This document shows, piece after piece, positions 1 through 64,000 of a stretch of DNA of 64,000 nucleotides (positions are counted from its first letter, which is position 1; every line of letters starts with the position of its first letter). The stretch lies in assembly GCA_010015585.1 (NCBI GenBank), contig ML975161.1. One strand, written 5' to 3'. The notes below the pieces were generated by a model that saw only the letters and a list, made by a program, of their open reading frames with translations, was not told the DNA's origin and did no database searches. The DNA comes from Eremomyces bilateralis CBS 781.70 (Eukaryota). The translations under genes were made by a program, and so were the position numbers.

Positions 1-1714
1 ATCAATCAAGGAGATTTGTGTCAAACTTGACCCTCAGCTGCGTTCTTCCAATGATCAACCCTCTGGAATCTAGCCATCTTTCTCGACAACTCCAGCCGAG
101 GGACTTGCAATAATGATCAAGGGCCAAAAAAGCTAGTGGGCTAAGTTCACATTTAGTCAGGGTGTGCTGATCAGCTTGATGCTCCTATTAGTTAGTAGTG
201 TTATTTTAGCAGGAATAATAGATGTCCAATCCATGAATGATAGCAGTAAGCAAGGGGCCTGGTCAACTAAAGAAGGGGACTTTTCCACCATACTCATTGG
301 TAGTTCACAGCCCAAATGTCTGGCTGCAGATATCAGCCCCGATCCTTCAGACTGACAACGTGTTGTCAAAGATAAGCAGCCTTCCAAAGTCTCCGTAAAC
401 CAGTTTTCGGGGTAATATCCGTTCAGCGCAGATAACGTAATACCCGTCCCAGGCAGGTTCTCGACTCTCATAAGTCGTATGAGAAAGTAAGCAGCCGGTA
501 GTCAACCGGGTTTCCATAGGCTCAAACAGTCAAAGACCAGAGAAACGGCGAGCACTGCGTCCGATGGGCCACAATGCACCAAGCCACCACCAACGTCTTA
601 CGCCAATACGCCGCACGCGCTAAGAAGCACGTCCATCTTTAGAGCCTCCGGTGCCGCCGCCGAGCGACGGGCAGCTCACAGCCCGTTGAGTGCCCTGTCC
701 GCGATCTCCCTTGTCTAAACAAGGCTAGCCAGAAGCGGGATGTTTCGAAGCCAATTGGGCAGTCCAACCAGGATATTGTTCAACCTTCCCGAAATCCGAA
801 TGCTTTGGAGCCTGGAGGAATGGGGAGGACATGCTGGGAGTCGGGACACTGCCACTCTGGGAAGACAAAGATCCAAAGCGAGATTCCCTGGCACAGTCTG
901 TGTCGATAGGGGATTCCAGGCGCTTGGGTCGGTTCTAGGAAAAGTTAGAAATTCCCATAATTAAATCACACGCATTTCCGTATGTACTCAGCCATTATTA
1001 TGTAAGGTCTGTAAGCAGTTATCCTAAATCAACAGACATCATCCCACGAGCGACGAGACCGGCACAGGGTCGGTCGAAGCGAGAGATCTGTCATTCGGAT
1101 AAAGGAAAGATTGGCGGGGTGCATGCTCCATACTTGCTCCATAGGGCTACTTGAATCTTTGGCTCAGCCTTTCATTGTTTGATATCGGTGAGAAAGGCTC
1201 GAACGATGATGACCGCGTCCTTTCGACTTTCGTGATTAATCAAGGTTGCTCTCGAGGTCGAACGGACGGTTTGTACGGAGAATCGGAGAGTTTGTATTGA
1301 CAACACTTTAGTCATAAACCAAATCGGCTTGGACTGCTGAAATCACTCCCTCTCCCGACAGCATTCACTGTTGCGGCTTCATTCATCCCTTCCATGTTGA
1401 ATTTTAATTTCCTGTTGTTTCCTTCAAATCCCAACTGTTCGCACGTTTGGACTTCGCTTTAATGACCGACACCCGCCTGCGCTATCTACATTCAAATCGA
1501 ATATATCACCGTGTTGAAGGTCTGATAGCATCGTACATAGTACGGGTTCCTCAGTGATAGATCCAAACCCAGCTTACCGCACGTCTCACTGTCCATTCAA
1601 CCGCCATCAGGAAGACAGACTAGAAGAGGAGGAGCACCTGGATACAGTGTTAAGTACTGACTTGACATCAATCCACGGTTTTAAAATCTTCAATTTCCAC
1701 ATTACGACTTCGAA

Positions 1715-2876
1715 ATGCCTCACTCGGTTTCATCTGGCGGCTCCGAGCAGAAAGGCTCCATCGATATGCCTCCGAAATGCAGCAGCAATGGCAAGGCCCT
1801 CAGTGCCCAACCATCACCAGTACAAGAGCACTTCTCAACCGAGGAGCTACAGAGGGACCAACAAAGAGCTGGGGAGCGAGCGAAACGACTCGACACGAAG
1901 CGACGGACGCAGTTCTTCGAAGATCAATTCCGGTATAAGGCAGGAGACAGCTCGGGCAGAGAGAATGCGTTGAATAATTCCCCCGTGGTTGCAGACCTCC
2001 GGACCAATGTGATCGTACGTTCTTCCATGCTCTGCTTCTTTACCATCCAGAGAAAGTTCGTGACTGACAAGATGGCTTCAACCGCAGGTTAAAGACGAAT
2101 ACAGCCTCGTCACCGATCTGTCCAACACCCTCTCTGGCCGGTACCGCCGTTCCGAGTCGTCCATCATGGTCAACCTCGAGCACTCCGCCTGCCTCATCCT
2201 CGGCGGTTCGTTTGAGCCCGGATATCTCCTCACCATCACCGCCTGTCCCTCCCTTCTTCAACCCGCCACCAACAAGCGAAACGTCGCACTCCTCCAAAAG
2301 TACCTCACCGATCTCCTTGGTGTGTCCGCCGATCGAGGCATCATCAAATTTGTCGCCATCCCGGACGAATGTCTGGCCATCTCCGGCCGTACGGTCCGCT
2401 CGGAGATCGAGCGTCTCCAAGGCAAAGAGCCCAGGGAGGAACCGACGGACAAACCCACCTTAGCCAACCGAATGAGCAGAAACTTAAGCAACCGGAGGAA
2501 GTCCCGGAAATCAATGACACTCAAACCACAACCCTCCGGAATTGACCGCATCACACCTCCTCTTCCCAGTCCCGTGCCGTCACGTACTCCATCTTCCCCT
2601 GAACCCCCGAAGACCGGGTATTCCAATGGAGATGTAAGAGGACCGAAGCCGAATGACTCTTCAATGAAGACGAATTCATATGCAGACTCGGCCATTGGAC
2701 CTACCGACCTCGGACGCAACCCATCATCAGTTTCGAACCAGGCCGGCGCTGGAGCTCATCATCACGCACTGCCGAAATTCAAGCCACCACCCATCCCGAA
2801 AGATCGGGCAATGGTGGAAGATAAGGCGGTTCGCAATCGCAAGAGTCTAAGAGATATATTCAAACGGAAACAGTGA
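1715..2876 (+). CDS. MIF/tautomerase-fold protein with N-terminal extension and Pro/Ser-rich C-terminal tail (2 exons: 1715-2014, 2088-2876)
   Basis: Phase-0 intron 2015-2087 (GTACGT...CTGAC...GCAG) joins ORFs 1715 and 2166 in frame, giving PVVADLRTNVI|VKDEYSLVTDLSNTLSGRYRRSESSIMVNLEHSACLILGGSFEPGYLLTI...TNKRNVALLQKYLTDLLGVSADRGIIKF. This follows the MIF/tautomerase pattern. The start could also be the second in-frame ATG (MPPK). Confidence 0.8.
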
Positions 2877-3798
2877 GATGGAGATGCAGATCTTCACACT
2901 GTATACATACAAACATTCGGTTTATTGTTTAGGAAAGCGGGAGAACTGGCGCTTACCTGATACCCAGTCCTTTGTTAGATAGGGATAAAACATTCTCATC
3001 AATTCTTCCTGAGTGTGATTGTTCTTTGCCTTTGACGGCCTCCCCTAGCCTGCGTATACGGTATCTCTGGAGAAGTAGGTAGCAAGGCGAAACAGAGGTA
3101 ACAATAAGCTCTTTCGACGCCTTGGGCGTGCTTGTTAGTCCATTTTATGATCGCATCCCTTCTAGATGGAGGAGCTGATCTTGCTGTACGGATTCATTAA
3201 GCCAGTTGGTGCGTCAATGAATACTGAAGCTGATGAATGATATACAGCCCTACAGATACACGATACTGATATGACGACAAGGCGACAAGGCGACAAGGTA
3301 TTAGTCGAATCAGTCACGTGCGGTATCGGAACCCTGCCCAGCAACAACATTTACCAAACGGATCACCGCAGTGAAGTTCACAGGTTCGCTCATCAACAAT
3401 CAGTCAGTTAGCAGCACACACGAACCTGTGGCTCCCTTGCAGCCTCCATAATCAACATATCCCAACAACGGCTTCTGCCACCAGAACTCCACGGGGCTGC
3501 GTACGGTTCATCAGATACCGTACCGTAGTCACCACCGCAACCCGCCATCCAACACTCCCTCCATGGACCGACGCCGCTCGACTCGATTAGGATCGTCTCG
3601 TTTTCGCGGAACAAAGTTCAACTGATCCAGGGTTCCCTGGGCTGGGATATCTAGCTCTGGGAGTACTGAATACACAAGGGAGGAAGACAGGAGGCCGCGC
3701 AACGCGACGGAGGGACGATACGCTGCAGGAAAGAAAACTTGTGAAGAAGACTGGGAGGAAGTTACAGAGTGTGTCTATGCATTAACTGGCATAGAAGC

Positions 3799-6795
3799 AT
3801 GGAACCAAATGTTAAGAAAATCGGGGATGGTGTGAGGTAGGTCCTTGTTCAGGATGATTTTTATTCCTTGTTACTCTACTATGCAGGCACGGGTTTTCGA
3901 ATATAATTGTGCTAATCGATATATATGATAATAGGAACTTGAAACATCTCGAAGATGTTATAGTTGTGACCCTCTCAAATGAGACTGCGACTATTCCGGA
4001 TCTTCTCTCACGGCTGTCAGCCTGCCATTCTGCTTGGTCCGATGCTCTTAGTCACAATGTGGACCTTGCCCTTGATGAGGTGTCTCATGCACGACTCTGG
4101 GAAGTGCACTCAAAGGTTAATAAGGGCTTCCGTGGGTGGTTGAAGTCCGTGAGTAGTCGTTCGGCGAAGAACAAAGTCGTAGAACAACGGAAACTATTCA
4201 CGAGCTATGTTGAGTTCATCAAGGAATGTCAGCGCTTCTACCGGAACTATATCCTTTTACTGGATGACGCATGTGGTGGTATTTCCGAGTTGAAGGATGT
4301 GGTGGCTACTTGGAAGCGGCACCGTAAGTATTCGCCTACGTCGCGTTTAAAAGCGCCCAGCGACATCTTTAGACTAACAAGTAGCAGACCACCCTGCGGG
4401 ACCCGCATTGAACATTCCGCTCGAACTACAGCCGCATGCCTTGCGCACTGCACACCTTTCGCTCATCCACCTCGGCGACCTCTCCCGCTATCGTGCTAGC
4501 TCCACGCCTGCAAAAGAGCGCAAGTGGGAACCGGCCGTTGGCTACTACACCCGCGCTTCCTCTCTGATGCCATCCGAAGCCCATGCCCATAATGGTCTCG
4601 CCGCTATCGCTTACGAGGAGCAAGATCACTTCCGCGCAGTCTACCACCTGTTCCGTACATTGACGGTGGAGCATTCGGTGGGGACAGGAAATCTTGAGAA
4701 AGAGTTGAGAAGGATCGAGCTGGCTCATGGCCGCGGGGAATTAATGGCCGGTGGAAAGGGTGATGGCAAAGAAGGAAAGGAAATCAAGGCTCTGCTCGCT
4801 TGGTTCTTGAGGTTGCAGGCGGGCTATTACTCGGCCGAGGAGTTTCCGCAGAGAGAGGCGCTGGAGAGGGAGGTACTCAGCCAGCTTAAGATTCAGGTGA
4901 AGAAAAGGCCGGTGGAGAGCACGCTGTTCAAAGTCGTGGTGATCAATCTGGCGGCGGAACACGTTGCGACCGAGAGGTTGCGAGGTATGTATTCAACTCC
5001 ACAACCTTCGTCTTGTCATAGCATTCCTGACAATAGTGCTCCTAGCCCTGGGTGCGTCAGCGACCGATAATCACCGCCAGTCTGTCTTGCACCTCATCCG
5101 GTTCAACATTTGCACTTTCACACTTCTGCTCGAGCTGCTTCGCGATGAATTGGATCGGGTCAAGGGCGAGGATGTCAAATCAGGAGCTCCCTCCGGCACT
5201 TCAAGGCGCTCACTCGCCGATAGGCTCAGCAGTCTTTCCCGTCGCGTGCTTGCACTCCTCCACCTTTATTCCGCCTGGTTCTCCATGAAATGGTCGATTC
5301 TGCCCCAGCTTCCCGATCCATTTCTGGTTGCGAAGTCCCGCGAATTGTGGGCTGTATACGCAGCGACGCTGACCGCGATTGCGAAGCAGTTTCCTGCACC
5401 GGAATTGCCAGCAGCCGAATATCTGCTGCAGGAGGAGGCGGATTTGGTTGGTTTTGTCCCGTTCGCTGAAAGCTCGAGCAGAATTTGGGAGAAAGATGGA
5501 GTCAAAAAGCCAAGGAAAAGTGACTCAGATAAAGGGCTCGGAGCGGATGGCGAGATGCTTGCTCGACTGCGAGAGATCTTGGTGAGCGGACTGGAGTTGA
5601 TGGTATCGGAGGTGAGTTTCGCACGAAGCACCAATGCTAAAATCGTTTCCACTAACAACAATCACCACAGGGTTCTCCGTTGGAGTTAGATAATGATGGC
5701 CAATTCCTCTATAAATCTGCCGACGGACTGGATAACATGCTCCCTGCGCCGATCCATGAACCAGAGCCACCGAAAACATCGAAGGCTGACGTTACCAACC
5801 CCTCGAGACGAGACACCTCGAAACGAGTAGCACCCTCCGAGTCTGGCTCAGTTGTCACAGTCACCAAGGATGCTTACATGACGCGAATGGTCCACAACCT
5901 TGTTGATGATGAAGACCCAGTCAACCCCCCGCCTACCAATGTGCCCCCTCTGACGAAGCCATTACCGTCAGCTCACCAATCCTTCGAGAACTCCCCTTTC
6001 CAAAGCACAGCACAGTTCGGAGCGCTCCCTGCGAATGCGCCATTCCGGGTCTCCGATCTGGTTGACAGCATTACTTCTCGCAACAGAGCTCCATCTGGCA
6101 CTCAAGCCTACTCATTATCTTTCTCACCAGGTCTCGGCACGACACCACACAATGGCTCTCCTGTCGTCCCGTCCGCTCGACAGCTCGGCGCCTCACCATT
6201 CCAACGCCCCTCCTCCTCCTTCTCCTTCTCCAACGAACGAGCCGCCGAAATCTGGGGCACTCCCGCTGGCATCGGCAGTCCGATTCACAGCCGTGTCCCC
6301 GCCCCGACCGCCACCGGCCGCAGCTCCCTCAGCCTCCACGACTCCTTCGACCAACTCGACCTCTCCCCCTCCCTCCGCGATCTCCCCATTTCCAACTACC
6401 GATCCCCGCCCCGAGGGCGCGCGCAGCCGCACTACGCCCCGGCGCACTCCCGCAACGACTCGCGCGACTCGACCGGCTCGGCGTTGCTGCTCCAGGAAAA
6501 CACTTGGAATTATGCGGTAACGCCGGCGCCGATGCTTGGGACGACGGGGAGTCCGAGGGGGTGGGGAGGGAACGGAGGGTGGGGTGGGCAGATGGGCGGG
6601 AATGAGAACGGACACGTTGGGGAGAACGGACACCCTAGTGGGAGCGGGTGGGGTGGACAGCCCCGGCTGAGCCCGAATACAGGAGCTTATGGACAGGGAC
6701 TTGGCGTCAATGGAAGTGGTGCGTTGGATGGGCAGATGAGTCGGAGTTGGAGTGGACATGGGGCGGTGGGCAGCGGAATGGGACATGGAGGGTGA
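3799..6795 (+). CDS. Est1/Ebs1/SMG7-family DNA/RNA-binding protein (5 exons)
   Basis: Introns 3837-3934, 4324-4384 (or 4387, a tandem TAGCAG acceptor), 4985-5045 and 5612-5670 join ORFs 3909, 4408, 4964 and 5680 in frame. LIHLGDLSRYR, AVGYYTRASSLMPSEAHAHNGLAAIA, RAVYHLFRTL and LQEEADLVGFVPF are characteristic of the Est1/SMG 14-3-3-like domain. The C-terminus is low-complexity. The first exon is less certain. Confidence 0.8.
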
Positions 6796-7361
6796 GGGAG
6801 ATCTCGGATATGGGGGATTTCGATCAACCACCAAATGCCAAAGCGGCAACGCTGCTGCAATCCGCGGCAGTTGCGTGGACCTCCTCACTGCGAGTGATGA
6901 GCTTTCCGTAGGGTCGGCAATTTGCGCTTCCAGCACCCTGTACCCGACGGCACGCCCGTTTGCCGGTTCCAGGTTGCATTTCTGAGATGGAAAGGTGGGA
7001 AGGAGGAGGTCCAGGTTCCAGACGAACCGGTTTGTTGTTGGGCGCTAAATTGTCGACTGCCCGTCACTTAGTTCGAGGGTGCACTTGCTATATTTGCAAG
7101 GTGGACTTCAAATTGCATTCCAAGTGTCCTCTACTTTTCTCGTCAAGGTAGTCAAATACATTATCGTGCAACCCGTCCCTCATGTGGCCGAATATGCACT
7201 GTTCCTTTTCCGTCTTATCACAAGCCGTCTTTGCTGGCACGCAAATGTTGAATGCGTGCCCTGGCTCTAAATCCCCCCGAAAACCCTAGCCTTCTATGGC
7301 TGCATTCCAATATTTTGTTGAACCGCGACCCTTAGAACGCCATAATGATGAAAGTGCAGGC

Positions 7362-8585
<1,224 letters not shown>

Positions 8586-9833
8586 TGTGGATGTGGTGGA
8601 TGTTGTGTAGAATGAATGAATGCAGGATTTGAAGCTTGATATTGGTGTAGGAAGTGGTTTAGGAAGAGTGAAGCGGGACGGCTTTGGTGGAGGGACCCTC
8701 CGAGCTCGGACGGAGAAAGCTGATCGACGTAATCTTGGGAGCGAGCTTAATCTCAACGTCGGTCTTTCTAATATCATGGCCTTTGTCCGGGTGGATCAAT
8801 CTACACTTTGTCGACTCTTCGGCATCGTAGGTAATATCCAATCTATCTACGGTAGGATTCGAGAATTTGGATACACCGTTGCGCCTTCCTGTCGACGTCG
8901 TCGGCATTCCTCTACGATCACCAGATCATCTCATCATCGGATTATGGCTCGGCAGGTCATCCCGATTTAAGAGGCTCTGCATAATAGAAGACGTTCAAGA
9001 GCTAGGAAGGATGTGGTCCTGGATAGCCCTCTACTGGTGTTCTTGTGCAACATTGGAGGTCCTTACTCAATCCTGATGTTCAATCATGACACCTCCGCTC
9101 ATGACCGGGAGACCCATGAATAGTATAGCATTGGACTTTCCTTGGTGTGTACTGTTTGATTGCTTCATATTTTATCGCTATCATGTTTCCTGTCCCCAAT
9201 AGTAAACGGCGTCTTTTTAGAAGGCTTTGAGGAGTTGGCATTATCAGTCCTTCGTCGGCCCTCAACATCCAATTGCTTTTGCAAAATCTCCAGCATAGCA
9301 GACGTGATGGAGCATTAAGCAGATTGAACCCAATGAGTCTTAAAGGAGTTCTAGGATGTTCATAGCCTGTCTATTGACAGCCTGCAGTTATGGAAAGGGG
9401 CTTCTCGGCCGTGTGGCTATCCAGGAGTGATCAAATTCATGACACTCGGCACTCGGCATCCATATCTGGCATCTGCGAAGGCGGAAACCTATCTGTCTAA
9501 GAGATTATATAATGATCTCTGCTTCACACAGATGTAAAGTCTCCAGCCGCACATTTGCCGCATTTCACCTAGCAACGAGCCACACCACCAAAGCATTGAT
9601 CGGCTGTGACAACAACAGCAAAGTGAATTAAAATGTTATTCAGAGAAGTGAAGTGATTGTTGTCCATGGACTGCTCCCCTATTCCTAAACAAACATTGCC
9701 CTGAGTTTCGCTTTCAAAGTCTTCACACTTTCTTCTATATCTTCTTCTCTGCTACAACCTAACCCGCACTCCCTTGAGGAAACTATATTACTTTGCTTCG
9801 AACTCTGCTTTATTTCGAGAACAATTCATCAAG

Positions 9834-10863
9834 ATGAAGTTCATACTGTCTAAATCTGTCATTTTCCATGCCATGGTCATGCTTATCGCTTTCGCGGCCC
9901 TTGGGCTCGCTTTCGTCAACCCCGGGGATGCCATCCATGTTGATCACGATGGTCCAGTCCGACCGGCGTCTCTGGAGATGATGGTGCCTCGACAAGAGAA
10001 CGCAGCGCTTGATAGCAGGTAAGTCCGCATAGTTCTGCAGAGTATTCCGCGATTTTCACTGACAATTGCCCCGGCATGGCGCGCAGCCAGCTATGCGGCG
10101 AACTCTCCCTTGCTCCTAACTGTCCAGCCATCGTCGAAAAGAGACAAGACGACCATGCGGACATGTGGCCGAATGAAGTCGAGACGGTCACTGCCACCTC
10201 AGTCGTATGGACGGTCGAGGCCATCACGAGCACTGTGACCACCCGCGTCTCTGTAAGCAGCGCCCCCAACGGTCTGGTGTCCGACGTTTCGTCCTGGACT
10301 AACAAATCTCCTCTACCTCTATAGCAACCCAACACTTCCCAACCCGCCAGCACCGACAGCAAGACGTCCAGCTCTTCGAGTACAGCACGCTCTCGTAGCA
10401 CTACACTTACTCAAACCTCCACATCGGAACACCTTGGCCACTCCACCGAAACGACCTCCACCCAATCTGCTTCAACCAAATCATCCTCCGCCAAATCGTC
10501 CTCCGTCAAATCGTCCTCTACCCAAGCGCCAACGATGGCTACGTTAACCTACACCACCACCGTCTGGGTCGGTGAGACCACCACCACGGTCCTCGTGACC
10601 CGTTCCGCTACGGCCAACACCACAACGATTCAGTCTGCAAGCCAGTCTGCATCATCGAGCAGCGGACGCGCTACGGTGTCGTATGGGGAGTCGGGAGCAG
10701 GTAAATATTCCACCCTCATTCCACCCTCTCCACTTTGAAGGAGGAGGAGAAACCAAACCAACAGTATACAGGTACTATCAAGCATACCGGGGAGTGCACT
10801 GCGATCTTTGTGCTGGGTGCCGTGGTGGCATTAGCAGTTGGGATCGGGGGATTCTGGTTCTAA
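9834..10863 (+). CDS. Secreted Ser/Thr-rich, probably GPI-anchored cell-surface protein (4 exons)
   Basis: Hydrophobic N-terminal signal (MKFILSKSVIFHAMVMLIAFAALGLA). Introns 10019-10086, 10253-10324 and 10701-10771 link ORFs 9774, 10076 and 10535 in frame. S/T-rich stalk. The last exon encodes GTIKHTGECTAIFVLGAVVALAVGIGGFWF*, a hydrophobic tail following small residues (SGAG). Confidence 0.75.
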
Positions 10864-11480
10864 TATGGACTTGTCTAGCGGACATGGCTCGAAGAGTACA
10901 CGTTTTAGCGGTGCATTGCGCTAGGTGTTCGGAGGCGTATATAAGAGGCGAAACGGGGTTGCTCCGATTACTTCCTTGATAATTCTCACTGGATTAGGGT
11001 AGAGCGGGCTCCTTCCAGTTTCAATTCTCTCGATTTCCACTTACCAAGCTGATTACCACTGTGTTCACCGCTTTTCCTACCTATCGATGTCTATGATCGT
11101 TTCCAGTTAAAGCAGGAGGAAAACTCTATCCATTTTCCAAATAATAACTATCAAGTGTCGAAGATCAGTTCCACTGTCAAATCCTAGGATCGATAATGAC
11201 TCGCGCCTCAGTGATTTTGGTCTCAGTGGCATTGTCAAGACGAGCCGGGACTGTGGCATTGGATGGCACATTTCGAACAGTGGATGGGGGAAGCGGAAGT
11301 TCTTGGCAGTTGACTTGGTGCAAAACTCCGCCTCCTGGAAGCCACGCCCGCTCCCCTTTCTCTTCCCCCCTCTGCACATCACATAACCCCTGGACCTTGG
11401 CTGTTCGAAATGACGGGCGGTGCAGCAACCCATAAGCAGACTCTGCCCGAATCAATGGCTAGATGCAATGCCATGCATAC

Positions 11481-11752
11481 TCCCACGTCGACTGATCGTT
11501 CACAAGCTCTTTCAAATCCAATATAAATATATTATCGATGCTTTCTGGAATCCTGCATCCGACCTGCGCAAACTGATTCCCCTAGCCTAGAATGGTCAAT
11601 TCCATGGCTGTTCCCAATTCCTGGGAGAAGGCAGATAACCAGGTCATGGCCACCAGTTCTCGCTCGAGCTGTGCCCAACCTCCTTCTATCTCATGTATCC
11701 AGGACGGAAGACGTTCGCGGGTCGTTTTCAGATCCTTCATCGTCTGTTCGCG
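11481..11752 (-). pseudogene. Possible relic exon of an unidentified gene with one in-frame TAG
   Basis: On the - strand a branch point and acceptor (GCTAACAACGTAG) open a protein-like frame REQTMKDLKTTRERLPSWIHEIEGGWAQLERELVAMTWLSAFSQELGTAMELTILG*GNQFAQVGCRIPESIDNIFILDLKELVNDQSTW. It ends at a GTATGC donor at 11480. TAG at 11582-11584. No family recognised. Confidence 0.25.
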
Positions 11753-13165
11753 CTACGTTGTTAGCAAGATGTATAGTTAGGAGAATAGCCCATTGTTGGA
11801 GCACGCAATCGCTACCACAAAATGGGCCACCAAAGGCTACCACACTTTGCGGCATGGGTCCAGCTTTTTTTCCGCCTACTGGCGATGAATGCGGATCTTG
11901 GACTTCTCGTGCTGTCTGCCTATACGCAGCTCAAGTTTGGCAACAGATGCATGTCGCCTATGTGGCAGTAAGTTCAGTGATATCAGAATGTATTCGCCAA
12001 GATTACCTTGATAACAGTTTATAGGGTGTGGGGGGGCTTTTACTGGACATATCCGAGTTTGTTGCGCTCTCGGCTTGGACAAACCTCGGTCTAAAACGGT
12101 TGCCATCTCAATGTCTTATCATCGCCGAGATATTCGCGACCGCTTTTTTTGTCGTCAGTGTTATCTTTTTGGCGTTGAGCACCCTGTGCCACGAATGCCA
12201 AATTCCTATGCCGATCGATACAAGCGAACCTTATATTTTGGCAATGATTTATTTAACCGTATCGCTTAGGTTAGCTCCTTCACTCCTTGCAGTCCATGTC
12301 CGCTGTGTTCTAAACTGCTGCTGTCCACGGAGACTATCCACGCGAAAAGAAACAACTCTATTGGGTTGCAGAGTGCCCCAACGACCTGAACCCACCAGCG
12401 CGAGCCACGGCACATACGATCCGTTCAAAGAGCCTGGGAAGTGTCCTGAACCTGCGTTGGCAGTACATATAGCGTGGAAAGAAGGTCTTCGACAGCTGGA
12501 CTTATCATTATCGTGCAGACTGGGCCGAAAGTGTTACGGATTGGCTCAATCGTCCCATGCGCCATCGAGGATAGGAGGACGTAGTTGGTATATCGTGGAT
12601 GGAGCGTTGAAAGCGTGAATGGAACCTCTGATTCTGCCGAAGCAATGATGGAACGGAATTAATGGATAATATTTCATAAAGTGACACTCTGGTACTAGTT
12701 AGATTAAGAACTTGGGATCTGATAGTCTGTAAATCTCTAGTTTTCTACCTCAGAGAATTAGCAGTAATAGAACGCATTCAAGGCGAAACTTAACCATGAA
12801 ATACCTTCTAAGCATGAGCGTCTATCGTCAGAAAAGCTATAGTCATTAGGTTGTGGTGTCGTTCAGCTTGATATCGACCATGGAGTACCTTTGCAGGGTT
12901 CAATGCAGTTGGCATTACCATCCTCGGACCGAACCGCTTCCCCGCAAAATCTGTGGGTACGACAGAACAGACATCATGAACACTTGAATAGCCATTCAAA
13001 GATAATAAAGCAGAGGTTGGAAATCGACTTATAAATATGTGACCAAGTAATTTAAAGCAAAGGATCCATTGAACGCTGTAAAACCGCATATAACCAAGCA
13101 ACCCTTCCATCAACCACGAAACTCCCAATCCAGTAGAAAGAGCTCGGAACCATCCCATATCCACC

Positions 13166-15108
13166 ATGACCAACAAGGACGTGCCCCCTCCCCCCTCCAC
13201 CGCAACCTCTCGCCTCTCCCAAATAACCTCCCATATCTCCCCCTCATCATCGTCATCCACCACCCCGCCTCCCACCAAACGCCGCGCCCGCAAAAGCTCC
13301 ACCACCCCCTCTCCTCCCGCCGACTGGTCCGATGTTCTCTCGGAGCTCGCACACGTCCGCACACTCGCCCAAACCCCCCAGGCCGACACCACCGGCTACC
13401 AACGCCATAAGCAAGCCGGCAAACTCTGGGTGCGCGAGCGGATCGAGTTGCTGGTCGACCGCGGCTCGTTCCGCGAGGTGGGCAGCGCGGCGGGGAGCGC
13501 GACATGGCGGAAGAAGTGGAGCGGGGAGGAGGTGACGGAGAAGGGGTTAGGGGTGGTGGAGGGGGAGAAGGAGGTGGTGGATGGGTTTACGGCGAGTAAC
13601 AACGTGCAGGGGTTTGGGAAGGTGGGGGGCAGGAAGGTGTTGTTGACGGCGGATGACTTCACGTTGCGGGCGGGACATGCGGACGGGGCGCTGATGCCGA
13701 AGACGTTGTATATGGAGAAGCTGTGCCTACATTTGAAGCTGCCGATGGTGAAGTTGGTGGATGGGGCGAGCGGGGGCGGGTCAATCACGACGTATCGCCA
13801 GTTTCAGGGGACGTACCTGCCGGACTTGGAGCTGCTGAAGTGGGTGGTGAAGGAGCTGGATCAGGGGATCCCGCAGGTGGCGGCGGTGGTGGGGCCCGCG
13901 GTGGGGCTGGGCGCGGCGCGCGCGGCGGTGTCACATTTCTCGGTCATCGCGGCGGATATCGGGAGCTTGTTCAACGCCGGGCCGAAAATCGTGGAGGGCG
14001 CGACGTTCGAGGAGGATCTGAGCTTCGCGGATCTCGGGGGTCCGGGCATCCATTGCGCGAACGGGGTGATCGACAACGTCGCGCCGGATGAGAAGGGATG
14101 TTATGAGCAGATCGCGCGGTTTCTTTCGTACGTTCCAAACCATGGGGGCGTGCTGCCGCCGGTGATCAAGAACGACGATGCGCCGAATCGACATTGTCCC
14201 GAGCTCCGAACGGCGATTCCGCGTCGGGCGCAACGGATGTACGAGGTGCGGAATATCATCAAGGAGGCTGTTGACCGCGATACGTTCTTCGAAATCGGAC
14301 CACATTGGGGGAAGACAATCGTGGTCGGCCTGGCGCGCATGGCGGGAAGGACGGTGGGGATCTTCGCCAACGATGCGATGAACAATGCGGGGGCGTTGGA
14401 CTCGGCGGGGTCGCAGAAGTATGACAAGCATATCCGGCTCTGCGACTGCATGGGGATTCCGATCGTGCAGTTCATCGACATCCCGGGGTTTGCCATTGGC
14501 ACTGTCGCTGAGAAGGGCGGCGTGATGAAGTGGGGTCTGGAAATGTACAAGACTCTGTTCGGCTCGACCATACCTATCTTCTCGGTGGTCATCCGGAGAT
14601 GCTATGGCATTGGAGGCTCGATCTTGGCAGACTGTAGAGATCCGAACTGTCGAGTTGCTTGGTAAATGCTCTATCCGTGTCAGGTCGACGAATCAGTGCT
14701 AACGTTCCACAAGGCCGAGTGGGAATTGGGGATCTATCCCGCTCGATGGAGGAATTGAAGGTGCGTGTTGAATCTGCATGCAAAATAGACCTACACTAAA
14801 CTTCAACAGTCAACCATCGAGCAGAACTCAAGCGAGCAGGCGACAAGAAACCGGAGGTATATGCACATCTCGAAGCGGAGTACATGAATCTACAAAACCC
14901 GGTCCGGACGGCCAACCGATTCAGCATTGAGGAGATCATCGATCCTGCAGATACAAGATCGGTTGTATGCGCCTGGACGAAGCATATGTAAGTGCAACTC
15001 AGACAAATGGAGGACAGACGCTAATACGACGATAATAGGTACGAGCACAATTTGGTGACGAGGCTAGAGCAGAGGGCTGCGGGATTCATTAAACCATCTT
15101 TTAGATAA
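13166..15108 (+). CDS. Acyl-CoA carboxylase carboxyltransferase (propionyl-/methylcrotonyl-CoA carboxylase beta-like), 4 exons
   Basis: Motifs GKLWVRERIELLVDRGSFREVG, DDFTLRAG, LFNAGPKIV, LGGPGIHCANGVID, IVVGLARMAGRTVGIFAN, FIDIPGFAIG and RRCYGIGG. Introns 14662-14713, 14761-14809 and 14988-15038 extend the frame through AWPSGNWGSIPLDGG...IEEIIDPADTR to TAA at 15106-15108. Confidence 0.9.
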
Positions 15109-15258
15109 CTAGGGGAAGGAATGGAAAATGAAGACAAGCTAGTTTCTAGTGGTTTGAGTATTCCTAGGAACCCATAAGTAATAGGATTCGGAAATCAGAT
15201 GGGCTAGAGTTCAAATGGCTGGCTTTGAGTGTTTTTGTTTAAGAAAAAGGAGAAGGAT

Positions 15259-15350
15259 AGTAGTGATGAGAGCAGTGATAAGAGCAGTGAGAGCAGTGAG
15301 AGTAGTGAGAGCAAGCGAGAGTAGTGAGAGCAAGTGAGAGTAGTGATGAG
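15259..15350 (+). repeat. Degenerate ~9-10-nt tandem repeat (GAGAGYAGT)n
   Basis: Directly visible: agtgatgagagcagtgataagagcagtgagagcagtgagagtagtgagagcaagcgagagtagtgagagcaagtgagagtagtgatgag. Confidence 0.8.
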
Positions 15351-17086
15351 GAGCGAAGGGCCTTCAGGAAAACTTGGTGTCTGGTAGCCTTACAGCCTGG
15401 AACTGGAATATCTGACACTCACTGCAGACAGCAGCGAGAGCACGAGGACAGCTGCAGTGAGGCCTGAGGCAAGACCGCCACTTCACGAACAAAAGGATGA
15501 ATTTGTCAGTGGTCAGGTTTATAGGATATCTCTGCTTTTATGGCGTTTGCCGTTTTCCTACCCATGACCCCCATACATATTCGTTTCGGTGGGATAGACC
15601 CCCATGGATGTACACCACGCACCCGCGATATCACCACCACGCATTTCTTTCCTCTTCCGCTCGAAATCAAGATCTCCGTGGCCATCAATTATATGTAGAA
15701 CTTAATTATGGGCGTATTCCTGTAGTTATTGCGCTCATCAGGAACAAGATCAATCAACGTCTTAACTCTTGGTCAACCACAGAGCTCTCCCGCTGTGACT
15801 GTATTGCAGATCACCTGACATCAGGAACCGCTGTTCTCTCACAGAATTCACAACAGAACAAATTGCCTGCAGCACAGCATGTTAACAATGGTGAAATAGC
15901 AATCTCGGTTAATGGCTAATAATTACTCATGGGATCATCCATGATCTGCCCACTATTATGATGACGAACCACATGCACTCTCCCTAAACCAGTAAACATG
16001 CCTCTGATCGGGTCCCACAGCATTTGATAGCTTCCCCTCTGTTCTCGTGCTGCGACAAGTGAATCCCAACCCCAGTACCACGCAAACTGCCCTCTACTCA
16101 CTTTATTGCCGCCACAGTTGAAAGTGGGTTTCCGCTAGAATTCCCCATGTCTACCACTGAGGAGCTGCCGCTGTATCATTTGTGCTTGTATTCTTACCAT
16201 GTTTCAGCTTATATCGTAACTACAGGAAATCAGTATCGCAGATACCGATTAGGCTGATGAGCCACTAGAGTTCCTTAGTACATTAATTACAGCAGAAAAC
16301 AAGGAAGGGGCCGCTTACTAGCAAGGATGGTCTTGACAATAATAGGGCGACACGATAGAGTGTGTTTAGCTGGTCATATTTCTAAGGTATTTATTTATGT
16401 TTGAAAGTTTTGGGAGGGTTGACAACGGAAAGGCGCGCTAACCCCGAACTGGTACGCTAATCCCAACACGGCAGTCAGATGTCCTCAGATTACAGTAAAA
16501 ATATTACAAATATAATTCTGTCGAGTTTGTTTCACTCTCCCTAGACTGGTGGCGCAGCTTCGACACCACCGTTCTTTTCGGATGGATCCTCCACCACAAT
16601 CTGATGCCTTGACGCCAGCGATGGAGAACTAAAGGCAAACAATCTCCGACTCACCTGGCCACGGGATTCCCCCTCCAAGCAAACTTGAACTGGGAATCAA
16701 ATTATCGACGATGGATCTGCTTTTTTGCAATTCTTCTTTCATGAATCTTTTGTGACCCAGCCTCAAAGGGAACAGGAAGTCATAGGGAGTTGTTGAGGGT
16801 TGAGCGACTGTGGCTTGCTGGGGTCCGTTGCTGTGGTGAAACCCATGTAAACAGAACACCGCCAGAGCTGACAGAGGTAAGCCATCCACCACCTTGAACT
16901 TTGAAACGCAGTCCATATGTCGACAATCCCGCCATAATTCAGACACAAGTTTGGATCATTTGAAATCATGTCCTTGCATTACATTCCAGCATCTACCGTT
17001 TATGATAATGGGATTGTTCCCACGCAACAAGCCCTTCGCTAAACCCCATCTCGACAAGGTCCACATTCCTTAACTACCCCTTGACC

Positions 17087-20000
17087 ATGGCTGGGGGACG
17101 ACCAGATAACCTCACCAAACCCGCCGCGAAGACCGTCCAGGAGAAGATTCAACAATGGCAGGAGCGCAACGGCGCCGCCGCGGTGCAGGAGGAGGCGGCT
17201 GCCGCCGAACGCAAGTCGCACCGCCGAACGAAGACGGAGAGCTCGGCGACGAACGAATCTTACTCAACGCCCTCGCCCGGTGCGATCGCTCAATTCGCGA
17301 CGGTGGAGACAGAGCGGTCTGGGACTTTGGCGAGGTCTTCAGATGCGAAGAAGACGGCCCCGAAAGATGCGCTGGCGGAATGGGAGGCGTTGAAGACGAC
17401 GTATTCCGGTCGATCTCGCGTCACCGCATCCGTTCCGCCCCCGTCCACGAATCTAGACTACGACGACAAAGCAAGCGCGACGATCCCGAACCTCCCGACT
17501 GCTGTCTCCACCCCGACCAAACGTCCCCGCCGCAAACGTTCAAAAACTGAATCGGACGCGCGGTCGTCCGCCCTGCCAGCGCGCCCTTCGATCATCCCTG
17601 ACCCGCACATCGTCGAGCGATCGCCGCGACACAGCACGGCACGGAAGTCGGGGAAAGGACATACGTTGCGCCCTGATCAGCTGGACGCGGAGATCGCGGC
17701 GGCGACGACGCCGAAGAAACGGGTTATATCGGATGGGCATTGGCGGAAACAGGACGCCTCACCGGCGGTTGAGCTACGCGTACCGAGTCCGGAGAAAACG
17801 CCGGGTTTGGTACGCAAGCAGAAGCCGGTCGAGGAGGAGAAGCCTACTGGTATTCCCGTTATTCCGGGTCTGCTTGACATGTTTGACGTGGGCTGGGAGA
17901 AAGGCGCTTGGATTCGGAGACAGCCACCACAACCCGAACCGGTCGCTAACTCTGCCGATGACAGCGACAACAAAGGCTGGGAAGGAGGATGGACCCGCCC
18001 CGGGCTCATGCATGAAATTGTAGAGAAGCAGCGCCGGCTCGCCGAAACACGAGGGGCGTGGATCCGGTCACAGAACGGCGAGGGAATCCTCCCGGGCGAC
18101 AGCATCCAGATAAAAAAGCAAATGATGATGGAAACGGCGCAGCTGAAGGAGCGGATGAAGCAGGAGGAGAAAGAGCTCGCGCGGTTGGCGGCGGGGATGG
18201 GCGTGCACGTGCCGTACTCCGGCGATCAGCAGCCGCCGGTCCGACTCCCGAGGAAAAAGATGGAGAAGGAGAAGGAGAACATCGCGGAGAAGCTGGATCT
18301 CCATGGTGGCTCCCCCGGCGATCCGAAGATCAATCAGTGGATCTCCGAGCAGGCGGACGTGACGGTTGAGCGTGCGGAACGGCGGAAGAAGCGCGATAGT
18401 GAGCGACAGTCGAGCACCACGGATCCGGATGGCCCGCCTTCTTCGGGACGGCAGAGCTCCAAACCAAAGTATCGAGAACCACGGCGAGGGAGTGGCGATG
18501 GTAAAATCCTCCACGATGAGGTCCAGACCGAGACAGAGATCCCAAATGGTGCGCGGAGTTGGCCTCGGAAAGCTTCCGCTCGACCTGACCCCTTAATGGA
18601 AGATGGGATCCGAGTCTATAGTGCAGATCGCGACGAAGGTAGAAGGAGGAAGACTAGCAGACAGCACAGTGGAAGCCATTCGATACAAGCGGAGGAGTTC
18701 ACAGCGATATCGTCGAGGCGGAAATCAGGCAGACCCGAGCGTGATGCGCGTGCTGAACCACCACCGAATTATACTGTGCCGGCTCTTGCTGGCGTCGCTG
18801 CCGGTGCCATTGGTTCTCGAATCAGCTCATGGCTTCATTCCACGCCCGATCCTTTCACCGATTCACCAAAAAGCAAGCCATCACGCTCTCGTCGTTCAAA
18901 ATCCGGACCCGGCCCATCACAAGCAAGCACGCTTGACGAGGAGACCATCGTCACAGAGACGAGCATATCCGACGATCGCCGGCGACAGCGACGGACCAGC
19001 CAAGATGAGGCGACGGAAGTGACCGCAACGACGTACCTCACTGGCACATCCCAGTCGCGGACGGAAATCACGGAGAGCTCATACCTGACGGATATCACGC
19101 GCGACTCCGCGAGCACCACGCCTCCGAGCTTGAAGCGGTCCGGCGCGAGGCATTCACGCGAGCGACCGAAATCCGTCGTTGCATCGGAGTCGCCGTCCCA
19201 AGACTCGAGATCATCGGTCGATCCGACCACCCTCGACCTCTCCGAGCCGTCAAGGGGACGGCCGCATTCGTTTGGATTCGGTCCGTTCAAGCGACTCTTC
19301 CCAAGCACGGGCAAGCGGCTCTCGACGATCGTGTCCGAAGATACAAAGGCGAGGGAAGATCCGGACTCGGATTCGGAGGCGCCGAATGAAGTCGAGATGC
19401 CGGCTCCGAAGGTGAAATCCATTGCGGAAACCACGATCGATGATGCGGCTTCCGGTCCGCCGAAGCAGCTGCAACTCGTTCCTACACTTCCAACAATACC
19501 AGAACCGGAACCAAGTACAGTATCGAGCCAATTCACTGCCAACTCATCCACGCGCTCCCGCCACTCGACGAAATCAAGGCCCAAGTCAACGTCGTTGAAA
19601 CGTCGCCTCACCACCACCACCGACCTCATGTCCGTCCTCTCCCTCCCCGAACAGCCCACCACCACCCCCCAAAACGCCCCCCAGCCCCTCTCCATTCCAT
19701 CCACCACCCTCCCAAAAAAGTCCTCTTCCATCATCTCTGCCCGCTCCCTCCGCTCCACTACCACCACCCTCACTCTCCCCTCCCTCCTCGCCACCCTCCG
19801 CACCGACGAACTCAAATACCTCCGCGAACTCCGCACCCTCGTCGACGGCGTTATCCCCGTCCTCCTGCAATGCGTCCTCTCCAAATCCGACACCGCCCTC
19901 GCCGCCGGCCTGTTTGCCCGCACCACCGCCACCGATGCGTCCAATGTCGACGTCACCAAGCCCATCGTCGACATGGGTGTCGCGCTCGAGCGGCTAAAGA

Positions 20001-23000
20001 GCGTGCATCGGAGGTGTCCTGTCGACGATGCCGCCGATGAGCGCAGGGTGCTGGATTGGGCACGGGCGGCGGAGCGGGTGTATCGGTTGTATATCGGGTG
20101 CTGGAAGATGGGGTTCCGCGACGTGGTGGTGTGTCTCGCCGCCGGGGACGAGAAGTCTACGGCTACAAAGGACGGTCAGAGCGCGAGCGCCGCATGGGAC
20201 GAAGGCATGCCGCGCAACGCGGACGGCTACGTAGTCAACGAAGTCGGCGAGCGCGTCGACGTCGCGTTTCTCCTCAAGCGCCCGCTTGTCCGCCTGAAGT
20301 ACCTGTCCAAAACGCTCCGTCAGCTCGCGCAGGCGTGTCCGAGCGCCGAGGCGGACGATATGGCGGGGCGGTACGCGGAGCTGGTGACGGCGGCGCGGGC
20401 GCGCGCGGCGGACGAGCGGGCGAGGTTGGAGGACGAGGCGGCGGCGGGGATTGATGCGGGGCGGGCGAGGGATCCACGGTCATTGGCGCCGGTGAGTGGG
20501 GTCAGTATTGACCCGAGTCGGTGTGTGGCGGCAAGGGATTATTTTGAGATGCATTTGGCGCATTCGAGTGGGCAGACGGTGGATTGTCGGGTGGAGTTGC
20601 TGCTCAGGGACGAGGCGGTGGGGAGTCCGCTTGGTGCGGAGGGGAATAGTGGGGATGTGCTACTGTGCGAGATCGATGAGACTGGACGGTGGTTGTTTTT
20701 CCCGCCGATTCTGAAGAGTCGCGTGTCGGCGCGGTTGGGGGATACGAAGGGGGAGGTGCTCGTGATGCTTCGCGGGATGCATTCAGGCGGTGAGGAGTGG
20801 CATGAGTTGATGTCGTTGACGGCCGGCGATGAACAGACCGCGCAGGACTGGGTGGAGATGCTGGGGTCAAGTCCGATGCCGCCGAAGTTGAATCGGCAGC
20901 AAAGCTTCTTGGATCGGCAGGCGTCGTATCGGAAGAGCAAGGTGGATAGGAGGAGGAATGCGCCAAGTGGCGATGATGCGTCTTCGTACTTTACAGGGTC
21001 GGTGATCACTGAATCGGTGGTCACAGGGTCAACGGTCACCGCTTCGACCGAATACGCTCGCCCGAGAACTCGATCGCCAAGTCCAGGGGAGGTCGATGTA
21101 CCGATTGGCGAGACCAGGCAAAAGACGACAACGAAGTGGCAGCGAGAGTCGCCCGACCCTCCACGGCGAAGCGTCAGCCCGGTTACCCCTCCGAGTGAAT
21201 TCGAGGAGTTTGGGAGGAAGGGCAAGTCGCCGGTGTCTCCCTTATCTCGCAGTCCGGTGGACCGGAACGCCGGAAGGAGTACAAGCAAGTGCTCCTCGCT
21301 TCCCGCGGCGTTTAAGGGCCTCCAACCTACATCCCCAGTGGAAAATACCTCTCCATCAGGACTGAGGAGGACAAAGGCGACAAGATACCACCGTCAGAGC
21401 ACGGCTTCACCGCCTGAGTCACGGCAGGCGACGCCTGAGCGAGTGACATCTACCCACCACGCCGCGAAGCGACAGAATGCTGCTCCTCCTGCGCCCAAGC
21501 ACCGCTCCTCGGAGCCGACCACCGCGCATACTCCACGAAAGTTGTCTAAATCCGCCCCGAAACCGGGTTTCTCCGTGTGGCTTCCTTCGTCTCAAGTTGG
21601 AGATGAGGAAGATGAAGAAATGGAGACGCCGAGAGCGAGAGCTCCCCATGATCGACCAGACATGGGCAGACGGATGTCGTCAATGCCGACTACCGCGATG
21701 CCAACCATCCCAAAACTGCGGAAATCAAGCCAACAGTGGACACCCCGAGCATCGCGCCATCAATCTTACGAAGACCCTTCATCGGCTCCCGCGAAGCTGC
21801 AGAAGAAAGCCCCTGAGCCAGTTGACGAAGATCTGCCACCGCCACCGCCGCCGCATCGGTCGTCAAATATTCTTAAACACACGATTCCGCCGGTTGAACT
21901 GACACCCACGAACCACGGTGGAAGGAGACGCTCGTCATCGCCTCTCAAGCATGAGTATCAGCCATCCACTGCGAGCGAGTCTGATGAATCGCTGGATACC
22001 TTCTCGGATGAATCAAGTATCTTGTCTTCTGACTCCGAGAATGACGAGGATGTCGGCTGCAATCCAGGGGTACTTCCCATTCCACTGGCTGCTCCTGAGG
22101 TATTGAAATCACAGCAGAGGGAATCACCGCCTCCAAGTATTTGTTCGCAGCAGAATACGGCAACCCTAAAACCGTCGGATTCCGCTTCTCAAGGACCTTA
22201 CCGGTCTGTTCCACGTCAAGCCGGCAAATCGATTAGTTCGATCGCGTCTATCTTTGAATGGGCGGACGTTGGATCATGGGCCCCATTGCACCCTCAAGAA
22301 TGTGCGATTGTCATCTCTCCTGGCCTGATCGAAGCCTACGACATGAAAGCCCTTCATAACAGTCTCAACTCCGATGCGACCGACTCGACCCAACCCGCCA
22401 CCCGACCCCTAATCGCCCTGGAACTGACCCCCCTCGTCCCCCTCCGCCGCGGCACCGCCATCGACATCTCCATCCGCTCCCCCCCAACCTCCAACTCCCT
22501 CCTCCACCCCTCCAGCAACATCCTCTTCCGCTCCCGCTCCCCCCCCGACTGCGAAGCCATGTACCACCTCATCAACAACGCCCGCATCAACAATCCCACC
22601 TACCTCGCCCTCCAAAACGCCCGCGGCCCCGCCACCGCCGGCGGCTGGGCCGAAGCCATGGAGCGCCGCAACAACGCGCGCACGGACACCCCCGGCACCG
22701 GCCTTTTCGGCTTCGGCGGCTCTGCCCGCACCCGTAGCTACCGCGCCTCCACCAAGCGCTCCCGCAATCCCAGCATCTCCGCCGCCACTGAGAGCAGTGT
22801 CGGCACCATGGCCAGCATCAACTCCGCACTGCGCCGGTTCAGCGGGAACAGCAAGCTGTTCAACCTCGCGAAGAGCTCGATCGGGTCGCGACACGCGGCG
22901 AGCCTAAGCGACAGGTCATTCTCCGCGGAGGGCGGGGCTTCGGGGGCGAGCACGCCGCCGACGCCCCCGGGGATGTCGCCGCACGGGCTCGGGGCGCCCG

Positions 23001-23473
23001 TGGGATTGGGGATCCAGGATGCGAAGATTCGGTTCTATGTGCGGGAGACGCAGAGTAAGTGGCGAGATCTGGGGTCAGCGCGACTGTCGATTATGCAGGC
23101 GGCAGAAGGTGGCGGGATGGGGATGGGGAGTCCAGATCAGCCGGTTGCGTTGCGGACGGGGATGGAGAAGCGGGTGGTGGTGACAGAGAAGATGAGGGGG
23201 GAGAGGTTGTTAGATGTGACGTTGGGAGAGGGGTGTTTTGAGCGGGTGGCGAGGACGGGGATTGCGGTAAGTGTGTGGGAGAACGTGGGGGTGGGAGGGG
23301 CGGTTGCGGCGACGGGGGGTGTGGCGGAGAAGAGAGTGAAGGTGTATATGATTCAGGTGAGTGCCATGCTCCATGTGATACGGAGACGATTGCTGACATT
23401 TCTTGTGATATAGATGAAGACGGAGAGGGATTGTGCATTCTCTTTCTCGCTGCTTGGGAAGTTGAGATACTAG
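17087..23473 (+). CDS. Large (~2,100 aa) fungal protein: disordered N-terminus, Dbl-homology(DH)-like region and PH-like domains (2 exons)
   Basis: 6.3-kb ORF with first ATG at 17087. Intron 23357-23413 leads to MKTERDCAFSFSLLGKLRY*. LRTDELKYLRELRTL and VAFLLKRPLVRLKYL resemble DH conserved regions 1 and 3. The beta-rich segments (RDYFEMHLAHSSGQTVDCRVELLLRD; KIRFYVRETQSKWRDLGSARLSI) look PH-fold-like. The domain call is by eye. Confidence 0.75.
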
Positions 23474-25382
23474 GTCGAACTCTCAATTGCTTCTTTCCTA
23501 GTGTTGCTGTTTGCGTGTCCGAGCGACAATAGATTTACGAATAGCGGATAATCTATGAATGATGTTGTTCATTTGGTCGGGGATACGATTGATATTGGAC
23601 GTCTCTGCTTTATACAATACAAGCCCTATGGTATTCAACTCGCTTACACTATTCATCTACCCATGCTCGATGCTCTTGGAACTCTCCGTGTTGAACCCTC
23701 CGTCAGGAACCAAAACAGCATACCCAACCACAGGCTCTGTACAGGACGGCGAATGTCGTTGATATATGGCCATGCTTATGATCGCCCTAATAACCCGGGC
23801 CCTTTCGCCACCGTCAGCCCTACACTCAGCCTTGTGGGGACTCACTCCTCCGTCAGCTCAGGAACAGGATACTTTTGTGGAGCGTTTATTGCACATTCCG
23901 TTTTTGACTACGATCGCCGGCAATCGTTCCGAACGAGCAGGACTAGTTAGTTCGCCACCGGGGCGGTCAGAGTCAACGTCAGTTGTTTGTATCTGGGCCA
24001 TATTCTCGCATCTCTCCAAACTATTGCACAGCTTCCTGATCAATTCTTCAGTTTATGTACGAAATGTAATAATGTGGGAAGGTCGACTAGATAATGTGCC
24101 GGTAGCCTTAGAAATTCACGCTGCCGCTCCTACCCCAAGCCGCTCCAATCCCAAGCCGCTCGCCGGTCGCAATCAACCTATTACCTAACAGACCGGGAGC
24201 TCATAGCTATGTTTAGTAAACAACCGAGTCGTCCAATGATTTAGCATTCAAAGAGCTAACAGCGACGATGGCGTGCTTCTCTTGATAGTAGCTCGAGATC
24301 TGGCCATCTATTGGTTACTAATTTCGGTTCCGCACATCACATCCATCAAACTCCATCTCCCCAACATCATGGTGTGGAGGATAGTCACCATACAGAGAGG
24401 ACAGTCAACGCGCCGATCGGCAGCCATTTTCATGGGCTCAACCGCCCTCATCACAAAAAATTGGCCGTTCTGATCCTCTTAGTGTTGTACCGCCACCAAG
24501 CTGAAATGCCAAGCAAGAATTCTCGAACTATCTTCGTTCCGCATCCTCCGCAGTTCTTGCGCAGCAGTCGTCCACAACTTCCTAAGACGGCGATAAGACA
24601 TTCACGAAGCCACATACTACGCTTGCATCGCTTGGTACCCGAAGTACCCGACAAGAAAACGGTTCGATATGCCATTTTCACGATCGATCTTAGATCTCCA
24701 CTAGCGTTCTGGACGAACAGGACTAGGTACATTCCAAATGTTGATGACGTCGCAGAAAGTTGCCGCATCCCGCACCACTGATCGGCGGGGAGGCCGTGGT
24801 CGCCTAAATTCACCACCAGGTACTCGCTACGTTTCATTTGTCATTTACGATCCGGAATTATGCCTGTCCGACACCCGTCCCTAGCGGCCTTCGATAAATC
24901 TTAATCACTGCCGCTCAAATATAGGTCGAGAGTGATCAGGTTGAGCTTCGATGGCAGTACCAAGGTCACGATAGGCTAGTAAAAATCCCAAAAAGAGCAT
25001 GGAATCCGTCGGGATTGATCATCACGGCAAAATACGCATCATCTTGGTAACATCTAACTGACCTTTGATGTGGATTATCTCCGTCTGAAAAGTCTAAGCA
25101 GCCTTGTCAGCATCACGACTTCGACGCCACGATGGTGGGCGAAAGGATGACTACACTCTCAAGATTACATTATCAGGACTGAAGACTACCGATGCCATGA
25201 GGTTAAATAGAATCACATCCCTCTGTGGGACAGGGTATCACGGACTCCAACCAAAAGTCTCGCAAGTCATATACAGCTCTATCACATTTGCGATTGCACA
25301 TCACATCTCTCCTACACACTCACACACCAACATCCACCCCTGACATCACCTAAGCAAGTACCTCCGCCCCTATAACCTCACT

Positions 25383-25631
25383 ATGTCCTCCAATACCCCC
25401 GCCTGTTCAGGCTCAGGAACCTCAGGAACCTCAGGAGCCTCAGGAGCCACGACTGCAAGCTCCGGTTCATCAACCACAACTTCAAGTACCAGTTCCAGTA
25501 CGCCAACAACATATTCAGGCCAGTTGAACCCGCATCCGTTGCCATATGCTCCCTTCCCCTTCCCGCTCCCCAATCAGTCGAACGGGAGCGGGAGCGGGTC
25601 GGGGAGCGGCGATAAGGGGAAGGAGAAATAG
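25383..25631 (+). CDS. Small Ser/Gly/Thr-rich hypothetical protein (82 aa)
   Basis: ATG-started ORF with codon-phased internal repeats (TCAGGAACC/TCAGGAGCC = SGT/SGA; GGGAGC = GS), preceded by a CA-rich UTR-like tract. No family recognised. Confidence 0.4.
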   Translation: MSSNTPACSGSGTSGTSGASGATTASSGSSTTTSSTSSSTPTTYSGQLNPHPLPYAPFPFPLPNQSNGSGSGSGSGDKGKEK

Positions 25632-26504
25632 GAGCGTGGACGCAGGCTTGGGAGCGCCATGAGAGGGGTGATGCTTAACGAACTGAAATGTTGGGGCAAA
25701 AGTTTACGACTCGTTCGGAGCGTTTCTATATTATTCGTTCTGTCTTCCAAGATACCATGGGTTAGGTTGTTCAGTCTTGTTTAACGACGGTTTGGCCTTC
25801 GGAGTGAGAATCGGTCCCAATGGCCCCTTGAATGATAGGGGCAGGGGAAATCGCCCCTTTCCCTTCATCCAATGCGACGAGTTTCATTTTATTGTAATAG
25901 ATTCTTTAGATTTGTATTTACGGGGCAATACGGATACAACCACCACTCTCAATCATATCACGTCAAGGTTCTCGCCTCCTTCCCGAAGGTTTGCCAGTGC
26001 TGTCACAAGAAATAATGTTAGGTGAAAAAAGTTTTTTCGTTCACATCAGGTCTCTACCCTGTCAGCTGTGGCGCTGTAGCATTAGATAATCCTCATTCGG
26101 CGAACGAAAATCGTGATCACTAATCCCAAGATTGGGAGGATGCACATGTATGCTGAATAATTGCCGATGTCGCGACTCCCTCCGAATCACGTGGAGGGGA
26201 GAGCAGAGTAAAATTGACGTCGTTGATTGTCTACGGCCCATCCCAAGACTTCGACTTCGATTCGGGAATAGATAAAGCCCGTCGCTAGGACTACAGCCGC
26301 TGGAAGCAGTGCGGAACACTCCAAGTCCACCCCCCCAAATTCCAATGACGATGCAACGCATCAAGATCTAAACGCGGACCATTACGCCTGTGGACTGGAA
26401 AGGAACCGTAAATACAACAGAATAATTCAGCAGGCAACTCCTCGATATCGCACTTCTAACACTATCCACGTTGGGGAAGGGCCAGGGAAATTGGGAATGC
26501 TGCA

Positions 26505-27608
26505 TCATACAGCGCTGTACCCACCCCGTGAACCACCTCCTTGGATCGAACTCGCGATTCTTCGCCCGAAGTCCTTGAGAAGGTATGGAACGTCGCGGAC
26601 GGCGTCGCCGTGCGGGAGAAGGTCCCAGCCACGCGCGCCGTAGCGGTTGTAGTTGAGCCACGCGCCAAAGATGAGGTAGGAGGCGATGAGGAGGAAGACG
26701 CTGTAGTAGACCAGGGGTTAGCTCAAGATCCACGGATTTGTAGGAAGGGGATAGGATGGGGACGACGTACATTATCAAGAACCAGGTGAAGAAACCCCAA
26801 TGGTCGGACGGTTTATCGTCCCCGGAATCTTTCTTGCTCTGGCATGCGTGTTTCGTCTTCCATTCCAAACGGAGCACCATCAAGTCCTCGTCCACCGCCG
26901 GCGTATAGCTCACGAATTGCAGACTTCGCCCTTCATCCATCTTTTTTCCCTCGCCTTTATCCGTTCCGTCATCCTCGACGTCAGCGTCGTCATCGCCTTC
27001 CCGTCTCCGCAGCTTCCCCTCCTCCTTATCGGCATCGTCCCCTTCCACTTCCGGATCGCACAGAAACTCGATGAAGGCTTTCTGCTTCTTCCCGTATCGT
27101 CCGGTAGGCGGATCCTGCCCGCCGCCGATCTCGAGCCGCAGACCCTCCTTGCCGGCGTCCGCGTTTGCGTCGGATTTGCTAAGCAATGTCCATTTCGGCT
27201 CGAGGTATCGGTTGTCGGTGGGACGGAGCATGGCGATCGGGATGGCGGAGAAGGGATCGGAGTCGTTGTTAAGGTAGGTTGAAGCACATACTGTTCGCGC
27301 TGTAAGTACCACAACGCTCAACGGATGGGGGTCGACGCACTCCGGGACCCTTGCGGACATCCGGTATCCTTCAGCGGATGGCAGAGATCCGTTGTAAAGG
27401 TAGTGTTGTGCACGCCTGGCTCCCCGGGCAGGTCGGACCGGATGTAATGGACGCTATGCTTGCCATCAAGCTTGCTGAGGTCGAACTCCCGCTTGTCCTT
27501 GACGATGTGCTTGCAGTCGATCTCCGCGGATGCCAACGAGGAGAGCAGGAGGGCGGAGGAAAGGAGCGAGAGCATGGCGGATGACTTTGAGAAGGGTACT
27601 GAAGGCAT
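26505..27608 (-). CDS. ATG27: Autophagy-related protein 27 (type I membrane protein, MRH-like luminal domain), 3 exons
   Basis: Signal peptide, then CKHIVKDKREFDLSKLDG. Introns 27340-27291 and 26770-26701. AFIEFLCD, LRLEWKTKHAC, transmembrane segment HWGFFTWFLIIVFLLIASYLIFGAW, then NYNRYGARGWDLLPHGD and C-terminal GGYSAV* (YxxPhi sorting motif). Confidence 0.92.
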
Positions 27609-28309
27609 CTAGATGGCGTGTGGTGGAGAATAATGCCTTCCAAGCGTGGTTTGGCGATGTTGGTACCGTGTCACGGATGGACAGCGGTTTGACGAGTTCA
27701 CGATGAGGGATGAGAGGAAACAGGGATACGCAACAAAGGTATTAAAAGAGCGACAGAAGGGAAATGGAATAGAAGAAAGTAGAATCGGGAATCAGTCTAA
27801 TGGACTCGTGGTCTTGATTGTTAAGAGTTGGTATCATGAATCATCAAGCACTGGTGGCTGGGCTCTATCAAATGACGATACCGCAGGCATTCGCAGCTCA
27901 CACGACAACCGATCCCATGGGGCCTCAGGCCATGAGGCGCCGTTTCGGAAATTCCCGTCTCTGGACAGGGGTAGCTCGAGGCTCAGGACAACCAGCTAAA
28001 CTTCTTAAGGCTGCATTTAACGCTGTGATATCTACCTTCTGCATCTTTTCCTTGGTATATAACGAGTCCTTTGAAAGTCTATGTCTATCGTTATCATCCC
28101 CTTTATATTCGTGATTTAGCCTGCATCTAAAGGAAGAAATTGTTGGTCCTGAAGCATACCCCCAGCGCGTCGAGAACGTTCAATCGTTGCTTGCTTTCGC
28201 CCTCCGTCACCGTTCTTAAATACAAAGAGTCCCTCCTTTATATTCCTTTTAATCTAGGAAGCCGATACGATTCTGCGTTTTAGTGGGCTGGGGGTGCGCG
28301 TCGAGCGCG

Positions 28310-31300
28310 ATGGGTGAGGCTACAGGTGGGATGCCCAACATGCCTGAGATCCACGATGAGGGCATGACTGTTCTTTGGGATCCGGTTGATCCCGTTGCAG
28401 AGTGTGTGACTCTCTGTTCTCCAAGTCTTCTAATCAAGGCGGACAGTTCGGGTACTCGCCCGTACACCCAAGACTATCTGGGGTGGACGAAATTGATAAT
28501 GTGGCTTTGACAAAATCCCGCGGTCTACGTCTAGCTAGAATATATTAGAGTTGCTTGGTTAGAAGCAGTATAAAATGGGGCAGATCTTTTGCCTTTTGTA
28601 ATGGTACCGGTAGCTACAAACTGATTGAGTACAGTATAGTCTTCGTCCACGGACTTCAAGGACACCCGATGCGAACCTGGCAATATAACAACGAAAGCAA
28701 GGTCCATAAATGGATGAAGAAATGGACGTCTGACACCAAATCTGGCCCTTCATCCGAATCGACTGACGCAGCGAAGAAGCCAGGCAAACATGTCCCGTGC
28801 TACTGGCCATACGATCTATTACGGTTGGACTGTCGGGCGCTCCGGATAGCCGCGTACGGATACGATTCAAGGGTGTCGCACTTCTTCGGAGGCCCGGCGA
28901 ATCAGACGACAATCATCGGGCATGGTAATAGTCTCCTGAACGATCTCGAAACACTCAGGTAGTCGGATCCCAATCGGCCGCTCTTGTTCGTTGTCCATAG
29001 CCTTGGAGGGCTTGTGGTGAAGCACGCCTTGAGACAGTTGTGGCAGGCAAACCGGGGCGAGTCCGCTAGAATCGATATGATGGTCTTTTCGTGGTGAGCG
29101 AAACTAATGGCACGACGCGTTTGAACCATGCCCCTGGGCTATATAAACAGTCGTCAATTTCGTCCACCCCAAACAGACTTAAAGTTTATGTCAAGGGCTT
29201 CGCAAATGAAGCAAAGAATCTAGTCGGTGTTCATTTCATAAGGTTGCGAGTATTCCACGTTACTTTCTTCCCTTTCGAAGTTGATCTTTTTGTGTCGCGC
29301 GAAAGAGCAATGCAACTGGTTGAACAACCGATTTTAGTTGCTGGGGAGGTTTGTTGATTGGGTTCAGCAGCTGATCGTTTTAGGTGGTCAACGATGGTTC
29401 GTCCGCGCTGTATCACTCCATGGAACGAAGAGATACTATCAACGCCAATCACATGGCAATGTGTCGATTTGCCTCTACATCAGATCAAGGATACAGCAAA
29501 GTTGCTGCTGCAATATCAAAGTGCATAAATCGGCACTCCTCCAAAAAAGAATGTATCCATAGGGAGATGATACTCAAGTCTCTTTATTCACCGGTCGGGC
29601 AAGCTCGAATGCACCAAGTTGAAGATGCTAAAAAACATACTTTCGAATGGGTATTTGACAACAAAGATCGCGGTGTCGAGGATCGGCTTCGGAACGGATC
29701 CGGCCTTTATTGGATCCAAGGAAAGCCTGCCTCGGGAAAATCAACACTGATGCGGTTCATAATACAATGTCCACGGACTCGAGAAATCTCTCCAAAGGAG
29801 GTCCTCGCCAATGTAGTGCAGCTTTCTTCTTCCACGATCGGGGAGTCGGCATCCAAAAGTCATTCCATGGCTTACTATGCGGAATTCTCTGGCAAATCCT
29901 CTCGGAAACCTAAGCACTAATCACGATCATCAAACTTCCCGCCGGTCGTGCAATGCAGAAGGGCAAATGGGAGATGAATGATCTCGAAGACGCATTTGAT
30001 GCCATCAGGCATCAAACTTCTATCAAACTCCGATCATGCTCTATCTAGATGCGCTGGATGAGTACTCTGGCCGATACGAAGACATTGTTAACTGGTTGGA
30101 GTTGATAGCGACGGGGAAGACCGACACGAAGCTTTCAAAGAAGAAAGTAGCTTCTTAGACAGAAATCAAGATACTGTTCTCAAGTCGTCCACATCAACTC
30201 TTCATTGACAGTTTCAGCGATATCCCAGGATTCGGACTGCAGGACTACACTCAAACGGACATTCGAACTGTGATTCTTGCAAGGTTAAAGGGAATGTGAG
30301 AATGAGACGAATAATGGAATCCGATTCCAAGACCCAGCAATCTGCGATCAACACGCTAGTAGGCGACATCTCGAAAAGAGCTGAGGGGGTGTTTCTATGG
30401 GTACGACTAGTCCTCGATGAGTTGATGGAGGACTGTACGGCTGGCGAACCAATCGAGGCGTTCACAGAGCGGTTGAACATCCGGCCCAGCGATTTGGAAA
30501 CTTCCTACGAACACATGCTGCGTAAAGTTCCCGAAAAATACCGAAACGATGCGGCCATCATGATCGAGATTCTTCAAGAATGCATCCATTGCATCAGCGC
30601 GAGGGCATTCGTTGAAGCATGCAGAGCAGCGCCGTACAATTTGTTGGAGGACAGCATGACTGCTACCAAACAACTTGAATCTTACTCGAACGATGACCTG
30701 GAGAGGTTCATCCGTAGCCGATCCGGGGGGCTTCTCGAAACCAAGGTCTCCTCCTCTATTTACTACCTCGAATTTGACACACAAACACTGCTCTCCCCCA
30801 AAGAAGTTAAATTATCTACCGGAGAGGTGCCTACCGGGGATGCGAATCAGTTGGGCCAGACACCGAACAACTAAAGTGGCAGAGTAATGGTCCAGAAGCG
30901 AGACAACATCGGCCAAGATATCATTACTAACCCACGTCCGATGTGTACTGGAGACCTTCGATATTCAGAAAGGTCCCCGTCCTCAAGGGAGAACGCCATT
31001 GATACCGTTATCACTTCGGCAGACTCATTTGAATGGCCTGAAGTCAGGAGCCCTAATGAATCCTCTATCAGAGAAGACTTAGCAGGTGACAGTGCACTCT
31101 CTGTCAGCGGTTCTTCAGATGGTACTGGACCAGCTCTTCCGCCGGGACAACACTTCGTGGGAATTCCGGTTTCCAGGTCCAATTCATCCACCAAACTGTC
31201 AAATCCTTCGCCCAAAAGAAGCTCCTGCGTAATGCGGAACATTCGAAGGGCCCTAAACCAAGTAAAGGTTGTCTTTACCTGATGAAAGCGATTCTCGTGT

Positions 31301-32413
31301 CCTATGTTGTCTGGGATGGCGTGAAGTCTCCGCGGCTCGATTTTGCATCTCAACTGAATGTGCCGCTGACTGGTTACAACTACTCGCTTGCCGTTTGGTT
31401 ATCTCGATATGCTCAGGCTTCGGATGAGCACTGGCCATCCGAGTTGTTGAGTGTGATGGAACAGCTGGATGGCATATGGATCCATTATTTCTTCCCGAAG
31501 GAGACGAACTACGAATCTGAGACGCTCAGAGCCCCGGATACAGTTCTTGCCATGGGAGTCTTCCTGGGGCTCGAGAATTTCTTGAAGCGAGTGCTACCCA
31601 AATCTCGGAAGGGTAATATCAGTCAGAGTGGCTTACTGCATCTACTGGGTTATTTCCCTACCCGGAAGCTGAATCGTTTATCCCATTCTTATCCCCCGCA
31701 CCTCCAAAAAGGCTTCAAGGGCAAGGTTACCATCGATCTACTAGTTGCAAATGGTGCTTCAATTGAGGAGAGACTAGACGACCAAACTCCATTTGAAGCA
31801 TTATTCGAGCCAACCCCTGAATTGCTTGCTTTGTTTTGCAATCCTAATTCCGACCATGCTCTATCAGATCTGGCGAGAACTTATCACAGCCATGGCCAAG
31901 GCATGAACACCTGCGTTCGATGGAAAGCAAGGATCAAATATGATTCCGATAAGGATATCAAGCTTTATGCAAGAGAGTCGGACAAGCACTTCGTCATGCC
32001 CCTTCACGTCGCCGTTGCCGGTTACGATTGTGTGACAGCAAAGACCCTGCTCGAGCTAGGAGCTAATGTGAACTCGCTCGACTCCTTGGGGAGGCCGGCA
32101 ATGGATGTCGCCTTCATTCATGGCCCGCATTGACTCCGTAGAAGGGTCTCAGATTCTCCCCCAGATTGTGGAAATTCTGTTCGATTACGGTGGTAGGCTT
32201 CACAGACCCTACGAGGATACCCCCATTATTCCCCATGGTCACAGACGCTTGGGGCCTGAAAGATCCACCACATGGGACCCGGAACGGTTCTTTGATATTC
32301 CCAGGAGCGTTCCTCGTGTCGCCCTTCTAACTATTGGTGACCGCGAGTATCGCTGCCCTTCCTTGAGGTCACCGCAGGACCACCGCTCGCAGCTGGCGAT
32401 TCAGGGTTCGTGA
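28310..32413 (+). pseudogene. Disrupted fungal NLR-like gene: alpha/beta-hydrolase (SesB/PGAP1-like) + NACHT + ankyrin
   Basis: Hydrolase motifs DIVFVHGLQGHP (across intron 28402-28634), YWPYDLL, YGYDS, RPLLFVVHSLGGLVVK and NANHMAMCRF. NACHT motifs: Walker A GKPASGKST (29720-29746), FFFHDRG, Walker B LDALDE (30045-30062), SSRP and AEGVFLWV. Ankyrin repeat PLHVAV...LLELGANVNSLDSLGRPAMDVA. In-frame stops at 28960, 29911, 30156 and 30872; frameshifts near 29800, 30035, 30295, 31280 and 32125. Confidence 0.85.
28470..29180. repeat. 27-bp inverted repeat pair (28470-28496 and 29154-29180)
   Basis: AAGACTATCTGGGGTGGACGAAATTGA versus the reverse complement of the second copy, AAGTCTGTTTGGGGTGGACGAAATTGA: 24/27 identical, with the last 18 nt exact. 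Confidence 0.75.
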
Positions 32414-33010
32414 GGGTAGTCCGAGGGGTTGTGAAAAATGTGCAAACACATCTTGGCTTGGGAGTATGAGTGTTGGGATCATTCTGCGTGGAGGAAATCA
32501 GTGGCCAAGAATCATACCCCGGGGTTTGGCCATGAATATTCGGGGTTTCAAGATTTATGAGGAATTTCCGGATAGCTGGTTCTTTCTTCACTGAGCGCTG
32601 CCCTTCTGCTGCATATTGGTTATTTCTTTTGTGTCTAGGTAGGCATATTTACGCGCTGGATCCAAGAGAGCAAAGTATACTCGTAGACTATTTAAATGGC
32701 TGTGGATATAAGAGGTTCTTGCTAGCGATCTAATTTCCTTCGTTGCAAATTGTCTACTATACGACTGACAATCAGAACATTACTCTAGTATATTCTTTGA
32801 TTCGGGATCATTTTGGCAACACAACCAGCTCCTCCACAGACAGTGATCACGTTCCATTGCTACTAATAATTCAACGCTACAAGTATCGTGCTAATCAGAA
32901 CAAACCGCTCAAAAACATCGCACTGTAGTCCACCAGCGCCATCGCCCGTGGGTGTTCCTAGCAAAAACAATTCCGCTCCGAGACCCGTTCCGACGCGCAG
33001 CGCCACGCCA

Positions 33011-34935
33011 TCAAATCAGATAGCTTTCCCCCGCCTTGCTAAGGATGAACTCGCAACCCATCGCCTTCCCGACCCTGACAAGGTGCCGCTCATGCTCGAT
33101 TAGTTCCGCTAGGATCCGTTCCCCGACTAGAGGGCCGTCTTGCAAGGTGTCTTTCACGTGGATGATGAAGACCTTGAGTCCTTTTAGCGGAGGTTCGCTG
33201 ACTCCTGCTGCGAGTTCCGATGCGATGGCGCTTGGCCCCCGTTCCCCAGATGGAGGGGGAACTACCTCTGCTGTCGGCCCCGAGTTTACGTCCATGTAGC
33301 TGATGGGCTCCTTGCCATCGATCATCACTTTCTTCCGGCCTTTTCCGCGTCGGGAACTCTCTGGTCTCTCTCCGAGGCTTTCGCTTTCCTCTGCCAGGGT
33401 ATCAATATCCGCCACGAAACCGGAACTCGATCGTCTTTTCCGCTTGGATTTCTCCCGTTCCCTGTCTTCTGTTTTCTCCTTGCGATATTCACGGACAAAT
33501 TCTGCGAGCGTCTGTAGTTCGGTGACGAGGTGCCTGGGTGCAAAATGTCCGAATAGGCCCTCATCCGCCTGATCATCGGTGAAAGAACATTCGATAAAAA
33601 CAGCGCCGAGGCATCCGGACACGATCTTCCATGCCGCTTCTCCCCAGACCTCCCGGTTCCGTGGTACGTGCGATAATGAATCTGGTTCGACATCTCCAAA
33701 GATCAGGATTTCTTGACCCGGTGCAACACCCCGGATGAAGAACGCGGTGCTATCGACCACGCAGCCGCCACCGGCTGCGCTTTGAGGCTGATGGCCAAAG
33801 TCGGTGAATACGATGGAATCCCTAGGCGTACCAGGTTGAGATGGAATGCTGAAAATTGAAGGCCTTCTTGGTGTTGTCGTAGGACCGACAGCAAGCGGCG
33901 TCAAGTTGGAACCAGATGAAGTCCGCCCTTGAGAATCGGCCGCAAAGGGATTGGGGGAAATGACAGGGGTAATGGAATGATGTCCCGCGTTGAAGGAGGC
34001 TCGTTGACCGCCGTGTAACCCTGCCGAAGATTCAGAGCGATCGGGGGCGTTGATATTCGGAGTGCTGCCTCTGTGTCCCCAGCGGCATGGGCTAGCAGTG
34101 TGTCCGTGGGAAACGAGAAAGGCTTTAACAGCAAGGCCATCGCAGACCTCAATGTAGCCACGACCTTCTCCTTCCCCGAGGGCAATGTTGCCACCTTCAG
34201 CAAGGCGTTGAAAAGTAACAAGTCCAACACCTCCATCTTCGTCGGTGAGGTTCGGCCAGATGATGTCGTTGAAGATGTGGGTCTTGATGGCAGCAACAGT
34301 GAACGGAAGCGCGGCAACTCGCTTAGGGCGGGACGTGTTATGAAAAGCCGCAGTATTCATGACGAATGCGGAAACATGATCTAGGTGGGGGTGCGTCACA
34401 AGGTACGTCGCCACATGCTCCCGGACAACATGAAGTCCGTTCGCACGGGAAGACTTGAACGGGAATGGCAAGCCTGCAAAAGGGCCTGATTGAAGTGTCC
34501 GTGTTGCGTCATCTCCATCGTCGTTGGTGTCTGAATTCTCCAGCGGTTCACGGGCGGGCGGTGCTTCTGAGACATTCGGAAAGTCGCTGTCCAAGATCCG
34601 GATGATTGATGCTAAATGCGCGCCCGCATCGACGGCAAGGACAGATCCTCTTGACCAGTTGGTCGTTGTCGAACGAACCAAAAATCCCGTGACGTTATCT
34701 TCGACAGGACCTCCACCGCTTCCCTAATGTCTTGTCAGTGGACAATTCAACAAACGTTGAAACAAGCTTTCTAGCTCAATCTGGATCACTGCATCCCGTC
34801 ACTCCCGAGTGCAAACCAAGACTGAACAGGTGGAGATAAAGGGTATGAGACATGGCGCTGGAACCGACTTACCAAGCAAATCACTTGTATCTTCCCGTCA
34901 TTTTCACGACGGCTCCGGCCCTTCCCGCTTCCCAT
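33011..34935 (-). CDS. PDE1: Low-affinity class II cAMP phosphodiesterase (2 exons)
   Basis: Exon 1 MGSGKG...IQVICL, intron 34872-34724, then GSGGGPVEDNVTGFLVRS and AVDAGAHL. Class II metallo-beta-lactamase-fold signature THPHLDHVSAFVMN, plus IFNDIIWPNL, IFGDVEPD, IECSF, LFGHFAP and IIHVKD. Confidence 0.93.
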
Positions 34936-37900
34936 CGTGGCTCTTTATGAACATCCAAAGGACAACGCTTTGAATTGGTCAAGTTGAACCGTGTATTCAG
35001 CAATTGTTTGTCTGCGCCAAGAGGCAATTCGATAGGATTATTTCCTTTCTCATGTATTCTTGTTCAAATAACAGGATACCGCATGCGTTCGAGTGTGATA
35101 GGTGTGTTTATTGGATCGGCTGCCAGCAGAAGTTGAGGAACTGTGCAGGCACGTTTCCGCTTCGTAATCGTCACGGCGACGCCTAGACAAGAAATCCTTC
35201 GAAGAGCTATAATTTAGAGAGTCGCTAACACGTCATAGATGAAGAATAAAATATTAATAAAAAAACAGCAGCAATGGCAGTATTGTGTCTACGCGAACGA
35301 TTCGATTGTAATTGATGTGAGAATAAGCATCACCGCCGCATTCCGAGCGACAATCAGCAAACAAAGGAATTGGTCTTGCCACACTGCGGGAGGATCATCC
35401 TTTGAGTTTGATATATCAAAGAAATGCAGGGTCGAGTTACGTATTCCATTGCCGTTTACCTCATCAAGTCATTGTAAGCAACTGAAGTCAACTATACGAT
35501 CGATGACGGCGGTGAGACTTTCCGTTCAGCAAGGCAATGGAAGCTTCTGTCCGCTGCACGTGACTGGATTGTGGTGGCTGGGATTTTTGAATTTGAAATG
35601 CCTGTTCCTGTTCATTGAAAGTTGACGGAGCGAAGGTTCTAGTTTGGCCCTTCACTGGTTTTATTCCATTTGGGTATCATCAATTGAGAGAGGTTGCGAA
35701 CTGTGGGGGGGTAGTATGTAGCCATCCGTTATTATCTATTCCCAGAGGTTTTTTTTTCAAATTTGTGCCTTCGGTAACTACCATATGGATATGTTATGGT
35801 AACTTCAAGGACCTCGTCATTTTCTACTTTTAATCATAGTCACATATCCACATGTAATCTGTCATCTTTCCTGGGCCGCATATTTTCTCTCCTTCTGCCG
35901 ACTTGCGCTTATACCTGCTTCGAGATTCGACATCTAGTGTCTCGGGTTCATTACGCACAGCTGCTGCTTATTTGGATGATTCACGGAAAGCGCTGGACAT
36001 CCAGCGCGTCATCCATCATCATGCAAAGTTGCTCTAACAATACATGGCATGTTCAGCTCATAGCAGAACTTGACTGCTTAGGAAGCATTCAGGTGAAGCC
36101 GTGAAGGCCAGGTATTGTTGCTGCTGATAACCCTCCTGGACTCCAACGATAGTCCCATCGCGAAATCTGTGCATAAAGACAGATCGGGATCACGATCTGA
36201 AAGAGCATCATGGTGATTCACACCGGTGTCAAATTGGTTGCGAAATATTGTGAATAGCATATGCTAGTGAGACATTGCCAGCTACCTGTATTGGTGTTGA
36301 AATAATTGTCAGCACAAAGGGAACTCCCTTGACAATGCTTTGATGTCCCAGATGCTCGGTTCCCCAGCCTTGCTATTAGCCGTACGGGCTATATTTCAAC
36401 GATCGGCTACCCATCAGTTCTCATCCATTTAGACCTGAACGCCTTGCATCCGCTATCGATCCCTGAACCATCCTCTATCCGTCCCGGTAAGCAACATCAA
36501 ATGAAGCAATTGCCAACACTTACAACCCCATCCACCACTTTACCAGCCGCAGAGCGCCCGCGTACCACCACCCTGCCGATCAAGTACCAAGGACAGAGGA
36601 TCCAGCATTAGTGGTTGGCATATGCGTCATTGCCTCGCATTTTTGGGATCACACATTGGTGCGGCGGGAACCCGTCTCATATGTGAAATGCTGTGACAAG
36701 ATCTCTGTAGTCCGCGAGGTGGTCGCCTCACATTTCACTTATCAGCCTGGCTGACTCATGCAGGATCGATCTCTGTACTGAGTGTGGCGTCCTATCTAGC
36801 TCGAAATCATTCATCGGCAGAAATTTAGTTGAGTTATTTCAGCTCATAGGTGTCGATTCAGGTTTCTTACATTGTGCCATCCGCCTTGGGCTTTAGAATG
36901 TTGGTGATTGTCATATTCCGCATACATGCCGTATTCAAGGGGGCGTCGATATTGGGCATCAACTCTGTCACCGTAAGGATATTTCTTTGCAATAAAGTAA
37001 ATCTACGATCGGGCCATATACGGAGTACTCGAAATTGCAAATAGCCAAACACACTCGCACTCTGACAGAAAAAGCAAAACCACGGCTCACGAAGGGCGAG
37101 ACGGACGGCTCGGAAACAAATCAATCCTAAAACGCAATCGTGCTATGCAGAATGTCTCCGAATCAACTAATACAATAGATTTTTGCTTTTATTCCAGGAA
37201 ATGTGCATGCGCCATAATGGGAAACAGGTAGGAAGTTGATATCACGCTGGTTTGGCGGAAAGAAGGCAGCCAATAGCACGAGATACTACCGACGAGATGC
37301 CTATTTGTAGCAAACGCAATGCTGCATTTGGTCCCAGCCACATATATGCGCATCCAGTACGCGATGTATATCAATCTGGTGATACTCCATCCCCTCGACC
37401 CACTCCCCAACTTCCAACCCTTCTTGGGACATGGCTTCGCCTCCCTGGCCCGGCAAACTGGTAAAGTACGACAATTGACGATACACAACCTCAGCCCATC
37501 TACCGCTCAGTAGTGTCACACGGGGACGCCGGGATGATCTCAGCCATGAGCCAACTAGATATTCATTTCCGCCCGACAAAAGCAACGTGTCCCGTGCGCC
37601 ACAGCGCTTTCTGCAGCTTTTCCCTTGATCGACTGGCGAAAATCCCGAAGGCTTTGCTTTGTGATAATCAGCGCCGGTCTTCAGCATGGATTGGCCAGGC
37701 TCGATGGACTCCGGCAGAGTGGTTCGGGTACGGGAATTCCGGTCGGACGGTAGGTGTCAAGGGAAGTGAGGCTATGTGGGGCATGACTATGCAATTATCT
37801 ATTTGTAGGCGGAATGTATCTGATAGATCGTGATCTGCTAGACACATTCTTCATAATCGGATTACATTTGCCAAGAAAGAAGACAACCCGACATTTTTTA

Positions 37901-38297
37901 TTCGGTATGCGTAGTTGAGGTGGGAACCGCGGAGGGCAGTGCCCGCCCGCCCTCCTTGGTAATGAAATATGCCAAACACCAGAGGCATGGAAAGCAAGGA
38001 GAAAGAAAGTCATAAACAATAACCGAACTGATTCTGTAGATACTCTTGAGGACATCTCTTTTGTATATTGTGACCCGTGATGTAGTGCCAAAGTCTCCAT
38101 GCCATGCTGCCATTCCACAATCCGAACTCGTCGAACACCGTAGAAACAAAGGAAACTGGAAGGAACCATCCCTTCGAAAGACGCCGGAATTCTCGCGCCT
38201 TTACAGTGAGATGCACAGTTGACATAGAAAAAGGCTAATGGTATCACATAATTGAAAATAAACATCATACATTTCGTGTTATAGGGTCACAACAAAC

Positions 38298-39699
38298 TCA
38301 TCTTCGTCGTGATGTCGGGGCGGTGGGTTGACCTTGGCCAGTCCCGCTTTGCTGAGCTTCAAGCAGGTCCAGACACTGTGTGAGCACTGGTCAAGTCATT
38401 AGTCAGGTTTCAATCAGAGGGGAGCCGTCATTTCCACTCACGCTCCACAATGTCCTCTTCCCAAACACCCAGTTGATAGTCCACTAAGCCATGCTTCTCC
38501 ACGGCATCACATAATCTAACCAGTTCTTTCCCCATAGTCTCCATGTAGTCGTGCTCCAGCAAGCTTATCGGGGGCCGTAGTATGTCGGGGTTTCGCGATA
38601 CCTCGATAGTCAGGTCTTTCTGTCTCTGCAGAGTCGCCAGCCAGCACGAATTGAACTCGCTCCAGAGCTTTAGCCGCTCATCGTGGATGGTCTCGTCATC
38701 GCGTACTAGGCCTAAGAGTCAGACGAACACAAGTTAGGACGGATGTGATACTCAATAGACTCAATGACAGACAACATTGCGGGTTCCTGTGGGGAAGGGA
38801 ACGAGTAGAAGGGAGAACGGCTTACCTAGTGATTCTGCATTCCCGAGTAACCAGTCGCTGATTTGCACCAGACTTTGCCCTGCTTCAACCAACCTTCCAT
38901 CTCTTACACATTCAAAGGTCCTTCTCAACTCCGCTTGGTATTGGCCATATGCGTTGTCTAAATCGGGGCCGATGCCTTGCGAACTTTGAGCTCCCGTATA
39001 CCCGACAGCACCGGCTCCGGCTGCCGGGAATCCTGCCTGTTCCGCTGGGTATGACATACTGTCCTGTCGTGAATGTCCCTGGCCCGCTCCATAAAGGTTG
39101 GGGAATGCGGTATTCGCACCGGTCGCGCCAGCAGCGGCTCCTCCTTGTGCGGACGCGGATCCAGTGTCATAATAATTTTGCATGCCGCCGAACTGGTTGC
39201 TGAGGACCTCGATGGCGGCGTTTCTGGGTTGTCCGAAACCCGAAGTTTCACCTGCGTCACCGTACGGCGATGTTGTGTTGCCGCCGGGCGTTCCTGCTAG
39301 ACCGACATTGCCTGCGGCTGCCCCACCGTACATCAAGTTCGATCCTGCCACGCCATATTGTCCGTACCCTTGCTGCTGTGTACTCGAGCGACTTGGGTCT
39401 GCGTAGTCTGCGGCTGCATATGAAAGTCCGGCCGCAGTGCCGGCTTGGAGACCACTGAATTGCGATGCATCGCTGTACGCAATGTTATAGGCCTGCGAAC
39501 CAGATCGTGACGCGGCTATTGACGGGGCACTCGTGGGAGATTGGTTGGAGACTTGATGAGATTGTGGATTCTGGTGTGACCCATGATTCTGGGACGATTG
39601 CCGGAAACGGTCGGCTCCGGCATATTGTCTCGATGAAGCTGCAGAACCGCTGTAAGACTGGGGATGTTGCCTACTGCCTCGCCGGTCACTACTGTCCAT
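38298..39699 (-). CDS. Conserved Pezizomycotina protein with Q/G/Y-rich disordered N-terminus and helical C-terminal domain, regulator-like (3 exons)
   Basis: ATG at 39699. Introns 38825-38712 and 38441-38387. C-terminal domain: AAIEVLSNQFG...YQAELRRTFECVRDGRLVEAGQSLVQISDWLLGNAESLGLVRDD...RLKLWSEFNSCWL...LVRLCDAVEKHGLVDYQLGVWEEDIVELLTQCLDLLE. From memory it resembles Aspergillus proteins annotated RfeF; unverified, so no symbol is given. Confidence 0.75.
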
Positions 39700-42600
39700 C
39701 GAAGGAGGATGGTGTCTGCCGGCGGCACCAACTAACACGCCGCCGCCACCCGCCGTGGCTACTGGTTTTCGATGAGTTTGCGGTTGCGAGGTTGCCGCAG
39801 GCCAGCCAGAGGATTTTAAGGACGATTTGGAGAACGGGGGATCCAAGACGGGTCGCTGCGCCAATGGCGAAAGAGGTGGTGTTGCATATATATCCAGCTT
39901 GAAGGATTTCGACAGACGATCCCTGACAACGGGTGTTTAGGACGGTCTATGTGACCGTGTTATCGATCGTCCAAATACAACCCGCGTAGAATCGTATACA
40001 AGACTCCGCGATCGTAATCTCTAATGTGTTCTGATGCGGGCAACCTCAGTCAGTGAGTGCACTTCAGTTCGGATGAAATTTTGAAGAACGATCGCAGGGA
40101 ACACCTAAAGAAAACAACGTGAGGCAAGATTTGAAACGCTGGCAACGCCGAAAAGAGAACATCCTGTATGGTATCAAGAAAACAACCAAAAGTCATTCGC
40201 GACAAGCAGCGTAAAGTCGCAGGTGTCCATGCTCCGCGGTGAAGGTGGACTTCCATGCAAGTCCAAATCAATACAAAGCAGCAGATAGCTGTCTTAAAGC
40301 ATCATTGGTCGGACTTGGACCCTAACCATCACACAATAAATGCAGAATGAGACTGCGATAGCCAGTGGAGGTGATCAGAAAGGTCGTGGCACGCCTCCTC
40401 TTGGCCACTTAAATCCATAGCCAATAGAGCGAATGACAAGACTGTGCCTGGATCTAGGGGTATCCTCGATGCAGATATGCCTAACAATGCTGGGTGTGGA
40501 CTTGGATCGTATAAAGAACATCGAGACTAAATGAGGAATACAACACATTTGACGTAAAGGAAAAGTTCGCAATAATTATTAAATTTGTTGGACGTACCGT
40601 TTCTAGTAGAAATCAATGGCCTATGCAGTGGATAATTTTCGAGGCCTTCGACAGCAGCGGATAACTTGATGATGACGTCTGCAGTGATGAGAGGGGTGAT
40701 GGCGGCACCGAATCGAAGGAAGGGTGGATTTAAGATCCGATAATCCGATAATTGCCGAGGAGGACCAGAACAGGAAGTTGAAGATTGCTAGAATATAGAC
40801 AAATAGTTTCGGTATTCGAAGAATTGGCGAAATAGGAATCCTCAAGTTGATTCTGTCTCCGTCAGTGATTCGCACATGCATGGATGAATTCACTGCTGCT
40901 GATACCCACGCCATGGTGAAAGGAATTTATCCAACGTACCGTGTAGATTGGCGACGATTTCCAAACTGAAGGCCCCAATGCACGACCTGTTCGGGGAGGT
41001 TCCTTGCTGTATCAACGGCTGGTAGGGATTGGTGCTGATGAAACAGCGGGTGCTGGGAATGCCTTGCTAAACAGCTTCAGCATATGCACGAGTCATCCAC
41101 GCCAGAAAAACACCACAGAATCTGTAGAATGACAATGGCACGCAAGAGAATTCTTCGACCGGTTGCGGATGAGCTGAGAGTCAAATTTCGACCGGAACAA
41201 ATTTTGAAGATAGGACTTGGTCCGTACCAATCAGAGCGCGAGATGGTGGAAGTGGATAGACGACCTGGCCCTCGTATTTTCCGAGCTTTCAATTCAAGAC
41301 ACGAAATGCGACAACCTTGTTGAGATCCAATATCGGGGTGGCTTCTAGAAAGACCAACAATTCTTGGGTTTCGAAGCTTTCCAAATGAACCATGAAAGAG
41401 TGAAAGAGAGAGAGTAAGGAAGGCTGGGGTTTGGAATATGTACCGAATAGGACCGACACCTGAGTGTTGTCTGAGTAGAGATGCCAAATACCTAGAGCCA
41501 GAGGAAATGGGATCGACGTATAATTGATCCGAATGGCGCAAACGGCAGATCTTGTTCGGTTGGGCTAAAATGAAAATGACAAGGGCGGACAAATCCTTGG
41601 ATATGGTAGATCTCCAAAAGCAAATACGTCGCTCGTGCCGTACCTCTTGTCAAAATTGGGATCGTGGCGTGGAGCTGGATACGAGTCCAAAGATTTTCTG
41701 GGGTCCCGGCAAGGAGCGGAGCAGATCTGAAGGTCTCACGGTGCTAATTCAGGAACAATGGGCCGCCGTGGGGTGAATAGTGAGGCTAACCTGCCACATG
41801 AAATCGAGGAACAAGAGTCAAGAAGGTATCCCATGGAGTGAAACTCAGGTGGAGTGAGGGCTCTATCTGTATAAATGCTGGATCGGACGCGAGCGGCTGG
41901 CGTCGAGTTAGTTGTACGCCATACCAGAGTAGTGTTCCAATCTCGAGTCTCTTTCGATCATTTTGAAACGTCCCACAATGAGAACAGAGATCCGGTAGGG
42001 AGCCGAGCGGCGCGCCCTTTCAAGCCACATCTGCAGAATTGAAGAAGAATCCAGCCTTCCCGCAGTCGGCGTGCATCAGAACGGAATCAATCGGCGGTGC
42101 TTGTGACCCGGCTGGAGGCAACAATGATTACAATGGGAGGATTCGTGCCGAAGACAAAGCCTAAGAGGAGATCCGGGCGAGTGGAAAGGGTGCGATTCCC
42201 AAAGGCGATGCCGTGTCAGAGACAGTGGATGTGAGGCGCCAATACGCCATAGATTGGCAGTATCAAATATCAATACTTCGACTTAGCCAATTTAGGTAGC
42301 TATGTCAGGCTTGTGACAGGCCGGCAGCCCAAGAAGTGACACTAGGCGACGCCATGACAGACTTTGACACTCCTCATAATAGCAAGGAAACCATCCGAGA
42401 TTCCGAGTTGACTTGGGGACTCTTGACGGCTTGGACGCCTTGGGGGTTGGACTATCGGAGGGGGGTTTTCGGAGTGAACGAGATGTTAAATTGCATGGGA
42501 GAGTTGCATGCGCAAGTCACAGAGCACTGACAGGTGACAACACAGTAGGAGGATACACATCACCGCTAACAATGGATGAAGCGTCAGTTCCAGATTGAAA

Positions 42601-45600
42601 GTCAGTGCGGTTAAGAACGTGCCACATCAGCCAGATGGGAACTTGGGACCTCTTGGGAATCAGGATGCAAACAGCACAGCCAGAGACATGGAGTCAACTA
42701 GTCCCTGTTGGTGTTGACTGCAGTGCTACGGATCTACAAGAGGGGATGCAGCCCAATGGCTTAGCCAACCCCTCCACATACCCTACCTATTCAGGACTTC
42801 GGGCTTTTCCACCCACCATCACCAGATCTATTATGCGCAAAGCTGCAGGATCCATGATTGAAAACAATCCCGTCTCGACTCATCGATCTTTTGAGCTTCC
42901 TTATCTCCACTGATCGGGGTCTATAAAAATCGACGGAGCTGAATCGGGACTATCAGGATGCAGGCACCCGGTTTCGTGACACTCTGTTCGGAGACTTCCA
43001 GGTCGATAGCGAGACGGCCTGCTTCGGACGAACACGCGTCATCGATGGTTGGAGATGCCAGCCCGCACTAATGGCTGATAATAGCTGAAGCTGGCTCCTC
43101 TGTATTACTCGAAACTTAAACCAGCCTGTCGGGAGTGTGGGAAGTTGTGGAACCGAGATGTGAGGAGGCACGGAATCGACTCCTTTCGCATCAGCCGTCA
43201 ATATTATGATGGCATCAATAAATAAAGCAGCGGAATACGGCTGAGGCGAGCTCAATCGTCGTACATCGTCTTCAAGAGGGAATCCTCTCTGCGCCTTGGA
43301 GATGCAGCCTGCATACTTGTTTTTCCATTATTGTCTCGAGTTCGCGACACAATATCTCAGAGGGACATCTGTCGTGTGTCCTCTAATAGCGATATCGCCG
43401 ATATTATGATTTGCCGATAGATAGCCCGTTTCATCAAATTGACTTTTTCACTCTGGGCAAGCAACCAGGACGAAGATATGAAGTATTTACTGGACCAGCG
43501 TCATTCGTCCATCTGCTTGGACAAATCGAGCCGCTATGTTGGGCCTTGCATTCGAATAGAGTGCGTCATGAATGGGCCGTTGAGCATCCAGGAGATATCA
43601 ATTTCGTTTCTCTGTCAGTCTCCAAAGCAGTCCAGTGCATTGATCCTTCGAACGCAATCCGCAGTTGTGAACCGCTGAATCCAGATAAATTCCGGTGTTC
43701 CGAAATTACGCGTTGAACATGTCGACGTAAGATTTAAGAGAACAGATCGACAATCGTAGCCTCATGAGGCGCATCTAGCAGCCGATCGCTCGCCCGCTTT
43801 TCCAGGCCAAGATTCCGGCACTCTGTTTCGCCTATCGACAGCAAATGGACTCCCCGCTGCTCCATCATCCTACAACGAACGACGCAGCTCGACGGACCTA
43901 GACCAGGGCGCGACAAGGACTCTCATGCTTCGTTTCACGTGGCTTCCCGAGGTCGATGCGTCTCTCCGAAGAGACGGTTCGCTCCCAGGACAGGGCATTC
44001 TGTAACACGCATGGATCTTTTACGTGAGATATGAATGGTGTGTGCAGCAGACCGCTCCCTGGGTCCCTTGAAATCGAAAAGCTTAATAACTTCTTCAGAT
44101 TCCACGGAACTTCCGCATTGGGAAAACGGAGCGTCGCCCTCTCATTTCCTTGTCATGAATGACACGAATGGCATTTCCGTCGGAAGTCCACTTCGTTCCA
44201 TCGGAGTGGCTGGAATTGAAACCCTGGTAAACTTGTGACAACAGCGTGCAATACCAAGGGTTCGGGTTAGACTCGAGAATCACAGGCTCACAATCATGCA
44301 GTTGACAGCTCAATTGCCGACTTCGTCCGGATGATGTACTCCGTAAGGTACTGGGTAAGGTAGTTCGGGCCATCACGAGCAAAAGGCATAAACAGTCGAC
44401 GGTCCGCAAAACTAAAATCGATGCAACATTCTAAGACGGTTGCGTCAGGTGAAGCCGACATGACCAAAACCTAACCTTCCCTTCGTTAGTTCGGCATATC
44501 GCGAATTATGAAAGGTCGATAAGACGCGACTGTATGTAAGGTACCCGAGATTGTTGAGCGGACTAGGTCCAATCGGCCATAGTGCGATGCACACTAACCC
44601 ATCGTGTCGACGCAACTTCATTCCTGGGCAAGTCAGCCTAAAATTTGTTGAGAAAGAGGAGATAGACATCTTCAGTTCATTGGCGAGAGAATCTCGAATA
44701 CCATTCGTGGGGAGTGATGCCATATTGCATGTGCACTGCAGTTCATTTGGGTTCTTTCGAGTGCGCCACTCTGATCAAGACCACTTCGCCACCGCGTTTC
44801 CTAAACTCTTGTCTTCCATATTTTTCCAGATATTGAATTAATTCGGTACATATGCTGACCGCCATATGGAACTCAGGATTACATAACCTGTTGTTGTGAA
44901 ATTTAATCCTCACCACGAGTGCACGACGCCACGAGCCCACGACCATTGCGTTACCGGACGGGCCACCCTGCGTGAAATTAAAGGACAAGGTCCAGTCCAT
45001 CCGTCTTGCCTTCGTCATCCGCCAACACGCTTCTACGAATCCCCGGATTCCTTCGAGAAGTTTCATGTCTTTCTCGAAGCTAGTCTGCCCACTGCGATCT
45101 TCAGCCTTAACCGCCGCTCAATCTCCCCCTGGCGTCCTCGAGTATTCTAGAAGGGATTCGGAAGCGTGGTGGGGCTGGCATCTCGAAACTTTTCGACGCG
45201 CTGCGAAATTGCTCATCGTTTTCGAGGTCGGCCGCTAAGCCTTCAGAGTTCAGGCGTTTTAATCCCAATCCCGTAGCTATTGCGACAAGACCGGACCTCA
45301 CGCTCCCTAAACCAGGCCTCGAAAGACGCAGATCTCGCTCGAAATAGTGAGCTGGCGGTCACCAAACCAAAAGGAGCCGAACTCCCAAGGGAGAATTACC
45401 ATCAAAGCGTCGCGACGTTGAAACGCCGACCATCCGAGATGGTAAAGTTTGTGCACGAACTGAATCCTACTACGTTCGGAGCTTGTGCCGCCGCTCCTCA
45501 CATGTTGATTCTAATGGTGGATCGTGCCGCTGGACTTCGCGACATCGCGATGGAGTTTTGATGTCAGAACTGCCGGCATTCTGACGAGCAAGTCTCATGG

Positions 45601-47168
45601 GAGGCAGTCAATCAAGCCTCTAGGTGGGATTCATTTCTGCACATATGTACCACTCAGGGGGTTCTCCACGGTTGACCATTGAGGATAATATTACGTCTTT
45701 TTGCTGGGGAACTCAACCCATACGGGGGAGGACTTGCGATTTACTGACTGTACTAGCAACTCGTATTGAGACAATGACTCGCTTCGACGCCATCGAATAC
45801 GAGTAGATATTGATGCTGTAAACATGAACATTCAGCGCCGATAGTGGCAGGATTAGATATCCCTCCATCCGTACACCATGACCTAGATGGTATGAAGGGT
45901 GTCCTGGCCGGTAATCTTCGCAATGACGTTGTCGTTGACCACGCGGTGTGTCTTGGTAGCAAGCATGCCTGCTGTTTAATATCATGAAGTGTACGTACCG
46001 GACGGAAAATTGTTTCTCGGCCAGTTACAAACAACGAATGCCCAGAACGGAATGTATGGATATTGAGATACGGTGTTCAGTTGATTAACGCTTGCATTAC
46101 CCGTTCATGTTTCAGTTCCGGGCTCTTTTGATTGCTCGCAATTCCTTCTGCTTGTCCATGCCCGCTTTGCCGGTGGTTCGACATGTCCCGATATACGGAT
46201 ACGGAATATAAGAATTGCCATACGATCCGGCCGAGCGGATGCACATTGCTTCGTTGTGACAGCACTTTATGACTCGCATAAGCGATAATGTGATATTGAC
46301 CCCCAATTTCCAAATAATTTTTGTCGTCCAATGCTTTTATCCTACGATGATACGTAATCAAGAAGTGCATTAGTGAAATATACTTGATCGTAGTACCGTA
46401 GATCTGTTGTATGACCAGAAAGTCTAAGTTATTGCCTATCAAATCGGCAGTTATTAAGTGCTTGGATCGGACGCTGGTTGGCATATATGACGGAAAGGCC
46501 GGAGACTTGTGGAAAGATACGACCGGAAATACAAGTGAACAATGGAAGCCTGGATCTTCCGCCTCCTGGTTCCGGTTTCCAAGATATCGGGATCTTCGGA
46601 AATGTGGTCATCCTGTCCATGGCAATGTCAAGGTGGGTTGCGTGCTTCAACAGAAACGCAACGTGGAAGATGTTGGGACCATCCTCGTGGATGATGCAAG
46701 GCTCGGAACTTCCGACTTGGTGACGGGACTTCATATATATTAGACAAGCTAGGAAACCCTCGTAGAGTGACCATCAGCGAATATCATCGGTGCTGTGGTG
46801 GATCGTGAAAGGAAACGTTTGAGAATGGTGATAGAGGCCCACATTGGCGGGAAAATATATGACGTTGATTAAACTGTTGAGCCAATCAGATGCCATGAAA
46901 TATCAATATATATTGATATTAACAAGAAGCTTCCAAGGCTCGTTCTAGTTCCCCCGTACTCAAACGGAGTCTGCATCAGTAGATCCGGAATTATTCAGAC
47001 ACAGCGACGCTTCGGCTCACGGCGAAACCGTGCGAAGATATGTTGGATTCCGTGGTAGTTTACTTAATCGACGCGTCGAGGCTGGCAAGCAGATATGTTG
47101 ATGCAGAACACGCAGAACTGGTAAACAAGTAGCGGAAGGGAGATTGAATCCGCATTCGGGGTATCTGA

Positions 47169-48269
47169 TTATCGCTTGACCCAGGCGGGCATTTTCCGAG
47201 CCTTCAGTTTACCAGGCTTCTTCCTTTCCACTTTGCGTGCATCGCGTGTTATAACACCGGCTGAGAAGAGACCAGTTAGCTTCTGAGGGGGTTTGAGAGA
47301 TGACTAGCGTGCCGAATGCGCTGGGAGAGCAACAGACCCGGAAGAAATGCCCTCAAGCAATCTTCCTGATGCAAGACAATATCCTCATCGAAATCAAAAC
47401 TGTCACTTACCTCTTCTTAACGCAGGCTTTAAACCCGGCTCGTGTATCAACAGTGCCTTCGCAACCGCCAACGTCAATGCCTCTGCCTGTCCCGTCGTCC
47501 CTCCGCCTTTGACGAGTGCCCAGATATTGTACCGGTCGAGTCTTTCCGTCGCCTTGAGCGCGAACACCGCGCTTTCTCGATCATGTATGCGCCCGAACAT
47601 CTCTGACAATGATTTTCCATTGACGATGACTTCGCCCTCACCTTCCACAACCCACGCTCTTGCTGATGCGGTCTTCCTCCTGCCAACGCCCAGTCCTCGT
47701 CCCCAGGAGTCCAGGGCGTGCGGGTTGGGGACATTGTCGAAGGGCGATACTTTCCGCTTGTATGTCTCGATCACCTCGCGCACCTCGGATGGCATCAGGG
47801 ATGGATTGATATGGTTCAGCCGGTTGAGGATGGAGAGGATCTTGGTGTACCCTGCCGATTTGACGGGTTCTGAAACGCCTTCCTTGTACTCGGTCAACGT
47901 TCTCCATGCGGTTCGCGGCGCTTGTCCAGGTGGTACGGTGGGAAGCAGCTCGTTTCTGCGGAGAAGGTCTTGGAGGGAGAGGAGGTGGTCGGTGAAGTTG
48001 GGTCGTCCGGTGAAGTAGGAGGGAGAAGCGGGCACGATCCTCACTCGAGCCTCTCTGGGAAGGGTATAACCACCTTCCTCATTGCGATAGGGGACAAGAG
48101 GAGTCCCAATGGAGGTTTGAAGCTCGGAAGTTGATGTCGACACTGATCGAACGGTTTCACCGAAAGGGAGGGTGGTACTTCCATTCCTATGTAAGTGAAC
48201 CGCCCGGGATTTAGGCAATGCAGCGCAAAAAGGCCTTTTTAATCGAACGGGTAAACGCAAAGCATCCAT
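47169..48269 (-). CDS. MRPS9: Mitochondrial small-subunit ribosomal protein S9 (uS9m), 2 exons
   Basis: Arg-rich presequence, [12 protein letters not shown], and uS9 motifs [25 protein letters not shown] and [13 protein letters not shown]. Intron 47410-47261 leads to [30 protein letters not shown]. Confidence 0.95.
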
Positions 48270-48602
48270 ATTAGAATGCAACGGATGTTGATGTAGTTGT
48301 GCAGCAGGAATATGTCCAGATGAGAGGCCAGTTTAGAGAGCACTGCAGTTCGGAGAGCAGTTTGGACATGGAGCAACCAAAGTTGATGCCTGAGCAGAAG
48401 AAATTGAGGAAGAAATTGCAGGGATCACGTGCGGGCCGACCATTTTTCCCACCGAAATTTCTCATGACTCAATTCCTCTCAATTATCTCTGCACACAACT
48501 TCCTTTGCTTCATCGCTTCATTCTCTCCTTCACTCTCTCCTCCCTTTTCTCTCTCCCTCCCTCTACACCACTTTAAATCCAGAGACGTAAGCTTTATCCA
48601 TC
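48270..48602. promoter_or_regulatory. Short (333 bp) divergent promoter region shared by MRPS9 and eEF1B-gamma
   Basis: Head-to-head start codons at 48269 and 48603. TCACGTG E-box at 48425-48431, GAAATTTC at 48454-48461, and a CT-rich tract at about 48500-48565. Confidence 0.6.
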
Positions 48603-50122
48603 ATGTCTTTCGGAAAACTCTACACCAAGGCCGACGTAAGTCCAACTTTGTCGTCTTTTTTCCGCCTATCAATTTTCTTCTGACACGCCACCTTGCAGGG
48701 CAACGTCCGTTCAACGGCCATCCGTGCCGTCGCGAAGCTCAACAACCTCGATCTCGAGATTGTTGACATCGTTCCCGGCCCAGATGCTTCTGCCGATTAC
48801 TTGAAGCTCAACAGGCTTGGCAAGATCCCGACCTTCGTTGGATCGGACGGCTACATTCTGTCGGAGTGCATCGCCATCGCCATCTATAGTACGTCCTACA
48901 AATTTCCTTCGCACACTGGCAACATGATGATCTAGTTATCCCTGTCTGAAAAGTAACTTTTTCAAACCCTGTTGAAACCCATTCACACTCTGAACGCCAA
49001 GCACATCTCTCACCCATTTTTCGCCTGTTTGATGAGGATTGCTCTAACACCTGCTAGTCACCTCCCAAAACGAGAAGACCACTCTCCTCGGAAAGACCAA
49101 GCAGGACTATGCCTCCATCTTGCGATGGATGTCCTTCGCCAACGGCGAGGTCCTCCCACAGCTCGGCAACTGGTGGCTCCCCATCATCGGCCGTGCGCCG
49201 TTCAACAAGAAAGTCGTCGACGAGGCCCAGGCCGCTACGCTGAAGCGGATGCAGGTCCTCGACAGCCATCTCCTCATCAACACCTACCTCGTCGGCGACC
49301 GCCTCACCCTGGCCGACCTCTTCGTCACCGGCTGCCTCCTCCGCGGCTTCCAGAACTTCTTCGACAAGAAGTTCCGGGAGCAGCACCCCAACCTGACCCG
49401 CTGGTATGAGACCGTCTACAACCAGCCCGCGTTCTCCGAGGTGTCCCCCGAGTTCGTGTTCATCGAGACCGCGCTGCCCAACCAGCCACCGAAGAAGGAG
49501 CCCGCTCCGGCCAAGGAGAAGAAGGAGCAACCGAAGAAGGCCGCTCCAAAGCAGGTTGAGGAGGAGGACGCCCCTCCTGCACCGAAGCCCAAGCATCCCA
49601 TCGAAGAGCTAGGCCGAGCAACCTTCGCTCTCGATGACTGGAAGCGGAAATACTCGAACGAGGAGACTCGTGAGGTTGCCCTTCCGTGGTTCTGGGAGAA
49701 CATGAAGTTCGACGAGTACTCCATCTGGAGAGTTGACTACAAGTACAACGATGAGCTGACCATGACCTTCATGTCAAACAACCTCGTCGGTAGGTTGTCC
49801 GCATCAATGTAGTCTTCCCAAGCTAACCGTCCCAGGTGGTTTCTTCAACCGTCTCGAGGCTTCCCGCAAGTACCTCTTCGGCGCCGCCTCCGTCTACGGC
49901 GAGACCAACAACTCCATCATCCGCGGCGCCTTCGTCGTCCGCGGCCAAGAGGCCCTCCCGGCCTTCGACGTCGCTCCGGATTACGAGAGCTACGAGTTCA
50001 CCAAGCTCGACCCCTCCAAGCCGGAGGATCGGGAGTTCGTCGACGACATGTGGGCGTGGGACAAGCCGATTGAGGCGAACGGCCAGACGTACGCGCACTC
50101 GGACGGCAAGGTCTTCAAGTAG
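48603..50122 (+). CDS. TEF4: Translation elongation factor 1B gamma (GST-like N-terminal domain + EF1G C-terminal domain), 4 exons
   Basis: MSFGKLYT..., LGKIPTFVGSDGYILSECIAIAIY, TYLVGDRLTLADL, LDDWKRKYSNEETREVALPWFWE, YKYNDELTMTFMSNNLVGGFFNRLEASRK and DGKVFK*. Introns 48636-48698, 48889-49057 and 49790-49835. Confidence 0.96.
48917..48999 (+). ncRNA. snR38: Intronic box C/D snoRNA, snR38 homologue (LSU rRNA 2'-O-methylation guide)
   Basis: Lies in intron 2 of eEF1B-gamma. Box C ATGATGA 48924-48930; guide AGTTATCCCTGT 48934-48945 (complement of the conserved LSU rRNA sequence ACAGGGAUAACU); D' CTGA 48946-48949; C' TGTTGA 48970-48975; D CTGA 48990-48993; terminal stem TGGC/GCCA. Yeast snR38 is hosted in the TEF4 intron. 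Confidence 0.9.
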
Positions 50123-52424
50123 ATATGGATACGATGATCGGAAGATGGAAATGATTATGAGGGTTCGTCAATCGTTTTGCTCGTGCAGTACAATACCGTA
50201 TCCAATTGTTTCCTTTGTAACGAGGGACGACGTATGGTTGATCACGCTTGTAATGGGGATACGTACATAGTCCGTCCGGGTGGAAGACCGATTCCCCTCT
50301 AGCCTAAGCTGGATGGTTGGTATTCGATCTCCGCACCGGATGGTACTTATTCTGAGGTGTCTGAAAGTGGATAGACTCAGATAGCAATGCAGATGCAGAT
50401 GCAAAATCCACGACTTCACGCATGCACCCTTAAGATCCATTATTCCATTATTTCCCATCCGAGTTTTAGAAGAGATGTGTGCGTCGTTTTAGTTAGGTCC
50501 ACTCACTCGCGTGATCGACACCAGTACCCGTATCTTCACCCTAACGAACCTCACCCATCCCACTAGAGATTCCAGCATCCCATCCACATGATATCCTAGC
50601 ACCATCGTGATCCTCCCACGCAGTCTCTCCTCGTCCCACCCAACTCCAATCCAAGCCTCTCCTATCCAGCAATCCACTCCCAAAATCCCCAACCGCCAGC
50701 AAAATACGATTACTCCCGCTGATCGTCTCCCCTGGAATTCGGATCATCTGCTCTCCGATGGCTCTCGATCTAGGAAGACATGTCACCGCTTGACGATGAT
50801 GGCGATGGCAGAAGAAATAAGGGTAGATGGCGATGACTCTGGTTCCTGTTGTTGTCGTCGAAACATAGGTGGCGTGGATGTATACCTGGGGAGGTCGGTC
50901 TGAAACTTATATGCGTCTGCGTTGTGGTGGATGACAGTAAGAAACCAAACCACGTCCTAAAGAGGGCTGTTGGCAGAAGATCCTGGGAACTACTTAGGTA
51001 CATTTGGTCCTGGCCATATGGAGCGCTGTGGAATGCTATCGAGACCTAATTGTAGCGCCATCAGAACATCTCGGCGGTGTTGCTGAGGGTAGGTTAGAGG
51101 TGTTTCAGGGGTTGAAGGAAGGGGGCAGAACGATCTGGGGAGGATACATCGTGTGACTGTTTGTCTGACCTTCGTTAGACAGCTAGAACAGCTTCCAATG
51201 GATTAAGAAGATCGGTCGAAAGTAAGGGTGCATTAAAGAGCTTAGAATTTACAGGTAACTATGGACAGTTCTAGATATACAGTAGCAAGATATCTACCAG
51301 GAATGCCTTCAGGCATATCCGCACAATATACGAGCAGGTACATGCAGTCATACAGTTCAAAAGAGCCCTTCTTCTCATCTAGGCTCCATCATACCAGCAA
51401 CTATACCATTTTCGAACATCGAACATCGAACCTCGCAAAATGTCGACCCATGAAAACTCTCGTCCAGCAAAACGAGAAACCTCCCGCCCGCTCCTTTCCC
51501 TCTCCCACCGTACCCTCCCCTCCAACTACGATGTGATATGGTATCCAATCATCTCCCATCCGCAGCCCCAGCCAACCGCCGCCTCTATCCCTCAGTCCAT
51601 TTCCTCCATCCCTGATGAACGGTAGGAAAGGGAACTGCGCCGGCAGACCTAGGTGGGGTGGGGAACTGATTCGTGGACGAGTGTTTGAGATAGGGGAGGA
51701 GGTTAAGGGATGAGGAGGGGGGATGATATGAGGGGATGGGATGACTGGTTGCTGGGGGTGTTGATGGAGAAGAAGCGGGGGGGAGTATCGTAGGGTTGAG
51801 ATGATGGTGTTTGAAGCGGACGGGGCGAGGCGAAGTTGTGCTGTGCGTGGTGGGTTTGGATGGTTGTCGATGGGGATTTACGAGGACGTACGAGAAGGAA
51901 GAATGGCGTCGATGTTCCGTTCACTCTGGTGCGGTAGATTGGTATAACGCAGGTTGGCGTTGGGTGAAGGGCGTAAGAGCGCAGTGTCATCGCCGTCAAC
52001 ACGGGATGGGGATGGCGTTTCTTCGAACCTCACATCACGATAGACACATGAATCAGATCAACAATGGAGACACCCATTAAAATAACGAGAATTCTATTTC
52101 CTAAGAAAAGTCTCTTCTATTCCGGATCTATCCACCCGAACGCACCCATCATGCATTCTCTCTCGAATCCATCTCCCTCATCGCATACGAAGCGAAGCGA
52201 GCAAACAAGACGCAAGATGATGGTAGGGAAGGCTACTCATCAAAAAACCCGGAAAACGAAAAGGAAAAACGAAGAAAATAACCCAAAGTTCATTTTTCGT
52301 GGGCGAGCCATCAATCAATGTATGCGTCAAGGGAGAACTTTTTGCGCCAGTTGGGGTTGGGGTGTCGAGGGGTTTATGGGGATCCAAATCGACTTTTTGG
52401 GGGCGACATAGATGGAGGGGAGGT

Positions 52425-55400
52425 TTACTCCTCGTCGCTGAAGACTTCTGTGGGGAGATAGTCAGTATGATAGTCATGAATTGTCAACGGAAAGGGAACA
52501 CACCTTCACCAGCCTTCCTTCGCTTCATGCGATCCTTCTTCGCCTTCCGCGCCTCGTTGCTCGTCAACTTCTTCTTCTTCTTGCTGCTCTCGATCTTGTT
52601 CCCCATCGCATCGAACTTCTCCTCCTCGTCGTCATCCTTCTTGTCCAGACGCGGACCGGCCCCCTGCCCCGTCACCCAGTTGTGACCCGACGGCGTCATC
52701 GTGCCCGCCTGCACGGCCCACACCTCCTCGGTGATCTCCTTAGTGAACTCGCTGTTATGCGTGATCACGATGACACCACCTTCGAAGGTGCGCAGCGCCT
52801 TGGACAGCGCGCCGAGGGAGTCACGGTCGAGGTAATTGGTCGGTTCGTCAAGGACGAGGAGATGGGGTCGCTGCCATGAGCACGCGGAGAGCACGGCACG
52901 CACGCGCTGGCCGCCCGAGAGGCCGACCATGCGGGAATGGGAGACGAGCTCGGCGTCGAGGCCGAAGTTGGCGCAGTGGGCCTCGATCTCCTTGCGGATG
53001 AGCGGGCGGAATTGGCCGGAGGCGAGGGCCTCCTTCTGATCGACCTCGGCGACGAGCTTGGCATGGGACTGGATGATTTCGGAGCGGGGGATCCACTCGT
53101 TGTCGGCAGTCATCATGGGGGTCCACTTCTCGTTCTTCATGCCGACGTTGTCGCCGAGGCTGAAGGAGCACTCATACTCGTAGCTGTTCTTGAACTTGCG
53201 GCGGGAGTGCACGCCAAGGATACGGCGCTGGGAGTCGTTGATAATGTAGATGCGGTCCATGGCCTTCTCGTCCTCCTCCGTGATGATCTTGTTGGCACGG
53301 TCCATGGTCTCGCGGTCCTCGCCGGTCTGGAAGCGCCACTGGATGTACTCGGAGGGGGTCTTGTCGAGATGGTGGTCGATGTGCGCGAACGCGTGCTGCT
53401 TGATGTACGCGATACGGATGTTCTCGTGGTGGTACACCTCGCCGGTGGTGGGGAGGAGCTCACCGGTCAGGACGTTGACGAGGGTGGATTTACCGGCGCC
53501 GTTGGGACCGATGACCGCGATACGGGAGCCGAGCGAGCATTGGAAGGAGATATTGGTGAGCTGCGGCGCCGGGGTGCCGGGGTATTGGAACGTCATGTTG
53601 CTGACACGGACGATGGCCTTGGCCTTGGTCTTGACACCCTCGAGGAAACCGGGCTCGGGGAACTTGAACTCCATCTCGCTAGCACCGAGCTCGTAGTAGG
53701 ATCGCGCGGACGGGACCTTCTTGACGAAGTCGGAGAGCTTGCCACGGTAACGCTTCAGCTTGAAGCGCTCGTAGTGGATGACATGCTGGATGACGTTGTC
53801 GAGGAAACGGCTGTCGTGAGAAATGACAATCGATGTGCACTTGCTGTTCTTCAGGTAGTCCTCGAGCCATGCCACGTTCTTGACGTCCATGTGATTGGTC
53901 GGTTCGTCAAGGAGCAGGATATCGGGCTGCTGGAAGACAGCACGGCACAGCGCCAACTTCATCTTCCATCCACCGGACAGAGCGCCAATGTAGCCGTTCA
54001 TCATGTCATCGTTGAAACCGAACTCCTTCAACTGATCGCGGACCTTCTCCCGGGTAATATCAACCTTGGCCTCGTTCAGCTTCATGACCGTCCAGTCGAT
54101 GACCGGCATCTCCGTGTCCGCCGAATCCAAGTCGTGCTCGATGTACACGGTCTTGACCTCGTCCTGCTTGGGGAAGCCATCCAGCTGCTCGTTGTTGATG
54201 GCGCGCATCAGCGTCGTCTTACCCGAGCCGTTGGGGCCCAGCAGACCGTATCGCTCGCCACGCTTCAGACGCAGATGCGTCTGGTTGAGCAGGATCTTGG
54301 CACCGTACGCCAAGCTGAACGTGCAGTTGCAGAGATCCTCGCCCTCCTCTTCGTCCGAGGGGACCTCGTCCGCGTCAGCAGCACCGGGTGATGCCCGCTT
54401 GCGGAGCGTTTCGGCGACGCTCTTGGCATTGTCGTCGCCGATCATGGCGGTGATGAAGGGAATGGAGTTGGCGCTCCATGAGTGCGAGTCTGTGTCCTTC
54501 TCGTCGACGAGCTGGCCACCGATGGCGGCGATGTACTCGATCATGGGGGCCCACTTGGCGGCGGTGGTCTCCTTGTGGCTAGCGGAGAGGATGTCCTTGA
54601 GGATGGCGGAGATGGTGGAGATGTCACCGGACTTGGAGATCTCAGGGATCTTGCCATCCTTGACGTCACCGACACGGACGATGGTGTCGAGACCCTGCTT
54701 GGTCTTTTCACGGGCCTCGGGGTCGGCGAGGGTGCCGTAGTTCTTCTCGAGCGCGGGCATCAGCTTTGGCAGGAAGGCCGCGACGATCTGCGGATCTTCG
54801 ACAAGCTTGCACATATTGTCGATGATAACGGCGGTTTTACGCTTGATGGCAGTCTCCCGCTCGACAAGACCACGCTCGAGAAGCGGGACCATGATGGCCA
54901 AGGTCGGCTCCCGAACCTCGGTGACGAAGGTGGTGGCACCGAGCAAGTGAACGGTCTCGGGGACGTTCTCTGGCTTGGCGATACACTTGATGAGCTCGGG
55001 AATGAAGCGGTCGATATCCTTGTTGACGATCAAGGCGCAGACTTTCTCCATGGTGCCGTAGGCCGCCTTCTTGACTTCGGGCTTGGTGTCCCACATGGCC
55101 TCGGAGATGACGGGGATGAGGTCAGGAACGCGATAGGCGGTCTGCGCCGCGGCATTTTTGCAGAGGAGCTCGATGCACTGCAGATCGGTCATCTTCTCCG
55201 GCCACTTTTGTGCGGTGCGGAGTGAGTGCAGAATGGGGGGGAGGACGGCCTTGACGGCGTTGGCGTTGGAAGCCTCGACGATGGCGAGGGCCGCGGCTTG
55301 AGCGGCGTTCTTGACCGGAACGATCTTATCGCCGATGGCAGCGAGGACTTGTGGGAGGATGTTGACGAGGTACGGCTCGACAGCGGCCGAGACGGTGGAG

Positions 55401-55723
55401 TGAGCTGCGATGGCCTTGACGGCATCGAGCGATCGCTCTCTGGCGAGAGCATCCTTCTTGTTGGCGAGGCCCTTCTTGAGGTGATCGATGAACCTGGGAT
55501 GATTAGATTGAATTCGGAATGATTCTTTGAGCACAACTTACTTAGTAGGAACATCGGCTTCCTCGATATCACCGTTGATGAAGGTGGCGATGTTGATGGT
55601 TGAAGCGTTGATTTCGTCCTGAGCCTTTGCCACGCTGAGTTTGGCAAAGAGATCCTCGAGGACCTTGAACGACTTCTTGTTTTCCGAAGCCTGGGCGGCT
55701 TGTTGGGGTGCGACGGAAGGCAT
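52425..55723 (-). CDS. YEF3: Fungal translation elongation factor 3 (HEAT repeats + two ABC domains with chromodomain insert), 3 exons
   Basis: [45 protein letters not shown]; Walker A motifs GPNGSGKTT and [39 protein letters not shown]; basic/acidic tail ending EEVFSDEE*. Introns 55541-55494 and 52503-52448. Confidence 0.97.
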
Positions 55724-56069
55724 GGTGATGGTTGTGGGAGGTTTTGGTAACTCGAAATCGAATTAAGGATGTCGTTAGACACGAAGTTCTGCTCAAGTCT
55801 GCAAGGGAAATCCTCTATTTCGACTTCTAGGGTATCTCAGTGTGCGGTTACCAACAACCACACGGTCTAAGCGGCAGATAAGAAATTCCCAGAGAAGATG
55901 GGGAATAAGGAAGAAGAAAAATCCAAGAATGGACTGAGTGGAGAGGGATGGAGGGTTTGAAGGAAGAAGTGGGAGAGTGAGAGAGAAAGTAAAAAAGTAA
56001 GATCTGGGGGAGGAGAGGGAGAGGGCTGATAATATGCCACTGAGAATCTGGCAAAGCCGCAGAAAGAGT

Positions 56070-56180
56070 GGAATTTCACTTTTCTCAAAAATTTCAACCA
56101 GAAAAATCCCCTCCAAAGAAATTTGGGCACAGAAATTTCCTGGCGGTGTGTGGTCCGTGCGGAATCCAGCGGAATTTCGG
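56070..56180 (-). promoter_or_regulatory. Cluster of AATTT(C)/RRPE-like motifs upstream of eEF3
   Basis: GAATTTCA (56071), AAAAATTTCA (56087-56096; reverse complement TGAAATTTTT), GAAATTTG (56118), GAAATTTCC (56132) and GGAATTTCG (56171). They lie upstream of a long CT-rich tract on the - strand. Confidence 0.45.
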
Positions 56181-59100
56181 GATTTGGTGGTGGGAGGGAC
56201 TTGGGCGGGCTAACCAGGGGTCATCCAACCAGATTGGAGATTATTCACCTCCAGCGCTACTCAAGTCGGTGACCAAGCCTTGTTGGTGGTTGTTGGGCAG
56301 TTGGGGGTGTTGGTGCCCGTGGATGTGGGAGTCCCTGCTTGCTTATCGATAGACGGTAATCCAGCGATATGCGGTGAATTGAATGGGAATTTTAGGAGTT
56401 GGTGTCTCGAAGTCAAGGCGTAATTATGGGAGTTCATGTTGATTGTATATTGCAATCAGGCATGTCCTCCTCCGCCGAGATCCACCAAGTTATTATAAGA
56501 ACATCAAGCACCGTGGTACATATATCTGACCCTATTACTGAATGAATGGACGAGATACGATCCAAGAAACGAAATAGAGCTGTGACTTCCTTGTGAGGCG
56601 GTGACAATTCTGCCAGCTTTCTCGCCTTCCACAATCGGAGATGCCTATCATCTCAGCCAATCACCGTCCACGCTTTGGTAAAGTTTGGGTTTGATCTATT
56701 TTTGCCTCCGCAGCCTCATCGCCTTAGGCATTTCATGCAGTGATTTTTCATGTCCTTCTGTCTATTATCGTGATTCATTGGTCGTCTTACAGGTTGCAAC
56801 GAAGTGCAGAGCGTGCCAGAATTCACCAACAGCAGGACGCAAGTGTTGGAGAGCCCAACCCAATGTGATAGGGATTATTGTTGCCTCATATGCCTTGTTG
56901 CCTCAGCCCCTTCCCCTTGGCCCCTTCACATTTCATGTTGATGTCTCTAATAAGGTCATCCCACATAAACTAACTAAGTTAAACCTTATTAACTAATCTA
57001 GTTAATACAAAACAAAGAAAATGGCCCTTCTCTCAAGTCCTCCCCCCATAGCTCAATTTCCAGATCCATCAATCCATGGGAAAGAGATGTCCAGCCACAT
57101 GCCAGCTTCCCCATCTTCCTGCCAACCCCAATGGTCGACCATCCAGAGTCCAGACCTGGTCCATCTGTCGCAGACTAACAAACCACCAACCTACAGTCGC
57201 CTCGCTCCGAGGTTCCGTATCGTAAAGATTGCCTCGATCCGTGACTTATCTCCTTGACGCAACGAAAGTATCGGTGGAAACTTCTCACCCTCCAAAGACC
57301 AGCAAATTAGTTGGAAAGTCAGCCCCTTCCCCTGCATTGCTTCTCTGGTTCGGCTCATCAACGCCACCCACCCCAGATTTGGCTGCCTCTGATCCACTCT
57401 ACATTGAAGTCCCTTAACCATCGAAATTCGAGACCTTGGATTTGCCCTTAACCTCCAACCGCAGTTGAACGTCTCGAACCCTACTCTCGGGCCCCGAACC
57501 CCGAATGCAGATGCCGCCCCCACGATTCAGCCGCTCCCCGAAAGCGCTAATAATATCGTACCGTGGTTCGGTGACTTACTCGCCCAGCTCGGATCGCCCG
57601 ATGTAGCCGGTCAAACCGGATCCTGCGCGTTGCACACGTGGACATCACACCTCGAACACCGCCAGATGGATTGGAGGGCCACGACAGGATGCCGGGGGGG
57701 GCGGTTGAGGGGTTGACGGTCATCAAACTTGGTGCTAGGCTTGGGACTGGGTAGGTATGGCTCGGGGAATCTCGGGGATGATTACTTGATACGGAGTCGT
57801 ATGGTAGCTCGAATTGCAGGTCTCGATATGAGCAAACGACTTGGTAGGAATATCCCATTGTCTCCGTGCTAGGGAAGGAGAAACACCTCGAGAGGGTTGG
57901 AAACGACCGGTACAGACCTTATTTCCCTATTATGTACTCTGCACTGCAGTTCGGATTTTCCAAGGTCGTCACTCGTCAGCCACAATCATACCCACGTCTT
58001 CACAACACTCCACGGTCAGCTCTACTGCCAGACCTACTCAGGGAAATATCCAATCTCGCCCTATCCCCACTCTCACAAACGTAACCCCTGGTTATATAGA
58101 GGCACAGTGTGTGAATAGTCCTTAGCCCGGAAATTGGCACAACGTACACTGCGACTATACCACACAGTGGAAGAGGGGGCGTGGAAATACTGCAATGAGT
58201 CTCCAGCGATGGGCATGTCTTTCTACAACATTCAGGGGCCGGTCGAAGCCATGTCACAGACAGAGAAGCTGTCCCTAATACCCTCAACTCCCAAACGACG
58301 GCCAAGGTAAGGGACGCGATACGGGATGCTCGTCGCTCATCAGGATAGAGCTCCAAAGACCACCATACTTCCGACTTATCCCACGACATCGGTCTTGGGG
58401 TTCTCGAAGGAAATAGCAAGAATTGGTAGGATGGGACGTAGAGAAAAGAGTTGGCGACCCGATCTTTCCTTAATCACTTGCGCGACTTCATCCACGGACT
58501 GGACTAAACTGGACGGGACCTCGCCCGCCCAGCGTCTCGCGATCATATCCTGAGCATCACCTTCAACATCCGGAGATCTACCCTCCTCAATTAATTGAAT
58601 CATCCAGTTCGCAATCCGATCATCGTCCACCCCGGGGTGTCTAATCTCTCGCATCCGCCCAAACATCCCCTCCCCCACCTTCCATACGGTGTCGACGACC
58701 TGACCATCCCATCCATCGGGAGTGCAGATGTTCGATAGGGGATGTATACAACTTCTAGTCCGATATTCGACCTGAAATCCACCGACACTAGGATTCTAAG
58801 GAACAAACGGGTCGGATGCCAGATACGCACATTGCTTCCAACCTCCGCCGCCCATCCCTTACACGCTTTCCCCAGACATCCGTCCCATCATGCCGTACAG
58901 ATACCGCCACGCCACCGATGCGCTCCGAGTTCCCGGCCGGCAGCCCCATCTCGACGACCGTAACCTTCGTTCCCGGTTCTTAGCCGACCGGTTCGGCAGC
59001 AGCGTCCTATTGGTCCAAGATCCTGCATGATGGCTGTTGAAGAACGCTACCTGTTCGAGACGCCAGCGCCGTCCGTTCCTGACCGCTGATGTACCAATGG

Positions 59101-60324
59101 CGATTTAGGGCGGATGGGTTTGATGTAGGGGCGAGTCTTTCGTTTCGGATAGGCCTGCCTGGGATGTTTCGCAAAGGTGGGGATAGGATGTTCCTAGCAT
59201 CTCTCGTGTGTCTCGACTAGGTATAGGCTCGATGCGATAGGTATTCCAACCGAATCCCTTCTATAGACAAAAGACGTCGACAACCCCCTCCCCCGCCCCT
59301 GGATTTCCCGAAACTTCTGCAGACAGGATTCTTGACATCGGTATTCGATAAACACTCTTCATGTTCCTACTCTCCGCATCGCGCTTGTATCGATCCGAGT
59401 GGTTGGTGTCGTGGTCTGTGGCCCTGGATGTGGTGGAGTAGCGGGGCTGAAGGAAACCTACCTATCTACGTGAGGTGAGATCCGAGTGATTCGATGGCGG
59501 CGGTTGGGAGGATAAGAGTAGATTCGGATGACTTGCTTCGCATTGGATGACTGGATGGCTGAAGGGTATTGTCGCTGGGTGTATTCGGTCGAGATCTGGT
59601 GAGTTGAATGGGTTAGGGGGTAGATGTTTATCATTCAAGGTTCTTATTACTTCCATGGATAAACCAGACGCATATAGTTGTCCATGCAATGTTTTCTGTT
59701 ATTGGTCTGCCCTTCTTCGTACTAATCCCATTAATTCCTCTTGATTAATGGCCCAAGTCGATTAGTAGAGGGCTACATATTGTGCCTTGACGTCAGTAGC
59801 CGTGAACTTAGATAGCATGTCCATCCTCTCTGCATCAATGTGTCCAGTTGCTAACTTGGATAAAAGAGACTCAAACATATAAATACTCCCATATCACTCA
59901 CATCACAACATCAAACTAATATTCAATTTTGCACCTGAATATCCCAAACCGAAGCCACCCTTGATCAAACAGATAAATAAGCAAACAAACAAACCATCCA
60001 CTCCATATTGGTATCATGTGTCCCTCCTTATGCCAGTCCAAAACTCCAATATAAACCCAAGCTCGTACAAAAGTAGACAATCCCATGATATCGTACATCC
60101 CATATCTCCTCAGGTCATAAAAAGTGTGATGAAGAGTCAAACAGAGCTACTTTTGGCGCCAGTGTGTGCCTGCATGCCGCCTTAGTGCGACATGGATCGA
60201 GTTCGGTCGCCGTTTTCTTCAAGTAAAGCATCGTAGACGTCGAGACGGTCAGTCGGGAGTGGCTTTTGATCCGATCCACGGGGGTCGTGTCGAGACCAAA
60301 CGGTGTGCCGCTGCAGTGTGGAAT

Positions 60325-62035
60325 TTAGGCCTCGTTGGCATCGGTCTTCTCCTCGACCTCCGCCACCGTCTCCGGGCCATCTACCCCATCTTCCCGCTCT
60401 TCATTATTCTCCATCACATCCTCCATCACAGCCTCCTCCCCATCCAGCTCCCCCATCTTCTTCCCAATCTCCCTTCCCATCTTCTTCAACCGCTCCACCT
60501 CGTTCTCCGCCGCCCGCACTCTCGCCTGCGCCTTCTCCAAAGCCTTCACCATCCTATCCATCGCATCCGCCGACTCCTCCTGCTCCGTCAACCTCTCCCG
60601 CAACCCCACCTCGTTCGCCTCCAGTTGCTCGATCCGGCTGCCAAACAACCCGTTGATCACCTCCAGCTCATTCACTCGGATGCGCAAGGTAGTGTTTGAT
60701 GCCGATAGGTATTCGTACGAGGGGTAGGTATCCCCAGGGGTTGCGGCCGCGCCGTCGCCGGGCGATCGAGGGCGGGGATGGTCACTGGCGGGGAAGGCAT
60801 GGTTGTTCAGGGTGGCGGCGTCGAAGAGGTGTTGGGGTGCGATGTGGGCGGATGGGTGGTGGAGGCCCGGGGTGGTAGTGCGGGAGATAGGCGAGCCGGA
60901 GCGGTCGGAGAAGGCAGAGGGGAATTTGCGCACATCGGGCCGCGTGTCGGTGCGGGGGGTGGAGTGGGTGGATGAGGGTGCGGGACCGTTTGGGTCGCTA
61001 AGCTGGAGGTCACGGTTAGGGTTGGATCTGGATATCGCGTGGTTGGGGATGATGGGATGGGATGGACGAACCTTTCGCTTCTGGCCGGTTGGCTTAACGC
61101 GATTCCGGCTTTTGATTACATCCGTCTTCAGATTCAGGGGACGCGACTTTCCGTGCAGCTTGAGATATAATCCGCAAGCGTTGCAGAGAAACGCTCCCTG
61201 GTCATCCCGTCGCCAGAGAGGAGACACTTTGGTCTGGCAATTCGAGCAAATGGGCTGGTTGCGAAACAGTCAGTTCGGCTCAGGCATTAGAAATTTGACG
61301 ATCGTCTCCCTATCGATAAGGGATCGCGGGAAGGCGCGTCGCGTCGACGGCATGACGCATTGGAAGGGAACAGAGAACGTACCGGCTCTGTGCTCATACC
61401 GCCCACCGCCGTTGCAGCCGGGGATGTCGCAAAGCTCATCTTTGCTTGAATATTGAATGGCCTGAAGATAAGGAAAGGGAGTTAGAATGTTGAATTATTT
61501 TGGGAAGGGAGATAAGACGATGCCAAGACTCGAGCTGATGGGCAAGGTCTCGATCAGATAACTCATGGTGATAGTTAATAATTAATCATGAACATCTGTC
61601 TTCTCCTGGCAGGGATGATGACGATCAACAACCATTGCATTGTTAAATGGACAATTCCCTGACAACTTTTGAGGCCCGCCAATCCAAATTCGGAGACGAG
61701 GTGGATAATTGATGGTTCTGAGTGGCGATGATCACTTACCGATTTAAGTGTGGATAAGCCAATGGTGAAGCTGATGTTCCGGCGAGTGAGGCGATGGCTG
61801 AGAGACTTGGAAGGCGCTGGGTTGATTCGAATTTCCGATTTGTTGACGATGTGGATGACGTTGAAAGGATTGGATCCTTTATAGGAGAAAAATTACCAAA
61901 AATAATGGCTGGCAGTGGTGGGAGATATCCACGCGCTGGACTCGGTCGAAAATTGCTACATGCTGTTGGTGAATTGGATCTGTGAATGACCTCTCCCCCC
62001 CTTTGCATCGACGGAATTGTAAGTGTCGACACCAT
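60325..62035 (-). CDS. areB: AreB/ASD-4-type GATA zinc-finger factor with C-terminal leucine zipper (4 exons)
   Basis: Exons 62035-61740, 61461-61383, 61254-61072 and 61002-60325 read MVSTLTIP...[12 protein letters not shown]...[83 protein letters not shown]. Zipper [23 protein letters not shown]. Confidence 0.85.
61466..61574. promoter_or_regulatory. Cluster of four HGATAR sites within areB intron 1 (candidate internal promoter)
   Basis: AGATAA at 61466-61471, 61510-61515 and 61556-61561, and TGATAG at 61569-61574. They lie just upstream of exon 2, which has its own in-frame ATG (MSFATSP). Confidence 0.5.
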
Positions 62036-64000
62036 TGCGAAGGTTCCTTCAAAAGACACAGTCGATGTGTCCCTGGATTTCTGGTCTGATTAAGAATTAT
62101 AAAGTTATTGTTTCTTTCGTTCTGAATTTCGTTCTGAATATCGTCGGAATGTCGACTATCAATGACAATTCTAGAGAATGCTCGGTAGAATATTAGATAA
62201 TGCACTGCGAAAAGAGCAAGGCCAAAACGATGCCCCTAAAGAACGGCTGGGTTTGGACACCCTTCAATTAGATAGAGATGAAGAAAAATAAAAAGATATA
62301 AATGTCTACACTAATTCTCTGCCTTTAATGAGGGCACAAGGACTCTTAATGAAGGCCCGGTTCCATTTCTCAGGGGGGACGATGCCAGGGATGATACCAC
62401 CACTGTGCCTATGCGTCCACTAATAGTTTTGCCGAATATGATAATAGTCAAAGGCTACGAGTATCTTTAAGACTCTGCATGGAGCGCATATAGGTAGTGT
62501 TGAGGGTTCAATTCCCCTATCCAATGTCGCACAGGATGAGGCTCCAGACTCGACAACGTCCTCTCATCGACCCTGTCCGACGACCACCATCCTCACCAAT
62601 TTGAGAAATGCAAAGTTCGTGTGACATTCATACGGAAACGGGGAATCCCCAAGTCCTGCCGCCGGAAGTAATCAAGTCAACGCGGCTACGTTCCTCACTT
62701 CTCCCTTTTCTACCACCGTTCACTAACTAGGAAACAAATGCCCTCAGCCCAAGGATCCGCCTCATCGACATCTCGACACGCTAACCCGGCGAGAGCCTAT
62801 CTCGTTTTCGATAGTCGATACGAGGTCGGTGGCGCCTAGGGGGCATTTCTATCATCTCTCCCGCCCTAAGTCGCGAATCGTCCCCGCAAAACCCAATCGG
62901 ATCTGCGTCCTATCTTCCGTATTTTCGAGCCGTTGTGTCTGGCGATCGCGGTCAGACGGAACCCCCGGCCGCCTTGTCCAGCTTGTGTCGCGTGGGGTCC
63001 GCAGAAGCTGGATGAGACGCGTCGGGAGGCGGTGGGACGCGATTGGCTGGCTGGATGATTTGAGAATGCGGGTTGCACGGCGGTGGTTTGGAAATGGCGC
63101 GGGACTGCTGATGGGTTCGAGGTTTGGAAAAGGGGTGAAGTTAGGGGAGCGGTTAAGCTTTTAGTAGTGGCGGCTGGCGACCTGCATGCTTGAATGTCTG
63201 ACTAGTCGATGTCGATGACTTTCGACTTTCGAGGCACTGGGGGTTACCACTTATGGCTACACACTCACAATAAGCAACATTGAACCGTGAGGATTGTGTC
63301 CGGGCTTCGAGAGGAGCTATATACGTGTATTCTCGTTTCTGCTACCAATAACAGTAGCATCGCGTGTACATGCCTTATCCTTTTCATTTAGAGATATATT
63401 GAATTCTACGTCTGCTAGAAGTACATCTCTAAATCACCATATGCAAGGTTCCTGCAGCAACCTATTTATTCATATCGCTCCCTGGGCATCATTTGTTTGT
63501 CTTGGATACGTTCGGTTTGTCACATCTCGTAGTTCAGTCGCCAAGTGGTTCTCACAAATCTGTTCCATCTCTCGTTTGTGCTTCCTCTTTAGCTCTTCAT
63601 GTGAGTACCATAAGCCGCTCGTACGGCGCTTGAATACCCAGGATCGCAAAGCGCTGACACGGTAGCAGACGATTTTACACATTCTCCAAGCGCGATGAGG
63701 GAATAGAAAACCGCCAACAGCTTGACAGATTTCCAGCCCGGGGAAATCTATCAACCGTCGGAACACGACCGAACGGTTTGCACTTCACAGCCGCCCCATC
63801 ACTAGATCTCTTCCGCATAAGACGGCACCTTAGGTCCAATACCAGAGCGATGACAGTATTAATTGCCAGTATTCCTCCATATGGAAGCATATCCGCAAGC
63901 TCTTCGACCGCATGATTCCTACACCTGCACGTTGATCAATGTACCGCGAGGTGATGAAATCGATGAGCAGGCGACTTTGACGCACTCCTCCAGCGTACAT

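Follow-up and report, generated by a model that had tools for sequence, protein, structure and literature searches.

Along fungal genes, a strand-specific base bias was described by McLean and Tirosh (2011; PMC3315797), who reported a coding strand rich in C near the gene start and in G near its end, with a skew that extends into UTRs and promoters and alters amino-acid use. According to this source, AT skew does not follow the same course, and the cause was given as unknown with mutational pressure suggested; its background also gives the rule of skew at bacterial, mitochondrial, and viral origins. Strand-asymmetric mutation has further been documented around human recombination events (PMC11922761). 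The DNA analyzed here carries sharp switches from C-rich to G-rich sequence which share features with each of these systems.

Positions and polarity of the switches

Boundaries were fitted with a three-state HMM over the window, i.e., the single 64-kb stretch of DNA that was analyzed and on which all genome-level counts rest. All 11 centers quoted in a preliminary description of this DNA lay within 50 bp of a fitted C-to-G boundary (6494, 7836, 13423, 19972 with a second step at 20329, 22868, 25579, 50773, 51615, 59389, 60678, and 62976), and the HMM found further blocks absent from that description (4659, 5334, 10659, 27166, 47707, 52784, and 57664). The C-to-G switches are real: 13 were observed vs. 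0–1 in base and triplet shuffles, and the maximum step score reached z 11.3 with 250-bp arms. The gene labels used earlier match Pfam (EST1, PfkB, Carboxyl_trans, DH_2/PH_23/PH_24, and GATA plus Asd-4). The blocks are, with the gene strand in brackets:

4377..5618, Est1-like gene (+), two weaker blocks, one per internal exon; centers 4659 and 5334; the skew resets at introns 4324–4382, 4985–5033, and 5612–5670 (predicted by eye)
5740..6826, Est1-like gene (+), final exon; center 6494, 302 bp upstream of the stop
7440..8729, adenosine kinase-like (PfkB) gene (-); center 7836 to about 8050, two adjacent mini-switches; right-arm fourfold sites 30/30 G; the G arm crosses a short intron and reaches the gene start
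10065..10953, putative Ser/Thr-rich gene (+) without Pfam match, uncertain gene model; center 10659–10738
13095..14549, carboxyltransferase gene (+), 5′ part; center 13423, 256 bp past the ATG; the G arm peaks beside the center and weakens toward the exon end
19437..21158, DH-like gene (+), middle of a 6.3-kb exon, spanning both the DH and the PH domain, with two steps (19972 and 20329); C:G at fourfold sites 73:2, then 11:72; 2.9 kb from the exon start and 3.4 kb from the exon end
22311..23371, DH-like gene (+), 3′ block; center 22868, 489 bp upstream of the donor
25289..25683, possible 82-codon Ser/Thr/Gly-rich ORF (25383–25631, +); center 25579; no Atlas match to this ORF, which is uninformative for or against a gene
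26820..27735, ATG27-like gene (-); center 27166
47421..48126, ribosomal S9-like gene (-), exon 1, weaker block; center 47707
50501..51151, between the 3′ ends of EF1-gamma and EF3, without codon periodicity; center 50773; spanned by RNA contig 50429–51142
51420..52016, strongest of the blocks that lie off annotated exons (z 10.8), without codon periodicity; center 51615; left arm 41% C and 12% G, right arm 11% C and 46% G
52496..53937, EF3 gene (-), 3′ block; center 52784, 279 bp upstream of an RNA-confirmed donor
57028..57815, between EF3 and areB, without codon periodicity; center 57664
59247..59623, 3′ of areB, without codon periodicity; center 59389
60335..61093, areB-like GATA factor (-), whole last exon and preceding intron; center 60678
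62544..63190, 5′ of areB, within spliced RNA contig 62356–63600, without Pfam match; center 62976; codon periodicity not significant (p 0.1)

At the 17 strong centers, GC was 0.51–0.67 and most arms were shorter than 600 bp; several blocks weakened with distance from the center. As had been noted before, the centers share no motif, the best 6-mer occurring in 6 of 17 compared to a null mean of 5.6. Seven small ORFs in or near the blocks were absent from the protein collection in an exact look-up, by which spliced models are missed, and searches with Rfam and for tRNAs yielded no match. The part from 44001 to 64000 is spanned by one DNA contig with zero differences, although that run may be the DNA's own source; spliced RNA contigs agree with the same part, each bin of 44–64 kb has RNA contigs, and the runs covering it contained no alternative letters. 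One run, X3, contains spliced joints, though no matching run is recorded as RNA.

The order of the two blocks had been given as always C-left/G-right, which is too strict, as weaker G-to-C flips occur as well. These are present in similar number (13 up vs. 10 down switches at skew 0.25) but are weaker (7 vs. 4 at 0.3 and 3 vs. 0 at 0.4), they have lower GC than the C-to-G switches, and they frequently lie at introns and gene ends. In the HMM, C and G blocks were in direct contact in 33 of 35 C-to-G cases vs. 12 of 34 G-to-C cases, and the expected transitions were 65 for C-to-G, 28 for G-to-C, 50 for neutral-to-C, and 51 for G-to-neutral. When blocks of 250–400 bp were kept and their order was shuffled, 8–9 up-switches occurred on average (maximum 12–15), so that 13 up-switches do not by themselves make a strong case for order. 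The evidence of order is thus the polarity in the HMM rather than the raw count of switches.

Base composition of the arms

Whichever strand the gene is on, fourfold sites were 77% C in left arms and 74% G in right arms. For seven coding blocks, fourfold A/C/G/T counts were 32/337/39/29 in left arms and 53/56/394/26 in right arms, a C:G contrast with p = 7e-122 that is partly selected, as the arm limits were set by eye on total composition. The skew does not vanish at fourfold sites but is strongest there, reaching 0.8–1.0 where codon positions 1 and 2 mostly remain lower, and fourfold GC climbs locally to 0.9–1.0 within one exon. Of the earlier description of C and A giving way to G and T, the change from C to G stands, whereas A and T do not flip at fourfold sites (A:T 32:29 in left arms and 53:26 in right arms, p = 0.085); the A/T component is confined to twofold sites (A:G 45:32 left, T:C 81:77 right).

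The two arms are approximate mirror images in all site classes. The skew persists outside annotated exons, where A and T are nearly level and drop slightly, and extends into flanks, namely 5′ of the carboxyltransferase gene (C 37%, G 10%) and weakly 3′ of the Est1-like gene (G-rich, 32% vs. 26%). Even replacements at conserved residues track it, with 17:5 toward C in C arms and 19:10 toward G in G arms (odds ratio 6.5, p = 0.004). Some arms code for Pro/Ser/Thr-rich or Gly-rich stretches.

Fourfold C showed no strong effect of the 3′ neighbor, CpG context included (0.65–0.83 across neighbors), and so gives no indication that methylation or RIP drives the skew. Collinear inverted repeats across the arms were found in none of 12 regions, and folding did not exceed that of 30 arm-preserving shuffles per block in any of 11 blocks (z -1.8 to +0.9, none below -2). 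Short local inverted pairs are present, e.g., at 25551–25605.

Exons and orthologues

Block positions are linked to the structure of exons. At fourfold sites the exon end was G-richer than the exon start in 21 of 23 exons of at least 150 bp, and the skew was reset at 9 of 11 introns, these being RNA-confirmed in 44–64 kb and otherwise predicted by eye. Of 35 downward steps, 11 were at most 50 bp away from an exon edge vs. 3.9 expected. Exons, which make up 44.5% of the window, hold 12 of the 17 strong centers (p = 0.03); eight of these 12, compared to 3.2 expected (p = 0.001), lie 260–490 bp upstream of the exon end, a range picked after inspection of the data. The remaining five have no annotated exon, with codon periodicity absent at four and non-significant at the fifth. 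The occurrence in + strand genes, in - strand genes and between genes, as well as the indifference of the skew to gene strand, agrees with the preliminary description. Its conclusion that this symmetry implies independence from transcription does not follow, because a coding bias with C first and G last gives the identical + strand picture for genes on either strand.

For the DH-like gene, 74 loci from other fungi were reduced to 42 distinct groups, which are related, so that counts are not independent; the closest relatives among the matches listed share about 48% protein identity. The mid-exon switch was significant in only one of the 25 groups with sufficient sites. Since the same protein lacks the mid-gene switch in 24 of 25 groups, amino-acid composition does not account for it. 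The 3′ block had the matching direction in 33 of 37 groups with sufficient sites and was significant in 12, in a window that may contain some intron read-through. Presence (16 groups) vs. absence (25) of an intron left the local skew unchanged (p = 0.34), a comparison of low power among weakly skewed lineages. In the other fungal loci, strong flips fell in long reading frames in 17 of 23 C-to-G vs. 6 of 31 G-to-C cases. C-to-G transitions exceeded G-to-C ones in 22 of 26 loci of at least 13 kb; among loci of at least 4 kb (n = 41), 46 up and 50 down flips were counted at skew 0.25.

Explanations and comparison with known systems

The blocks are best read as a substitution footprint accumulated over time, not as motif-bearing selected signals, and as an extreme, patchy form of the fungal C-early/G-late pattern of the coding strand. 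We tentatively favor, at a probability of about 45%, a strand-specific substitution bias whose position is set by transcription units and their exons. On the coding strand, G is favored and C disfavored over the last ~300–500 bp before a donor or stop, the mirror-image bias holds immediately upstream of this stretch, and the bias extends to introns and UTR-like DNA as well as to silent sites, and it affects even amino acids that are conserved. The strand gaining G might be the one exposed single-stranded behind slowed RNA polymerase, through sense transcription near exon ends, while antisense or convergent transcription could generate the mirror arm. On the exposed strand, uracil and abasic lesions may then be copied with dC opposite by Rev1-type bypass, which would convert C, T, and A to G and leave G as it is; at silent sites, codon selection may in addition favor GC in general. 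In yeast, Rev1 inserts dC opposite abasic sites in single-stranded DNA (PMC5605239). Deamination plus GC bias was rejected as a source of the spectrum, as it predicts 46–49% G and 20–23% T at fourfold sites where 76% G and 6% T were observed; transversions to G are therefore required. A general conversion to G is one description of these counts and a strand-specific rise of C and fall of G plus a general GC term fits them too, so the two leading mechanisms are not told apart by the spectrum.

Several observations count against an anchoring to transcription units, namely the DH-like mid-exon block far from either exon end, the fading of the carboxyltransferase G arm toward the exon end, the five strong centers off annotated exons and, with low power, the lack of an effect of intron presence on orthologue skew. 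The touching arms (33 of 35) are better suited to one spreading process than to two separate end effects. A model of gene bias at start and end leaves the non-exon centers, the mid-exon block, the mirror arms, and the amino-acid drift unexplained.

Recurrent DNA breaks (meiotic hotspots) at the C-to-G centers are an explanation we consider doubtful, though it ranks next. Repair would run 300–600 bp in both directions and favor G on the new strand, either by error-prone synthesis or by uneven correction of heteroduplex mismatches, in which those containing G would be corrected to the donor while those containing C, such as C-C, would escape; S. pombe has a separate repair route for C-C mismatches (PMC4154643). 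Gene structure would place the breaks and introns would shorten the tracts. The mirror asymmetry in all site classes, arms that meet at the center and in several cases weaken outward, the local fourfold GC of 0.9–1.0 inside one exon, a mid-exon block almost unique to this lineage, the drift at conserved residues, and the blocks off exons are all in line with this, as is the finding that exons hold 1435 of 2578 hotspots in the Dothideomycete Zymoseptoria tritici (PMC5844332). In Zymoseptoria, however, GC-biased conversion is described as weak or absent (PMC5844332), a gradient in 21 of 23 exons is dense for hotspots, sharp intergenic G-to-C flips are as frequent as C-to-G ones in other fungi (31 vs. 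23), and the runs covering 44001–64000 hold no variants. Furthermore, the asymmetry at human events consists of C-to-N changes attributed to single-stranded intermediates (PMC11922761), and loss of C from resected tails would, by our reasoning, produce the opposite polarity. That the published gene-wide skew is a mere average over discrete, long-lived break-repair sites appears unlikely. If it were so, the mirror C/G footprint of each site would be strong enough to alter conserved amino acids, recombination hotspots of filamentous ascomycetes would be readable from a single genome sequence, and the polarity would show which mismatches or insertions prevail in repair.

Selection on RNA composition, by which a C-rich and then G-rich stretch lets an exon or UTR fold on itself, so that splice sites and start codons stay accessible and nascent G-rich RNA is captured before R-loops form, seems improbable. 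It would accommodate the exon anchoring and resets at donors, the contact and outward weakening of the arms, the RNA contigs in all bins of 44–64 kb, and the nearly level A and T outside genes. Nevertheless, pairing does not go beyond composition in the 11 blocks folded, collinear inverted repeats are lacking, and the amino-acid drift at conserved sites would demand unusually strong selection.

In bacterial and yeast work, origins of replication show C-left/G-right polarity, as expected if damage to the lagging template renders the leading strand G-rich. Fungal origins are spaced tens of kilobases apart, and AT-rich centers with long skew ramps would be expected of an origin. The origin reading proposed earlier is a poor fit and very improbable, as the window holds 17 strong centers, some less than 1 kb apart, which are GC-rich and mostly exonic, with arms of only a few hundred bases ending at introns. 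A negligible chance is left for amino-acid composition, to which the Pro/Ser/Thr- or Gly-rich arms might point, for decayed inverted repeats, and for an assembly artefact, all of which are refuted by the fourfold contrast and by the orthologues with the same domains and no mid-gene switch. The missing collinear repeats and, over 44001–64000, the identical DNA contig (possibly the DNA's source) and the matching spliced RNA also count against them.

As near-saturated blocks, the switches provide exact coordinates for comparison with maps of transcription, R-loops, and breaks, and where a site lies in its exon distorts analyses of codon usage, GC3, and protein phylogeny in such fungi. Were the blocks sites of break repair, sequence alone would yield a recombination map.

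The pattern shares with that of McLean and Tirosh (2011; PMC3315797) the C-rich start and G-rich end (21 of 23 exons; 33 of 37 groups for the 3′ end of the DH-like gene), the reach into flanks (carboxyltransferase 5′ and, weakly, Est1-like 3′), the effect on amino-acid choice, and the unflipped AT skew. The literature searched, which covers few subscription journals, yielded no report of such blocks or of a skew that restarts with each exon. Their pattern is a genome average with a single gradient and a flat middle, whereas here the pattern comes in blocks, restarts at 9 of 11 introns, and includes a block in the middle of an exon; they report similar effects at degenerate and non-degenerate sites, in contrast to the far stronger fourfold effect in this window. 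The blocks also differ in coinciding with GC peaks and in occurring off annotated genes. With human recombination sites (PMC11922761) they have in common the mirror asymmetry about a point, the local gain of GC, and the overriding of protein constraint, although the human asymmetry consists of C-to-N changes and the likeness here is one of composition. Replication origins resemble the blocks in their C-left/G-right polarity, but the blocks are far finer in scale, far denser, and bounded by exon edges.

Polarity and base composition of the switches

The switches, in which a C-rich arm is followed by a G-rich arm on the + strand (the centre being the C-to-G boundary), are real, strong and not an artefact. 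With 250-bp arms, up (C-to-G) steps in G-C reached z 11.3 and down (G-to-C) steps z -7.7, and a symmetric three-state HMM placed a C-to-G boundary within 50 bp of all 11 centres quoted in the preliminary description, in addition to yielding further ones. HMM transitions were polar (65 C-to-G, 28 G-to-C, 50 neutral-to-C, 51 G-to-neutral) and C and G blocks touched in 33 of 35 C-to-G cases versus 12 of 34 G-to-C cases, which implies a unit of neutral, C arm, G arm, neutral. Reverse flips are also present, and "always" was too strong a word for the described C-left/G-right order. When both arms had to pass the skew threshold, 13 up and 10 down flips were counted at 0.25, 7 and 4 at 0.3, and 3 and 0 at 0.4. 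Base shuffles gave zero flips, shuffles of 250-400-bp blocks gave 8-9 on average, and the flip count alone thus says little about order.

In seven coding blocks (four on + genes, three on - genes), A/C/G/T at fourfold sites amounted to 32/337/39/29 in the left and 53/56/394/26 in the right arm, while twofold sites held C:T 142:18 and A:G 45:32 on the left and G:A 193:20 and T:C 81:77 on the right; since arm limits were set by eye from total composition, the size of these contrasts is partly selected. The arms are near mirror images, and the skew persists at fourfold sites, one of the checks that had been proposed. There, only the C-versus-G part of the described change from C+A to G+T switches, with A versus T unflipped. 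Strand-specific deamination with GC bias, fitted to twofold sites, was rejected: for fourfold sites of the G-rich strand it predicts 46-49% G and 20-23% T (observed 76% and 6%). Transversions towards G are required. Outside genes the arms are milder and A and T little altered; at centre 51615, 41% C/12% G gives way to 11% C/46% G. The adenosine kinase-like and the DH-like mid-gene blocks have balanced cores that each comprise two close mini-switches about 200-350 bp apart (7810-8090 and 19940-20385), a distance that could reflect nucleosome spacing. As previously described, no motif shared by the centres was found, and searches of the blocks for collinear inverted repeats across the arms, excess folding and Rfam matches were likewise negative.

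Genes, transcripts and placement relative to exons

The window is densely packed with genes, whose earlier labels agree with Pfam; Pfam adds MIF-like, ATG27, NACHT/ankyrin-like, phosphodiesterase, ribosomal S9, EF1-gamma and EF3 genes. The DH-like protein matches the public Eremomyces bilateralis model (99%, 2070 residues), the next relatives listed being Dothideomycetes at ~48%. For 44001-64000, ten distinct introns were seen as spliced joints in a second run; in the first 44 kb introns were called by eye, with some edges wrong by a few bases. A single DNA contig matches 44001-64000 with zero differences and is possibly the source of the window DNA itself, and RNA contigs partially cover every bin there, with neither level nor strand readable from them. 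Individual observations were:

15260-15355: purine-rich tandem repeat, unit of ~9 bases, downstream of the carboxyltransferase gene
23357-23473: short intron and terminal exon encoding a DH-like C-terminus kept in orthologues; the public model omits them and splices to 23600, so its end looks wrong
25383-25631, + strand: Ser/Thr/Gly-rich ORF of 82 codons containing three to four copies of a 9-bp repeat, absent from the protein collection and without Atlas match
28549-32400, + strand: NPHP3_N (NACHT-like) and ankyrin pieces spread over several frames, possibly an NLR-like gene; nearly without skew, as is most of 28-47 kb
52864-53463 and 52864-53883: joints with replaced letters at EF3 (runs X1 and X4), which we read as other ABC-domain genes aligned there, not as rearrangement
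56555-61002: 4.4-kb piece of one RNA contig covering most of the EF3-areB interval with a joint over the final areB intron; either overlapping transcripts or an extended 3′ UTR
62356-63669: + strand spliced RNA (GT..AG intron), opposite to and upstream of the areB-like gene; two ORFs gave no Pfam match

At fourfold sites, the exon end is more G-rich than the start in 21 of 23 exons of at least 150 bp, and the skew is reset at 9 of 11 introns flanked by two such exons. Down steps lay within 50 bp of an exon edge in 11 of 35 cases (3.9 expected), their sharpness there being partly due to introns themselves being G-poor. Strong centres fall within exons in 12 of 17 cases, eight of these 12 lying 260-490 bp upstream of the exon end, a range picked afterwards. 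Exceptions are the carboxyltransferase gene, with its centre 256 bp past the ATG and a G arm weakening towards the exon end, and the DH-like mid-gene block, centred midway in a 6.3-kb exon. Five centres (50773, 51615, 57664, 59389, 62976) have no annotated exon; codon periodicity was absent at four and not significant at the fifth.

Comparison with other fungi

A scan based on 31 aligned DH-like proteins yielded 74 loci, 42 of them distinct, in orthologue groups that are related, so that their counts are not independent. Of 37 testable groups, 33 share the direction of the DH-like 3′ block, with significance at 0.01 in 12. Orthologues had also been proposed as a check on amino-acid composition: the mid-gene block is significant in just 1 of 25 groups although the domains are conserved, and protein sequence is therefore not its cause. 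At orthologue-conserved positions, window replacements lean to C in C arms (17:5) and to G in G arms (19:10), with p=0.004; judged from these alignments, the protein follows the skew, not the reverse. In the flanks, 22 of 26 long loci have more C-to-G than G-to-C transitions. Among the strong flips listed at other fungal loci, both directions are about equally common (23 up, 31 down); long reading frames hold 17 of the up and 6 of the down flips. No skew step marks the site of an intron that 16 groups have and 25 lack.

Possible origin and relation to known fungal gene skew

Ranked first, at a probability of about 0.45, is a substitution bias tied to transcription units, because nearly all exons show the gradient, the skew resets at donors, the 3′ block is widely shared and reverse flips lie between genes. 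Transcription would leave one strand single-stranded, and lesions on it would be bypassed with dC placed opposite abasic sites; we infer that such bypass is most likely the molecular step. Insertion of dC opposite abasic sites is known from yeast (PMC5605239; review PMC4608483). The base spectrum fits both this bias and recurrent breaks with repair spreading outward, which rank second, as the less likely origin. Break repair would account for mirror arms that touch and fade with distance, for a mid-exon block specific to the lineage and for drift in the protein. Its uneven-mismatch form leans on yeast work and on a finding in Schizosaccharomyces pombe (PMC4154643). In Zymoseptoria tritici hotspots in exons are common, but GC-biased conversion has been found to be low or lacking (PMC5844332). 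Given the mirror spectrum, the blocks in non-coding DNA and within an exon, and the drift of the protein, the hotspot idea stays viable as a tentative second choice, with exact coordinates at hand for testing. Selection on RNA composition, improbable in our view, agrees with the block geometry but is opposed by the lack of a pairing signal; replication origins are very improbable, their agreement being limited to polarity.

Strand symmetry had been taken to imply a bidirectional process. However, genes of most fungi, in a species list including Dothideomycetes, are C-biased at the 5′ and G-biased at the 3′ end (McLean and Tirosh, 2011; PMC3315797), and since such genes on either strand read C-left/G-right on the + strand, symmetry does not separate the two. 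In that study, the skew extends into UTRs and alters amino-acid use, AT skew is flat and the cause is unsettled. No literature on a block-like form was found within a coverage that leaves out most subscription journals. The window differs from the published pattern in its block form, fourfold strength, GC peaks, intron resets and blocks distant from gene ends, and its blocks are a variant of this known, unexplained fungal skew.
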